DNA of 64,000 nt, taken from an uncultured Verrucomicrobiae bacterium. Lineage in GTDB: Bacteria > Verrucomicrobiota > Verrucomicrobiia > Palsa-1439. The notes beneath the pieces were generated by a model. The model was not told the origin of the DNA, did no database searches, and saw only the letters and a list, made by a program, of their open reading frames with translations. The translations under genes were made by a program, and so were the position numbers. Every line of letters starts with the position of its first letter. Positions within the stretch are counted from its first letter, which is position 1. Below, in pieces: positions 1 to 64,000 of this stretch. The stretch spans positions 512,001-576,000 of the forward strand of contig CAWEWF010000001.1 in NCBI GenBank assembly GCA_963812605.1, given 5' to 3'.

Positions 1-416
1 GCACGGTGGACATCCCGTTGCTGGCGATGGAATTCCTGCGACGATTTTCCCGGCAGAACGGCAAGGACCTGCGCGGATTCACCGACGCCGCTATCGACGT
101 GCTGTGCCGTTACAATTGGTCCGGCAACGTGCGCGAGTTGGAAAACGTTGTCCTGCAAGCGGTGGTGCTCGCCAAATCCTCGCTTATCGATGCCAGCGAT
201 TTGCCCAAGCGGATTACGGAATCCAAACCCGTGCTGGGGTCGCAGTCGGCGGCGCTGGCCGACCAGTTGGGAGAACCCGAGAAACAAATTCTCATCAATG
301 CGCTCCGCCAGCACTCAGGCAACATCAAGCGCACCGCCGAAGCCCTGCAAATCAGCCGCACGACGCTCTACGCCAAGTTGAAAAAATATCAGATCGACCC
401 CGATGCAATCCGCTGA
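1..416 (+). CDS. Sigma-54-dependent transcriptional activator (NtrC/AtoC family), C-terminal part; 5' end lies outside the window
   Basis: AAA+ tail YNWSGNVRELENVV and Fis-type HTH GNIKRTAEALQISRTTLYAKLKKY. Confidence 0.92.
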   Translation, partial: TVDIPLLAMEFLRRFSRQNGKDLRGFTDAAIDVLCRYNWSGNVRELENVVLQAVVLAKSSLIDASDLPKRITESKPVLGSQSAALADQLGEPEKQILINALRQHSGNIKRTAEALQISRTTLYAKLKKYQIDPDAIR

Positions 417-423
417 ACGCGGC

Positions 424-1926
424 TCATTTGGACCGGCGGGAATAGATGGCCGCGACCTCATCCGTGTACGACAGGCTCCAATCCTTGTGCAGCGCCAGCA
501 ACTCATTTAGCGGATGCGCGCGCGGAAGAAACGTCCAATCGACCTTGTACTTGCGCAGGACATCTTCCCAGCCGGGATGAGCCTGGTTTACGGTGTCGAA
601 ATCCCGGATGAGTTCCGGACCGTAGAAGTCGTTGCGGCCGTCCACGAACACCCTATGCTCGGGCATCACCAACACCAGGTAGCCGCCCCAACCGTAGTCG
701 TTGAACATCTCGCCACTCACAGCGCGGGGATTAGCGGTGACGAACCGGGTTGCGGCAACTGGGAAATAAGCGGGGAGGATCTCGGTGACCACGATGGGCC
801 GGCCGCCGAAGAGTGTTGGTTTGGCGAGAACTCCGAGCAACGCGATGAGAACGACGACCACCATCACGCATCCGTTGGTCGAGTGGTCGACCCGGCTCAC
901 GTTCGCGGAAAGTCTGCGATACCATTCCATTATGCGGCCGGGACCCGCCCTGTGAATGGCTGCCTGCCAATGCTCGGCGAGGATTGGGGTGACAACAATG
1001 GCGAAGATGGGCACATTGCGCACGGTTTGGAGCGCGAGGTGGCCCCACACACTGACCAACAGCACATCGGTCGCGTGAAGCCGTGGGCGCGCCACAATCA
1101 GCAGTACGGCCAACACGAGCAATTGCAACAAGAAGCCGCCCATCGCGGCCGAGTGAAAGCTCGGTGAGCGGAACTCGTTGGTGAACTTCGCAAGCACGGG
1201 CTCGCGCAAAAACTGCACGATGTGCGTGTGCAAGTGCCAGCCGTTCGGATTGATAAGCGAGGCCGCCACGCAGGCCACCCCCGTGATTACGAAGATCGCC
1301 GCCTTTTTTGGTTGGGCAAGATTCCCGGCGGCATAGATGCCGAGCATTACGAAGCCCGTAAAAAACGCCCCGTGAAGGTTCGCCCACAGCGTCATTAGCG
1401 GAATAAGCGGTCCCAACAACCGTAACACCCCCGCCTCGGGATGGCGGTCGAACGCGCGCAACCGCCAAGCGAATACAACGGTGAGCAGAAGCGTTATCAG
1501 ATGCGGTCGGGCCAGCCAATGATGTGTGGAGGCCAGCGCCGCCAGGAGCACAAGACCCGTTGCGAGCAACGACTCACAGTCTTCCGCCACCAGCCAACGA
1601 TACAACAGCCACAGCGTCGTCGCGATCAACAGCGCCCCCACTAATACCGCGCCGTTCCAGCCGAGCTTGTTGCCGGCGGCGGCGAAGATTACTTCGCTGA
1701 GCCACTCTTTTGAGATTAGCGGCGCGCCGAACCGGGTGTGAGAGAATTGGTCGACGCGAATCACGGCGCGGTGCTCGATCATCCACTGGCCGATCCGCCA
1801 ATGGAGGGATGGGTCGCCATCCGCATTGATCATGACCAGCCGCCAGTTCGACAAGCACAGGATGAGCAACACCACCAGCCAGATCATGGCGCCCAGCGAT
1901 GGCAGCAGCCAGCGGCGTGCGTTCAG
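424..1926 (-). CDS. GT-C-fold membrane glycosyltransferase-like protein, paralog 5 of 5 in transcription order
   Basis: Polytopic; motifs DGDPSLHWRIG, WLARPHL, WANLHGAF, NPNG, TNEFRSP, MFNDYGWGGYL, VFVDGRND. The conserved RWLLPSL N-terminus lies upstream of the ATG at 1887, so the start is probably CTG at 1926. Confidence 0.75.
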   Translation of the reverse strand: MNARRWLLPSLGAMIWLVVLLILCLSNWRLVMINADGDPSLHWRIGQWMIEHRAVIRVDQFSHTRFGAPLISKEWLSEVIFAAAGNKLGWNGAVLVGALLIATTLWLLYRWLVAEDCESLLATGLVLLAALASTHHWLARPHLITLLLTVVFAWRLRAFDRHPEAGVLRLLGPLIPLMTLWANLHGAFFTGFVMLGIYAAGNLAQPKKAAIFVITGVACVAASLINPNGWHLHTHIVQFLREPVLAKFTNEFRSPSFHSAAMGGFLLQLLVLAVLLIVARPRLHATDVLLVSVWGHLALQTVRNVPIFAIVVTPILAEHWQAAIHRAGPGRIMEWYRRLSANVSRVDHSTNGCVMVVVVLIALLGVLAKPTLFGGRPIVVTEILPAYFPVAATRFVTANPRAVSGEMFNDYGWGGYLVLVMPEHRVFVDGRNDFYGPELIRDFDTVNQAHPGWEDVLRKYKVDWTFLPRAHPLNELLALHKDWSLSYTDEVAAIYSRRSK

Positions 1927-3482
1927 GGGATCCTCCCATAAATAGTGGCGACCGGATCGCTATAGACCAGTCTCCAATCGACGCGCTGGGCCAACACACG
2001 GTTCAGTGGGTGCTCTGGTGGCAGAATAGTCCAGTCGACCTGATACTTCTTCAAGATGTCTTCCCAACCGGGCTCGACGCTATTCACATGAACGAAGTCC
2101 CTGACAACTTCTTCTCCGTAAGCATCCAGGTTGGGATGGAGGAAGACCTTTCGCTCGGGCATCGCCAGGATGAAATAACCGCCCCACGTGTATTCGTTGA
2201 ACATGTTACCACGCACCGCCGTGGGGGACCGGCGCAGGAATTCAACGGCGCCGGCGGGAAACCGGCTGGCGGGAAGTTCCGTAGCCAGGAGCGGCGGGCC
2301 ACCGAAAAGTTGGGGCTTGGCCAGCACCACAATCATGGCGATCACGGCCAGCCCGGGCAGGCCCCTGGCTCCGGCCATTTGATCCACGGAGATCAAGCGC
2401 GCGGAAAGGTCCCGGTAGCGTTGAAGAATGCGAGACCGGGTTGCGGTGCGCAGGCAGGCATTCCAGTGTTCCGCAAGGATCGGTGTGACCACGATGGCGA
2501 AGAGCGGCCCATTGCGCACCATGCGTAGTGAAAGGACCAGCCAGGCTACCAGCAACAGTCCGTCCGTTACGCGCAAGCGCGGCCGTGCGATTACCAGCAG
2601 TAACAGCACTACGAGCAACAGGATGACGAATGGCACCGTACTGGGACCATGGAAATCCGGCGGGAGATATTCTTGCGCAAATCCCATCAGCAGCGGGCTC
2701 CGCATGTAGCGGAAGATTTGGACGGGGAGATGCCAGCCATTGGGGTTCAGTAGCGAAGCCAGAAAACAGGCCATACCCAGCGCCGTCAGTACCGTTACCC
2801 GCCGGCATAACGCCGGGCGTTGGTCCGCAGCCGCGCGGGCCCAATTCACGACCGTACCGATCCAGTGGATTCCGATCAGCACGAACGCGAAGACGAAAGC
2901 CCCGTGCAGATTGGCCCACAACGCCGTCAGCAAGGGCAGGAGAATCAGCAAGTGGCACGCTGTCGTACGTCCGCGCTCGAACCATCGTAATTGCCACGCG
3001 AAGACGAGCACCAGGAGTTGCGTCGCCAGATGCGGCCGGGGCAGCCAATGCGTCACACACACGGCGGCCGCCAGCAGCGTCAGCAGCGTGGCCAGCAGGA
3101 GTTCATTGCCTTCGGCGAGCAACTGCCGGTGCAACAGCCACACCACCGTGGCGCAGACCACCGAAGCCACGAGGACGATACCGCCCCAACCGAGGAGGTT
3201 ACCCGCGAGCGCGGTCACGATCTCGCTCAGCCACCACAAATTCACCAGCGGTGCGCCTCCGCGGGTGTGTGAGAATAATTCAGTTCGCAGAATCGCGTGA
3301 TGTTGCAACATCCAGTTCCCCTGCTGCCAGTGCCAGCAGGGGTCGGAGTCGGAGGCGACCATTGTCACGCGAGCGGCCGTTAGATTCGCCGCGAGAAAGA
3401 AAACCAACCAGAGGACTGTGCTGACGGATGGCAACCACCATTGGCGGTGTGGAGGCGAACGTTCGATGACGGGAGAGTTCAT
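1923..3482 (-). CDS. GT-C-fold membrane glycosyltransferase-like protein, paralog 4
   Basis: DSDPCWHWQQG, WLPRPHL, WANLHGAF, AQEYLPP, MFNEYTWGGYF; ATGA overlap with the upstream paralog. Confidence 0.78.
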   Translation of the reverse strand: MNSPVIERSPPHRQWWLPSVSTVLWLVFFLAANLTAARVTMVASDSDPCWHWQQGNWMLQHHAILRTELFSHTRGGAPLVNLWWLSEIVTALAGNLLGWGGIVLVASVVCATVVWLLHRQLLAEGNELLLATLLTLLAAAVCVTHWLPRPHLATQLLVLVFAWQLRWFERGRTTACHLLILLPLLTALWANLHGAFVFAFVLIGIHWIGTVVNWARAAADQRPALCRRVTVLTALGMACFLASLLNPNGWHLPVQIFRYMRSPLLMGFAQEYLPPDFHGPSTVPFVILLLVVLLLLVIARPRLRVTDGLLLVAWLVLSLRMVRNGPLFAIVVTPILAEHWNACLRTATRSRILQRYRDLSARLISVDQMAGARGLPGLAVIAMIVVLAKPQLFGGPPLLATELPASRFPAGAVEFLRRSPTAVRGNMFNEYTWGGYFILAMPERKVFLHPNLDAYGEEVVRDFVHVNSVEPGWEDILKKYQVDWTILPPEHPLNRVLAQRVDWRLVYSDPVATIYGRIP

Positions 3483-5008
3483 GAGCGGTTACGCAAAAAG
3501 ACCATGGTTTGCTGGTTGGAGAAAACCAATTGCCAATCCGTCCGCATTTCCAAAATGCGATTTAGCGGATGCTGCACGGGCAGGAGCGTCCAGCCGACAT
3601 GATATTTCCCGAGCACATTCTCCCAGGCGGGCGTCAGATGGGAGACGTCGGTGAATTCGTGGAGGAAAGCCGCGTCGTAAAAATCGTCGCGACCGTCGAT
3701 GAACACCTTGTGTTCCGGCAGGTAAAGGATGAGGTAGCCGCCCCAGCCGTCTTCGTTGAACATTTCGCCATGGACCGCCTGTGGATGCGCTCGCAGGTAA
3801 TTCACCGTTGCCACCGGAAACCGATTCGCCGAAATCTCCGTCTCCACCATTGGCTGGCCGCCGACGAATACGGGCTTCGCAAGGACGAACAGCATGGCCG
3901 CCAGGACCGTCGCCACCAGGCCGTTGCCGCCCGCGGCGCGATTCAACAAGCCCACGTCGTTCGAGACTCGGCGAAACCAGCGGCTCCCTGGCGAGTCACG
4001 CGTATCCCGCCAGCCGGCGGACAGGTGCTCGGCAAAAATTGGCGTGGCGATCAGCGCGAAAATCGGCACGTTACGCATGGCGTTCAGCCCCGAGTATAAC
4101 CAGAAGGCAACGAGAAGGAGATCGGTGGTTGCCCAGGGCCGGCGGACGACGATGAGCATCAATCCCAGCACCAATAACTGCAGGGCGAAGCCGTGCATCC
4201 CGGCGAAGTGAAAATTGGCGGAGTTCCATTCGCCCGTAAAATGCGCCCGCGTGGAGTTCCACAGGAAACCGAGCAGGTGCTGGTGAAGTTTCCACCCGTT
4301 CGGGTTCAGGAGCGTGGCCAGCGCGCAGGTCGCCCCCAGAATTCCCAGTGTCATTGCGCGGCGGCGCAACGCGGGCTGAAAAACGGCCCCGACGAAATGG
4401 ATGCCGATGAGGATGAGTCCCGCGAGAAATCCACCATGGAGATTTGTCCATAACACGATCAACGGCACCAGCCAGAGGAAAAGTTGGCGTGTGTTCACGA
4501 GATCACGATCAAACCAGCGGAGTTGCCGCTCGAAGATGACTACAAACAGCAGCGTGTACAAATGCGGTCGCGCCAGCCAGTGCGTCGAGCAGGCCAGCGC
4601 CGCCAGCATGACCAACGCCGTCGAAATCAATGTGTCGCTTCCCTCCGCCAGCAGTTGTCGGTGGAGCAACGTCAGGGTGGTCGCAATGACCAGGGCGGCG
4701 ATCAGCACCACGCCGTTCCAGCCCAACGAGTTTCCCGCCGCGGCAAAGAGCACTTCGCTCAGCCATTCCTTGGTAATGAACGGCGCGCTTGGGCGGGTGT
4801 GGGAGAACAGGTCACTGCGCATGATGGCGTGATGTTCGATCATCCAGCTACCGGTGCGCCAATGCCAACACGGGTCGCCATCGGCATTGATGAGCACCTG
4901 GCGCCACCCGGTCAGCAGGATCGCCAGGAAGAACGTGATCCAGAGGAACTGCGTGAGCGACGGCAGCCACCAGTGGCGGCGGGGGGCGATGACGGCGTCG
5001 TTGCTCAT
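3479..5008 (-). CDS. GT-C-fold membrane glycosyltransferase-like protein, paralog 3
   Basis: Start MSNDAV at 5008 (ATGA overlap); DGDPCWHWRTG, WLARPHL, WTNLHGGF, TGEWNSA, MFNEDGWGGYL, VFIDGRDD. Confidence 0.78.
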   Translation of the reverse strand: MSNDAVIAPRRHWWLPSLTQFLWITFFLAILLTGWRQVLINADGDPCWHWRTGSWMIEHHAIMRSDLFSHTRPSAPFITKEWLSEVLFAAAGNSLGWNGVVLIAALVIATTLTLLHRQLLAEGSDTLISTALVMLAALACSTHWLARPHLYTLLFVVIFERQLRWFDRDLVNTRQLFLWLVPLIVLWTNLHGGFLAGLILIGIHFVGAVFQPALRRRAMTLGILGATCALATLLNPNGWKLHQHLLGFLWNSTRAHFTGEWNSANFHFAGMHGFALQLLVLGLMLIVVRRPWATTDLLLVAFWLYSGLNAMRNVPIFALIATPIFAEHLSAGWRDTRDSPGSRWFRRVSNDVGLLNRAAGGNGLVATVLAAMLFVLAKPVFVGGQPMVETEISANRFPVATVNYLRAHPQAVHGEMFNEDGWGGYLILYLPEHKVFIDGRDDFYDAAFLHEFTDVSHLTPAWENVLGKYHVGWTLLPVQHPLNRILEMRTDWQLVFSNQQTMVFLRNRS

Positions 5009-6516
5009 GACAGGTGCGAGAAGACCAGCGCTTGTTGATTGGAGAAGACCAGGCTCCAGTGCGGGCTCAGTTCGAGGATGCGATTCAGCGGATGCTGTAC
5101 GGGCAGGATTGTCCAACCGATGCGGTATTTCGCAAAGACAGCTTCCCAACCGCGTTGCGGCACGTCCATCGTTTGGAAATCTCGCAACAATTCGACGCTA
5201 TAAAACTCCGCGTCGAAGAATGGCTTCCGCTCCGGCAACGCAAACTCGAGATAGCCGCCCCATAAGAAGGTATTGAACATTTCCCCGTGGATGATTTCGG
5301 GGTGCTCCCGCAGGTAGGCCACCGCATCGGTCGGATAACGACTTGCCGGAAACCCGGTCGTCAACGCCGATTTGGCGAGAATCAACAGCACACAGAGAAG
5401 CGCCGCGGCAATGGGCAGGGCGCTACCCGCCGCGCGATCGAGGGCCGTTACCCGCACGGCCCACACGTGGTAGCCTTGCCACCATGACGAAGGGAGTTCG
5501 GTCCGCACGAAATCCGTGAGCCAATGCGCCAGCAGGGGAGTGACGAGCAGCACGAAGATCGGGACATTGCGAGCGGAGAACAACGCGAGGCAACCCCAGC
5601 CGCCCACCAGCAGGACATCGGTCGCGTCCAATGACGGATGCACCACCATCAACGTCACGCCCAGCAGGAGCAACAGCAACAGGAAGCCTCGCATGCCGAC
5701 CGTGTGAAAATTCGGCGACGCGAATTCGGTCGTGAGATCCGCCAGTTCCGGTGAACGCAAGAAACCGAGAATCTGCGCGTGCAGCTTCCAGCCGTTCGGG
5801 TTCACGAACGACGCGGCGAAACAAGTCAATAGCAACACAGCAAGCGTTTTCGACATTGTGTATAAGCCGGATCGCCGCCACGCGGTACAGGCGGAGCCGA
5901 GGGCATACATGGCAATGAGCACCAAGCCCGTCATGAACGCGCCGTGCAGGTTGGCCCACAAGATCATCAATGGCGGCAAGGACAGGAACACTTGCTGCGC
6001 GGATGCGCGTCCCTGTTGGAACCGGCGCAATTGCCAGGCAAACACCAGCGTTAGCAAGTGGGTGAACAACAGTGGGCGCGCCAGCCAATGCATCGAGCCG
6101 GCGAGCATGGCCACGAGAACCAAAACCGTCGCGAGCAGGGGGTCGCAACCGTCCGCCAGCAATTGGCGGTGAAGCAGCCAGTAGATGGTGGCAATCAGCG
6201 TGGCGGCGACAAGAACGACTCCATTCCAGCCAAACTGATCACCCGCCGCCGCGTACACCACTTCGCTGAGCCACTCCATCGACACAAACGATCCCTGATG
6301 CGTATGAAGGACGTTGTTTTCCCGGACAATTGTATGATGCTGGATCGTTAATTCGCCGAATCGGCGATGCCAGGCGGGATCGCTGTCAGCACTGATGAGG
6401 ACGATGCGGGCACTGGTCAGATTCAACCCGAGAAAGAGCATGATCCAGATCATCGCGCTCAGCGACGGAAGCCACGCGCGGGCGCGGATGTCGTGGTGGG
6501 GCGAAGCGTCCTTCAC
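5005..6516 (-). CDS. GT-C-fold membrane glycosyltransferase-like protein, paralog 2
   Basis: Probable GTG start at 6516 (GTGA overlap); DSDPAWHRRFG, WANLHGAF, TTEFASP, MFNTFLWGGYL. Confidence 0.77.
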   Translation of the reverse strand: MKDASPHHDIRARAWLPSLSAMIWIMLFLGLNLTSARIVLISADSDPAWHRRFGELTIQHHTIVRENNVLHTHQGSFVSMEWLSEVVYAAAGDQFGWNGVVLVAATLIATIYWLLHRQLLADGCDPLLATVLVLVAMLAGSMHWLARPLLFTHLLTLVFAWQLRRFQQGRASAQQVFLSLPPLMILWANLHGAFMTGLVLIAMYALGSACTAWRRSGLYTMSKTLAVLLLTCFAASFVNPNGWKLHAQILGFLRSPELADLTTEFASPNFHTVGMRGFLLLLLLLGVTLMVVHPSLDATDVLLVGGWGCLALFSARNVPIFVLLVTPLLAHWLTDFVRTELPSSWWQGYHVWAVRVTALDRAAGSALPIAAALLCVLLILAKSALTTGFPASRYPTDAVAYLREHPEIIHGEMFNTFLWGGYLEFALPERKPFFDAEFYSVELLRDFQTMDVPQRGWEAVFAKYRIGWTILPVQHPLNRILELSPHWSLVFSNQQALVFSHLS

Positions 6517-8055
6517 GGTTGTTTGCGGAAAATGGTCGCGACCTCGTTGGAGTAAACGCATTGCCAATCCGGCAGCAGGGCGAGCGCCAGATTCAGGCGG
6601 TGCTCGGTGGGCAGCAGCGTCCAGCTCACGTGGTATTGCTCGAGGGCCTGCATCCAGTTGGTTCGCAGCGCCGAGGTGTCGTCATATTGACGAATCAACG
6701 ATTCCCCGTAGAAATCCGTGCGGCCATCCACAAACACGCGATGTTCCGGCAGGGCGTGCAGCAAATACCCGCCCCAGACGTACTGGTTGAACATATTGCC
6801 CTTGAATTGCTCGGGATGCATCCGGATGTAATCGACCGCCGCGACCGGCCATTTTTTTGGCGGCATCTCGGTCGGGCGCGGAAAGCCCGCGATGGCGACC
6901 AGCGCGGCCACCCCGACGAGCAGCCCGCCGCGCGATACCGCATGCGTTTCGCCCAGCCGATTCGACAACCGCCGCACCCAGGCCGGCGAACCGTCGGCGA
7001 GCGCGGTGGCGAGAATCGGCGCCACAAAGATCGCCAGCAACGGGACATTGCGTCCCACGTAGAGGGCCAGATACGTCCAGACGATCAACATCAGCCCGGC
7101 GGTTGGCGACAACCGCGGCCGCACCAGCGCCAATGTCAGAAATGTGACCCCCAGCCAGGCAAGAAACCCGCGCGAGTCGGCCTCGTGGAAATTGGAAGAG
7201 GCGTATTCGGCCAGCCAGTTTGTCAGGTAATCGGAGTGGAGAAACTCAAGATTGAGCAGATGCAGTCGGTAACCGTTCGGATTCACCAGTGAAACCAATC
7301 CGCACAGCACGATGACACCCGTGAGTGCCCGAAGCTTCTGTCGCGCCGCGAGCCAGCGGGCGGGGTCGGTCCGCCCCAGAAACAGCTCGATCACGGCGCC
7401 GAGCCAGTACACACCCAAGCGTGATGAAGCCGGCGAGATAACCGCCATGGAAATTAACCCACAACAGTGTCAGCACGCCGAGAACGATGCCCAACCGGCG
7501 GGCCGACCCATCGCGTTCGAAACGGCGCAGGGCGTCGCACCAGAGCACGGCGAACAGAAAACTGAAGGCATGCGGTCGCGCGAGCCAGTGCGTGCAGGCG
7601 GCCCAGGCAGCGAGCAAGGCGACGAAAATCGCCACCGCATGATTGCCTGTCTCGCGCAATAATTGACGATGGAGCAGGGCGAAGGTCGTGGCGATCAACA
7701 ACGCGGCGACGACGACCAGTCCATATAATCCCGCCACGCGACCCGCGAGAGCGAAAATGAGTTCCGACAGCCATTCCTTCGAGACGATGGGCTCGCCGTA
7801 GCGCGTGTGCGAAAAGACATCGGTGCGAATCGGGATGTGACCCGTTTCCAGCATGTATTCACCGACACGCCAATGCAGACACGGGTCACCGTCACTGGCG
7901 ACCATCATGGTGCGCCACGGTTGCGCCAGCAGGATCAACAGGATCGTCAACCACAACCACTGGGTGAGCGACGGCATCAGCCACGGCAATACGCCACTGC
8001 GTGACAAGGGTGGGGAAGGTGGCTCCGCTTCGGATGGATTAGCGTTCGCAGCCAT
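6513..8055 (-). CDS. GT-C-fold membrane glycosyltransferase-like protein, paralog 1 (one frameshift near 7415)
   Basis: N-half in ORF 7246..8358 from MAANANP (DGDPCLHWRVG, WVNFHGGY); C-half in ORF 6513..7448 (NPNG, LAEYASS, MFNQYVWGGYL). An extra G in a GGG run accounts for the break. Confidence 0.75.
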
Positions 8056-8087
8056 GGCGCGCAGCTTACGAAGCGCCGCCGCAATGT

Positions 8088-10226
8088 TCAACGCCGAACT
8101 GCGGCGGGGCGGCGCAGAATCGCGGCCAAATAAAACAGGCCGACGAGAATGACCAGCGCGCGGATGCCCGTGACGAACGACAGCGATTCCAGCAGGCCGC
8201 CGACCAGCGCGCCGATGAGGTTCGACCCGAGCGCCCGGGCCTTGTCCGTACAAATGGCGAAGGACTGGATGAAGATCAGCCCCGCGAAGAACACGGGCGC
8301 GGTGAGGAAGGCGCTGGCCGCGATGAGCTTGGTGATTCCCGTCAACGCGTTGAACCAATCGAGCGGGACCAACGCCAGCAGGGCCACGGTGAGCGCAAGG
8401 CCGGCGATGATCGCCCCTTGCGGCAGACGCGGCCAGCGCCAGGCCACGAGGTTCGACAACAAGATCATCACCAGCACCGCCGAGATGACGATGGCGTTGA
8501 CGATCCAGGTCATGCCGAACAATAACGTCGCGCGGCTGACGGTTTGCACTTCCAACAGCAAGAACGCCGCGCCCAACGCGAAGAAATGCCAGTCGAGTTT
8601 CGGGTTCAGGTCGAGCACACGCCGTCGCGCCAGCCAGAAACCGGCCGGGATGGCAAGGGTGACCAGCAGATGCAGTTTCGGGATCTTGGCGTGCTGCAGG
8701 TAAAGATACGGCCAGTCATCGGTGGTCACGCGGGTCGTGCCGGGCAAATGCTGTTCATGGGAGCGGATGAATTCACGCAAGGAAGCGTCGGCCACATCAT
8801 CGACACGGAGCGGCTTGTTGCCGCAGACGAGCGTGAGGTTGCCGCCGCCACCGCACTGGCGGGGGACTTCCGGCACGGAATACGCAATCGGATCATGCCC
8901 AAACACCTCGCGCACCACCCTTGCCAGACGATCGGCGATCCACCAGCGTTCGGAGCCGAAGCTGAGAATGACGATTCCGTCCGGCGCGAGCAGGCGACGC
9001 GCTTCCTCGATGCTCTCCCGTGTGTACACATAGTGATCGAGACGCAGGTTGTTGTAGGAGGAGCCCAGTGTGTGCGAGTCGAGCCAGCCGAACCAGACGA
9101 CGTCGTATCCGCCGGTCGCCTGTTTGAAATAAGCGCGGGCGTCGTTGAGCACCATGTGCACGCGCGGTGAATCGTAGGGATGTTCCGGATGGAGCTCCCT
9201 ACCCAGCGCGTAGATTTGCGGGTCGATTTCCACGCAATCGATTTGCCCAGCGCCATGGCGCAGCGCGGCTGCCGCGTCGTTGCCGCTTCCTGCGCCGACA
9301 ATCAACATCCGGCGAACCACGGGCTTGAAACAGAAAGGAAGGTTGTAGTGGCTGCGCGCGACCAGGTACGGATCGAGAATGTCCGCGTGCGCGTGGACAA
9401 AGTCGTCGGAGAGATTGAGCATCTGCTGGTAGAACGTGCCGTTGACATCCATGGCGTAGCCTTGCACGACGTGGTTCGTGCCGGGATCAGCATAGGACAA
9501 TTGCAAGGTCAGCCGATGATATGGCGACCAGACGGTCCGCCAGGACGGCTCCTGGCCCAGCCACACGACAAGAGAAGCCAGCGCCGTCAGGGCCACGGCT
9601 GTCCATGAGCCCGGTTGTCGTCCCACGAGCGCCAGGGCCGCGACCAGGCCGGCGGCCACGGCAAACCAAATGGTCGGGGTAAGCGAGGCCCAACTCAACG
9701 CGTTGAACAACCAGATGCCCGCGAGACTGCCGAGAATATTGGCGGAGTACGCTCGAATGGTCCGCGGGTGCTTCTCGAACCCGCGCCCCAGCAACTGGCC
9801 GGCCGGGACAAAGGTGAACGCAACCAGATAGGTCAACACGGCGACGACAATCAAACCACAGAGGATTTGAACGGTCGTCAATCGGAAGCCAACCAGCCAG
9901 AGCGGCGAATCCTCAAATCCGCTCAGTACATAGGAGGTATTGTGGATGTTTAGCGCCTCGAGATGCAGGGGGTTGGCGACAAGCGTCACCAGCAGGAGCA
10001 GATTCGCACCAAGCCGAACCAGGGACACGGGCCGCGACCCGAGATAGCAACCCAGACCGGTTCCAAAAAAACACACGACCAAAATGAGATTCCCCAGATA
10101 GGCAAATACGCGGATCTCGGTGCCAATCCAGCGGATCAACAGCAGTTCCGCGAACAAGATGAACGCGCCCAGCAGGAACAGCTCCATATCATTTTTGAGA
10201 AGGGAGCGTTCAAGCGGGTCACTCAT
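8088..10226 (-). CDS. Membrane-embedded spermidine-synthase-like SAM-dependent transferase
   Basis: N- and C-terminal TM bundles flank a class I SAM fold: LIVGAGSGND, CVEIDP, NDARAY, YDVVWF; also TTDDWPYLY. Confidence 0.8.
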   Translation of the reverse strand: MSDPLERSLLKNDMELFLLGAFILFAELLLIRWIGTEIRVFAYLGNLILVVCFFGTGLGCYLGSRPVSLVRLGANLLLLVTLVANPLHLEALNIHNTSYVLSGFEDSPLWLVGFRLTTVQILCGLIVVAVLTYLVAFTFVPAGQLLGRGFEKHPRTIRAYSANILGSLAGIWLFNALSWASLTPTIWFAVAAGLVAALALVGRQPGSWTAVALTALASLVVWLGQEPSWRTVWSPYHRLTLQLSYADPGTNHVVQGYAMDVNGTFYQQMLNLSDDFVHAHADILDPYLVARSHYNLPFCFKPVVRRMLIVGAGSGNDAAAALRHGAGQIDCVEIDPQIYALGRELHPEHPYDSPRVHMVLNDARAYFKQATGGYDVVWFGWLDSHTLGSSYNNLRLDHYVYTRESIEEARRLLAPDGIVILSFGSERWWIADRLARVVREVFGHDPIAYSVPEVPRQCGGGGNLTLVCGNKPLRVDDVADASLREFIRSHEQHLPGTTRVTTDDWPYLYLQHAKIPKLHLLVTLAIPAGFWLARRRVLDLNPKLDWHFFALGAAFLLLEVQTVSRATLLFGMTWIVNAIVISAVLVMILLSNLVAWRWPRLPQGAIIAGLALTVALLALVPLDWFNALTGITKLIAASAFLTAPVFFAGLIFIQSFAICTDKARALGSNLIGALVGGLLESLSFVTGIRALVILVGLFYLAAILRRPAAVRR

Positions 10227-10324
10227 GCACAGCCGATTGAAACAGAGGCAGCGCGTTGTCGCAACCATCCTTTCACAGTTTGCGCTAGAGCTACCCCGGC
10301 AACTCTGCTAGTGGAAGGAGACGC

Positions 10325-11605
10325 ATGAGCAAGACGATGGACTGGTTACGGCGGCTGGCAACGTCTCCATTGCTGGACGTGGCGGCCATCCTGCTCGCGA
10401 TAGCGGTCGTTGTCCTCTGGGCCGTGGTACTCCCGTCGTGTTGGACCGATTTCGATTTTAACAACTTCTATGTGAGTGGCCGGATGTTGTTGGAGGGACA
10501 GAATCCCTACACGACCTCGCTGCGGGACATGAGCCAGACCCTCGGCTTCCGCTTCTTCGACGAAATTCCGATTGCCGGCTATCCGCCAAGCTTCCTGTAT
10601 GTTTTTGCAGCGCTCGCAACGCTGCCGCCACGGGTCGCGTTCATTGTCTGGCTGGCGCTGGAGATCGGTTGTTTGATCCTCCTGCTACAATTGACACACC
10701 GGTTATTGGGCGGACGATTGTCGGCCCGGGCCTGGCGGTTTGTCGTCGTGCTGACGATCATCTCACGAACCGTGAGCTACAGTCTTTTTTTTTCACAGGT
10801 GCAACTGATGCTGGCCGTTTTCGTTCTGGCCGCGTACGCGGCGCACCGTGGGGGCCGGCATGGCTGGGCGTGCCTGGCGGTTTCCGCCGCGGGAATGCTG
10901 AAGTTCTACCCATTTGTGTTACTGCCATGGTTCGTTTGGTTCGGCGGCGGCACTGTGCGAACGCGGGTGTACCGATTGCTGGGCGCCAGCGGATTTGCCC
11001 TCGTCATCTTTGTCCTGACCGGTCCCGGCCTTTGGCGCGATTTCCTGCAGCATGCGATACCCATGGCCAAGAAAGGCGTGATTGGGCGCACCTTTCATTT
11101 CTCGCTGGCGGCATTCATCACTAATTTGGGTTGCTGGTACCACGGTTTCAACCCGAGCCCGGAAGCGAACCGATGGTGGTTGCTCCTGGGAGCCTGGACC
11201 GGTTTGGCAGCGATCGCGGCCGCGTACGGCGTATGCCTGATGGGGGCGCGCGATCCCGAAGCGCAGTTTTGTCTGTTGTGTGTTGCGATGCTGATCGGAA
11301 CGCTCACTGTGGAAGGCCACTATTTTGTTTTCCTCGTGTTTCCGCTGGCGGTGATGGCAGCTCGCGTGGCGAAAGAACTCACAGTGGGCAAGGTAGTCTA
11401 TTTGCTATTGCTCGTGGTAGCGGTGAATCTCGTCGACCCACCAGACATCCCGCTTCTTTGGCGGCACCTGCTCTTGTACATTATTGTTAGCGACGCCCCG
11501 CTTTATGGACTCTTCGGATTAGCGTTTTTTTTCGGACGAGAACTGTGGATCCGGCGGGGATTGAGTGACGCGTCCATGTTGTCAGTAGAGGCGACGGGAC
11601 CATGA
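10325..11605 (+). CDS. Glycosyltransferase family 87 (DUF2029-like) GT-C protein
   Basis: DFNNFY...G.NPY, GYPPSF, LKFYPF, HYFVFL; polytopic. Confidence 0.8.
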   Translation: MSKTMDWLRRLATSPLLDVAAILLAIAVVVLWAVVLPSCWTDFDFNNFYVSGRMLLEGQNPYTTSLRDMSQTLGFRFFDEIPIAGYPPSFLYVFAALATLPPRVAFIVWLALEIGCLILLLQLTHRLLGGRLSARAWRFVVVLTIISRTVSYSLFFSQVQLMLAVFVLAAYAAHRGGRHGWACLAVSAAGMLKFYPFVLLPWFVWFGGGTVRTRVYRLLGASGFALVIFVLTGPGLWRDFLQHAIPMAKKGVIGRTFHFSLAAFITNLGCWYHGFNPSPEANRWWLLLGAWTGLAAIAAAYGVCLMGARDPEAQFCLLCVAMLIGTLTVEGHYFVFLVFPLAVMAARVAKELTVGKVVYLLLLVVAVNLVDPPDIPLLWRHLLLYIIVSDAPLYGLFGLAFFFGRELWIRRGLSDASMLSVEATGP

Positions 11606-13170
11606 ACGAGGCGTCCGTGCCATCCGGCGGGCGGCAGTTCTTGCGACAGGACTGGATTATCGCCCTTCTGATGTTCCTTGTCGCGTTGCTGCTGCGGATC
11701 CCGTTCCGCAGTCAAATGGCATACCACTGGGACAGTGCACAGTTCGCGCTGGCGATCAATCAATACGACATACGATTAAGCCAGCCGCATGCGCCGGGGT
11801 ACTTCCTGTATGTCATGTTGGGAAGGCTGGTGAACAATTTTGTGGGCGACCCGCACGCGAGCCTGGTGTGGATTAGCGTCGTTTTCGGAAGCGCACTGCC
11901 GGCGGTGGTGTATCGACTGGCGACGGAAATGTTCGGGCGAAAGGCTGGTGTGACAGCGGGATTATTGGCCCTAACGAGTCCACAACTGTGGTTCCATAGC
12001 TGCGTGGCCCTGACCTACTGCGTGGACAGTTTTCTGGTTTGCGCGGCGGTGTTGCTACTTTGGCGGGCGATGGCATCTGGCGGAAAATGGCGGGATGCGA
12101 TTGCCGTGGGAGCGTTGCTGGCGGTGATTGGCGGGGTTCGGCAACAGAGTGCGCTCGCCTTGCTTCCGCTGGTGGTGTTCGTGTTCTGGCGGTTCAAACG
12201 GGGGCGGGCAGCAAAATTGGCGTTGGCCGCCATGGTGGCAATCGGACTTGGAGTTCTCTGGTTCGTGCCGATGGTACGAATGTCCGGTGGATTACGAACT
12301 TACCTGGTCAGCGTGCGTCTGCAGGCGGCGAACGCTTCACCGCATCTTTTCCAGGGCGGGCGGGGCGCGCTTCTGCACAATGTGGCGGGCATCACCGGAT
12401 TCTGCTGGAACGGGTTGATCTTGGGGGCGGTGGTGTTGGTCGCGGCGCTGGTGTACCGAATGTTCCGAATGACTGCCGAACAAAAGAGTTCCTGGGACAG
12501 CCAGCACGCGCCGGGATTGGTGATCCTGGCATTGTGGATGGTCCCGTTCATCATTCTGGGGACGGTGGTCGTCACCAACCAACCGGGCCATGTCTTGAGT
12601 TATCTACCGGGATGGTTTGTGCTGGTGGGAGCCGTGGTGGGGAGCATGGAATCCAGATGGCGAAGGGCCGTGGTGATCGGTGCAGTCTGCACCGGGAATG
12701 TCGTGGCTTTTGCCGCCTGGCCGCCGCAATGGGACGGCGTTTTTTTCGGGATGGGGCGGACCGCGCGGGCCATCGCCGAGCATGACGCGCAGTTGTCGCA
12801 AATGGTGGAGAGTATCCGTCGATCGTATTCGCCGGAGAGCGTCATCCTCTGTTTTTCGGAGGAATATTATTTGTGCGGCCTGCGGCACTTCCAGCTTTAC
12901 CTGCCCGAGTATGAGCAATACCAATTCGCGGTCGATGGAACGACCTGGTATCCACCGGGCAGGCCGATGTGGCTGGTGCGCGGCGGGCATCTTGAGTTCG
13001 TCGACAAGCTCGACATCGACGGCAAGAAGGGCCTGGTGTTGGTGGTGCCGCCGGGGGAGAAGGTCGGCATCTTCACCCCGTACTTGTCGCTTGCGGGCGC
13101 GGAGGTTTTGCCGCAGAGTGAGGGCGATCTGTATTTCATTCCTGCGGAGTCGGTTAAGTTATTACGGTAA
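11602..13170 (+). CDS. DUF2723/TMEM260-like GT-C glycosyltransferase
   Basis: WDSAQFALA...QPHAPGYFLY resembles the DUF2723 wDsgef...HPPGyPly signature; ATGA overlap with the GT87 gene. Confidence 0.68.
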   Translation: MNEASVPSGGRQFLRQDWIIALLMFLVALLLRIPFRSQMAYHWDSAQFALAINQYDIRLSQPHAPGYFLYVMLGRLVNNFVGDPHASLVWISVVFGSALPAVVYRLATEMFGRKAGVTAGLLALTSPQLWFHSCVALTYCVDSFLVCAAVLLLWRAMASGGKWRDAIAVGALLAVIGGVRQQSALALLPLVVFVFWRFKRGRAAKLALAAMVAIGLGVLWFVPMVRMSGGLRTYLVSVRLQAANASPHLFQGGRGALLHNVAGITGFCWNGLILGAVVLVAALVYRMFRMTAEQKSSWDSQHAPGLVILALWMVPFIILGTVVVTNQPGHVLSYLPGWFVLVGAVVGSMESRWRRAVVIGAVCTGNVVAFAAWPPQWDGVFFGMGRTARAIAEHDAQLSQMVESIRRSYSPESVILCFSEEYYLCGLRHFQLYLPEYEQYQFAVDGTTWYPPGRPMWLVRGGHLEFVDKLDIDGKKGLVLVVPPGEKVGIFTPYLSLAGAEVLPQSEGDLYFIPAESVKLLR

Positions 13171-13190
13171 TCGGTTGGGAAGAGGCAACC

Positions 13191-14806
13191 ATGGCCCGTT
13201 GAGAGCTGAAGAAGGTAAATCGGGGGGGACCGTCGGGGCGATAGCGTTGGGGCGAAGTGATTACGGGATAGCGCTGGCACTGTTCGTGGTCGCGCTCGCG
13301 CTTCGCGTCCCATTCCGCAGCCAATTTGCGTACTACTGGGACAGCGCGCAGTTTGCGCTGGCGGTTGGGGAGTACAACATTCGCATCAGCCAGCCGCATG
13401 TACCGGGTTTCTACTTGTACATACTGGCGGGCCGGCTGATGAACCTGTTCGTGGGCGAACCGCATGCGGCGTTGGTATGGCTGAGCGTCTTCGCCGGGGC
13501 GTGGTTGGTTTCCGTGGGATACCTGCTCGCGACGTTGATGTTTGGGCGCAATTGCGGCTGGGGAACGGGGTTAATCCTGCTGACCAGCCCGTTAACCTGG
13601 TTTCACAGCGAAATCGCGTTGACGACCATTTTGGACAGCGCCCTGGTGGTGAGTTTCGTGTTCGTGTGCTGGCGGGCCATCGAACGGAACGTGACGTGGT
13701 TCCAAACGATTGTGCTGGCGGCCTTGCTGGCCGCCGCGGGGGGCATTCGCCAGCAAACCGCGCCCCTGCTGGTTCCGTTGTGGATCTACGTATTCTGGGG
13801 TTTTGCGCAGCCACGCGCGCGGAAGTTCTTCTGCGCGACAGTGTTGGCGGCTGGTCTCTCCCTTCTTTGGTTCCTGCCAATGCTGAAATCAGCCGGTGGC
13901 CTGAGTGGGTACCTGGATTTGCTGCGCTTGAAATGCCAGTTTGACAGATCGCGGATTGCCTGGGCCGGCGGGGGTGTGTTCGCTCTTTTCATGGATGTTT
14001 ACTGCATGGGGAGAGCCCTGTGGGTGGGACTATGGATCGCGGCGATCCTACCGTTGATGGAGCTCGCGCATTGGGTGTTTTACGAGAAAGGGGCGGGGGT
14101 TGTTGATTCCTATCGGGCGAACGGCAGGCAATTATGTGTGCTCGGGCTGTGGATTGCGCCGATGTTGCTCTTTGGCCTGCTCATGTACGTCGAAAGGCCA
14201 GGACATGCGCTCAATCTTTTCCCAGCCGTTGTGATCCTGGCAAGTCTTGGATTGGTCAGGTTTTCACGGCAACTGGTAATCGCGAGGTCATGGGGCCTGT
14301 ATGTCGTGTTCGCGATTGTCGTGGCCGTGAATGCAGCGCTGTTCCTGTTCGCGCCCCCGTTGGTAACACGGCTGTCACTGGGGTTGCGCCTCTCAGCGAG
14401 GGAGATCCAAGAGCATGATACCGATTTGCAGGCATGCTTCCGCGTTATCCGACAGAATTGGCCAGCCAAGAATGTTATTGTGTACCACTGGTATGAGGAT
14501 TTCTTCTGGGGGTTTCGCCAGTTTCAGTATCATCTACCGGAGTACCGGAATGTGCTTCTAAGGCCGGATGCCTCTCTGCCGCGTCCGCTGGGGGGAATGG
14601 CGTGGATCGGGTACGAGAGACGGACCGCTTTTGTCGATGTCACTTCGATCCCACAAGAGCAGGATATACTTCAAAAGGAGGACATACTTCTCGTCGTGCC
14701 CCCCGGTGAGTCCGTAGAGATGTTTCGGTCGACCGTCAAATTGGGGACCGAAGTCCTACTGCTGGAATCTGGGGTGAAATTATATGTTCTGCACTTACGC
14801 CCTTGA
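13191..14806 (+). CDS. Second DUF2723/TMEM260-like GT-C glycosyltransferase (tandem paralog)
   Basis: WDSAQFALAVGEYNIRISQPHVPGFYLY, GGIRQQ, GFRQFQYHLPEY shared with the upstream gene. Start is either ATG 13191 (needs a 1-nt indel) or in-frame TTG 13199. Confidence 0.68.
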
Positions 14807-14878
14807 GAGACAGGGACTTGATGGCGGAGTTCGGCTCCCAAGAGAGCGAAAATGCATTTCTTAAAGATGACAAAAAAG

Positions 14879-14916
14879 TGTCCAGTAGTTGAACAGTATG
14901 TCCAGACGATTGGGCA
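14879..14916 (+). promoter_or_regulatory. Tandem candidate enhancer (UAS) sites for a sigma-54 activator
   Basis: TGTCCAGTAGTTGAACA (14879) and TGTCCAGACGATTGGGCA (14899): TGT-N11/12-RCA dyads 20 bp apart, 145-180 bp upstream of a -24/-12 element. Confidence 0.45.
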
Positions 14917-15060
14917 AGAATGATGAAGCTGCGCAAAAATGAACCGTGTCGTTTGCCGGGCATGATTTATTCGTGGCGACAGTTAAAAGATTTACGGATA
15001 GCGGCTTGCAGATGCGAGGACGCACTGAGGCGGGACTTTATGGAGTCCAGAGGGTGAGGG

Positions 15061-15075
15061 TGGCACGTAAGCTGC
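15061..15075 (+). promoter_or_regulatory. Sigma-54 (-24/-12) promoter of flp
   Basis: TGGCACGTAAGCTGC versus consensus TGGCACGNNNNTTGC: one mismatch, correct GG-GC spacing. Confidence 0.7.
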
Positions 15076-15154
15076 GACTGTATTTTCTCGTATAAACGTG
15101 AGTCTGTTGGATCGTTGAGCAATACGAAAAAGCCAGATGAAGGAGGTGAATGAG

Positions 15155-15328
15155 ATGAAGAGAACTCTCCGAAAAATGTATCGCGGGCTGAAGTCGCGGA
15201 AGGGCCAGAGCTTGGTCGAATACGCGCTTATCCTGGCTCTCATCGCCGTCGTGGCGATCTTGGTGCTAAAGGGCCTTGGCGGTAAGGTCAACAACACCTT
15301 GTCGTCTGTGAATGCGAACTTGCCATAA
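15155..15328 (+). CDS. flp: Flp family type IVb/c pilin
   Basis: Basic leader, G|QSLVEY Flp motif, hydrophobic helix, strong RBS AAGGAGGTG. Confidence 0.95.
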   Translation: MKRTLRKMYRGLKSRKGQSLVEYALILALIAVVAILVLKGLGGKVNNTLSSVNANLP

Positions 15329-15356
15329 ATTGGCAAAATATTAACCATGTCCAAGC

Positions 15357-15388
15357 AGGGGTGAAGAGGCTTCCGTCTCTTCACCCCT
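15357..15388 (+). terminator. Stem-loop after flp (terminator or mRNA stabiliser)
   Basis: 14-bp stem AGGGGTGAAGAGGC-TTCC-GTCTCTTCACCCCT; weak U-tract. Confidence 0.7.
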
Positions 15389-15539
15389 TCGGTCTTCCCA
15401 CTAAAATGTGTTTGCAGACAGTTGTTCGGCGGTGCTGGCGGGGGGAAAAACCCTCTGACCAGCGGCAATTTTCCACCCATCAGGAAGGACGGAACCCCAA
15501 TTATCTTTCTCAATTTTGATGTTGCAATTCTTTTCAACA

Positions 15540-15554
15540 GGGCACAGCATCTGC
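15540..15554 (+). promoter_or_regulatory. Second sigma-54-like promoter, upstream of cpaB
   Basis: GGGCACAGCATCTGC, the same GGCAC-N5-CTGC pattern as the flp promoter. Confidence 0.5.
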
Positions 15555-15590
15555 TTGCCTTAGCATGCAAAGTCGAACAAGGAGGACTCA

Positions 15591-16428
15591 ATGGCTAAGA
15601 AATCTGGTGCAGGTGGAATCATTTTGGCCGCCGTCGTCGCGGCAACAGTCGCTGTCTATTTGGTCTGGAATATGTGGCGGCAGGAAGAGCTGCAGTCCGC
15701 AAAGCACTGGACTGAAGTGGTTGCCGCGCAACAGGACATACCGGCACGCACCAAAATAACACGTGAAATGGTCACTTTGACCCGCTACCCGAAGGAGCTC
15801 GTCATCGACGGCGCCATCCGAAATCCCAAGGATGTGGACGGGCATACCACGCTGGTAAGGATCAAGGCCAAGGAACAAATTCGGACATCGGATATTCTGG
15901 GGGAGGGACAGGCTCCGGGCCTGGCGTACGACATCCCGCCCGGTATGCGCGCCATCGCCATCGGCGCCGGCGAAGTCATGGCCGTGGGTTCGACCGTGAA
16001 ACCCGGCGACCGCGTTGACATTTTGGCCACCTATACGGACCCGGTGGCGCATCAGGAAACCACGCAGATGATCCTGCAGAACGTGCTCGTGCTCGCCGTC
16101 AACCAGGGCGAGACCGATCAGCAGGGCAAGTCAGGCGCCAAGAGTTCGATGACGCTGGCGGTAAAACCGGAAGAAGCCGAGTTGCTGACGGCGGCGGACC
16201 GCGCCGGTGCGCTGCGTGTGGCCTTGCGCGGCCTCAACGAGAAAGCCGTGATAACGACCGCAGGGCGTTGGCACGCGGGATTTCCAGGGCAAGAACACCC
16301 TCACGTTCTCGACGACGCCTCCCGACCCGCAGAGATCGACACCGATCATTATCAGCCCGCCGCGGAACCAACGGCCGGAACTCGTGATTGTCAGGGGCAT
16401 ACAAGAGACAACCGTACCGCAGCAATAG
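15591..16428 (+). CDS. cpaB: Flp pilus assembly protein CpaB/RcpC (frameshift near 16263)
   Basis: SAF-like VVAAQQDIPART, IPPGMRAIAI, VKPGDRVDIL, ILQNVLVLA; the corrected frame ends ELVIVRG...TAG at 16428. Confidence 0.9.
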
Positions 16429-16471
16429 TCGCGAAGTACAGGAATTCGAAAAAGGAAAGGACAGCGTATAA

Positions 16472-18016
16472 ATGAAGAAGATGCAATGGAGGGGAATGGG
16501 GATTGTAGTTGCACTGTTAGCCATGGGGCTATTCGCAGTTTCCGACATCCGTGCGGACCAGCAAACGATTCAGGTGAGTGTCGGCCAAGCGGTTGCGGTT
16601 CCGAGCGAGAATGTTTCGAAAATTGCCCTCGCCGACCCGTCCATCGCGGACGTCGTAAACCTGTCCGACAAGGAACTTAGCGTCATCGGCAAGAAAGCCG
16701 GTATCACCACGCTGACGATCGTCAAGAGTGATGGCTCGGCAACCCAGATGTACCGCATTGAAGTCGGCAACGACGCCGTCGCGGATACCATCCGCCAGAT
16801 GATCGGGAACACCAACGTCACCGTCCATGCCATTGGCGATGCGCTGGTGCTCGACGGCAAAGTGAACGACGAAATCGAAGCGCAGCGCGCTGCGGCAATC
16901 GCCGGCGCCTACAAGCCGCAGGTCGTCAATCTTTTGGAAGTCTCGAAGCCCCGCCAGATCAAAATTCGTATCCGCATCGCGGAAGTAAATACGGAGGCGA
17001 TCAAGAATATCGGCTTCCAATGGTTTGGACCGCAGGGCCAGGTCCAGTACGCCATGCAGTATCTTGGTGGCGGCTCGATTGTAAACGGATTTGTCCCGAC
17101 CGCCAGCGAGTTTGGCACGGAAGGAACAACGTTCAGTCCGACCACCGTGTCAATGACCCTGCTCCTGGATATGTTGATCACCAAGAGCTATGCGCGGCTT
17201 CTTTCGGAACCCACCTTGGTGACCTTCAGCGGGAAGGAAGCGAGTTTCCTTGTGGGTGAAGAGATTCCCATCGTTCAGCAATTGCCGCAGTCGTTCACGG
17301 TGGAATTCAAGGAAGTCGGCGTGCGCATGAAGATCAAACCCACGTCCGACAGTGAAAACCGGATCAATACAACCATTCACGCGGAAGTTAGTCAGGTGAT
17401 TGGCACCGGCGCGAATGGTATTCCGATTATCGGCGCCAAGACGGCCGATACGACGCTGCAAGCCAGCGATGGGCAGACCATCGTGATTGGTGGTTTGCTG
17501 GAAAACAACGTGGATCGCGACATATTGCGGAAGCTCCCCTGGCTGGCGGAAATCCCGGTCATTGGGGCGCTGTTTCGTGACAAGCAGTTCGACCAGACCA
17601 AGCGCGAAGTTCTGTTTTTCATGACACCGGAAGTGGTCAAGGACGTCGATATGGATACTGCCAATGCCGCAAAGACGCCCGGAATGCAACATTGGGTCAC
17701 GACGTGGAACAAGGGGAAGATGATTCTGCCGCCGGATAAGAAGGACGACTGGGGCTTGCACAATCCTCAGCATATGGGCTTCCCCGTGCAGGACGAGGAT
17801 TCTACAAAGCCGGCCAAGCGGTCCAAGCCAACGGCTTCTACGGCCCCGGCCCCCGCCGCGAAGCCCGCGCCGGCGGCGAAGCCGGCGGCTGCGGCTCCCT
17901 CGGTCGTAACGCCAGCCGTTACGGCCCCACCGACGGCGACCACGCCCCCACCGGCGGCTGGGACTGCGCCTCAGGAGCCATCCACAAACTATTCTCCGTC
18001 CCGCCCGGCGGAGTGA
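16472..18016 (+). CDS. cpaC: Tad secretin CpaC/RcpA with Pro/Ala/Thr-rich C-terminal tail
   Basis: Signal peptide, IALADPSIADV, BON-like segment, LSEPTLVTFSGKEASFLVG, KLPWLAEIPVIGALF. Confidence 0.92.
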   Translation: MKKMQWRGMGIVVALLAMGLFAVSDIRADQQTIQVSVGQAVAVPSENVSKIALADPSIADVVNLSDKELSVIGKKAGITTLTIVKSDGSATQMYRIEVGNDAVADTIRQMIGNTNVTVHAIGDALVLDGKVNDEIEAQRAAAIAGAYKPQVVNLLEVSKPRQIKIRIRIAEVNTEAIKNIGFQWFGPQGQVQYAMQYLGGGSIVNGFVPTASEFGTEGTTFSPTTVSMTLLLDMLITKSYARLLSEPTLVTFSGKEASFLVGEEIPIVQQLPQSFTVEFKEVGVRMKIKPTSDSENRINTTIHAEVSQVIGTGANGIPIIGAKTADTTLQASDGQTIVIGGLLENNVDRDILRKLPWLAEIPVIGALFRDKQFDQTKREVLFFMTPEVVKDVDMDTANAAKTPGMQHWVTTWNKGKMILPPDKKDDWGLHNPQHMGFPVQDEDSTKPAKRSKPTASTAPAPAAKPAPAAKPAAAAPSVVTPAVTAPPTATTPPPAAGTAPQEPSTNYSPSRPAE

Positions 18017-18087
18017 TGGCCATGACGCTGGTGTTTGCCGGTATCGAAATTGCTAGGTAGTAGACTGGCAAAACCGATGTAAGAATT

Positions 18088-19302
18088 ATGGATCGTATCA
18101 CCGTCATCATTGCGGAAAATGAGCTCAGCGAGCGCGAGAAGCTGAAGGGCCAGCTTGCCAATGAGCAGCGCATCGAGGTCATCGGAGAAGCGCGCGACGG
18201 GAAAGAGTGCCTGGAGCTCGTCAAGAAGCAGCGGCCGGCAGTTGTCCTTATCAAGGAAGATCTGCCGGTGGTCAACGGGCTGGCGGTCGCCGAGCAGATC
18301 ACGTCGGAAATGCCCGAAGTGGGCGTGATCCTCATACTGACGGGTTCGGAAGGCCAGGAAGTCTGGCACAAGATGCTTCGCGCCGGTATCAAGGAGTTTC
18401 TTACCCGTCCATTTCCGGACGATCGGCTTCTCGAAGAAGTGCGCAAAGTTCACGGCATCCAGTCCAAGGCGGCGAAACACGCGGCGACGGTGGTTCCCGC
18501 AAAACCCGTCGAGCCCGAAGGCCCAAAACGACGAGTCATCACCGTCACCGGTCCGCGCGGTGGCTGCGGCAAGACAATCATTGCGGCCAATCTCGCGGTG
18601 GCCCTGGCTGGTGTGAGCGAAAAGGTGGCCTTGGTCGACCTGAACCTCTGGGGCGGCGATGTCGCCATGCTCCTGGATGTTGCGCCGAAGCGCACCTTGG
18701 GCGATCTGTTGCCGGGTTTTGGCGGCATCGACTATGATGTGGTTGATAGCGTCATGTCCAAGCACGCGTCGGGGGTCTCGGTGTTGGCCGCGCCGTTGAC
18801 GGGTACATTCGATGGCTCGACGCTCTCCCGTTACATGGTGCAAAGCATCCTCGAAGCCCTGCGCGAGAATTACGAATACACGATCATCGATACCGGCTAC
18901 GCCAATTTGGAGTCCACTCTCGCCGCGATGGATTATTCAGACCTGATCCTCGTGGTGGTGGGCATGGATCTGCCGCGATTGCGCGATGGGAAGCTTTACT
19001 TGAAGAATTTGCTGGCCGCCAATTACCCGAAGGAGAAAATCCGGGTCATTGTCAATCGCTCCACCAATTCGAAGGAAATCTCCTCGTCCGAGGTCGAGAC
19101 GATCCTGGAGTTTCCGGTGACGACGCAGGTTCCGAGCGACGATGCCCTGGTGGGTTCATCGGTGAACCTCGGGCAGGCCTTTGTCAGTTCCAGCCCCGGC
19201 AAGCCGGTGTCCAGGGCGATCCTGGGCCTGGCGGAAATGGTGTCGCCGCTGGCCACGAGCGTGAAGAAACGCTCCGGGAAATGGTTTTCGTTTATACAAT
19301 GA
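18088..19302 (+). CDS. cpaE: CpaE/TadZ: receiver-like domain plus MinD/ParA-type ATPase
   Basis: N-terminal REC-like domain; deviant P-loop GPRGGCGKT; LVDLNL; IIDTG. Confidence 0.88.
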   Translation: MDRITVIIAENELSEREKLKGQLANEQRIEVIGEARDGKECLELVKKQRPAVVLIKEDLPVVNGLAVAEQITSEMPEVGVILILTGSEGQEVWHKMLRAGIKEFLTRPFPDDRLLEEVRKVHGIQSKAAKHAATVVPAKPVEPEGPKRRVITVTGPRGGCGKTIIAANLAVALAGVSEKVALVDLNLWGGDVAMLLDVAPKRTLGDLLPGFGGIDYDVVDSVMSKHASGVSVLAAPLTGTFDGSTLSRYMVQSILEALRENYEYTIIDTGYANLESTLAAMDYSDLILVVVGMDLPRLRDGKLYLKNLLAANYPKEKIRVIVNRSTNSKEISSSEVETILEFPVTTQVPSDDALVGSSVNLGQAFVSSSPGKPVSRAILGLAEMVSPLATSVKKRSGKWFSFIQ

Positions 19303-19332
19303 ATGTGAGCGAGGAGGAGGTGCAGCGAATTT

Positions 19333-20631
19333 ATGGCGAACACTCCGGAAATCAGCACACAATTATATCTTGAGTCCAAAAACGCCATCCTGGCGTATTT
19401 GATCCAGAATATTGACCAGAAACTTCTCGAAAAAGGCGACGAGGCGCTGCTGCGACGTCGTGTCGAGGAATTGGTCGAGGAGAAACTTCGCTCCGAAAAA
19501 CTGCCCTTCTCGCGCCAGATGCGCAATCGGTTGGTCTCCGACATGGCCGACGAAATTCTGGGTTTCGGGCCCATCGAACCGTTGCTGCGCGACCCCACCG
19601 TCACCGAAGTCATGGTCAACCGTCCCGATCAGGTGTATTGCGAGCGCTTTGGCAAACTCGAATTGACAGACATCCAATTTCGTGACCTCCAACATATTCG
19701 TCACGTCATCGACAAAATTGTCACCCCGCTGGGCCGGCGCGTGGATGAATCCAGCCCGATGGTGGATGCCCGCCTGCCCGACGGCTCGCGCGTGAACGCC
19801 ATCATCTCGCCGTTGTCGCTCAACGGTCCGGTGCTCACGATTCGTAAGTTTTCCGTTGACCCGTATACCGTGGAAGATCTGATCGGGTTTGGCACACTGA
19901 CCCAGGGCATGGCGGCGTTTCTGGCTGCGTGCGTGAAGGTCAAACTCAACGTGCTGGTTTCGGGCGGTTCTGGCGCGGGCAAGACGACGCTGCTCAATGT
20001 GTTGTCGTCCTTCATTCCCGAAGGCGAGCGCGTGGTCACCGTCGAGGACGCGGCGGAATTGAAGCTCCACCAGCCCCACGTCGTGCGGCTTGAGTCGCGT
20101 CCGCCCAATATCGAGGGCAAGGGCGAGATCAAAATTCGCGACCTTGTCCGCAATTGCCTGCGTATGCGTCCCGACCGCATTGTGGTCGGCGAAGTGCGTG
20201 GCGGTGAGGCGCTCGATATGTTGCAAGCGATGAACACCGGCCATGAAGGCTCCATTTCAACGGTCCACTCCAACACGCCACGTGACGCGCTGGCCCGCCT
20301 GGAGACGATGGTGATGATGTCCGGCATGGACTTGCCCTCGCGCGCTATTCGCGAGCAGATTGCCGCGGCGGTCCATCTGATCGTCCAGATCGGTCGCTTG
20401 AGCGACGGCAGCCGCAAGGTCATCAGCGTGACCGAAATCCAGGGAATGGAAGGCAACGTAATCGTCCTGCAGGACCTGTTCTCCTTCCAGCAGAAGGGTG
20501 TCGGCGAAGGCGGCAAGGTGCTGGGAACGATGCAGGCCACGGGGATGGTGCCGAAATTCATTGACCGCTTCAATGCGGCGAGCATCCATTTGCCCGCGGA
20601 GATCTTTAAGAGAACGAGCGAGGTTCGCTAA
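19333..20631 (+). CDS. cpaF: Tad pilus assembly ATPase CpaF/TadA
   Basis: SGGSGAGKTT, VEDAAEL, LRMRPDRIVVGEVRG, AMNTGHEGS. Confidence 0.96.
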   Translation: MANTPEISTQLYLESKNAILAYLIQNIDQKLLEKGDEALLRRRVEELVEEKLRSEKLPFSRQMRNRLVSDMADEILGFGPIEPLLRDPTVTEVMVNRPDQVYCERFGKLELTDIQFRDLQHIRHVIDKIVTPLGRRVDESSPMVDARLPDGSRVNAIISPLSLNGPVLTIRKFSVDPYTVEDLIGFGTLTQGMAAFLAACVKVKLNVLVSGGSGAGKTTLLNVLSSFIPEGERVVTVEDAAELKLHQPHVVRLESRPPNIEGKGEIKIRDLVRNCLRMRPDRIVVGEVRGGEALDMLQAMNTGHEGSISTVHSNTPRDALARLETMVMMSGMDLPSRAIREQIAAAVHLIVQIGRLSDGSRKVISVTEIQGMEGNVIVLQDLFSFQQKGVGEGGKVLGTMQATGMVPKFIDRFNAASIHLPAEIFKRTSEVR

Positions 20632-20632
20632 C

Positions 20633-21625
20633 ATGGCAAGCATAGTACCCATTATCGTCCTGGTCGCGGCGGCGATTTTGTTGCTCGGCTACGGCGTCTA
20701 TTTGCAGGTGACCCGGCGGCGGACCATCCTGGCCGAGCGTCTGGAAACGTACGCCAACATCGAAGAAGAAGCCGCGCGAACCACCGACGAGGAATTGCAA
20801 AAACTGGGTCAGTTCCCGCGGTTTTTGCACATGATATTCGGGCCTGGGTACATGGCGCGCGTGGAGGAAAACCTGGCGCGGGCCGATATTCCCATGCGCC
20901 CCACCGAGTATTTGTTGTTGCGGGCAGTGCTGGTCCTGGTCGGATACCTGATCGGCCGCTATGTCCTGGGCTATCTACACAGCGGTCTCATCCTGGCCGT
21001 GGCGGGTTTCATCGCGCCGATCCTGTTCGTACGCGTCCACCAGAATCGGCGACGATCCAAATTCGTCCGGCAACTGGCCGATGCGCTGATGCTGCTGACC
21101 AACTCCTTGCGTTCAGGCTACGGGTTCCTCAAGGGCCTGGAGCTGGTCGCCAAGGAAATGGGCGATCCGATTTCGAAGGAATTGAACCGCATGTTGCGGG
21201 AGGTCAACCTGGGGACAACCGTGGACGACGCGCTGTTAAACCTCGGGCGACGCATGAACAGTCAGGATTTGGACATTGTCATCGGCGCCTACCTCGTGCA
21301 GAAGGATGTTGGCGGCAATCTGACCGAAATCATGGAGAAGGTGGCCGAGACCATCCGTGAGCGGTTACGTATTCAGGGAGATGTGCGCGTGCTGACGACA
21401 CAAGGGAAGCTCTCGGGATTCATCGTGGGCTTCATGCCCTTCGTGGTCTTTTTGGTCCTCATCCTGTCTGCGCCTGATTATTTCAGCGTCATGTTTGGGC
21501 CGCCCATCTGGACGCATTTTCTGGGTTACGACGTGCCGACGGGCGTGGCGCTGATGGCGGGGGCTGTGGCCTGGCAACTGATTGGGGCCTACATGATTTA
21601 TAAGATCGTCTCCGTAAAGGTCTAA
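20633..21625 (+). CDS. tadB: TadB (T2SS F family) platform protein
   Basis: QLADALMLLTNSLRSG, VGGNLTEI, VRVLTTQGKLSG. Confidence 0.9.
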   Translation: MASIVPIIVLVAAAILLLGYGVYLQVTRRRTILAERLETYANIEEEAARTTDEELQKLGQFPRFLHMIFGPGYMARVEENLARADIPMRPTEYLLLRAVLVLVGYLIGRYVLGYLHSGLILAVAGFIAPILFVRVHQNRRRSKFVRQLADALMLLTNSLRSGYGFLKGLELVAKEMGDPISKELNRMLREVNLGTTVDDALLNLGRRMNSQDLDIVIGAYLVQKDVGGNLTEIMEKVAETIRERLRIQGDVRVLTTQGKLSGFIVGFMPFVVFLVLILSAPDYFSVMFGPPIWTHFLGYDVPTGVALMAGAVAWQLIGAYMIYKIVSVKV

Positions 21626-21626
21626 C

Positions 21627-22554
21627 ATGTTTATTTTCACCATTATCACGGCACTTTTGGCGATCATCTTCGCGGCGGTCGGGTTCTACCGCACATCGGA
21701 CCGGTTTACCGTTGGCAAACGCATCGAACAGATCATGATCACCGATGCGCAGACGGCGGACGAGGAACTGGCGAAACCGTTTGTTCAGCGCGTGTTGTTG
21801 CCGCTCGGTGATTACGTCGCGAAATTGTTTCGCGGATATACACCCGCCGAGATGGCCGAGCGCACGCACAAGAAACTCGTGAAAGCGGGACTGTTCCCGC
21901 GCGTGACCGGGGTGCAATTGGTGGGCTTGTGCTGGTTCAGCGCCTCGGCTTGTGTCCTCATCGTGTTCCTGGTGATTATCGCCAGGGGTTCGCCGGGGAG
22001 GGGTCAGTTACACCGATCCGCTCAATTTGTTGCTCTTGGTGCTCGGTGCGCTGGGTGGATACGGCCTGCCGCAGTTCGTGCTCAGCCGGAAGGTGCGGAC
22101 CCGGCAGGATCTGATCCTCACCAACCTGCCTTATTCGATTGATATTCTTTCGATCAGCGTCGAGGCCGGCATGGGTTTTGACGCCGCAGTCGGCTACACG
22201 ATGCGCAAGATCAAGGGGCCGCTGGCCGAGGAATTTTCCAAGACCCTGAATGAGATCCGCCTGGGCAAACCGCGCCTGGAAGCCCTGGAGGATTTGGGCG
22301 ATCGCACGGGCGTGGACGACTTGAAGACATTCATTACGGCCGTGGTGCATGCCAGTCGCCTGGGCGGCAGCATCACCAATACGCTTCGTATTCAGGCGGA
22401 TTCGATCCGTACCCGCCGCCGTCAGCGCGCGCAAGAACAGGCCATGAAGGCCCCAATCAAGATCGTGTTCCCGTTGGTCCTGTTCATTTTTCCCGCGCTC
22501 TTCATCGTCTTGCTCGGTCCGGCGTTCATTAGCATTTTGCGCCAACTCCAGTAA
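21627..22554 (+). CDS. tadC: TadC platform protein (frameshift near 22000)
   Basis: LPYSIDILSISVEAGMGFD, AQEQAMKAPIKIVFPLVLFIFPA; two ORF halves. Confidence 0.88.
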
Positions 22555-22565
22555 ACGGCGCGGGA

Positions 22566-22979
22566 GTGGATTTGATGGTTTTGGTTAACGCCACGAAGAA
22601 AACGGTTGTCTCCGACAATTGCCATTTCGCCAACACCGTCCTGAAACGCATGGTCGGGTTGTTGAATCGTGGACAATTCGACGCGGGTGAAGGCCTGCTG
22701 CTGGACCGTTGCTACGGGATCCATACCTTCGGAATGCGTTTCCCCATCGATGTGCTGTTTCTCGACAAAGACCTCTGCGTCATCCGCGCCGTGAAAGCCC
22801 TGCCGCCGTACCGGACGTGCGTCGTCAAAAAGTCCGTTTACGTCCTGGAAGTTCCCGTTGGGGCGCTCGATGCCTCACGCACGGGCGAAGGCGACCAGAT
22901 TCAAATCCGCACGGCCAACACCGATACCACAAGCAGTGGACGGATGGCCGGGGTGGAAAAGACCCCCACCCAGTCTTAA
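22566..22979 (+). CDS. DUF192 family protein
   Basis: RMVGLL, IHTFGMRFPIDVLFLD, VLEVPVG. Confidence 0.85.
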   Translation: MDLMVLVNATKKTVVSDNCHFANTVLKRMVGLLNRGQFDAGEGLLLDRCYGIHTFGMRFPIDVLFLDKDLCVIRAVKALPPYRTCVVKKSVYVLEVPVGALDASRTGEGDQIQIRTANTDTTSSGRMAGVEKTPTQS

Positions 22980-23505
22980 TCTCCAGGGCTGGCTTTGGCG
23001 ATCAGGTAATCCCCCGCCACGCGGCAATATTTTTCCGCCCAACCCTTGATCTTTGCGCGTTCTGTCGCGCTAAGAGTGCTGACCACCCTGGCCGGCGCTC
23101 CGTAAACCAGCGAACCCGGGGGACCTGCAACCCTTCGGTCAACAGCGCGGCCGCGCCGATGATGCTCTGCTCGCCGACCACCACGCCGTTCATCAGCACC
23201 GCTCCCATGCCAATCAACACCTCGTCATGCACCGTGCATCCGTGCAGGATCGCGCGGTGCCCCACGGTCACGTAATTGCCCGCCACGCAGGCGTGTTCAT
23301 CGGCAACGTGGCACACGCTGTTGTCCTGGATGTTGGTGTGATGGCCGATGACGACCCGGTTGATGTCGCCGCGCAGCACGCTGCCAAACCAGATGCTCGA
23401 CTGTTCCCCAATTTGCGTGTCACCGATCACCCGCGCGCTGTCGGCGACGAATACGCCTGCGCCCAGTTGCGGCTTTTTGCCCAGGTATTCGAGGAGATTG
23501 CCCAT
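22976..23505 (-). CDS. Gamma carbonic anhydrase family hexapeptide protein (frameshift near 23120)
   Basis: VLRGDIN, TNIQDNSVCH, TVGHRAILHGC; the corrected frame continues PGSLVYGAPA. Confidence 0.88.
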
Positions 23506-23568
23506 GCGCGAATTCTGGCGATGCTCGTTGCAAAATGCAAAGCAGATTTGGCAAGATTCGACCGCCGT

Positions 23569-24123
23569 ATGACCAGGGGAAAACCAACGCCGCCAAAATG
23601 GATCATCGTCCGCCTCGGTGGCGACCTGAACTGGTGGCTCGACGAAGCCAGTACGGACGTGTACTGGGGTGAAGGCGCCCGCGGCCTGCTGGACCCGCGC
23701 CAGGTCGTGTACCTGGTGGAAGCGCTGGAGGAATACCAACCGTACGGTTTTCAGCGTCAGTTGCTCGACGCCGCATTCCAGTTGTTCCAACTCGAGTCCG
23801 AGCTGGATGATGACCGCCTTCGCCTGGCGCCCGCCGAGCAAGACGAGTTTGAGGGTGGTGGGGAACTCTTCGCCCTGCCGCTGATTAATGATGAGGAAAC
23901 AGGTGTCTACTACGATTTTCTCGACGCGCTCAGCGCCGCCCGCATCCGCAAGCTCAACGCCACCCACAACTATGTTCGCGACTGCACGGAGTTGGAGATG
24001 CAGGAGGAACTCGCGGCGCTCGATCGCGACCGCTACGTCGCGTCCGAGAATATTCACCCCTTTGAGGCCATCAACGAAATTCTCGAATGGAGCCCTGCCG
24101 AATGGGACGAACCCAGCTCCTAA
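23569..24123 (+). CDS. Acidic hypothetical protein
   Basis: 184-aa ORF divergent from the gamma-CA gene, typical codon usage; no family recognised. Confidence 0.65.
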   Translation: MTRGKPTPPKWIIVRLGGDLNWWLDEASTDVYWGEGARGLLDPRQVVYLVEALEEYQPYGFQRQLLDAAFQLFQLESELDDDRLRLAPAEQDEFEGGGELFALPLINDEETGVYYDFLDALSAARIRKLNATHNYVRDCTELEMQEELAALDRDRYVASENIHPFEAINEILEWSPAEWDEPSS

Positions 24124-25275
24124 TTCTTCTCGTCGCAACCATCTCGGGCACAGTGGCTTTGGCTGACGATTGGTCGGCCTTGGAGCGCTATCAGCAAACA
24201 ATTACTCGCGCCGAGTTTGAAACTCTTCTCGCGAACGTCTACTGCCCATCGGGCGCGCTGACGAATTATCTGACCTATGGCACAAACTCCGTCGCGTGTT
24301 TATACCTCGACAGACAAGACCAATTCGTCGCTTTTCACGTTGGAGTTTGCCTCCAGGACCTCATCCAGCTTACCTCATCATCCATTTTTGAAGCGCATTG
24401 CGCTCGATCCCGGCCATATCGGCGGTGCCTGGGCCCGAATGGAGGAGCGTTTTTTCGAGCGCGGCAAGGACCGCCCGGTGCAGGAAGCCGAACTTAATCT
24501 CATGGTCGCCCGCCTGCTCAAGGCACGGCTTGAAGCGGCGGGAGCACAAGTGTTCCTGACCAAGGACAACTTCGAGCCCGTGACCGACAAACGGCCGGAG
24601 AACTTCCAGGCGCAGGCCGAACAAGAGATCAAGGAGTCCGCACGCTTTGACACCTTCCCGCCCCTGGAACGCGAAGCGGCGTTTGCCGACGCCGTCCGCA
24701 AGCGCGCCGAATTGATCTTTTACCGCAGCTCCGAGATAGCCGCCCGCGCCAGGATGCTCAACGAGAAAATCAAGCCGGACCTGACCGTCTGCCTGCACGT
24801 CAACGCCGTCGAGTGGGATGAATGCCACAGTCTGGTGGATGACAACCGGCTGGCGGTCTTTGTGCATGGCAACTATCTGGCGTCGGAATTGAAGGACGAC
24901 GACCAAAAGCTGCGGTTGTTGGAAAAGCTCCTGGAGCGCTCACATCCCACGGAGTTGGTCGTTGCCGAGGCGCTGGCAGCCGCGCTCGCGAAAGCCACCA
25001 AACTCCCGCCGGTGGACTACGGTCCGAACAGCGGCTCAGTTCATGCGGGCGACAACCCGTACGTCTTCGCCCGCAACCTCGCGGCCAACCGACTCGTTAA
25101 CGGCCCTGTCGTCTTTCTTGAACCGTACTACCAGAACAATCGCGTCACCTACCAGCGCATCCAGATGGGCGACTACGAGGGTCTGCGCAACGTGAACGGC
25201 GAGCCCATGAAAAGCATTTTCCACGAGTACGCCGACGCTGTGGCAGAGGGATTGAGCGGATTAATTGCTCGGTAG
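24102..25275 (+). CDS. N-acetylmuramoyl-L-alanine amidase (Amidase_3-like), exported; frameshift near 24297
   Basis: Signal peptide; IALDPGHIGG, EAELNL, CLHVNA, VFLEP zinc/catalytic motifs. Confidence 0.82.
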
Positions 25276-25491
25276 CTTGTGGCGGAACTGCTCCACCAAT
25301 CGACGGAAGCGGCTCTCATAGAGCATCTCGTAAAAGCGAAACCGCTCGGGAAACAGGCGCGCGGCCTCCGTGCGCAGAAACAACCGCTCGATGCCGATGT
25401 CGCGCTCGGAAATATCGGTCGCCACAATGAGAAAGCTGAGACGATCGACGCGCCGTTGGAACCTGCGATAGGCCTGTTCACTGGGAAACAT
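25261..25491 (-). CDS. Small hypothetical protein (76 aa)
   Basis: MFPSEQAYRRFQRRVD...LFPERFRFYEMLYESRFRRLVEQFR; plausible helical protein. Confidence 0.55.
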   Translation of the reverse strand: MFPSEQAYRRFQRRVDRLSFLIVATDISERDIGIERLFLRTEAARLFPERFRFYEMLYESRFRRLVEQFRHKLPSN

Positions 25492-25603
25492 GCAGGTACG
25501 GTAGCACAGCTTTAAGGAGGACGCGAACGACCCATCTGGAACTGGCTGGCCGGAAGGCACTTTTCGAGTTGATTTTTCCAGATGACGCACCCAGAATGGC
25601 GTC

Positions 25604-26161
25604 GTGATTTTGGCAATCTTGATGGTATTGGGGGCGGGGATTTTCCGGCTGGCGGCCTCCGAGTTCCACTGGTGGAACATCGCGCCGCTGGCCGCCATGG
25701 CTTTGATCGGCGGCATGTATCTCGGACGCCGCTTTGCACTGTGGGTGCCGTTGGCGGTGCTGGTGGTGACCGACGTTATCCTCAATCTGCAAATGCATTA
25801 CCCCGCATTTTACTGGCCGCGTGTGTTTGATTACGGCGCGTTTCTGCTGATTGGGCTGCTTGGCCTATGGACGCGCGAACGAAAGCCAGGCGTCAAGATC
25901 GGCGCGGCGATTGCGACACCATTCCTTTTCTTCCTGATCAGCAATTTCGCCGTCTGGCTGTTCGGGATGAGTTCCGCGAACGCGCCCTACGCCAAGACAT
26001 ATCCTGGTCTGGCGGAATGCTACACCGCTGGCTTGCCGTTCCTGCGCGGCACCGTGAAAGGCGATTGGGCATTTATGGCCGTGTTCGCCCTGACCGCCGT
26101 GCTCGTAAGGTATTTCTCAGCCGAACGCCAGCCCGGCTTGGTGTCGGAAGCCCGCGCCTGA
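25604..26161 (+). CDS. DUF6580-like putative transport membrane protein
   Basis: NIAPLAAMALIGG, FFLISNFAVW, LAECYTAGLPF. Confidence 0.72.
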   Translation: MILAILMVLGAGIFRLAASEFHWWNIAPLAAMALIGGMYLGRRFALWVPLAVLVVTDVILNLQMHYPAFYWPRVFDYGAFLLIGLLGLWTRERKPGVKIGAAIATPFLFFLISNFAVWLFGMSSANAPYAKTYPGLAECYTAGLPFLRGTVKGDWAFMAVFALTAVLVRYFSAERQPGLVSEARA

Positions 26162-26164
26162 GAC

Positions 26165-26377
26165 TCAGGCGTTCTTGGGACCGGCGACAAGCAACACGAG
26201 GCCGCCCGCCAACATCAATGCACCCGCGACCGGGGGGACGAAGTGGCTGTGGGTGGTTTCGATATGCGCTCCGAGGAAATCGATGGGCTTTCCCGGGGTC
26301 TTGTACGTGATGCCCGAGTAGGCGAGTACCACGATGCCGAGGGCAACCAGGACCAGTGCAATCATTTTCATATTCAT
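26165..26377 (-). CDS. Small membrane protein (DUF3185-like)
   Basis: Two TM helices; in a stress-gene cluster. Confidence 0.6.
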   Translation of the reverse strand: MNMKMIALVLVALGIVVLAYSGITYKTPGKPIDFLGAHIETTHSHFVPPVAGALMLAGGLVLLVAGPKNA

Positions 26378-26414
26378 GAAATCTCCATTTTTGTTGTTTC
26401 GATTTCGCTGTGGT

Positions 26415-26564
26415 TTACACGGGCCTTCGCCCCGAGATGACATTGACCAGGATCATGATCACGGCGATTACCAGCAGGACGTGAATAAACCCGCCGATCG
26501 CGTAACCAGTTATCAGCCCCAGCAACCATAGAACAATTAGTACTACTGCGATTGTATATAACAT
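26415..26564 (-). CDS. lmo0937 family small membrane protein
   Basis: MLYTIAVVLIVLWLLGL...GGFIHVLLVIAV. Confidence 0.88.
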   Translation of the reverse strand: MLYTIAVVLIVLWLLGLITGYAIGGFIHVLLVIAVIMILVNVISGRRPV

Positions 26565-26650
26565 TTGGTTCTCCCTTTGGTTTGATTTGGATTCACTACC
26601 GACTGGTGTGGGCATCATGGCCTCTTCACCAGCCGGCAATGAGTTAATGT

Positions 26651-27469
26651 CTACTTGTTACTGGATGCGGCCGCTTCAATGGTCATGTTGTTGATCACGC
26701 TCTTCACGCCGTTAATGTCCGTGACGAGCTTGGTGACCAGGGCCTTCTCGGACTCATTCTTGGCTACGCCACCCACTGTGACCACGCCCTCGGTCGTCGA
26801 GACCTTGGTGTTGAGCACGCTGGTTGAATGGTGCGACAGCAATGATCCTTTCACTTCAGCAGTGATGGAGGCGTCATCGATTTTTTGACCGACTGTTTCA
26901 TTGGGCTTTGCGGGAGCGGTCGCCACCGTCATCTCATTTTTCACGCTCTTGACGCCGTCAACGTCCTTGGCGTATTCGGTGGTGAGTTCCTTTTGGGCTT
27001 CACTGGTAGCTTCGCCTCTCAAAGTGACGTTTCCGTCTTTCAACTCCACTTCCGTCGCGGTGACGCTCACATTACGATGGAATAGCAGGGCGGATTTCAC
27101 TTTCATGCTGAGCCACGTGTCCGAGTTCTCGGCAGGCTGTTCGCCTCGGACCTTGATCTGATTGTCCACGCTCGTAACGCCGGGCAACGCTGCGGCGACG
27201 TCCTGGGCCATCGGTTTGTGGCTTTCGTCGGCCACGGAGCCCGACAAGATGACGGCTCCATCTTTGGAACTGATTTTGATATGTTCGTCCTTCAGATACG
27301 TCTTATACACGTAGGTCTTCTTGAACGATGAATCGATGCGGTCATCCGTCTCGGACGCGCGCACCGGCCCGTTGGTGAACACCAACACGGCGGTGAATGC
27401 CAAAACCCCCGCGGTCATGACCAGCGCCAGCGGATAGTTTGTCTTAATTACTTTCTTCATGCTTAACAT
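26651..27469 (-). CDS. OsmY-like triple BON-domain protein
   Basis: Signal peptide and three BON repeats (PGVTSVDNQI, DGVKSVKNEM, NGVKSVINNM). Confidence 0.9.
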   Translation of the reverse strand: MLSMKKVIKTNYPLALVMTAGVLAFTAVLVFTNGPVRASETDDRIDSSFKKTYVYKTYLKDEHIKISSKDGAVILSGSVADESHKPMAQDVAAALPGVTSVDNQIKVRGEQPAENSDTWLSMKVKSALLFHRNVSVTATEVELKDGNVTLRGEATSEAQKELTTEYAKDVDGVKSVKNEMTVATAPAKPNETVGQKIDDASITAEVKGSLLSHHSTSVLNTKVSTTEGVVTVGGVAKNESEKALVTKLVTDINGVKSVINNMTIEAAASSNK

Positions 27470-27528
27470 CTTTCTGTTGTTACATCCTTTGGTTGGAAGT
27501 ACGTTACGCGACTGTCAAATCGCGTGCT

Positions 27529-27546
27529 ATAAGGCAGAACCCTACC
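27529..27546. promoter_or_regulatory. Imperfect palindromic operator upstream of the BON gene
   Basis: ATAAGGCAGAACCCTACC, near-identical to the sites at 28738 and 28782. Confidence 0.5.
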
Positions 27547-27634
27547 GCGCGTGGTTGGAAGTGGTTGCTGAGAATTGCTTGTGCCATCGGATCAGTGAGA
27601 CGGACAGGCGAGCGAACAAAGGCTTCTATCTTAC

Positions 27635-28699
27635 TTAGCGAAGCGGCTTCTCCTTCAAGTCATCTTGAAAGCAGCGGACCACTTTCTTGACCTCCTGAAG
27701 CAGGATCGCGCCGTAGATGATCCGGTCAATTCCCCTGGCAAAGACCAGCGTTGGCGCGGCAACGAAATCACCCCGCCACACCAGGGCGCTCGATTTCTCA
27801 CCGACGCGCATGGGCCAGATCTCACACAGCGTGGCGGCGGCGTAGTATTTGGCGCTGACGTAATACTGCACGTCCAGGATCTGGTAGTGATCGTCTTGCG
27901 GCAACAGGTAGATGGCTCCCAGGCTCAACGTGGCGTGGTGATTGGCGGTGAACAGGGTCCAGTACAGCGTTGGCGTGAGCAACCCGGATTTTTGGTCGCC
28001 GAGCAAACCGCTCTGCTGCAGCAACGTCTCGAATTGGTGGACCACCGCCGGTTGCTCGCGCATCATCTCACGAAGTTGTTTGGCGGGTGATACCGATGCC
28101 CCGCTGGCTTCGTACGGCAGCAGGCCATCGAACCCCCGGTGTTGGAACGCAGCAACACGTTTCCGCAGCAACTCCACCCAGCACGCGCTGGCACCCTGGG
28201 GATCCGGACTGCCGCTCACGCAGGTCGCGAGCTCTTGCGCCTCGGCATGTGTCAGGTTGAGATCAGATTTGTCGGCAGTGGTGGCGAGGGTCTTGTCCAG
28301 CAGCCAGCGGATGGGCCCCTGACCGGACTTCAGGCTCAGGGTTTGAAAATCTGTGGCAGCGCACGGCGCATGCACCGCTTGATACGCAAACACGCTCAGG
28401 ACTTCGTGCGGCAATGGATCCCAGACCAGCAAGCGCCGGACCGTCTCGGCCGCCGCCGCCGGTGTCACGAAACACGTCTGCGCCGAAAGCCCATTGGGGA
28501 AATTCATCAGCGAACCCCGCGTCCCGAGAATGTCACCATTCAACACACGATGGAGGTCGGCCGCGGGAAAATCGCCAAACCGTTTCACATCGTCCAGGGG
28601 CTCGGAGGCGGTCGCAATCTTTGCCGCAGCCAGGAATCCGACCACCAGACCTGCCTGGATGATCGTGAAGACGCGGTATCGTTTCTTTGGCTTCATCAT
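27635..28699 (-). CDS. Exported hypothetical protein
   Basis: 354-aa ORF with a signal-peptide-like N-terminus; no family recognised. Confidence 0.7.
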   Translation of the reverse strand: MMKPKKRYRVFTIIQAGLVVGFLAAAKIATASEPLDDVKRFGDFPAADLHRVLNGDILGTRGSLMNFPNGLSAQTCFVTPAAAAETVRRLLVWDPLPHEVLSVFAYQAVHAPCAATDFQTLSLKSGQGPIRWLLDKTLATTADKSDLNLTHAEAQELATCVSGSPDPQGASACWVELLRKRVAAFQHRGFDGLLPYEASGASVSPAKQLREMMREQPAVVHQFETLLQQSGLLGDQKSGLLTPTLYWTLFTANHHATLSLGAIYLLPQDDHYQILDVQYYVSAKYYAAATLCEIWPMRVGEKSSALVWRGDFVAAPTLVFARGIDRIIYGAILLQEVKKVVRCFQDDLKEKPLR

Positions 28700-28737
28700 C
28701 GAGTGATACAGCCTCGCCGATAAGCGGACTTTTCGCC

Positions 28738-28798
28738 ATAGGGCAAAACCCTACCAAGGATGCCTGGAGGGTTCTTGATAGGTAGGGTTTTACCTTAT
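28738..28798. promoter_or_regulatory. Inverted pair of palindromic operators in a divergent promoter
   Basis: ATAGGGCAAAACCCTAC (28738) and GTAGGGTTTTACCTTAT (28782). Confidence 0.55.
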
Positions 28799-28862
28799 GG
28801 ACGGCTTGCAGCAATTACCAGATGGTGACACAGGATTATTGTCAACGGATTCGACACAAACT

Positions 28863-29582
28863 ATGGAAACCAAGTTGACCAGGCTGTCGCGACGATACGC
28901 GACGGCTTTGCGTAAACACCTGAAGCAAGGGCGTCGAGCCAGCTTGCAGCCGGCGCAAAGACTGGGACGCGGGGCCATGGCCAGCGGGCTCGAGACGTTG
29001 GATTTGGCAAGAATTCACGAAATCGCCCTCGCGCGGGTGGTGTTGCCAGGTTACTCCTCCGCCATCCGAAAGTCCATGAACGAGCGCGCGGAAATCTTTT
29101 TTGTAGAGGCCATTACCCCGATCGAAACAACTCATCGCGCCGCGCGAGAATCCAAGGTCCAATTAAAACGACTGGCCAGGACCGTGGGTCGGCGCACCGT
29201 GGACCTGGCTGCTTCTGGCCGGCAGTTGAAACAGGGAATCACCCGACGCAAGGCCGCGGAGAAGGCCCTCGAGAAAAGCGGGAAACACCGCGCCGGATTA
29301 TTGGCCGAGTCACATCGCCTGCAGGAGCATTTGCGGCATTTGGCCCGCCAGATTCTTTTGGCGCAGGAGGATAAACGAACGAGAATCAGCCGCGAGTTGC
29401 ATGATGAAGTCGCCCAGACATTGTTGGGGATCAATGTCCGGCTGTTGACGTTGAAACAGGAGGCCACGGTCAATACCAAGGGCCTCAAAAAAGAGATCGC
29501 CAACACGCAACGACTTGTGGAAAAATCGATGAAAACCATGGGCCAGTTTGCTCGTGAATTCGGCATCCATCATGAAACGTGA
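28863..29582 (+). CDS. RsbU_N-like domain plus HisKA_3, no ATPase domain
   Basis: GLETLDLARIHE, ISRELHDEVAQTL; ends just after the dimerisation helices. Confidence 0.75.
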   Translation: METKLTRLSRRYATALRKHLKQGRRASLQPAQRLGRGAMASGLETLDLARIHEIALARVVLPGYSSAIRKSMNERAEIFFVEAITPIETTHRAARESKVQLKRLARTVGRRTVDLAASGRQLKQGITRRKAAEKALEKSGKHRAGLLAESHRLQEHLRHLARQILLAQEDKRTRISRELHDEVAQTLLGINVRLLTLKQEATVNTKGLKKEIANTQRLVEKSMKTMGQFAREFGIHHET

Positions 29583-30705
29583 ATTGACCGGGTTGTCGCG
29601 CCGCTACGTGGCGGCGCTGCGAAAACACTTGCAGCAGGGCCCGCGGGCGAGTTTGCAGCCGGCGCGGGGACTGGGACGGCGCGCCATGGCTTTGCGGCTG
29701 GAGACACTGGACCTGGCCCGTATCCACGAACAAGCCTTGATTACGCTGGTGTTGCCAAGCGACTCCCCGAGCGCCCGGGATGCGATGGTCCGGCGGGCGG
29801 GGATTTTTTTTGCCGAGGCCATTACCCCGATCGAGAAAACTCATCGCACCGCGCGGCAGGCCAGCCTCTACTTTGGCCAACTCAACCAGACGTTGCGCCA
29901 GCGCAGCGCGGACCTGGCTGTTTCGAACCAGCATTTGAGACAGGAAATCGTCCAGCGCAAGCGCGTGGAGAAATCCCTTCGGAAAAGCGAGCGGCACTAT
30001 GGCCTGTTGTTACAGCAGTCGCGGGACATGCAGGAACAATTGCGGCATCTGTCTCGCCAGCTCCTGACCGCGCAGGAGGAGGAACGCAAGAAAATCAGCC
30101 GCGAGCTGCACGATGAAATCGCGCAAACCTTGACGGGAATCAATATCCGGCTGGCGGCCCTGAAGACCGAGGCGGCGCACAACACCAAGGGGCTCCAGGA
30201 CAAAATCTCCCGCACGCAGCGGATGGTCGAGAAGTCGGTGGACATCGTGCATCGGTTCGCCCGCGAATTGCGCCCGACGGTGTTGGACGACCTGGGGCTG
30301 ATTCCCGCCCTGCATTCGTTTGTGAAAGGCTTCTCCGAGCGGACGCGCATACCCATCCGGTTGACGGTCTTTGCCGGGGTTGAAGAACTGGACAATGCCA
30401 AGCGCACGATGCTCTATCGCGTTGCCCAGGAGGCGCTCACCAACGTCGCCCGGCATGCGCAAGCCAGCCGGGTGGACGTAAACATCGAAAAACTTCCGGG
30501 TGGCATTTGCATGAAAATCAGGGACGATGGCAAATCTTTCCAGGTGGATCATATGTTGAATGCCAGGAAAAACAAGCGATTGGGGTTGCTGGGCATGCGC
30601 GAGCGCGTGGAGATGGTCGGGGGCAGCTTTAATGTGGAATCCGCGCCCGGCAAAGGCACCACCATCCAGGCGCGGGTTCCATTCGCGAACGGCAAGGGGA
30701 CCTAG
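29572..30705 (+). CDS. Cytoplasmic NarX/UhpB-type histidine kinase with RsbU_N-like input
   Basis: ISRELHDEIAQ, LRPTVLDDLGL, QEALTNVARHA, GLLGMRER. Confidence 0.9.
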   Translation: MKRELTGLSRRYVAALRKHLQQGPRASLQPARGLGRRAMALRLETLDLARIHEQALITLVLPSDSPSARDAMVRRAGIFFAEAITPIEKTHRTARQASLYFGQLNQTLRQRSADLAVSNQHLRQEIVQRKRVEKSLRKSERHYGLLLQQSRDMQEQLRHLSRQLLTAQEEERKKISRELHDEIAQTLTGINIRLAALKTEAAHNTKGLQDKISRTQRMVEKSVDIVHRFARELRPTVLDDLGLIPALHSFVKGFSERTRIPIRLTVFAGVEELDNAKRTMLYRVAQEALTNVARHAQASRVDVNIEKLPGGICMKIRDDGKSFQVDHMLNARKNKRLGLLGMRERVEMVGGSFNVESAPGKGTTIQARVPFANGKGT

Positions 30706-30710
30706 TATTT

Positions 30711-31383
30711 ATGAAACGTATCACTGTTCTGCTGGCGGAAGATCACATGGTTGTTCGTGAGGGGTTTCGGAAGTTGTTGGAAACCGAACTCGATATCGAG
30801 GTCGTTGGCGAAGCGCAAACGGGTCGCCAGGCGGTGGAACTGACCCGGAAACTTCGACCCGGCGGTGGTCGTGATGGACATCGCGATGCCGCTCCTCAAT
30901 GGATTGGAAGCCACACGGCAGATCCGCAAGGCCTTTCCGGACACCAAAGTGATCATTCTCTCCGCACACAGCGATGACGCCTACGTTGACCAGGCGATCG
31001 CGATTGGCGCGGTGGGTTTCCTGCTCAAGCAAACTTCCTCCCACAATCTGTCCGTGGCGATTCGGGAAGTTCAAAAGGGAAACACCTTTTTTAGCGCTTC
31101 CGTTTCCAAGCGGTTGCACGATCACAAGGCGCCCGCCAGAGGGGGAGCCCTGCGGAAGAAAGTGGCCTGCCTCAGTTCACGCGAGCTGGAAGTGCTCCAA
31201 CTGATTGCCGAAGGCAAGGCGAACAAAGAGACTGCGGCAGAGCTCGGCATCAGCATTAAAACGGTCGAAAAACACCGGCAGAATCTGATGGCGAAACTCA
31301 ACATCCACGAAATCTCCGGTCTCACCCGCTACGCCATCGGCGCGGGCATCATCGAGAGCAGCGTCCAGTTGACGATCCGCTAG
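30711..31383 (+). CDS. NarL/LuxR-family response regulator (frameshift near 30860)
   Basis: LAEDH, MDIAMPLLNGLEA, LSSRELEVLQLIAEGKANKE...ISIKTVEKHR. Confidence 0.92.
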
Positions 31384-31409
31384 CCTTGGCCCCACGCGTT
31401 GGGTCCCGG

Positions 31410-31427
31410 ATGGGGTCAACACCCCAT
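31410..31427. promoter_or_regulatory. Palindrome ATGGGGT-CAAC-ACCCCAT
   Basis: Perfect 7-4-7 dyad; variants at 32448 and 34303. Confidence 0.5.
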
Positions 31428-31489
31428 AGCCTCTGCAAGGTCTACCAGTTTACCGTCCTTTCCAATGAAGAGAAAACCGCGCGTCCAAA

Positions 31490-32305
31490 ATGAAAGCCTT
31501 CCCAATGGATAGTCCGCAGGACAAGGAATTGGAATCTCAAATCGTTGCCTTGAACGAACGGCTTGAGCAGCAACTGGCGGAGTGCCGGGTCGAATTGCGG
31601 ATGAAGACCGGTCAATTGCGCGCGATGGCCTCCGAACTGGCGCAAGTGGAGCAGCGGGAGCGGGACCGGCTGGCGGCGATCTTGCACGATAATATGCAGC
31701 AGCTTCTGGTGGCCGCAGGGATTCAAATAGGCGTTGTGAACCACATCCTTCTGCCGATCAAGGAACGCAACGCCCTTTCCAAGGCGGACGAAATCATCAG
31801 CGAGGCGATTGCGATTTCTCGGGCGCTGACGGTGGATCTGAGTCCTCCCATCCTGCACGGGGCCCGCCTGGGCGCGGCATTGGAGTGGCTGGCCCGACGA
31901 ATGACCGAGTTATACTGCTTTACGGTGGATCTCAGCATTGACTCGCGCGCTGAAACACAGACGGAAGGCTTGCGTATCTTGCTCTTCGAAACGGTGCGGG
32001 AATTGGTCTTCAATTCATGCAAGTATTCCGGTTGCGCGCGAGCCCGGGTGCAAATAACGCGAAAACAGAATGCCTGGGTGCGTGTGGTGGTTGAAGATTC
32101 GGGGAGGGGCTTTGACTCCAGGGCGCTAAGCGCGAGCATGGCCAGCGGCGAAAGGTGCGGATTAAGCGGTATCCAACAGCGCCTGGCGCATGCGGGCGCG
32201 CGGATGTCAGTGATAAGCGAGCCGGGCGCCGGAACGCGTATCGAAATCCTGGCGCCATCGATACCCTCGACGTTACAGTTGGCAATGGTCGCAAATCCCG
32301 TGTAA
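31490..32305 (+). CDS. Sensorless HisKA_3-type histidine kinase
   Basis: LAAILHDNMQQ, RELVFNSCKYS, VEDSGRGF, GLSGIQQR. Confidence 0.8.
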   Translation: MKAFPMDSPQDKELESQIVALNERLEQQLAECRVELRMKTGQLRAMASELAQVEQRERDRLAAILHDNMQQLLVAAGIQIGVVNHILLPIKERNALSKADEIISEAIAISRALTVDLSPPILHGARLGAALEWLARRMTELYCFTVDLSIDSRAETQTEGLRILLFETVRELVFNSCKYSGCARARVQITRKQNAWVRVVVEDSGRGFDSRALSASMASGERCGLSGIQQRLAHAGARMSVISEPGAGTRIEILAPSIPSTLQLAMVANPV

Positions 32306-32501
32306 GCCCGGTCCCTTATCTACCCTACCTTGGATGACCGTTCGCCGAGCGACAATGGTTATGGGCCCACTACTCCCAATGGGTTGTCATTAGTTGGAGT
32401 CTGCCCGTCTTTGTCCGGAAAACCTGCCGGAGGTAATCGACTCGAGGATGGGGTGAACACCCTATATCGCACCCCAACTTCTGCGCGTACTGTATTCTGT
32501 C

Positions 32502-33749
32502 GTGAAAAATCAATTCGAAGACGGTGACCGCACGTTTGAGAGCGGAGCATTATTGGTGAATGTCCCCACGCCCAAACCGAGTGAAAGAGAAGCCAGGCGA
32601 CCGGAGTCGGCGGACGCCATGCGGGTAAACGAGATCCGTTATCGCCGCCTGTTTGAAGCGGCCCGGGACGGCATCCTCCTACTCGACCCCGGTACACGAA
32701 AAATCGTCGACGCCAATCCGTTCATGTCGGAGTTGTTGAGCTACCCGCACGAGGAGTTGCTGGGCAAAGAACTCTGGGAAATCGGCTTGCTCAAGGATGA
32801 AGAAGCCAGTCGGACGGCGTTTCGGGAGTTGCAGGAAAAACATTATATCCGCTACGAAAACCTGCCGCTTCAGACCAAACGAGGCCAGCGCCGGGACGTG
32901 GAGTTCGTCAGCAACATCTACGAGGAGGACGGACGGAACATCATTCAATGCAATGTCCGCGACATCACCGAGCGCAAACGAGTGGAAGACGCCTTGCACC
33001 TGGCCAAAGACCAACTGGCCGATCAAGCGGCCAAACTGGAAAGTCTGGTGGGGGAGCGGACGGCCAAACTTCAGGAAACGGTCGCCGAACTGCAGGCCTT
33101 CTCTTACAGCGTATCCCACGACCTGCGCGCGCCCTTGCGGTCGATGCGGGGCTTCGCGCAAATCCTTGTGGATGACTACGGCAGCAAATTGGATGAACAA
33201 GGGGCCAGTTATCTTCAGCAGATTATCCGCTCCTCCTCCCGTCTCGACCGCCTGATCCAGGACGTCCTGAGCTACTCCAAAGTCCTCCATGCAAAGGGCC
33301 TGGTGCGGCCGGTGGACTTGGACGGGCTCGTGCGCGACATGATCGCGACCTACCCGAATGGGCGCAAGGCGGAGTTTCACATTCAAGGAAAGTTGCCGAC
33401 GGTCTCCGGGAACGAAGCCTTCCTCACGCAATGTTTTTCCAACCTGTTGGGTAACGCCTCGAAATTTGTTACGGAGGGAACCATCCCGCGCGTTGAGATT
33501 CATGCGGAAGACCGGGAGCCCTCGATGGTTCGCGTGTGGATTGAGGACAACGGGATTGGCATTGCCCCCGAAGACCACGAGCGAGTTTTCCGAATGTTCG
33601 AGCGAGTCAATCTGGCCACCGAATACGAAGGGACGGGCATTGGGCTTACCATCGTGCGGAAAGCGGCCGAGCGCATGGGCGCGCAAGTCGGATTCGAGTC
33701 GGAATTGGGCAAGGGAAGCAGGTTTTGGATTCAGTTCCAGAAAGGATAA
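32502..33749 (+). CDS. PAS-domain histidine kinase
   Basis: LFEAARDGIL, SYSVSHDLRAPLR, NLLGNASKF, DNGIGI, GTGIGL. Confidence 0.93.
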   Translation: MKNQFEDGDRTFESGALLVNVPTPKPSEREARRPESADAMRVNEIRYRRLFEAARDGILLLDPGTRKIVDANPFMSELLSYPHEELLGKELWEIGLLKDEEASRTAFRELQEKHYIRYENLPLQTKRGQRRDVEFVSNIYEEDGRNIIQCNVRDITERKRVEDALHLAKDQLADQAAKLESLVGERTAKLQETVAELQAFSYSVSHDLRAPLRSMRGFAQILVDDYGSKLDEQGASYLQQIIRSSSRLDRLIQDVLSYSKVLHAKGLVRPVDLDGLVRDMIATYPNGRKAEFHIQGKLPTVSGNEAFLTQCFSNLLGNASKFVTEGTIPRVEIHAEDREPSMVRVWIEDNGIGIAPEDHERVFRMFERVNLATEYEGTGIGLTIVRKAAERMGAQVGFESELGKGSRFWIQFQKG

Positions 33750-33755
33750 GATCCC

Positions 33756-34259
33756 GTGACCGGCACAATCTTATTGGTGGAAGACGAAGAGTCCGATGTG
33801 TTCTTCCTGCGGCAGGCCATGCAAAAGGCGGGCGTGCTGAATTCCCTTCATGTCGTGAGCGACGGCCAGGAGGCCATTGACTATTTCAAAGGCGCCGGCA
33901 AATTTGCCGATCGCGAGGGATTTCCGCTGCCATCCCTGGTGCTGCTGGATTTGAAGTTGCCGCGCGTAATGGGGCTGGATGTCCTTAAATGGATTCGCCA
34001 ACAATCCAAAGTGGCGGTGATCGTGGTCATTCTCAGTTCCTCCCAGGAGGAAGCGGACATTGCGACAGCCTATCGCCTGGGAGCCAACGGGTATCTGGTC
34101 AAGCCGACCGATGTGGGCCAACTCACTGACATGGCCAAATCGATCAAGGACTTCTGGCTGATGCAAAACACACCGCCACCGGCAGATCAGTATCCGCGAG
34201 ATCACAGCCTTCTCGCTATGCCATCGGCGCGCGAATCATCGAGAGCGGCGTCCAATTGA
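33756..34259 (+). CDS. Single-domain response regulator
   Basis: LLVEDE, LLDLKLP, ILSSS, GYLVKP. Confidence 0.92.
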   Translation: MTGTILLVEDEESDVFFLRQAMQKAGVLNSLHVVSDGQEAIDYFKGAGKFADREGFPLPSLVLLDLKLPRVMGLDVLKWIRQQSKVAVIVVILSSSQEEADIATAYRLGANGYLVKPTDVGQLTDMAKSIKDFWLMQNTPPPADQYPRDHSLLAMPSARESSRAASN

Positions 34260-34267
34260 CGATCCGT
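34214..34267 (+). repeat. Relic copy of the NarL regulator 3' end
   Basis: 48/54 nt identical to 31327-31380; translates RYAIGARIIESGVQLTIR in another frame. Confidence 0.85.
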
Positions 34268-34639
34268 GGGGGGCCCACACGGTTTTCTCTCTGGAATCCA
34301 AACTGGGGTCAATACCCCATAGCGCGGACATGACCGCGGGCTTATTCTCGTGTGATGAACCTGAGAGAATTTTTTCAAAGTGCAAAGTCGTCCGGCGCGT
34401 CGACTCAATCCCAAACTGATCCGCCCAATCGCATTTCATCGGCGGAACCACCACTCACGAAGGTGACGAAGCGGGATTCGCGGCTCCCGGTTGTTGTCCG
34501 GAAACCATTTTCCTCCGGCCACTCTTTCGAAACCGCGAAAGAGGACCTGCTCGTGACGGGCCGTGACGCCGTCGGCAGGGGGCGTTACTTCCCCTGTTCT
34601 GGCCGCACCAGCCATCTTGCTTGAGGTCGCGCCACTCTG

Positions 34640-35143
34640 GTGAAACACGACTCATTTGAAATCAACAAAAAGGATGACATGTCCATAGCTCGACGAGAGA
34701 CCGAAATCTCTGTACTAATCGGCCAGGAGCCGCCAAATGCCAGCGCCACGACAGTAATCGCGCGGTACCCCGATATCGAAGTGTTTACAATACGTTCCTA
34801 CTGCAACCGTGACGGCGTCGTATTGCTGTTGGTGACGACGAATGCGGCGAAAACCGCGCACGTCCTCAATGCTGCCGGGTTCCAATGCGAGGCCAACCCC
34901 GTTGTATTGATTGGCCCCATCAATCGCTCCGGCTGCGCGGCTCCCATCGGAACCGAGCTGACCAATGCGGGAATTGAAGTCCTCTACTCTTATACCTCTC
35001 ACAAGGAACGCGACCGGCATTACCTGGTTTTCAAGACATCCGATGATGATGGCGCGATTCAGATCCTGACTGCCAGCCCGGCATTTCAGTCGTTGACCTG
35101 CGATGATTCCCTGCAAGATCGGGAAATGGCAATCGCTGAATGA
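34640..35143 (+). CDS. Tandem ACT-domain-like protein
   Basis: Resembles a two-ACT pattern: ...AHVLNAAGF...ELTNAGIEVLYSY...LVFKTSD. Confidence 0.55.
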   Translation: MKHDSFEINKKDDMSIARRETEISVLIGQEPPNASATTVIARYPDIEVFTIRSYCNRDGVVLLLVTTNAAKTAHVLNAAGFQCEANPVVLIGPINRSGCAAPIGTELTNAGIEVLYSYTSHKERDRHYLVFKTSDDDGAIQILTASPAFQSLTCDDSLQDREMAIAE

Positions 35144-35174
35144 TTCAGTTCATTCCGATAAGCGGCCGCAGTGG

Positions 35175-35591
35175 TCATTCCCCAATAATCTTCACCAGCG
35201 CGCGTTTGCGGCGTTTGCCGTCGAATTCGCCGTAGAAGATCTGCTCCCAGGGGCCGAAGTCCAGTTGTCCGTTCGTGATCGCGACGACCACCTCGCGGCC
35301 CATGATGGTACGCTTTAAGTGCGCGTCGGCGTTGTCTTCACCGGTGTTGTGGGCGTACTGGGAATGTGGTTTCTCGGGAGCGAGTTTCTCCAGCCACTTT
35401 TCGAAGTCCTGGTGCAGGCCCGATTCATTATCATTGATGAAGACGCTGGCGCTGATGTGCATGGCGTTGCAGAGCACGAGGCCTTCCTTGACCCCGCATT
35501 CCCGCAGACAGGTCTCCACTTCGGATGTGATATTGACGAAGCCGCGTCGGGAAGGGATGTTAAACCAGAGTTCCTTGCGATAGCTTTTCAT
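35175..35591 (-). CDS. yjbQ: YjbQ / secondary thiamine-phosphate synthase family protein
   Basis: [34 protein letters not shown]. Confidence 0.9.
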
Positions 35592-35640
35592 GGCTTCCAC
35601 AATAACGTTTGTGCTAAGAATAACAACCGGAGAACGACCC

Positions 35641-35991
35641 ATGAAAATTGCCAGCGTCAAAGAGATTCCCTCGGAAAAGGTGGACATGGACGGCGCAAAA
35701 GACTGCCAGGTCAGGCTGGCGGTGACGGCGCGCGACGGCGCGCCAAATTTCGCGATGCGCATTTTTGAAGTGTCGGCGGGCGGTCACACGCCTTTGCATC
35801 ATCATCCGTACGAGCACGAGATCTTTGTGATGGAAGGGCAGGGAACCGTCTGGCGGGACGGCCAGGAAGTGGCGATCAAGCCGGGCGACGTGCTTTACAT
35901 CCCGGCGGATGAACAGCACCAGTTCAAGAACGCCGGCGACCAGGCTTTCAAGTTTATGTGCCTGATCCCGGCGAAATTCCAAAAGTGCTGA
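35641..35991 (+). CDS. Cupin-domain protein
   Basis: [18 protein letters not shown]...PGD...HQFKN. Confidence 0.9.
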
Positions 35992-35997
35992 ACGCAA

Positions 35998-36552
35998 ATG
36001 GCGCGGCTCACCAATATCGTCACGCGCACCGGGGATGACGGCACGACAGGGTTGGCCGGTGGCGGGCGCGTCAGCAAAGATTCGCCCCGCGTCTGGGCGT
36101 ACGGCACGGTGGACGAGTTGAACTCGGCCATCGGCGTGGTCCGGTCCCTGAACTCCGATCCCGATCTCGATGCGCGCCTCCGCCAGATCCAGAACGATTT
36201 GTTCAATCTCGGCGGAGAACTGGCCACGCCACCGGACAAATTTCAAAAAGGCATGCCGCGCATCGAGCGCCGGCACGTGATGGATCTGGAGAAGCAGGTT
36301 GAGGAATTGACCGGGAAGCTGGGGCCGTTGCAGGAGTTTATCCTGCCCGGTGGCGGCCCGGTGGGCGCGCAATTGCATGTGGCGCGGACGATTTGCCGTC
36401 GAGCGGAGCGCTTCTGCGTGCGCCTGGGCAAGGAAGAAAAGATCGGTGAGTTCGTGACCCCTTACCTGAATCGCCTGAGCGATGCCTTGTTCACGCTGGC
36501 CCGCTGGAGCAACAAGAAGGCCGGCGCCAAAGAGACGTACTGGAAAAAATGA
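35998..36552 (+). CDS. PduO-type ATP:cob(I)alamin adenosyltransferase
   Basis: TRTGDDGTT, YGTVDELNS, FILPGG, RTICRRAER, YLNRLSD. Confidence 0.93.
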   Translation: MARLTNIVTRTGDDGTTGLAGGGRVSKDSPRVWAYGTVDELNSAIGVVRSLNSDPDLDARLRQIQNDLFNLGGELATPPDKFQKGMPRIERRHVMDLEKQVEELTGKLGPLQEFILPGGGPVGAQLHVARTICRRAERFCVRLGKEEKIGEFVTPYLNRLSDALFTLARWSNKKAGAKETYWKK

Positions 36553-36565
36553 CGGGCACTGGCTC

Positions 36566-36592
36566 GTCATCCTGAGCGCAGCGAAGAATCTC
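36566..36592 (+). repeat. Short REP-like element between convergent genes
   Basis: GTCATCCTGAGCGCAGCGAAGAATCTC resembles a widespread intergenic repeat (recalled, not verified); single copy here. Confidence 0.35.
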
Positions 36593-36599
36593 GCGCTGT

Positions 36600-37340
36600 C
36601 TACGCGTGGACGAGCATTTTGCCGAGCCGGGCACTCACCGCGGTGAACACGATCTCGCCGATTTGGACGAGGTTGAATCGCGAATTATCGATCACCAGGT
36701 CGGGATTGATGACGTGTTCGGGATGTTCCACGAAATGTTTGCGCAGGTACTGCTCGCGACGCCGTTCGCCATCCGTGATGATCTTTTTGGCTTCACCGTG
36801 GGTCACTTCACGAGTGGCGGCCACATGGAGCGCGCGCCAGTCGAGGGGCGCGATCAGCTTCACATGCAGACCGGTCTTCAAATCCTGCGTGATCAGATAA
36901 CTGCCACGCCCGAGCAGAATGGCGCGCCCGAGGATGGCCAGCGAGCGGACCACTTCCGCCAACTGCCGCATCTCCGGCGCATCGTCCGCCTCCCGATTGA
37001 GAATCGTGTCGAACAATTTGCCCGTTCCCTCGCGGCGACGGCTATCGAGCGCCTCGGTCACGGTACCGCGAAGATGCGGGTCGGTTGAGATTTTATTGAG
37101 CAACTCGTGATCGTAATCGACCCAGGCGAAAGACGGGCGACAGCGTTCGTTCAGAACGTCCACGAGCCGGTGAGCGAGGGCCGCGCCTTCGCACCCGTAT
37201 TGCCGCGAGATGGTGATGAATTGGTGAAACTCGGGGGAACGTGGGGAGTCGGCGTGCTTGGGTTTGTGCCAGGCGCGCACGTGCGCGTCAAGGCGGGCGT
37301 CAAGATCCGGTCTCACCCAACCGTAGGGGCTCTTGCTCAT
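36600..37340 (-). CDS. Cytidylate-kinase-like family protein
   Basis: ITISRQYGCEG, ILLGRGS, HVKLIAP, DLVIDNS; ATGA overlap with atpC. Confidence 0.8.
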   Translation of the reverse strand: MSKSPYGWVRPDLDARLDAHVRAWHKPKHADSPRSPEFHQFITISRQYGCEGAALAHRLVDVLNERCRPSFAWVDYDHELLNKISTDPHLRGTVTEALDSRRREGTGKLFDTILNREADDAPEMRQLAEVVRSLAILGRAILLGRGSYLITQDLKTGLHVKLIAPLDWRALHVAATREVTHGEAKKIITDGERRREQYLRKHFVEHPEHVINPDLVIDNSRFNLVQIGEIVFTAVSARLGKMLVHA

Positions 37341-37762
37341 CGCTTAACGAGAGCATAATCCGCAACCTTCAATCGCGCAAGCGCGCGTTGGAGGGAAGCC
37401 TTGGCCCGAGCCAGGTCGATCTCGGGAGCGGCTTGCTGCAATCGTTGCTCCGCCCGCTCCTGCGCGCGACGGGCGCGTTCCACATCGATTTCCTCGGGGC
37501 GCTCGGCGCTACGCGTGAGCACCGTCGTGCGCTCCTTCTGCACCACGAGGAATCCGGTGCCGACGGCGACATACTGGTCCTGCCCGTCGGGCAGACGCAT
37601 CCGCAACGGACCGGGCTTGAGCGCGAACACGAACGGCGCATGGTGCGCGAGGACCTCAAACACGCCTTCCTGGCCGGGGGCAATGACAAAGCGGATTTCT
37701 TCGCGCAGAAAGAGCTTCTGCAGCGTGAGGATTTCAAACGGGAATGTCTTCTCGTCGGCCAT
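37337..37762 (-). CDS. atpC: ATP synthase F1 epsilon subunit
   Basis: EGVFEVLAHHAP, EEIDVERA, LQRALARL; operon position. Confidence 0.95.
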   Translation of the reverse strand: MADEKTFPFEILTLQKLFLREEIRFVIAPGQEGVFEVLAHHAPFVFALKPGPLRMRLPDGQDQYVAVGTGFLVVQKERTTVLTRSAERPEEIDVERARRAQERAEQRLQQAAPEIDLARAKASLQRALARLKVADYALVKR

Positions 37763-37769
37763 GACGCGC

Positions 37770-39229
<1,460 letters not shown>

Positions 39230-39244
39230 AACTACCTTCAAGAA

Positions 39245-40111
39245 CTATTCTTTTTTCGCCAACGCGTCGGCGCCGGCGACAACTTCCAGCAGCGCCGTGG
39301 TGATCGAGGTCTGGCGGGCGCCGTTGTACTCGCGGGTCAGGCTGGTAATCATGTCGGACGCGCTGTCCGTGGCCGCTTTCATGGCCACCATGCGCGCCGC
39401 CTGTTCGCTGGCCAGCGACTCGACGAGCGCGCGATAGACCAGGACTTCGATATACTGCGGCAGCAATATGTCCAGCAACTCGTCCACGTCAGGCTCAAAT
39501 TGATAGGCTGTCTTCGGCCCTTGTTTGGCTGCTTCCGGTCGATTGAGCGGCAGCAACTGAATCACTTTGGGTTCCGATCGCAGCACGCTGACAAATTTCG
39601 CGTAACCCAGGTAGACCTTGTCGTATTTGGCCGCGCCGTAATCAGCAATGATCTTTTTGCTGATGCTGGCGACCTCTTCCAGGCGTACGTCGCGCGAAGG
39701 TTGCGGGAAGTGCTGGGAGATCTTGTACCCCACGTGCTGGAAATGGTCACGCCCCTTGCGTCCCACCGTGATGATCTCCACCGGCACGGTTTGCTCGTTA
39801 AAAAACCGCTGCGCCTCGCGGAGGATGCCCGCGTTGAACGGGCCGCACAAGCCGCGGTCGGCGGTGATCAACACCAGGGCCACGTTTTTCACCGCGCGCT
39901 CGGCCATCAACGGATGACGGCTCGCGCCGCCGCTGGAGGCGACAACGTCCTGCAGGATCTCGGAAAGACGTTCCGCGTAGGGTCGCGCGGACTCGGCCTT
40001 GCTTTGCGCGCGCCGCAGGCGGGCCGCGGCGATCATGTTCATCGCGCGCGTGACCTGGCGGATGTTCTTGACGCCCTTGATGCGGCGTCGAATGTCGCGA
40101 AGCGAGGCCAT
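39245..40111 (-). CDS. atpG: ATP synthase F1 gamma subunit
   Basis: IRRRIKGVKN, ADRGLCG, ASEQAARMVAM, RQTSIT. Confidence 0.97.
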   Translation of the reverse strand: MASLRDIRRRIKGVKNIRQVTRAMNMIAAARLRRAQSKAESARPYAERLSEILQDVVASSGGASRHPLMAERAVKNVALVLITADRGLCGPFNAGILREAQRFFNEQTVPVEIITVGRKGRDHFQHVGYKISQHFPQPSRDVRLEEVASISKKIIADYGAAKYDKVYLGYAKFVSVLRSEPKVIQLLPLNRPEAAKQGPKTAYQFEPDVDELLDILLPQYIEVLVYRALVESLASEQAARMVAMKAATDSASDMITSLTREYNGARQTSITTALLEVVAGADALAKKE

Positions 40112-40137
40112 GTTATCTTGTGATTATTGTAGACTAT

Positions 40138-40455
40138 TTATCCGGGGCGTAGAAATCGCGGTGGAAGTATGGTGACCTGCGAAGACGGCATCGCTGCCAA
40201 GTAAACAAGCGCCTTATCGAATTTTGACGGATAAATTCCGCCTTTGAGTTGTTTTAGGACATCCGCGTCCACGAAATAATTTGCGTCTTCAATCAACGCA
40301 TTCGCGTATCCGTCCACCGTCATATCGGCAATTTCCGGTGCGTTTTTTGCCGCGTCGCGGCGAATCATTTCCAGAATGGTTTTAGCGGTGCCTCCTCGGA
40401 TCCTTTTGCCGACCAGCACTGTATATTTCACTGGGCCATTTATTATTGTACTCAT
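40138..40455 (-). CDS. Hypothetical protein (105 aa), second gene of the insert in the atp operon
   Basis: AT-richer ORF, ATGA-coupled to 40452..40913. Confidence 0.7.
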   Translation of the reverse strand: MSTIINGPVKYTVLVGKRIRGGTAKTILEMIRRDAAKNAPEIADMTVDGYANALIEDANYFVDADVLKQLKGGIYPSKFDKALVYLAAMPSSQVTILPPRFLRPG

Positions 40456-40913
40456 CGACTTATCCTCTTTAATCCTTGAAGCCAGCGGCGTACCTGTGTT
40501 CGAGCGGTACCGGGCCGCATATAACCAAGTGCTTTGATGAGTGGATCTTCCTGTCGGACAAACGAACTAAGCATTCGTGACACGCGCCAATCACTTGTCG
40601 ACGCCCCGTGGAAAAGCAGCAAGGTTTGTGTTCCGTAATCGCGAGTTCGTTCAACTTCCATCAGTGCACCTGACATCTCTGAAACCTCAAAGACAGCGTA
40701 ACGGCATGCGTGCAAGAGCGCAAGTGTTAGGTCGTGAATTTGCTCTGCCGTCATTGGGTAATCATCCGCGATAACCGGGACAAAGCCCTCCTCGCGCGCG
40801 ATGCGGGCCAGATCGTCTAGGAGCTTCCTGCTCGGACCATGGTAGCTTCCACCGATAAAAAGCCAACGTCCATACTTACCGGCAAGGTTAAACGTGCTTT
40901 TGCTTCTCGGCAT
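40452..40913 (-). CDS. Nucleoside 2-deoxyribosyltransferase/TIR-like (flavodoxin-fold) protein
   Basis: LFIGGSY...EGFVPVIADD...LLHACRYAVFEVSEMSGALMEVE resembles the NDT-like core with a putative catalytic Glu. Confidence 0.55.
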   Translation of the reverse strand: MPRSKSTFNLAGKYGRWLFIGGSYHGPSRKLLDDLARIAREEGFVPVIADDYPMTAEQIHDLTLALLHACRYAVFEVSEMSGALMEVERTRDYGTQTLLLFHGASTSDWRVSRMLSSFVRQEDPLIKALGYMRPGTARTQVRRWLQGLKRISR

Positions 40914-40937
40914 AATTATTTCAAGCCTGATGGCAGC

Positions 40938-42488
<1,551 letters not shown>

Positions 42489-42499
42489 GGTCTTCCTCG

Positions 42500-43045
42500 T
42501 TACTGCGCTAAACGTTCTTTAATTTGGTCGAGCTTGCGGCGCAGGCTGCCGTCAATGATCTGTTCGCCAACCTTGATAATGGCGCCGCCCAGGATCGCCG
42601 GGTCAATCCTCTGGAAAAGTTGCACGCTCTTGCCCGTGATACGGGACAGCTCCGTCGCGAGACGCTTGAGCGTGGCGTCATCCAGCGTAATCGCGGTGGT
42701 GATTTCACCGCTGACGTTCTGGCGCGCGTCATCGGCGCTCGTGTCAAACTCCTCAATGACGTGCAACACGCGACCCCCGCGGTCCAGATCGCTCAGGGTG
42801 ATAAGCATGTTGAGCACGAGCGGATGGATGCGGCCTTGAAAGAGCGCGGCAAGCGCCTGGCGTTTGCCTTCATGTTTGACGTTCGGGTCCTTGAGAAATT
42901 CCAACAGGTCGGAGTTCTTCTTCAGCAACTCGCGCAGGCGGAACAATTCCTCCTCGACGCGGGTGACGACGCCTTCGGCCTGCGCCATCTCGAAGAGGGC
43001 GCGGGCGTAACCGGTATCGATGGGGTCGTGCGGCATGGAGATCAA
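42500..43045 (-). CDS. atpH: ATP synthase delta subunit
   Basis: [22 protein letters not shown]. Confidence 0.95.
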
Positions 43046-43053
43046 TCGGTGGC

Positions 43054-43671
43054 TCAGGAGCGTTGCACTTTACCGAGGTCCTTGATCAGGTTGTCGATGA
43101 GCTGGCGATGGGTCGCCTCGTTGACTTCTTTTTCGATGACCTTCGAGGCGATCTGGACGGAGAGGCTGGCCACAGTGTCCTTCAACTCCTGGATGCCTTT
43201 CTCCTTCTGCCGGACAATTTCCTCCTGGGCGCGCTGTGCCACCGCGGAAGCCTCGGTATTGGCCTTCTCGACGACCTCCTTGCGGACACGTTCACCTAGT
43301 TGGCGGGCTTCTTCGATAATCTTGCCGGCCTCGTTGCGGGCTTCGGCGACCTGTTTCTGGTAGTCTTCCATCAGCTTCTTCGCATCGGCGCGGGATTTCT
43401 CGGCGTCATCGATGGACTTCTTGATGGTCTCCCCGCGGCGGTCGAGCGCCTGCGCGATGGGCTTGAAGGCGAACTTCGACAAAAGATAGAGCAGGATCAC
43501 GAAGGTGACCAACGTCCAGATTTGCAGGCCCCAATCAGTCGGCGGGATCTGGCTGCCTTCGCCGGGCGGCGGCGCCGTTGCCGCTTCCTCCGCCCAAGCC
43601 ACGGCGCCGGTGAGGGCGACGAAACTCAGCGTGGCGAGGAACGTATGGATGATGCGATGAAGTGTCTTCAT
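43054..43671 (-). CDS. atpF: ATP synthase Fo b subunit with N-terminal extension
   Basis: TM WTLVTFVIL...FAFKPI followed by a coiled coil. Confidence 0.93.
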   Translation of the reverse strand: MKTLHRIIHTFLATLSFVALTGAVAWAEEAATAPPPGEGSQIPPTDWGLQIWTLVTFVILLYLLSKFAFKPIAQALDRRGETIKKSIDDAEKSRADAKKLMEDYQKQVAEARNEAGKIIEEARQLGERVRKEVVEKANTEASAVAQRAQEEIVRQKEKGIQELKDTVASLSVQIASKVIEKEVNEATHRQLIDNLIKDLGKVQRS

Positions 43672-43678
43672 GGGACGG

Positions 43679-43972
<294 letters not shown>

Positions 43973-44740
43973 CTAATGCGATTCTTCGAGTGCTTCGCCC
44001 AGGTACAACGCGGTCAACAAGGCGAAAATGAAGGCCTGTATGAAGGCCACAAAGATTTCAAAACCGTCCATCACGATCACGCCAACGAGCGGTACCGGGG
44101 CAAGGATTTTCATGAAGAAGCCCTGCTGCAAGAGGTAAGTCACCCCGATCAATTCACCGGTCAGCAAGACGAGGATGATCTGGTGGCCGGCGGTCATGTT
44201 TGCGAAAAGACGAATGGCGAGGGAAAAAGGCCGGGCAAAGATACCGATCAATTCGATGAACGGCATGAGCGTGTAACGCAGCCAGGCGGGCGCGCTATGC
44301 GGGAAAAGCAGCTTCACGTAGTACAGCGGACCATGCCGTTTCACCGCCACCACCTGGACGACAAGGAATACGACAATCGCCAGGACGGCGGTGACGTTGA
44401 GGTTGCTCGTGCCCGCATGAAAGTAACCGGGAACCGGAATCAGGCCAATGAGATTGCTGAATAAGATGAAAAAAAAGACGGTGGCCACGAACGGAAACCA
44501 CTTTGCGCCGTGGTGCCCCATGAACGCGTCGGAGACGTTCTCGCGAACAAATTCCAGCATCGACTCCACCAGGTTCGCGAAGCGTCCCGTACCATCCTCT
44601 TTCATGGCCCGCGCCGCGCCGACCAGGAAAAGAAAGGTGAACAGGCCTCCCAGCCACAGAATCACGACGAAGTTCGTGATACTCAGATTGAGCCCGAACA
44701 GCTCGATCATTCTATGTACGATTACATGGTGCTCGCCCAT
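43973..44740 (-). CDS. atpB: ATP synthase Fo a subunit
   Basis: NLIGLIP, RPFSLAIRLFANMTAGH, IQAFIFALLT. Confidence 0.97.
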   Translation of the reverse strand: MGEHHVIVHRMIELFGLNLSITNFVVILWLGGLFTFLFLVGAARAMKEDGTGRFANLVESMLEFVRENVSDAFMGHHGAKWFPFVATVFFFILFSNLIGLIPVPGYFHAGTSNLNVTAVLAIVVFLVVQVVAVKRHGPLYYVKLLFPHSAPAWLRYTLMPFIELIGIFARPFSLAIRLFANMTAGHQIILVLLTGELIGVTYLLQQGFFMKILAPVPLVGVIVMDGFEIFVAFIQAFIFALLTALYLGEALEESH

Positions 44741-44749
44741 CGCTAAATC

Positions 44750-45043
44750 CTACCTCTTGGGAAAAATCAACTGCTTCAACTGAACTAAGAGCGGCGCAGT
44801 ATAGGTAACGGCCAAAGCGCCCGTCAACCAGTATTTGTCCGCCTCCGTGTACTTGAATACCAGCCACCAGGCCACGACGACAAACAGGAGCCGTCCCACC
44901 GCGCCAGGGATCAGGACCGACACGCCCTTCGGTTGCACCACCTGGCTCTTGAGGCGCAACTCGTGTATCTGCAAGGCGGCGCTCACACCGCCGATCAACA
45001 CGCCGAAGACCACTCCCAGGATGACCGAGCGATCCGGGTTCAC
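44750..45043 (-). CDS. ATP synthase protein I-like membrane protein
   Basis: Small multi-TM protein directly upstream of atpB. Confidence 0.6.
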   Translation of the reverse strand: MNPDRSVILGVVFGVLIGGVSAALQIHELRLKSQVVQPKGVSVLIPGAVGRLLFVVVAWWLVFKYTEADKYWLTGALAVTYTAPLLVQLKQLIFPKR

Positions 45044-45258
45044 TTCGGTTTTTCTCCGCCATCACGGAAGGCGTAATACACGACCCGAAAACCCGCGGCC
45101 GCGCCCAAAAAAAAGAACAGGATCAGGAACACCGGCGACTGGCCGGTTTTCTTGTCGATCCAATATCCGATGGCCGCAATAACCACCGTGGTCAAAACCA
45201 TTTGCGTGCCCAAGGCCATGTACCGGCCCATGCCTTGATAATCTTTGCCCAAATTCAT
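45040..45258 (-). CDS. AtpZ/AtpI family protein
   Basis: IGYWIDKKTG.SP.F...G...GF pattern; first gene of the operon. Confidence 0.85.
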   Translation of the reverse strand: MNLGKDYQGMGRYMALGTQMVLTTVVIAAIGYWIDKKTGQSPVFLILFFFLGAAAGFRVVYYAFRDGGEKPK

Positions 45259-45300
45259 CTGGATTCACTTGCGACAACGTCAGTTCGGGCAACCAAAAGT

Positions 45301-45318
45301 GTGTGAAAACTATCACAA
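45301..45318. promoter_or_regulatory. Candidate Rex (or CRP-family) operator at the atp promoter
   Basis: GTGTGAAAACTATCACAA: 12/14 match to Rex TTGTGAA-N4-TTCACAA and perfect TGTGA-N6-TCACA. Confidence 0.55.
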
Positions 45319-45388
45319 AGTCGAGTCGAGGCAAGCAATTTTTTCGGGATTTGCCGCGCGCGCCTGAGCGTGTTATGAACAACCACCA

Positions 45389-46256
45389 ATGCGCCGCGCT
45401 GTCATCGATATCGGGACGAATACTGTGAAGGTTCTTGTTGCGGATGTGCAACAGGGTCAAGTAGTTCCGGCTTTAACGAAAGACTGCACGACGCGGCTTG
45501 GCGAAGGCGTCAACGAGTGCCAACAGCTTTCGACCCCAGCGATTGCCCGAACCTTGCAGGCCATCGACGAGTTTCTTGCGGAGGCGCAGGCGCTGGGGGC
45601 GACGAATACCATCGCGCTGACCACCAGCGCTTGTCGCGACGCAGCCAACCGCCATGAGTTCTTCGATGCGGTGCGCGGGAAATGCGGGCTCGAGGTGGAG
45701 TTGATCTCGGGCGACCGCGAAGCAGAGTTGATTTTTCACGGGGTGTCGAGCGACCCGGAATGGACGGGCGCGCCGCTTTTGGTGATGGATGTCGGGGGCG
45801 GGAGCGCTGAGTTCATCCAGGGGCGGGATGGGAAGATGGAACTGTTCCAGAGTTTGCCGCTTGGGGCGTTGCGACTTACCGAACAATTCGGCGAGGGTAA
45901 ACTGGCAGAACTCCGCGAGCATCTGCGCGCGGTTTTGCGTCCGGCGCTGGCCGCGTATGGAATCAGCGGCGGCCGGATGATTGGCACCGGCGGAACGATC
46001 ACGACTTTTGCGCGGATGCAGCATGGCGAGGTGGATCACACGACAATTTCGCAGGACGCGCTGCTCGAGGTTGGTAGAGCAGTTGGATGCGATGCCGCTG
46101 GCCGAACGAAAAAAGGTGGCCGGTTTGCCTGCCGAGCGGGCGGACATCATCGTCGCGGGTGGCGCCGTATTTCTTGTCGCGATGGAAATGCTGGGAGCGG
46201 CCGAATTGACGGTCAGCGTTCGCAATCTTCGCTACGGCGCGCTGCTAACGGGCTGA
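45389..46256 (+). CDS. Ppx/GppA phosphatase (frameshift near 46070)
   Basis: IDIGTNT, ISGDREA, MDVGGGSAE, GTGGTIT, ERADII. Confidence 0.9.
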
Positions 46257-46319
46257 GTCGCCGAAATATCGTCCTTGTCATCGGCGGCATCCCGGAACAA
46301 ATTGCGTCAGCGTGGATTG

Positions 46320-47151
46320 ATGAAGGCGGCCTCAAATCCGATTGACGGAGCCGTGGCGGTCCGCACCCTTGCGGATCGTGTCGGCGCGCGAATCATCGGC
46401 ACGCTTGAAGTCTTGCGGGAACTGGGCGCGTTTGCCGTCATCACGCTGGGGGTCACGCTCACCAAATTCAACACGTCCCGGCGCGTGGTCTATCCGCTGA
46501 TCTATACGCAGATCTGGAACGCGGGGGTGCGGCTGTTGCCGATGATCGGTTTCATCGGCGCGGCGCTGGGATTGGTGATTGTCGGGCAGACGGTAGCGTT
46601 GCTTTCGCGCGTCGGGGCGCAACAATATATCGGGACGGTGATGGTGACCGTGATCGTGCGCGAACTTGGCCCGCTGACGACGGCGCTGATCGTCCTGGCG
46701 CGCGCGGGCACCGCGAATGTTGTCGAACTCGGCACGATGCGGGCGCTCGGGCGAAATCGAAGCGTTGGAATCACTGGGGATCGACCCGATCCACTACCTC
46801 GTCATGCCGCGCGTGATTGGTTTGGCGACGGCGGTGTTTTGCCTCACGACGTACCTGGTGCTCATCGCGATTGCCGGCGGTTATCTTTTTGCGTTTTTGG
46901 AGGACGTGCCGCTGACACTGCCCAATTACCTCGAGCAACTCAACAACGCGCTGCGCTGGGAGGATTTTGCGTTGTTCGCGCTGAAGACGACCCTGTTCGG
47001 CGGCGTTATTGCGGTGGTGAATTGTTATCACGGGCTGGCGCGTCCGCTCAATGTCGAGGAAGTCTCGCGGGTGACCGCGCGCGCGGTGGTCGAGAGCGTG
47101 ACGGCCTGCGTGCTGCTCGACGCCTTTTTCCTGCTGGGCTACCTGTTTTGA
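46320..47151 (+). CDS. MlaE-family ABC permease (frameshift near 46752)
   Basis: IVRELGPLTTA, ELGTMR..GEIEALESLGIDPIHYLVMPR, TARAVVES. Confidence 0.88.
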
Positions 47152-47159
47152 CGACGCAC

Positions 47160-48102
47160 ATGAAAACGAATCGACCTTTGCGTTGGTATCACATTCGCTG
47201 GCAGACGGCGGTCATTGTGATCGTCGGATATTTCGTTGCGCGGTATTTTCTTTTTGGACGATTCAAACATCCAATGGGTTCGGGTCCCGCGGGGCCGGCG
47301 GTTGCCGCCGAGGCTTTTCAAAAGGCGTGGTCAACGAACGAATTCGTTCTCGTCGGTATCGGCGACAGCGTGACGGCCGGGTTTGGAGCGAGCGAGAAAC
47401 ACGACTATTTCGACCTGCTCTTACAGAATGACGATACAAAGTATCCCGAGATGCAGGGGCGGGATTTGCAGCATGTGCTGACCCATCTTGCGCACCAGAA
47501 TCTTTCTGTCTCCTACACCGTGTCGGAAGAGCACCTGGACCAGTTGCCCGGAGTGAAACCGCAGCCGCTCTCCGTGCGCGGTATCGTGGTTGTCACCACG
47601 GGAGGCAACGATTTGATTCACGATTATGGCCGCTCGGCGCCTCGCGATGGCGCGATGTACGGCTGCACCTACGAACAGGCGTTACAATGGAAGGAGAACT
47701 TTCGCGTTCGACTGAAGGCGATCCTTAACGGCTTGATGCGGAAGTTTCCCGGTCGGCTGCGAGATTTTCTTGGCCAACATTTACGACCCGACCGATGGGG
47801 TGGGTGACATCGAGCACGCGCATCTGATGCTGCCCGCGTGGCCGGACGGGCTGAAAATACTGCCGCTTTTCAATGATACTATCGCCGAGACGTGCCGTGC
47901 CTACACCAACGTCCATCTCGTGGATTTCCACGCGGCATTTCTGGGGCATGGCATCCATTGTACCGACCGTCGCAACGCGAATTACCGCAAGGAAGATCCG
48001 TACTATTGGTACTTTGACAACCTGGAGGACCCGAACGATCGCGGGTACGATGCGATCCGCCGATTATTTCTTATCGAGATGAGCAAGGTGTTATCACCAT
48101 GA
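47160..48102 (+). CDS. Membrane-anchored SGNH/GDSL hydrolase (frameshift near 47750)
   Basis: IGDSVTAG, TTGGNDL, NIYDP; block V reads EDPNDRGY. Confidence 0.8.
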
Positions 48103-48895
48103 GTGACGATGCTGTTAACCAAGGCGAAGACGGACGCCGCGGTCATCGAACTGGCGGGCGTGCAGGTTTCTTATATGGACGCGCCGGAGGTGGTGCTGGT
48201 AGAGGATGTAAACTGGCGCGTTGGAGCTGGCGATTTCTGGGTGGTTAGCGGCCGGCCGTTGAGCGGGAGATCGGCGTTATTAATGACGGCAGCGGGACTC
48301 AATCGGCCGGTGCGCGGGACTTTGCGGATTCTGGGGCAGGACGTGGCGCAGGCGCATGAGAAGGACCGCGTGAATTGGCGGCAGCGCATCGGCTATGTTT
48401 TCGAGAACAGCGGACGACTATTCAGTCTTTTGAACGTGGCCCAGAACATCGCCCTGCCGATGCAGTATCATCCGGGCCTGGAGGAGGACGCCATTGCTGC
48501 GAAGGTAAATGAATTGCTCACGCTCACGGAGTTGCAGGATTACGCGGGCGCAAATGCCGAGCCACCTGAGCCTGAGCATTCAACAGCGCGTTGGTTTGGC
48601 CCGCGCGCTGGCGTTATCCGTTGAGGTATTGTTCCTGGACAATCCGCTTTCGACATTATCGCTCCGCGAATGTCGCTGGTGGCTGGATTTTTTGCGGCAA
48701 TTGCAGGAGAGTCATTGTGCCCAAGGGAAGCCGCTGACGCTGGTGGCCAGCGCGGACGATTTTCGTGGTTGGGCGGACGTTGCGAGCCATTTTGCGGTGG
48801 TGGAAGGCAGGCACTTCCACGCCGTTGGCGGACGCGAACAACTGTCGGCCAGCACCGAGCCGGTCGTGCAGGATTTTTTGGCGAAGGGACTTTGA
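48103..48895 (+). CDS. MlaF-like ABC ATP-binding protein, degenerate (frameshift near 48550)
   Basis: Walker A GRPLSGRS, NVAQNIALP, LS...QRVGLARAL, LFLDNP. Confidence 0.75.
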
Positions 48896-48896
48896 T

Positions 48897-49920
48897 ATGG
48901 CGATACAGGATTTAACTCCCCAATTACGGACGCGATTGCGTCGCGTCGAGAAGATCGTCGGCGCTTTTGTAATCCTGGCGACGCTCGTGCTGTTGGTGGG
49001 GTTTGGGTATTACCTGTACCACACCGGCCAACGCAAAGGCTGGTTCATCCCGAAGTGTCCGTACTTTACCTTCGTGCAAAGCGCCGAAGGATTGAAAGTC
49101 GGCGATCCCGTCGTACTCATGGGATTTGAGGTCGGCAACATCACCACCATCACCGCGCAATCCCCTGCTGAGCATCGAGTCTTCGTCGGGATGGAAGTTC
49201 GGCAACCCTACTACGGCTATATTTGGTCGGATTCGAAGGTACGCGTCGCGGCGGTGGGTTTGCTGGGTGGTCGTGGTTTGGAGATCACGGCCGGTGAGAC
49301 GGGGATGCCGACAGTCAAGGAGGCTGGCGGAATCATAACGGAGTTGTGGATTCAAGATCACTGGGTGCCAATTGAGAAAGCGCGCAAGGGGGTTCGCCTC
49401 GATCCCGATGAACAACCCTCGCTCAGCGATCGCGCGCAGAAACTGGTCGAGCACCGTCGAGCGGGCGCTGCCCAACATTCTCGGGCTGACGAACCAACTT
49501 TACACCGTGTTGACCAATACCGCGCAACTCACCGCCAGCGCGAACCAGATGGTTGCCGACGTGCATCCGCTGCTCACCAACCTGACCGTCATCACCGAGA
49601 ACCTTCGCGACCCGCACGGTTCGTTCGGCGAATGGCTCATCCCGGGCGACCTGCATACGAATGTAAACACGAACCTCGTGGTCATCGCCGCGAGCCTGAA
49701 TACCACGATCCTGAACCTTGCCGCCATCACCAGCAACCTCAACGTCCAGGTCGAGTCCAACGACAAGATGCTTACGCGGATCTCCAGCCTTGTCATCGAT
49801 ACCGACAACCTCGTGCAAGGTTTGAAGAAGCACTGGCTCCTGCGGGGTGTCTTCCAGAAGATGAACAGTCAGACCAACGCGCCGCCGGCAACTGTGACGC
49901 CAGCGGGACAAAAGAAGTAA
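48897..49920 (+). CDS. MlaD/MCE-domain protein (frameshift near 49450)
   Basis: VGAFV, AEGLKVGDPVVLMGFEVG, long helical tail ending LKKHWLLRG. Confidence 0.85.
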
Positions 49921-49933
49921 TGAGAGCCGCTTC

Positions 49934-50173
49934 TCACGAATCTGTCCATCGGACGATCAACCAAAGGGCCAGGAAGATCAGGGCGCCGATCCCCATCGCG
50001 CCGGCGCCAAGATGGATTGCGAATTTCGCGACTTCCTGCTTGTCGGACGGCGCGAGCAAGCCTGTGACCACACCAGCCAGTCCCATAAGAATCAACAGAG
50101 TCCCCAGAGAGACAAAAATGACTTTGTACTCGGTAGGGGTGGCTGGTTCGGTTGGTGGTCGGAACCAAAACAT
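49934..50173 (-). CDS. Small two-TM hypothetical protein
   Basis: 79-aa ORF immediately downstream of 50176..50850. Confidence 0.55.
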   Translation of the reverse strand: MFWFRPPTEPATPTEYKVIFVSLGTLLILMGLAGVVTGLLAPSDKQEVAKFAIHLGAGAMGIGALIFLALWLIVRWTDS

Positions 50174-50175
50174 AT

Positions 50176-50850
50176 TCAGTTCAACGTTTTGGAACTGAGC
50201 CCCTTGGCAACTTCAGGACAGGCATCGCTCAGATTATCCAAGTTTTCGTGATCGATTGTAAAAGCAACCGATTCCCGGCCCTCACTCCGGGCAATCCTTA
50301 CAACGAAGATCGTGTCATAATCATCGCGCGGCCAGGATGGAACTCGTGTTGGGTCTCCGCCATAATCTTTCACCAGAGCCCTAACAAAATCATCGAGCAG
50401 AACATGTTCCCAAGCGATGAAAATAGTGGCGCTTTTGTAAGCCGGTTTCTGAAGTTCGTTCTCGAGGTTTTTGATTTCTTTGGAGCCAAATTGCACATTG
50501 ACCGGCAGGCCGCAGCGCACGGCGGTGGGCTCGATGGTCATCAGTGGACGGATATAGAAATGTCCTTCCTTACCGTCTTTCCCGTCCGCCTTTTGAGTGG
50601 GATTGGCCGCGAAAACAAACTGTGGCGAACCGTATTTCGCGAGTAACACCGTGGGCAGGGCCAGGGCGCGATTGAGGCCGCGGCAGGTCAATTGCCCAAG
50701 TCCGTCGGGTGGTTTTTCTCCATGGCGGATGCAGACGATGGTTTCGACGGTTTGCGTGGAAGCGACAGAAGAAACAGCCGAGTTGGTTTGTGCATCAGTG
50801 TGAATGCAAATTGTGAACCCGATAAAGAATATGGTGAGCAGGCTTTTCAT
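50176..50850 (-). CDS. Exported histidine-phosphatase-superfamily protein
   Basis: Signal peptide; IRHGEKP, RP..TI.P, AWEH. Confidence 0.7.
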   Translation of the reverse strand: MKSLLTIFFIGFTICIHTDAQTNSAVSSVASTQTVETIVCIRHGEKPPDGLGQLTCRGLNRALALPTVLLAKYGSPQFVFAANPTQKADGKDGKEGHFYIRPLMTIEPTAVRCGLPVNVQFGSKEIKNLENELQKPAYKSATIFIAWEHVLLDDFVRALVKDYGGDPTRVPSWPRDDYDTIFVVRIARSEGRESVAFTIDHENLDNLSDACPEVAKGLSSKTLN

Positions 50851-51108
50851 AACATGGTGAAGAGCTTAATTTGGGACTTTGGGCGCCGCAAGCTGAAAGG
50901 CCGAGAGGTTTATATGGCTTCACGCTGGACATCGAATTCCGATAATGGTAGGATTGGGTATGTGCTTGAACACGGCAAGCCCACATCGCGAGGGCCCAAG
51001 ACCCCTCACCTCAATCCTTCGCTCCGAATTCCGGCTCGGAGTTCGTGGCGTGTCGCAGTTCGGCCCCCCCAAGGAGAGAGGAAGGACGCGAAAACATGTA
51101 TTTCTGCG

Positions 51109-51205
51109 AAACGAACCGGATTGGAAACCCTGTTATTTTCAATGCAACTATCAGAATGATAACCGGTTATGGCGACAGCCTCAAATTTTTCAATCCGGTT
51201 CGTTT
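51109..51205. repeat. 97-bp element bounded by 15-bp perfect inverted repeats (MITE-like)
   Basis: AAACGAACCGGATTG ... CAATCCGGTTCGTTT with an AT-rich interior. Confidence 0.6.
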
Positions 51206-51271
51206 GGCGGCATTTTCGGCAGGTTCGGAATGACTTTTGAGGGTGACTGACTGTAAAGTGCGACCCGCATC

Positions 51272-51904
51272 ATGATGAAATCCAGGCCCTGGCTTCCGTA
51301 TGTCGTGCCGATGGCGATTTACTCGGCGTTCCTGCTGGTGCAGCCGTACGCGAATCTGTTGTGGATTTATCCGGCGAAGACCCTCGCGGTGGCGGCGGCG
51401 CTGATTTATTTTCGCAAGGAGTACGAGGAGTTGCGGCCGGGGTTTTCCCTGCTGGCGGTCATTGTCGGTCTCGTGGCGATTGCGATCTGGATCGCCATCG
51501 ATCCGTTTTATCCCAAGCATGAAAGTGGGGCGGCGTTCGACCCCACGACCATCTCCTCGCTGGCGCAACGGAATATGTTCCTCGTGTTTCGCGTCGTGGG
51601 CGCGGTGCTCGTGGTGCCGGTGATGGAGGAATTGTTCTGGCGCGCGTTCCTGATTCGCTGGTTGGTGAACGAAGACTTCAAGAGCGTGCCGGTCGGCACG
51701 TTCACCGGGCTTTCGTTCGCGGTGACGGTGGCGCTGTTCGGGGCGGAACACACGCAATGGCTGGCGGGGTTGATTTGCGGGGCGCTGTACAATTGGCTCT
51801 ACTACAAACGCAAGGATGTGTTCGCGTGCGTCATCGCCCACGCAGTCAGCAACGCGGCGCTGGCGGCATGGGTCTTGTCGCGCGGCGATTGGAAATTCTG
51901 GTGA
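51272..51904 (+). CDS. CAAX prenyl protease-related protein (exosortase/PEP-CTERM-associated type)
   Basis: PYVVPM, VVPVMEELFWRAFLIR, FGAEH, AHAVSN. Confidence 0.85.
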   Translation: MMKSRPWLPYVVPMAIYSAFLLVQPYANLLWIYPAKTLAVAAALIYFRKEYEELRPGFSLLAVIVGLVAIAIWIAIDPFYPKHESGAAFDPTTISSLAQRNMFLVFRVVGAVLVVPVMEELFWRAFLIRWLVNEDFKSVPVGTFTGLSFAVTVALFGAEHTQWLAGLICGALYNWLYYKRKDVFACVIAHAVSNAALAAWVLSRGDWKFW

Positions 51905-51911
51905 GTGGAAC

Positions 51912-53630
51912 ATGAAATCGGACCGCAGCGAGGGCGGAGCGACGCAGCCGGCGCAAGATCGCTCGAATCGCATTCTCATTTACTTGCTCTTTGCGGTTTC
52001 CGTGATTTCGCTCTGGGTCTTTCGGCCCGTGCTCGCCAACGGCTTCGTCAATTGGGACGACCAGATCTACCTCGCGGAACTGGCGCGGATGGGAAAATTT
52101 TCCTGGTCGTCACTGCGCTGGATGTGGACCTCGCTGCAGCCGTTCTATCTCCAGCCGATCGCGTGGATGACGCACTTGGCGGATTACCAGCTTTGGGGGA
52201 TGGATGCGGTCGGGCATCACGCGACGAACTGGCTGTTGCATGGAATTTACGTCGCGCTCGTGGGGACTTTAGTGTGGCTGCTGACCGGGGCGGCGGGAAA
52301 TGTTCGCCGCCGGAACGGCTGGCGATGAGCGCGGGAATCGCCCTGGTTTGCGGGATTCATCCCTTGCAGGTCGAATCGGTGGCGTGGGTGGCCGCGCGCA
52401 ACGGATTGCTGTGCTCGGTATGGATGGTGGCGACGTTGTGCGCGTATGTGCGCGCGGTCGGAAGCGGCGGCAAACCAAAACGCGGTTGGTGGTGGACGAC
52501 CATCGCGCTGCAGGCGGTCGCGCTCCTGACGAAACCTTTTGCCGTGAGCCTGCCGCTGGTGATGCTTGCGCTGGATTTTTTTCCGTTGCGCCGGCACGTG
52601 GAACGTGGCTGGTGGCGTTTGCTCGGTGAAAAGTGGCCGATGATCGCGCTGAGCGCTGCGGCGGCGGTGGGAGCAATCGCGGCGCAGGAACATCCTAGAG
52701 AGCCTGGTCGAATACACGTTTTGGGCGCGGGTCCTGGTGGCGACGCGGGGCGTGGTTTTCTACCTGTGGAAACTGATTTGGCCCGCATGGCTCTCGCCGT
52801 TTTATCCGTTGGACAGCCGCATCAGCCTGCACAGCGAGGAGTTTCTGGTGCCCTTGTTGTTTTGCGCGGTCGTCACGGCCGTGGCGGTCTGGCAACGAAA
52901 TCGCATGCCGGCGCTGACAGCGGCGTGGTGGAGTTACCTTGCTGTGCTCGGGCCCGTGTTGGGCTTGTTACAAGTGGGAGGCCAGGCGGTGGCGGACCGT
53001 TACGCCTATCTCGCGATGGTGCCGGCGCTGATGGCGCTCGCCAGCGTGATGTTATGGTTGTGGCGACGCGGCTCGGGGCTCTTCAAGACGGTGCTCTATG
53101 TGGTGCTGGGGCTGTGGTTTGTTTTTCTGGGGTTATCGACGCGCAAGCAGATCCGCGTCTGGCACGATGACCTGTCATTGTGGGGCGCGGTGCTGGAGCC
53201 CTTTCCCAACGATCCCCTGGCGAACTACAATACGGCGCTGGCGTTGTTGAAAAGGGGACATCTGGCGGAAGCTCGCGTGGCGGCTGAGCGGGCGGTGAAC
53301 TACTCCGATCCGCGCACGCCCCAACTGCCGGTGGCGCGCGCGACACTCGGCGTGATTTATCTCAAGACCCACGCGTACAACCTGGCTGTCGAGCAACTCC
53401 AGCAGGCCGTCAAAGCGGACGGGACATTGTGGACGGCGCGATACAACCTGGCGTGCTCGTATGCGCGGTTGGATCGCCTGCCCGAAGCGTACGAGGAATT
53501 GCACGCGGTGATTACGGCGCAACCGGAGTATGCCGCGCTGGCCGCGCGCGATGGCGAACTGGTCTCGCTGCGCGACAACCCCGCCTACACGGAGCGGTTT
53601 ACCGCGTTGATCGGCGGCAAAGGAAGATGA
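51912..53630 (+). CDS. TMTC-like GT-C glycosyltransferase with TPRs (frameshifts near 52305 and 52695)
   Basis: GFVNWDD..Y, HHATNWLLH, HPLQVESVAW, ADRYAYL, VWHDDLSLW, TPR tail. Confidence 0.78.
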
Positions 53631-53660
53631 CGTTGGCGAAGCGGCGAGTTATAGTGGGCC

Positions 53661-54155
53661 ATGGGAATACCGACACGGCTGATTGATTTTCTGGATCAAA
53701 GCAAAGTCCGTTATGAGATTTTGCATCATCCCGAGGCCTTCACGTCGCACGAACTCGCGGCCATCGAGCACGTGAAAGGAAAGGACCGCGCCAAAGTGGT
53801 GATGGTCAAGACGGGTGAGGAAATACTCATGGCGGTACTGCCGACGGACCGTCGTATCGACCTGGAAAAGCTGGCCGGGATTACGGGCCGTCCAACGACG
53901 GTGGCGGTGGAGACGGAGTTCAAGCCGCTGTTTCCCGATTGCGCCATCGGCACGATGCCGCCCTTCGGTCATTTATATGGCGTGGCGACTTACGTGGACC
54001 GGAGCGTAACCGAGGCCGACAAGTTGGTGTTTGAAGCGGGTACCCACAGCGATGCGATCAAAATGAAATACGCCGATTACGAACGGCTGGCAAAACCGAC
54101 CATGGCGGATTTCGCGGTGAAATTGAACGCCGGGCAAGCGACGGCAACAAAATGA
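53661..54155 (+). CDS. YbaK/ProX-family aminoacyl-tRNA deacylase
   Basis: AKVVMV, FPDCAIGTMPPFG, FEAGTH. Confidence 0.9.
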   Translation: MGIPTRLIDFLDQSKVRYEILHHPEAFTSHELAAIEHVKGKDRAKVVMVKTGEEILMAVLPTDRRIDLEKLAGITGRPTTVAVETEFKPLFPDCAIGTMPPFGHLYGVATYVDRSVTEADKLVFEAGTHSDAIKMKYADYERLAKPTMADFAVKLNAGQATATK

Positions 54156-54171
54156 TCTCGCGTCGAGAAGG

Positions 54172-56264
54172 TCAATGCGCGCCGCTTGTATCGCGGAGCC
54201 TTTGCGCTTCGGCAAGCTGGCGCCGGGCTTCCTCGTGCAATCCCTGTTGGTCCAGCACTTCCGCCAGTTCGCTGTGCACCTCGGGCGCGTCCGGTTTGAG
54301 GCGGGCCGCTTCGCGGAAATGTTCGGTGGCGTGAACCAAATCCCCGCGGCTGGCCAGAATCACCGCCAGGTTATTGTGGGCCTTGAACGCATTCGGATCC
54401 ACGCGCAACGCGGCGGTGTAGGCGGCGACGGCGTCATCGGTACGTCCCAGTTTGAGGAACAGATTGCCGAGATTGATCTGGCTGCGGGCGTTATGGGGAT
54501 CAAACCGCGCCGCCGCGGAGTAATGTGAAATGGCCTCGGCCTCGCGACCGCTCTCGGCCAGCAAATTGGCGAGGTTGTAGTGGGCCGTGGCGTTCCTCGG
54601 GTCGAGCCGCAGCACTTCCGTGAATTGCGCAATCGCTCCTTCGCGCTGGCCCATGCGGGTGAGCAATTGGGCCAGATTGAAATGCGCGGTTTGCTCGTCG
54701 GGATTGATCGCGAGCGCGGCCCCGTATTGCTCCAGCGCGGACTTGTCATCGCCTCGACCCGCCAACATGTCGGCCAGGGCCGTGTGGGCGGGGGCGTAAT
54801 CGGGCGCGTGCCGGAGCGTCTCTTGCAATTCGGCGATCGCTTGATTTGTCGCGCCACTGGCCGCCAGCGCGTTCGCCAGGTTGGCGCGCACAATCGGCTG
54901 GTTCGGGTCGATGTGCAACGCGTCGATAAAATGGGGAATCGACTCTTTCGCCCGACCGTCGTCCAGCAAGGCCAGGCCAAGGTTGGCATGGCCGCGCAAG
55001 CTCTCCGGGCGCTTGGCAACCACATCGGCCCAGATGGATTCCGCGCTATGATACTGGCCATTCCTGTGGAACGTGGCCACGCCGAGCACGAACGCCAACC
55101 CCATCACCAACCCGGCTTGCAGCCAAACCGCGGACACGATCGGGCCAGCCGAATCGCGCCCAGAGAGTTCGGCAAAGATGATCTCCTCCTCCTCACCGCG
55201 ACGACGATCACCGCCAGCAGCGGCAGATACATTCTCCGCTCGGTGGCGGGCTCGGTCGGCAAGGGCAGAAAACTGGAGGTCGGCCCCAGCAGCAGGAAGA
55301 ACCACGCGCCCCAGAATCCCCACCACCGACGACGTCGGATGGCCCACACGGTGCCGGCGAGCAGCGCCGCCAAGAGTCCCGCTGCGGGCAATGCGACGGC
55401 AAGGGCCGTTTCTCGGGGCCAGTCCGAATAATCCAGCACCAACCCTTGCGGCCATAGCGCCAGCCGCAAATAATGCGCTACGACCATCCATTGCATCTCG
55501 AAATAGTTCCAGGGGGACAGAGTGTCTACCGTAAGACCGGACTTCGATTTCAGGTTTGTTGTCAGCAGCAGGGATGCGAGCACGACCCAACTCGCAACCA
55601 GCCCCGCGTATAGCTCGGGGCGTGCGCGCAGCGCGGTTCGCCACGAGCGGGCCACGAAAATGGAATCGTAGGCGAGGACGAGCAGGGGAGTCACCACCAT
55701 GACCTCCTTCGTTCCCATCCCGAGCGTGCAAGCCATGATCGCCGCACCGAACCAGACCACCTTATGCGGGGATTCGATCCCGCGTGCGAAGCAGTACAAG
55801 GTTAGCAGGAGAAACAGCGCCATCAGTAACTCCGTCCGCTGAAACACGTACGTCACACTCTCGGTGACCAACGGATGCAGCATCCACAAAAGCGCCACGG
55901 CGTACGCGACCCATAACACACGGCTTTGATCGGCCGGCGCGACCCCCAACGCGCGCCGCACGAATCCGAACACCAACAGCGCGTTGAGAAAATGGACGAT
56001 CAGATTGAAGAGATGCCAGCCCGCCACATCGTAGCCTCCCATGGCGTAGTTAAACGCGAGGGACAGGCTGATCAATGGCCGTCCCACCAGCATGGGAAGG
56101 TCGCTGGCGATCACTTTCGACAGCGGCGAGAGCCGACGGATGGCGGGATTCTGAACAATGCTGGGGAGGTCGTCAAAAAGGAAGGGAACGTGAAACGTGT
56201 TGCGGTAAGCCGCGGCGCACAACAGCGCCAAGACCACGGGCATCCACCAACAGAATTTCCTCAT
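54172..56264 (-). CDS. TMTC-like GT-C glycosyltransferase with a long TPR array (frameshift near 55185)
   Basis: PFLFDD..IVQNP, RPL, HPLVTESVTY..QR, TKE, ERRMYLP, about 7 TPRs. Confidence 0.8.
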
Positions 56265-56380
56265 CAGCGCCTTGCGCTACACCGCCGGACCAACGGCAGG
56301 GGTAGACCGCAATTGCTTTGTAGCAGCCCGCATTCTAAGATTCAAGTCACAATGAAAAACAGGTCTGTGCCGGTGCGGTT

Positions 56381-57538
56381 ATGAACCAGCTCAGCATTGT
56401 GGAATTATTGCGAGATGAAACCTTGCGGCGGCACGAGTTTCCCGTGTGCGATGGGAAGGTCTTCCTCGCACATGCTGGCGTCTGCCCGTTGCCACGGCGC
56501 GTGGTAGACGCGATGAAGCAGTATCTGGAAGCGTGCGCCCACGAGCACCAGGAAAACGTCTTACCGGACGAGGTGGTGGTCGAGACGCGCGCATTGGCCG
56601 CCCGGCTCCTCGAAGCCGGGGAATGGGAAATTGCGTTTGTCGGGTCCACATCGATGGGGCTGGCCATGGTCGCGGCCGGTTTGCCCTGGGAGCGCGGCGA
56701 TAACGTGGTTTGCTACCGCGACGATTATCCCGCCAATGTATATCCATGGATGGATTTGGGGCGCCGCGGCGTGGAGACGCGATTTGTCGGGGCGACGCCG
56801 TTGGGAAATGTAACGGTCGAGGACGTGGAGCGGGTGGTGGACAAGAAAACGAAGCTCGTATCCTTGGCCAGCGTGCATTTTCAGACGGGTTGGCGGTTGG
56901 ACGTGGATCGAATTGGCCGTTTTCTCCGGGAACGCGGAATTTTATTTTGCCTGGACGGGATCCAGAGCTTCGGGGCGCTGCGAACGTCAATGAAGTTTGT
57001 CGATTTCGCCGCGGCGGACGCGCACAAATGGTTGTTGGGACCGCTGGGGACGGCGATCTTCTATGTGCGTCGAGAGCACTTTGAGCGTTTCCATCCACCG
57101 CTGGTCGGGTGGAACAGCGCGTCGAGTCCAAACTTCATTGCACAAGAGTCGCTGGCGTTCAAGCGCGACGCGCGACGTTATGAGCCCGGCAGCCTGAACC
57201 TGGCGGGAATCGTGGGATTGCGCGCGGCATTGCAGTTGATCCAGGAATGTGGCATTGAGGCCATCGAGGCGCGCGTGCTTGCGTTAGCGGAGCGGGCGAT
57301 CGTGGATGGAACGAAGGCCGGATTCGCGGTTCTCGGTGCGGTGGAAGGGAAGGGTCTCTCGGGGATCGTTTCGCTCGTAGTGGAAGGGCGGGATATGGCG
57401 AAAATACACGCGAAGTTGGAAGCAGCGAAGATGACAACTTCCTTACGGCACTGCCGGAATGGGAAGCAGTGTTTACGACTTTCGCCCCATTTCTACAACA
57501 CCGAGGAAGAGATCGCCGGGTTATTTGCGCAAATTTAG
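56381..57538 (+). CDS. Class V PLP-dependent aminotransferase (cysteine desulfurase-like)
   Basis: LDGIQS.G, ADAHKWLLGP, RLSPHFYNT. Confidence 0.9.
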   Translation: MNQLSIVELLRDETLRRHEFPVCDGKVFLAHAGVCPLPRRVVDAMKQYLEACAHEHQENVLPDEVVVETRALAARLLEAGEWEIAFVGSTSMGLAMVAAGLPWERGDNVVCYRDDYPANVYPWMDLGRRGVETRFVGATPLGNVTVEDVERVVDKKTKLVSLASVHFQTGWRLDVDRIGRFLRERGILFCLDGIQSFGALRTSMKFVDFAAADAHKWLLGPLGTAIFYVRREHFERFHPPLVGWNSASSPNFIAQESLAFKRDARRYEPGSLNLAGIVGLRAALQLIQECGIEAIEARVLALAERAIVDGTKAGFAVLGAVEGKGLSGIVSLVVEGRDMAKIHAKLEAAKMTTSLRHCRNGKQCLRLSPHFYNTEEEIAGLFAQI

Positions 57539-57630
57539 CGCAGTAGAAATAATCCTTGTAACAATTTGCAAGTAAGATATAAGCGCATACGTCACAGTGC
57601 CAAAACGGTGAAAATCTGGACGTTTACCGG

Positions 57631-57659
57631 TTGACAGTATTGAGGGCCACTGGTATCCT
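57631..57659 (+). promoter_or_regulatory. Near-consensus sigma-70 promoter with extended -10
   Basis: TTGACA-17 nt-TATCCT with TGn immediately before the -10. Confidence 0.7.
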
Positions 57660-57764
57660 GATTGAAGTAACCAGTGGCGATACCCGTCGCGATGCGGGGC
57701 GGTTCCGAGAAGCCGGGGGGGGCACACATTCCTAACCAAATAGTACGGAGGCATTACAAACATA

Positions 57765-58391
57765 ATGAGACGGTTAACCAAAATCAAGATCAGCGGCTTC
57801 ACATTGATTGAGCTGCTGGTCGTCATCGCAATTATCGGAATCCTGGCGGCCATGCTGCTGCCGGCGCTCAACCAGGCCCGCGAAAAGGCGCGTCGCGCCA
57901 ATTGCTTGAGCAATCTCAAGCAGATCGGCTTGGGCATCGCCATGTATGCCGATAACTACAACGGTCGCGTGCCCCTGGATAATTTGAGCACCCCCAATCT
58001 GGGTAAGTCTTTCAATCTGTTGAGCAACACGATCACATCCGCGAAGATCTTCACCTGCCCGAGCGACAGTTCCCGGAAGCTGACGGCAAGCTATCCGCTG
58101 GACACTTCAATCTCGGCCAATAGCAACATCAGCTACGCCTATTGCCCCTTCATTATCTGGCAGGACCAACCGGATTCGATCCTCGCGTTGGATCGCATGG
58201 CGGACACCACGCCCACCACCTATACCAAGGGCGCCAAGTGGCTCGTCAGCGGCAGCGGCGTGGGTATGCCCGCGCCTCACAAAGATGCCGGTGGGAATGT
58301 CCTGTATAACGACGGACACGTAGCGTGGAATAACAGCCTGTCGGCCCTGGTGGGCACGAACAGCCAGGCTGCGGTTGTCTCCGCGGATTAA
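57765..58391 (+). CDS. Type IV prepilin-like protein (DUF1559 / H-X9-DG type)
   Basis: G|[30 protein letters not shown]...C.SNLKQIG; C-terminal H...[10 protein letters not shown]. Confidence 0.92.
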
Positions 58392-58407
58392 TACCAGTAT
58401 TCTCACG

Positions 58408-58445
58408 AAAGAACCCCGACGCTCCGGTGTCGGGGTTCTTTTTTT
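58408..58445 (+). terminator. Rho-independent terminator
   Basis: AAAGAACCCCGAC-GCTCCGGT-GTCGGGGTTC followed by a run of 7 T. Confidence 0.88.
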
Positions 58446-58518
58446 GCTAACAGTTGGCCGAGCATCCTGTTAACAATCAGGTTGGGCGTACAGCCTGGCG
58501 AGGAGATTTCATTCATCT

Positions 58519-60309
58519 GTGGCTGACCATCCGACAGGGCGGAACTCGACATCTGGCAGCTTGTTGCTGCTGGCCCTTTTGATCGGTCTGCCCACGCTTA
58601 GCTATCCGCTGAGTTGGCTTCCGAAGTCCTGGGCGGCACTTCCGTTACGATTGCACCCTGCCATTGCCGGAGATGGTTCTCGCAGCCGGATTGCTCGCCG
58701 CAGGCGGATGGTTTGTCCGCGGACGATCCGGAAGCGAAACTGGAGAAGGAGGCGCAGCAATTCTTCCGCCGCGCAGCGTCATTTTGCCGCTGCTGGCAGT
58801 TGTCTTGAGCGCGATTATATCCACTCGGTTCAGTGAGCATCCCCAGTTCGGATTGGCCCTTCTGCCCCGGCTGGCTGGCAATTTGGCGATCTTTTTATTG
58901 GCGGCGCATGCGCCAAAAGACCGTCTGAAGGCGTTGTGCCGCTGGTGGATGATCGTCGCCGTCATCGTGGCGGGAAATGGCCTGCTGCGTTTGGGCTCGG
59001 AACTGGAATTCATTTCCACGCTGGGAAACCGGGATTTCCTCGGAACATACCTTGCTGCATCGTTCGTCATCCTGGTTTCGTACGGTGGCCCGTGGTCGGT
59101 TTTGGGAAGCCTCCTTGTTCTCGGCGCGATGGGCTTCTGCCAATCGCGAGGGGCGTGGTTGGCGCTCGGGGCCGTCGGATTGTTGTATTTCCTGAATCTC
59201 CGAAATCAATTCTTGCGACGGGCCGCAACACGCGCCGTCATCGTCGTGGTGGTCCTGATGGGTTCTAGTTTTCTTCGCTCGCCCATACGTCCTGCGGCAG
59301 TGGCGGACGGAGGTGCGTCCCATGATCTGGAAGGCAACGCTGGAGATGATTGCCGCGCGACCGCTGCTGGGACACGGATTGGGGACGTACCTCGTGGTGT
59401 ATCCGCAGGTATCGGTTGCCGGAGTATTTTCTGCGAACGAAGGCGACCAACGTCACGGATCATGCGCACAACGAGTTGCTGGAAATCGCAGCCGAGCAGG
59501 GCCTGATCGGGCTGGCCGCCACGCTATGGCTTTGGGCAACGGCCGTCTGGTGTGGTTTCCGCGCCTGCCGGCGGGATGGAGCCGATCGGCGTTACTGGTG
59601 GGGAATTTTCGGTGCCATGCTCGTCTTGATGCTTCACAGCTTGTTGGATGTGGATTTGCGATATCTGCCGAACCAGAGCCTTCTGTGGTTATTGATGGGC
59701 CTGGTCGCGGGAGCGGGCACGACACCATCGAGCTGGAATCGGATCACGATTCACTCCCGGCTGGTCCGCTGGGGTGTCGCCGGGGTTTGCCTCGTCTGCG
59801 GAGTATGGATCCTTGTGGCAGCCATCTTTCGCCCCTTGCAGGCCGACCTGCAAGACCGCCAGGCGCGAATCGCCGAAGAACGCGGGGATTTGCACGGGGT
59901 AACGGAACACGCGTGGAAGGCCCTGCTTCTCGACCCGTTTCGTTTAAGCACGCGATACCTTCTGGCGGATGCACTCTCCGGATTGCCGGAATCACAGGCG
60001 CGTGAAATGGCCATCGAACAATGTCTGCGGATTGAAGAACTGGCGCCCGATTATGCGGATGTGACCTACAACCTCGGTCAGTTGCATTTGTTGGCCGGCC
60101 AGACAGCGAAAGCGGTCCCTTATTTGCGTCGCGCCGTGGAAATCAATCCGTATAACACGGAACGAAGGATCGTTCTGGCCTCGGCGTTGCACGGGGAGGG
60201 GCAGAACGACGAAGCCCTGCGCCAACTGGATCGTGTCCTGCAACTGCAGCCCGGGAATGCGGAAGCCGAGGATCTGCGGCGGAAGATGCAGGCGGAACCT
60301 CAGCCCTGA
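58519..60309 (+). CDS. O-antigen ligase / O-oligosaccharyltransferase-like protein with TPRs (about 3 frameshifts)
   Basis: STLGNRDF, SRGAWL, R.MIW..TLEMI..RPLLGHGLG, HAHNELL..AAEQG; C-terminal TPRs. Confidence 0.8.
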
Positions 60310-60331
60310 AATTGCGCCTGCCGTAACTCTT

Positions 60332-60360
60332 TTGACATTCACGGCAGTGCCCGCTACTCT
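60332..60360 (+). promoter_or_regulatory. Sigma-70 promoter of rex
   Basis: TTGACA-17 nt-TACTCT. Confidence 0.6.
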
Positions 60361-60378
60361 GGCGCCCGCGAAGGAACC

Positions 60379-61008
60379 ATGAGGGTCGCAATTCCCAAAA
60401 AGACGGTTTATCGGCTCAGCGTGTATTTGCGCTGCCTGGAGCGTTTTGCCGAGAACGGGGTCCAGACCGCATCGAGCCACGCGCTGGCGCTGGCGGCCGG
60501 CGTCAAGCCGACGCAGTTGCGCAAGGACCTGACGAGCTTCGGTCATTTCGGCACGCGCGGACTCGGCTATGGCGTGGTGACGTTGCGGGACAAGATTGCC
60601 GAGGTGCTCGGCCGCACCCAACTTCAACCCGTCGTGCTCGTCGGTGTCGGCCATCTTGGCCTGGCCTTGCTGGCCTACAAGGGATTCGAAAAAGAGAGTT
60701 TCGAGATTGTCGCCGGTTTCGATGTCGATGTGAAACGCAAACGGCGCAAGACGTACAGTCAGCCGATCCTGGCCCTCGACAAGCTCGAAGCCTTCGTGCG
60801 CCCGCGCAAGATCCGCATGGGTATCATCACGGTGCCGTCGTCCGCCGCGCAGGACGTGGCGAACCGTCTTGTGGCCGCGGGCGTGAACGCAATCCTCAAT
60901 TTCGCCCCGATCGTCCTGCGGGTACCGAGCAATGTCGTCGTCAGCAACGTCAATCTCGCCATCGAGTTGGAAAACCTCAGCTACTTCCGCTCGCTCGCCG
61001 AGGGCTGA
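60379..61008 (+). CDS. rex: Redox-sensing transcriptional repressor Rex
   Basis: RLSVYLRCL, QLRKDL..FG.FGTRGLGY, VGVGHLG, ILNFAP. Confidence 0.95.
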   Translation: MRVAIPKKTVYRLSVYLRCLERFAENGVQTASSHALALAAGVKPTQLRKDLTSFGHFGTRGLGYGVVTLRDKIAEVLGRTQLQPVVLVGVGHLGLALLAYKGFEKESFEIVAGFDVDVKRKRRKTYSQPILALDKLEAFVRPRKIRMGIITVPSSAAQDVANRLVAAGVNAILNFAPIVLRVPSNVVVSNVNLAIELENLSYFRSLAEG

Positions 61009-62135
61009 GGCGGTGCGGCCGGCCCGAGCTTGTCCCGCAGCCACTGCATCGCAGCGAGTTCTCCATCGGTGCGCACGAGTCCAAAGTATGTAAGCACATC
61101 ATCATTACTCGAGCGTAAGGGCGTCAAAGCGTCCAATGGTGTGCTTTTGATAAGATCGTTGATGTTGCTTTTCCTGGCCTGAAGATCAGCAAGGCGTTCG
61201 GCTACTGTCTGTGTAGTTCCATCAAATTCCACTGCGGTTGAGGGATTGAGGTTGCTGAGGAGCGATACTTGGATTGCGTTTCCAACGAGTTCGTTGATCA
61301 GAAGCTTGCCAGTATCGCCTGTTGCCAGCCGGTTGCCAAGTGTCAGACCACTTGTGATGAGATTGTCCGCTGTAGCGATGTCGCCGTCTTGCCGATCTTG
61401 ATTGGCGAGTGCTATGATATCGCGACTGAGCTGACGCGAAGCCGATAGTAAAGCGGATTGAGGTATGGAGTTCGCGAAGCCCAACAGATTTGCAACCGCA
61501 GGCGTGAACCCCGCATTGACGTAGACTTCAATCACAGCTTGCTCGTTGTCTAGCCAGTACATATTCAGCGATGACTTACCGCTCGCCTCGGTCAGTTCGC
61601 CGACAGCTTGTTCGGGCTGGCCAGCCTTGAAGTATTCACATGCAGCGAGGTAGTTGGCCAGCGAATTGTCCGGTGCACTCTGTTTGAACGCTTCCAGCCA
61701 GCGCCATCGGTCGCCGGGAAAAAGATTTGCAGCCAGCACGGCAAGTTGAACATGGGAATTGTCCGAATAATTCCGGGCGGCCTCATACAGGAAATTCGTG
61801 TCATGCGTTAACGAGTACGCCGCAATGAGACTGACGGCGCCGCGGTTCTTTTTGGTAAGATAGGCGTCAATTTGCTCGCGTGTGAGCTCTAAGGTTTCAG
61901 TTGATGATCCAGTGTCTGGCTGTGTCGAATCGTTTGTGGATGCAAGAGTAATTGTGTCGGGCTTGATAACCTCACGGGCTGGAGCGTATTGAATCTTCTG
62001 CGAAACCGGCATTGGGGGCATCGCTGCGGATGAACCTGCCACATCGGGGATTGATTTAGACGGACGAAATAACCAAATGGCACCGCATGCAACAACGGTC
62101 ACCAATACGATGACGATGGTACGACTTTCTGTCAT
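60981..62135 (-). CDS. Membrane-anchored helical hypothetical protein (TPR-like segment)
   Basis: Start MTESRT after a GAGGG RBS; N-terminal TM; APDNSLANYLAACEYFKAGQPEQA; AT-richer than its neighbours. Confidence 0.7.
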   Translation of the reverse strand: MTESRTIVIVLVTVVACGAIWLFRPSKSIPDVAGSSAAMPPMPVSQKIQYAPAREVIKPDTITLASTNDSTQPDTGSSTETLELTREQIDAYLTKKNRGAVSLIAAYSLTHDTNFLYEAARNYSDNSHVQLAVLAANLFPGDRWRWLEAFKQSAPDNSLANYLAACEYFKAGQPEQAVGELTEASGKSSLNMYWLDNEQAVIEVYVNAGFTPAVANLLGFANSIPQSALLSASRQLSRDIIALANQDRQDGDIATADNLITSGLTLGNRLATGDTGKLLINELVGNAIQVSLLSNLNPSTAVEFDGTTQTVAERLADLQARKSNINDLIKSTPLDALTPLRSSNDDVLTYFGLVRTDGELAAMQWLRDKLGPAAPPQPSASERK

Positions 62136-62157
62136 ACTTCCCTCGACCGTAAACTTT

Positions 62158-63060
62158 TCAGCCGCGCTTGACGCGGGTGCCGTCATTGTCGGCGATGAGG
62201 ATGTGGGTCTCGCAGCGGATTTGCTGTTTGGCGAACACATTCGCCATCGCTTCGGCGACGGCTTTTTCTTTTTGCTCCGCGAGGCACATGATCGAGGCGC
62301 CCGAGCCGCTGAGCCAGCCGGCGAGTGCGCCGGCTTCCACGCCACCGGCAATGACCTCATCAAGCATGGGAATGAGTTTCTTGCGATAGGGCTGGTGGAG
62401 CTTGTCATCGAACAAACCGCGCAACAGGGAATAGTCGCCGGTCGCGAAAATCGAGGTGATCAGGGCGACCCGGTTCAGGTTCTCGACGGCGTCCCGCAGC
62501 GGCACCATTTTCGGCAACAGGGCGCGGGCTTTTTCGGTGGAAACTTCGTACTCGGGCACGCAGACGACAAATTTCAAAGCGGGCGGGACATTGAAGCGGC
62601 GGTAGCGCACCGTGCCGTTGATCAAGGCCGAGACGACGAACCCGCCGAATAGCGCGGGCGCCGCATTGTCGGGATGGTGCTCGAGTTCGGTGACCAGATC
62701 GAGCAACTCCGTGTCGCCGAGCGGGCGGTCATTGAGTTCGTTGAGGGCGAAAACAATGCCCAGGCGCACGGTCACGCTGGAGCCCAGGCCGCTGGAGACG
62801 GGCACATCCCCTTTGACCTCAATTTGCAGGCCGTGCGGCTTTCCCTTGCTGCGACGGAAAAAGGCGTCCACGGCTTCCCGCGCCATGGCGTTGGCGGAGG
62901 CCGACCCCTTCTGGTTGTCGATGCGCTCGACGGTCAGCGTGTCGGCCTCGCGGATGGAAACTTGATTGTGCAACTTCAGGGCGATGCCGAGGGTGTCGAA
63001 GCCAGGACCGAGGTTGGCGGTCGTGGCGGGCACGCGAACAGTGACTGAAGGCTTTCTCAC
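62158..63060 (-). CDS. thrB: Homoserine kinase
   Basis: VPATTANLGPGFD, PVSSGLGSS, EHHPDN, DKLHQPYR, LSGSG. Confidence 0.95.
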   Translation of the reverse strand: MRKPSVTVRVPATTANLGPGFDTLGIALKLHNQVSIREADTLTVERIDNQKGSASANAMAREAVDAFFRRSKGKPHGLQIEVKGDVPVSSGLGSSVTVRLGIVFALNELNDRPLGDTELLDLVTELEHHPDNAAPALFGGFVVSALINGTVRYRRFNVPPALKFVVCVPEYEVSTEKARALLPKMVPLRDAVENLNRVALITSIFATGDYSLLRGLFDDKLHQPYRKKLIPMLDEVIAGGVEAGALAGWLSGSGASIMCLAEQKEKAVAEAMANVFAKQQIRCETHILIADNDGTRVKRG

Positions 63061-63321
63061 AGAGACGCGATATTGCATGGCGCAACGAGGCAAGTCAAGT
63101 GGCTGCGGTGCTGACGCGAAGTGCCTTGATGATTCAATGCCCCGGGCGGGCGGATCCGACGCATTGCTGATTCCGCGGAGGCACTCGATTCCTCTTTTTG
63201 AGATTCCTCCTTCGTATTGAACCACGAGGTTTCCTTGATTTTATGGGCAAAAATCGAGGTTGGCATACCCACTGCTATCTAGTTTGCCAGTCAGGCGTTC
63301 CGCAGAGGCAGGACTGATAAG

Positions 63322-63705
63322 ATGAGCGAGACCAACAAACAGGACATCTACCGGGTGCTAATCGTGGATGAGGATGCTGCGCTGCGTGAACTGCTCGCCG
63401 GCTTGCTACGCGCGCCGAACCGCAGCGTGGAAGTACGCGATAGCGCACGCGCCGCGTTGGAATTTTTGCGGCACAATCCCATCGATATTGCGTTTGTCGA
63501 TGCGGCGTTGACAGGCGCAACCGCGCAACATCTGGCGGACAAAATCAAGAAACTCTGCCCGCACGCCCATGTCGTCGTCTGTGCCGGACGTTTGTCCCAA
63601 CCGTGGGACAGCGCGGGCCGCACCCGCAAGGGCGAGCGCGAACTGCGGCAACCATTCAATTTTGGCGAGGCCCTTCAGCTCGCCGATTCGTGCAAGACCG
63701 AGTGA
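63322..63705 (+). CDS. Atypical single-domain response regulator
   Basis: VLIVDED, IAFVD; the conserved Lys is replaced (LRQPF). Confidence 0.65.
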   Translation: MSETNKQDIYRVLIVDEDAALRELLAGLLRAPNRSVEVRDSARAALEFLRHNPIDIAFVDAALTGATAQHLADKIKKLCPHAHVVVCAGRLSQPWDSAGRTRKGERELRQPFNFGEALQLADSCKTE

Positions 63706-63822
63706 AAATGAACACGATCTCGATTAGGGCGCTGGCTCCAGGGTTGGCTGTGAAGCAGGCTGCGCTGGGTGCGCAGGAAAAACCGTTCATGGCGGACCAG
63801 CGCCTCTTTCTTTGGGACATTG

Positions 63823-63973
63823 CCGAAAGCCCACGAGGCTTCGGACTGTCCGCTCGCGACGGGTTGAGAGTCAACTGTTCGAATCCCCCCAACGCCATCA
63901 AGGTCGGCGCCTCCTCCGACCGAAGAACAGCTTGATCTCTCAACCCGCGCGCGCGGCAGCTCTTCTGCCGCGC
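63823..63973. other. Highly structured non-coding element (mobile-element end or ncRNA)
   Basis: Hairpin 63823-63844; ~32-bp bulged stem 63846-63880/63925-63959 with inner hairpin 63902-63921; competing hairpin 63951-63973. Confidence 0.55.
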
Positions 63974-64000
63974 CGGCGAGTTAGCAGTTTGGAAAATGAA

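Follow-up and report, generated by a model that had tools for sequence, protein, structure and literature searches.

Layout of the locus

The window analyzed here, a 64-kb stretch of DNA from a soil Verrucomicrobium, carries eight GT-C genes between positions 424 and 14806: five tandem paralogs of a family that we call A, one GT87-family gene, and two PMT_2/TMEM260-like genes. This island is flanked by a Tad (Flp) pilus locus and by an NtrC-type activator, and its features are as follows.

1–416, plus strand: 3' end of the NtrC-type sigma-54 activator, 470 aa, with REC, Sigma54_activat, and HTH_8 domains (Pfam)
424–1887, minus strand: A1, A-family GT-C, beta subfamily, 487 aa, 50% identical to A2, profile E value 4e-233
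1923–3482, minus strand: A2, A-family GT-C, beta subfamily, 519 aa, the modelled member (AlphaFold2)
3479–5008, minus strand: A3, A-family GT-C, beta subfamily, overlapping A2 by 4 bp, its start overlapping the A4 stop
5005–6567, minus strand: A4, A-family GT-C, beta subfamily, by profile match and tree placement
6513–8055, minus strand: A5, A-family GT-C, alpha subfamily by tree placement, frameshifted
8088–10268, minus strand: membrane protein with a Spermine_synth domain (PF01564, 8.5e-11), 726 aa
10325–11605, plus strand: GT87-family GT-C, PimE-like (PF09594, 1.4e-21, 77.8 bits against a cutoff of 25)
11602–13170, plus strand: PMT_2/TMEM260-like GT-C, GT39-like, 522 aa (PF13231, 37.4 against a cutoff of 26.1)
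about 13175–14806, plus strand: second PMT_2/TMEM260-like GT-C, 40% identical to the 11602–13170 gene
15061–15075, plus strand: sigma-54-type -24/-12 element, TGGCAC-N5-CTGC, about 80 bp upstream of flp
15155–15328, plus strand: flp, Flp/Tad major pilin, 57 aa (ORF and cleavage motif)
15540–15554, plus strand: second sigma-54-type element, GGGCAC-N5-CTGC, about 40 bp upstream of cpaB
15591–16475, plus strand: cpaB/rcpC (Pfam)
16472–18016, plus strand: cpaC secretin (Pfam)
18088–19302, plus strand: cpaE, REC and ParA-type ATPase (Pfam)
19333–20631, plus strand: cpaF ATPase (Pfam)
20633–21625, plus strand: tadB (Pfam)
21627–22554, plus strand: tadC (Pfam), with a frameshift near 22000 located by comparing frames with the intact L019 ortholog
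22566–22979, plus strand: DUF192 gene (Pfam)

ORF and Pfam checks recovered every gene named in an earlier note on this DNA, and they agreed with its remark that a soluble nucleotide-sugar glycosyltransferase, a flippase, and Wzy are missing, since no GT2, flippase, or Wzy family was found by Pfam in the island or its flanks. Nor did Pfam reveal a donor synthase or flippase inside the island, and the GtrA family had no match in the host genome (90% complete). Apart from the Tad gene set at 15591–22979, no complete tad locus was found in that genome. The activator, whose start lies outside the window at G000:C1:511004, bounds the island at the end opposite the pilus genes; it adjoins the A array in four other genera as well, and in G019 it lies between flp and the array.

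In the host assembly (15 contigs), one frameshift interrupts A5 and another interrupts tadC. DNA alignment with three orthologs placed a one-base insertion near 7415–7417 in A5, whose two ORFs match profile positions 16–209 and 204–519. Because this insertion is absent from a 98%-identical soil-metagenome contig (run X2), the A5 and tadC breaks may be assembly errors or strain specific.

Fold of the A family and the neighboring GT-C enzymes

The five A paralogs matched no Pfam or NCBIfam model, and the Pfam models STT3 and AglB_core had no match in these paralogs (six ORFs) or in 12 of 12 more distant family members. Their assignment as GT-C proteins in the earlier note, made from sequence only, is now backed by an AlphaFold2 model of A2 (pLDDT 86.8, pTM 0.85), for which all 28 PDB matches at an E value of ≤1e-3 (Foldseek) were GT-C enzymes. 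The top VIA-align hit was STT3 (8pn9_A; Z 20.5, 456 residues aligned, rmsd 4.5), followed by PglB (Z 18.3) and AglB (Z 17.1), and the C-terminal domain aligned with the AglB-S2 globular domain (Z 9.1, 109 residues). As modelled, the A family is thus a large group of GT-C proteins (5,145 clusters at 50% identity, E value of ≤1e-30) that no database model covers and that has an oligosaccharyltransferase-like architecture. It would comprise a polytopic membrane domain, a first external loop bearing a D-x-D...H motif, and a small C-terminal periplasmic domain, with topology taken from the model and the positive-inside rule. The first loop of A2 carries the invariant D45/D47/H51, and residues D47, H51, R149, P150, W189, N191, H193, E271, R323, and Y436 are invariant across 31 A-family sequences from at least six phyla. 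The alpha subfamily of A5 is present as one ortholog per genome in every genus sampled. One A subfamily varies from three to five copies among congeners, the only hint of glycan variation directed against phage.

It is conceivable, if rather improbable, that A proteins use the GT-C fold as Tad assembly factors, non-catalytic or differently catalytic, and do not glycosylate pilin; they might chaperone or dock Flp in the membrane or act enzymatically on pseudopilins, the secretin, or a lipid. Such a role would suit a family with no detectable sequence-level similarity to any characterized transferase and usually only one copy per tad locus, inside or ending the operon. In G344, moreover, TadE/TadG pseudopilin genes separate the A array from flp, and in G019 they separate cpaB from flp. 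Against it stand the invariant acidic, His, and Arg residues, which occupy the catalytic and phosphate-binding places of GT-C enzymes in the model-derived topology, and the five copies that co-cluster here with three other GT-C families, an arrangement better fitted to glycan chemistry. PMT_2/PTPS_related genes also co-cluster with A in Geobacteraceae and Anaerolineales. These multi-GT-C clusters beside tad genes make the present locus less singular than the earlier note held.

The product of the 11602–13170 gene scored 23.6 with PF11028, slightly below the cutoff of 24.2, and its homologs carry GT39 annotation. Its AlphaFold2 model (pLDDT 87.3) gave ArnT, ALG12, ALG9, and STT3 as top Foldseek matches, so that predicted structures agree with a GT-C fold for this protein as they do for A2. 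The 13175–14806 gene had no Pfam match of its own. Members of the PMT_2/TMEM260-like family adjoin flp in seven genera, and the GT87 gene stays beside A genes in G025, G341, G350, and G354. The 8088–10268 gene, which heads the minus-strand operon, encodes a polytopic protein with a central spermidine-synthase/SAM-methyltransferase-like domain; it scored far under the cutoffs of the NCBIfam speE equivalogs, and its Atlas clusters are labelled "spermidine synthase family." Synteny of this gene is kept in G022 and G352, and G346 retains remnants of it.

GT87 and PMT_2 enzymes act outside the membrane using polyprenyl-phosphate-mannose, and the GT87 and PMT_2/ArnT-like families include enzymes acting on lipids and lipoglycans, such as PimE and ArnT. 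The eight GT-C enzymes could therefore synthesize or modify a different envelope glycoconjugate whose production accompanies that of the pilus (a lipoglycan, a holdfast-like adhesive polysaccharide, lipopolysaccharide, or peptidoglycan), leaving Flp unmodified. We regard this as unlikely, though the least unlikely of the alternatives considered. ArnT tops the Foldseek list of the PMT2a model, and eight GT-C enzymes look more like a polymer-building set than a simple protein modification. The gene arrangements described below speak for Flp itself as the partner.

Association with Tad loci

A survey of gene neighborhoods bore out the association of A homologs with tad genes. Outside Verrucomicrobiota, two or more core tad genes were present at 46 of 66 A-family loci, the median distance being 1.1 kb; when only loci with 8 kb or more on each side are counted, the figure is 31 of 38, and the remaining 7 had no tad genes. 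Linkage was seen in Acidobacteriota (37/48), Desulfobacterota (4/6), Gemmatimonadota (2/2), Nitrospirota (1/2), and one Heliobacteriaceae-labelled MAG (1/1), while Chloroflexota loci were mostly unlinked (1/7 linked). Carriers of the family include the cultured Geomobilimonas luticola JCM 17780 and Geobacter sp. AOG1 (loci L103 and L119). The A family thus adjoins Flp pilin genes in seven phyla. Of 67 A genes, at least 17 are followed on the same strand by an Flp cleavage motif that starts 27 to 370 nt past the stop codon. In Acidobacteriota, A either abuts flp or overlaps it; at loci L139 and L157 the overlap is 4 bp. Gene order varies between lineages, with A upstream of flp, after DUF192, or convergent, which indicates that the link has survived rearrangement. 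That A genes abut or overlap flp itself and not other genes argues against a separate glycoconjugate as their product.

Adjacency without functional meaning, in which inherited synteny and chance place genes for general protein O-mannosylation or envelope upkeep beside the pilus genes, is very improbable. Some observations would fit it: in the window's family, synteny extends past the island to FabI and NtrC on one side and to gamma-carbonic anhydrase and amidase on the other, so linkage within the family is weak evidence on its own; further PMT2, GT87, and SpeE-like gene copies lie elsewhere in the host genome; and some A homologs are unlinked, close homologs in G336, G028, and G038 having neither flp nor any tad gene within 10 kb. 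It is strongly disfavored, however, by linkage that recurs in seven phyla with differing gene orders. As a control, tblastn found no match to A, PMT2, or GT87 in any of 40 tad loci taken from the phylum's other families, where the 10 polytopic ORFs comprised 7 transporters or other unrelated membrane proteins, 1 GT2-family glycosyltransferase, and 2 of unknown family. Judging from the sizes of genomes and loci, we estimate that the sequence within 10 kb of a tad locus makes up less than about 1% of a genome.

Of the 47 genomes of the order, 40 had the A family and 38 had RcpC, and all 7 genomes without the A family also lacked RcpC. At the empty site in G021, FabI directly adjoins the gamma-carbonic-anhydrase gene, the entire NtrC-to-DUF192 block being missing. 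G025, from another family, has different flanks, yet GT87, A, flp, and cpaB stay together. In G350 and G354, flp lies with PMT2, GT87, and A genes, while cpaB through DUF192 is on a separate contig with no flp found upstream there. Both the joint absence of A and RcpC and the retention of flp, not the machinery, beside these GT-C genes count against an unmodified Flp and a different glycoconjugate.

The flp gene starts at an ATG behind an AAGGAGG site and encodes the cleavage motif G/QSLVEYALILALIAV (G/QSLVEY) and the mature tail KVNNTLSSVNANLP. In the whole window, GGCAC-N5-YTGC occurs only twice, upstream of flp and of cpaB; in the loci of ten relatives (202 kb), 8 of 10 matches lie upstream of one of these genes, and five relatives' loci have the element in the same placement upstream of flp. 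The host genome contains rpoN. Both promoters are likely controlled by the NtrC-type activator at the island's far end, an arrangement that would put the GT-C block inside the pilus module. The GT-C operons of the window lack the motif found at flp and cpaB, as might be expected if their product were a glycoconjugate distinct from the pilus.

Flp as a candidate acceptor and comparison with known systems

We propose, as a probable though far from certain explanation, that the island encodes a glycosylation system that faces the periplasm, serves the Flp pilin of the neighboring Tad pilus, and has expanded in this lineage. Being a very large, unnamed family beside Flp genes in seven phyla, A-family members are probably the unknown enzymes that coat Flp pili with sugar. 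Our literature search found no paper describing an A-family system. The proposal of a dedicated extracytoplasmic glycosylation line tied to Flp/Tad in the earlier note is partly supported: it stands as regards the GT-C structures, the tad association, and the abutting of A and flp; its choice of Flp as acceptor is still an inference, to which gene context and one complex prediction point, and its multi-step scheme for the enzymes is conjectural.

In that prediction, the acidobacterial A protein of L139 and its own Flp, used in place of the window's proteins, scored 0.62, versus 0.00 for the best of three controls, whose partners were unrelated proteins that may or may not be membrane proteins. 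Among solved complexes, 116 of 157 attained the score mark, as did 2 of 215 mismatched pairs, counts that hold only roughly because our own alignments were used. Contact agreement between runs was at least 60%, and partner pLDDT at least 62. Flp tail residues 35–50 were predicted to contact A residues 40, 262–265, 273–278, and 316, adjoining the invariant D41/D43, E265, and R317. A tail set at this conserved pocket would be unexpected if the sugar were destined for another glycoconjugate, while an interface formed mostly by the pilin membrane helix would also suit an assembly factor. A hydrophobic helix may dock easily onto a membrane protein.

If Flp is the acceptor, the prepilin would be embedded in the inner membrane and expose a short C-terminal tail, rich in Ser/Thr/Asn, to the periplasm. 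An A enzyme might then take the membrane helix sideways, so that the tail reaches the conserved acidic pocket, and transfer a sugar from a polyprenyl-phosphate-linked donor that we infer to be made elsewhere in the genome. An ancestral A pair (alpha and beta) may have grown to five in this lineage and been joined by the two PMT_2/TMEM260-like enzymes and the GT87 enzyme, which probably start or extend further sugars, since polyprenyl-phosphate-mannose is the usual donor in these families. A prepilin peptidase whose gene lies elsewhere would then cleave the pilin, and CpaF/TadBC would polymerize it through the CpaC secretin. Flp glycosylation is not general, since the cryo-EM structure of the Caulobacter Tad pilus shows no glycan density (PMC10710030), as would also be expected if the GT-C enzymes served another glycoconjugate.

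The closest full-length structural match to A, including the C-terminal periplasmic domain, is with STT3/AglB/PglB (GT66), which, like A, carry a D-x-D-type motif in their first external loop. Among the substrates of AglB are archaeal type IV pilins and archaellins. STT3, AglB, and PglB are longer (about 650 to 870 aa, versus 490 to 560 aa for A) and have the conserved C-terminal-domain motif WWDYG, where A has WGGY. Unlike substrates of these enzymes, the Flp tails compared here have no conserved N-X-S/T sequon, and their Ser/Thr positions vary.

Actinobacterial O-mannosylation uses Pmt/GT39 with polyprenyl-phosphate-mannose, and PimE-type GT87 enzymes act in mannan synthesis; the PMT_2/TMEM260-like (two) and GT87 genes of the island belong to the same families, a membership that would suggest, by analogy, mannose as the sugar here. 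The actinobacterial system is a general one without ties to a pilus, and its substrates include many secreted proteins as well as lipoglycans. In the island, Pfam turned up no Ppm1-type donor synthase.

TfpW of Pseudomonas aeruginosa group IV strains is a GT-C enzyme encoded directly beside the major pilin gene (pilA-tfpW), as here, and it modifies type IVa pilin in the periplasm from a polyprenyl-phosphate-linked sugar (bioRxiv 10.1101/2020.04.19.049825). Type IVa pilins are globular, whereas the Flp of this Tad (type IVc) pilus is a helix of 40 residues; the A family has no database model and a fold nearest to STT3, PglB, and AglB; and the locus holds eight GT-C enzymes of four families instead of one, with no donor pathway nearby. 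Among Tad pili, and in passages that name no enzymes for it, glycosylation is reported as one of the posttranslational modifications carried by Flp1 of Aggregatibacter actinomycetemcomitans (PMC6182317, citing Inoue 2000).

Gene content of the island and the pilus locus

Open reading frame and Pfam analyses of positions 424 to 22979 reproduced the gene layout described in the earlier note, in which an island of eight GT-C genes and one spermidine-synthase-like membrane gene adjoins a Flp/Tad pilus locus. The minus-strand genes, namely the spermidine-synthase-like gene and five tandem paralogs termed A5 to A1 (the A family; 43–50% pairwise identity), form one tightly packed operon. All eight genes were borne out as GT-C genes by Pfam, AlphaFold2 models, Foldseek/VIA-align comparisons, and paralogy, and seven of the eight are intact as assembled.

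Features of the island and the pilus locus (window positions)
424-1887, minus strand: A1, A-family paralog
1923-3482, minus strand: A2, A-family paralog
3479-5008, minus strand: A3, A-family paralog
5005-6567, minus strand: A4, A-family paralog
6513-8055, minus strand: A5, A-family paralog, frameshifted
8088-10268, minus strand: polytopic 726-aa membrane protein with a central spermidine-synthase-like domain (PF01564, 8.5e-11, 42.2 bits vs 22.9)
10325-11605, plus strand, divergent from the A operon: GT87 gene (PF09594, 77.8 bits vs gathering score 25)
11602-13170, plus strand: first PMT_2/TMEM260-like gene (PF13231, 37.4 vs 26.1; PF11028, 23.6 bits vs a cut-off of 24.2)
About 13175-14806, plus strand: second PMT_2/TMEM260-like gene, 40% identical to the first, with no Pfam match of its own
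15155-15328, plus strand: flp, 57 aa when started at the ATG that follows an AAGGAGG site; motif G/QSLVEYALILALIAV
Downstream of flp, in this order (Pfam): cpaB, cpaC, cpaE (receiver domain), cpaF, tadB, tadC, and a DUF192 gene

PF11028 is precomputed on many homologs of the first PMT_2/TMEM260-like gene, and a 330-bp gap of lower G+C separates the second from flp. The pilus locus contains the components of a Tad/Flp (type IVc) system: a Flp pilin with a G/xxxxEY motif, RcpC (CpaB), a secretin, CpaE, the CpaF ATPase, and TadB/TadC. Prepilin peptidase is encoded away from it, on contig C14, where the only Peptidase_A24 matches in the host genome (645549-646215) occupy two different open frames 400 bp apart and represent either another frameshift or two partial genes. 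Consistent with the earlier note, GT2, flippase, and Wzy families were absent from the island and its flanks by Pfam, and there was no GtrA-family match in the genome. The gamma-carbonic-anhydrase-like open reading frame at 23002-24201 was considered as a sugar nucleotidyltransferase, and this identity was dropped.

Two genes are interrupted. Compared with three orthologs, A5 has a single additional base near 7415-7417, and this base is absent from a 98%-identical soil-metagenome contig (low-depth Logan contigs). tadC (21627-22554) is read in two frames that change near 22000, and its ortholog in a relative's locus (L019) is a single open reading frame. Since two broken genes fall within 23 kb of a 15-contig, 4.17-Mb assembly, indel errors are possible; the breaks reflect either assembly error or real decay.

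The spermidine-synthase-like protein, present in the island in three genera, scores only 29–42 bits against NCBIfam speE equivalogs with cut-offs of 250–472, and judged by sequence it would fall short of an equivalog-level spermidine synthase. Two more paralogs are encoded in the host genome, at C1:447603-449577 and C8:53898-55994 (35% and 61% identity), and an 834-aa relative adjoins the PMT_2-like genes of genome G352 (L019:2947-5451). Three further flp genes lie away from any tad locus and have no GT-C gene nearby (C4:114555-114713, C5:236621-236791, and C6:433133-433303); the mature products of the C5 and C6 copies are almost identical to the window Flp. The DUF192 (COG1430) gene at 22566-22979 ends the tad operon here and in many A-carrying tad loci of other phyla (L103-L152), and is apparently a regular, so far unrecognised, component of this Tad subtype. 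A dense signalling cluster (28797-34259), 6 kb downstream of the tad locus, comprises histidine kinases of the HisKA_3 type (three, two of them carrying RsbU_N) and the PAS type (one), together with a LuxR-type response regulator and a stand-alone receiver protein.

Upstream of the island, the gene ending at position 416 encodes a REC/sigma-54-AAA/HTH_8 activator, and rpoN is present in the genome. A sigma-54 consensus allowing two mismatches was uninformative (79 matches vs 83 expected), and only the stricter GGCAC-N5-YTGC was informative: it has exactly two matches in the 64 kb of the window, one upstream of flp (15062) and one upstream of cpaB (15541), each on the strand of the gene, and eight of its ten matches in ten relatives' loci (202 kb total) lie upstream of flp or cpaB. 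The motif is absent from the GT-C operons of the window. The activator probably regulates flp and cpaB; with the activator at 416 and the motifs at flp and cpaB, the eight GT-C genes therefore sit between a probable regulator and its probable targets.

Fold, signature, and history of the A family

The A paralogs match no Pfam or NCBIfam model, giving nothing beyond chance matches below threshold (for example, CrcB at E 0.008), and the membrane domain was without a Pfam model in 12 of 12 diverse members. The assignment to GT-C comes from structure. An AlphaFold2 model of A2, built on a 24-row alignment (pLDDT 86.8, pTM 0.85), retrieved GT-C enzymes in 28 of 28 Foldseek PDB matches at E<=1e-3, and VIA-align superposed it on solved GT-C enzymes with Z scores of 14–20.5 over 400–456 residues. 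Oligosaccharyltransferases headed the full-length ranking (STT3, Z 20.5, 456 residues aligned, rmsd 4.5; PglB, 18.3; AglB, 17.1), whereas PMT aligned over the membrane part only (Z about 17, about 310 residues), and DPY19 and ArnT reached Z of about 15. The C-terminal domain of A2 (403-518) matched the globular domain of AglB-S2 (3vu0_C; Z 9.1, rmsd 2.9, 109/154 residues) and reached a Z of only 5.5 with a second AglB C-terminal domain (3vgp). The model of the first PMT_2/TMEM260-like protein (pLDDT 87.3) also has a GT-C fold, with ArnT, ALG12, and ALG9 as first matches.

Across 31 sequences from at least six phyla, D47, H51, G55, R149, P150, W189, N191, H193, P247, E271, R323, P409, Y436, P442, and W503 (A2 numbering) are invariant, and D45 is at least 90% conserved. 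The family signature consists of a first loop, DGDxxxHxRxGE, followed by HWLARPH, WxNLHGGF, RN(I/V)PLF, WGGY, and DGRxDFYG. The acidic residues D45 and D47 lie in this first loop, between helices 1 and 2, which by the positive-inside rule would face the periplasm; its form DGDPxWHWR may resemble the STT3 loop motif, a similarity that carries no weight in the present argument. At the sequence level, the STT3/AglB/PglB models PF02516 and PF22627 gave no Pfam match at E<=0.01 in the five paralogs (six open reading frames) or in 12 more distant members, and searching PDB sequences with the family profile and the first-loop region returned chance matches only (AKT kinases, CPEB).

Close homologs are all annotated "hypothetical protein" and come from Verrucomicrobiia MAGs. 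Among 1.84 billion cluster representatives, the family profile matched 28,515 at E<=1e-3, 18,800 at E<=1e-10, and 5,145 at E<=1e-30. A quick maximum-likelihood tree, which omitted rows matching fewer than 300 profile positions, including the N-terminal piece of the window's A5, divided the close family into two old clades. The alpha clade is single copy per genome in every genus sampled and is represented in the window by the frameshifted A5; the beta clade has one copy in four genera and three to four in the window's genus, where species differ in total A copy number (3 to 5) and several assemblies contain split copies. In a phylum sample of 301 genomes including the host, the close family occurred only in the host genome, and weak relatives of 560–730 aa occurred elsewhere; these weak relatives, which had no tad genes nearby in the five loci examined (L022, L034-L037), stand outside the claim linking the A family to the pilus. 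The host itself encodes a 759-aa distant relative (24–27% identity) with C-terminal TPR repeats and no tad genes nearby (C7:80514-81920; L022:6359-8638), an architecture that we regard as reminiscent of TMTC-type O-mannosyltransferases.

Genomic linkage of the A family to Tad pili

Within the order, the A family is present in 40 and RcpC in 38 of 47 genomes, and all seven genomes lacking the A family also lack RcpC; one genome (G337) has the A family with no RcpC match, and another (G026) has only a distant A relative. Where contigs allow, the A array lies 2–15 kb from RcpC in 14 of the 18 genomes of the window's genus, the host included, and in seven more genomes from six other genera; in G352, RcpC and a fragment of an A gene at a contig end are about 10 kb apart. 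This linkage is weaker than it looks, however, because the surroundings are also syntenic within the host's family, with FabI and the NtrC-type activator on one side and the gamma-carbonic-anhydrase-like gene and an amidase on the other. Three observations exceed plain synteny. At a clean empty site in G021, the entire activator-to-DUF192 block is missing, with 545 bp between FabI and the carbonic-anhydrase gene. In G025, of another family, GT87, A-alpha, flp, and cpaB are kept together, and none of the window's flanking genes searched for lies in the locus. In G350 and G354, the cluster is split between flp and cpaB, so that flp stays with the PMT_2-like, GT87, and A genes while cpaB through DUF192 occupies a separate contig with no flp found upstream; the two splits may represent one shared rearrangement event. 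Linkage is not obligatory, as A homologs in G336, G028, and G038 have no flp or tad genes within 10 kb.

The earlier note's expectation that A homologs associate with tad loci across genomes was borne out well beyond the order, in what served as the decisive test of linkage. A scan of 185,579 species genomes yielded 582 confirmed A relatives, the best 80 of which gave 77 loci with flanks of up to 10 kb; a locus was counted as tad-positive if tblastn (E<1e-6) detected two or more of CpaB, CpaC, CpaF, and TadB. Among these best 80 of 582 relatives, 46 of the 66 loci outside Verrucomicrobiota were tad-positive, at a median of 1.1 kb from the A gene, as were 31 of the 38 with at least 8 kb on both sides. 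Not every locus counted is an independent lineage.

Loci with tad genes outside Verrucomicrobiota
Acidobacteriota: 37/48
Desulfobacterota: 4/6
Gemmatimonadota: 2/2
Nitrospirota: 1/2
Chloroflexota: 1/7
Heliobacteriaceae-labelled MAG: 1/1

Two of the Desulfobacterota carriers, Geomobilimonas luticola JCM 17780 (L103) and Geobacter sp. AOG1 (L119), are cultured and harmless. Placement of the A gene varies: it immediately precedes flp in Bryobacterales and other Acidobacteriota, immediately follows DUF192 in Blastocatellia, Geobacteraceae, and Gemmatimonadota, and is convergent at 2–4 kb in Acidobacteriaceae. A Flp cleavage motif starts 27–370 nt past the A stop codon on the same strand for at least 17 of 67 A genes (the strict search pattern makes this count a minimum), and in L139 and L157 the A gene and flp overlap by 4 bp. 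Additional GT-Cs join A and tad in two further phyla, with the gene orders tad, DUF192, TMEM260-like, PTPS_related, A in Geomobilimonas and A, PMT_2, a 500-aa membrane protein, and three flp genes in an Anaerolineales MAG.

A control set of 40 tad loci, drawn from other families of the phylum and belonging to a different subtype mostly without CpaC or CpaE matches, contained no A, PMT_2-like, or GT87 match; of their 10 large polytopic open reading frames, seven encode transporters or unrelated membrane proteins of other kinds, one encodes a GT2-family glycosyltransferase, and two are of unknown family. A tad locus of another verrucomicrobial family (G331) encodes, 5 kb upstream of cpaB, a 663-aa protein of roughly 12 helices bearing DUF7657 and DUF7654 (L072:6620-8611), potentially another kind of pilus-linked membrane enzyme. 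In a further family (G028; L085:11774-12300), both Flp pilins of a related Tad subtype have long Ser/Thr-rich tails (...TSQGVATTSPTAASS); the fetched 20 kb around this pair contain no GT-C gene, and the A-alpha ortholog of that genome is unlinked.

Proposed pilin glycosylation and comparison with known systems

Taken together, a functional tie between the A family of GT-C proteins and the Tad/Flp pilus is very probable. Complex prediction was applied to an acidobacterial pair chosen as the cleanest, the A protein of L139 and the Flp whose gene overlaps it. The pair scored 0.62 and the best of three controls 0.00; of 157 solved complexes, 116 attained the score mark, as did 2 of 215 mismatched pairs, counts that hold only roughly because our own alignments were used. 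At least 60% of contacts agreed between runs, with a partner pLDDT of at least 62. In the model, the Flp membrane helix packs on A helix 1 and residues 125-141 and 364-368, and Flp tail residues 35-50 contact A residues 40, 262-265, 273-278, and 316, adjoining the invariant D41/D43, E265, and R317. The prediction supports a putative binding of Flp by the L139 A protein.

Of the dedicated pilus glycosylation proposed in the earlier note, the GT-C fold and the tad linkage stand, the latter across phyla, and Flp as the acceptor is kept as the best reading, one that we consider reasonably likely. A multi-step order of GT-C action and a role in phage evasion may be envisaged, and membership in the PMT_2 and GT87 families suggests, at most, that the sugar might be mannose. 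An archaeal origin has been proposed for the Tad system. On a broader and rather unlikely reading, the A family would be a strongly diverged, miniaturised descendant of archaeal AglB/STT3 that travelled with Tad and still glycosylates pilins; in the window, five paralogs and three other GT-Cs would build the Flp glycan wholly outside the cytoplasm, with neither a cytoplasmic glycosyltransferase nor an en-bloc carrier step, and copy-number change would diversify the pilus coat against phages or predators.

Few bacterial adhesion organelles are as widespread as Tad/Flp pili. In the searchable full-text literature, with most subscription journals outside its scope, we found neither a GT-C family tied to tad loci nor a named enzyme that glycosylates a Flp pilin, and the excerpts of two reviews used here are silent on Flp glycosylation enzymes (PMC13721041, PMC13234629). 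Flp1 of A. actinomycetemcomitans is described as glycosylated in an excerpt citing work from 2000 (PMC6182317), and the Caulobacter Tad pilus is reported to lack density for glycosylation (PMC10710030). Unnamed and comprising thousands of clusters, the A family combines an oligosaccharyltransferase-like fold with physical coupling to flp in seven phyla, which makes it a concrete candidate for Flp glycosylation. If this holds, it would constitute a new branch of the GT-C superfamily, and the window would be a natural case of gene-family expansion bearing on the origin of filament glycan diversity.

STT3, AglB, and PglB have a WWDYG motif in the C-terminal domain and use an N-X-S/T sequon in the acceptor. 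The A family differs in that WGGY(L)I together with DGRxDFYG, rather than WWDYG, forms its conserved C-terminal motif, and N-X-S/T, although present in the window Flp (NNT), is not conserved in the Flp of relatives. A further comparison is with TfpW, a GT-C protein encoded beside pilA that, according to a preprint, arabinosylates type IVa pilin (bioRxiv 10.1101/2020.04.19.049825). The window has a similar arrangement in the PMT_2-like gene 330 bp upstream of flp, and elsewhere A abuts or overlaps flp in at least 17 loci; if Flp is the substrate, the logic of a pilin-adjacent GT-C would extend from type IVa pili to Tad pili.
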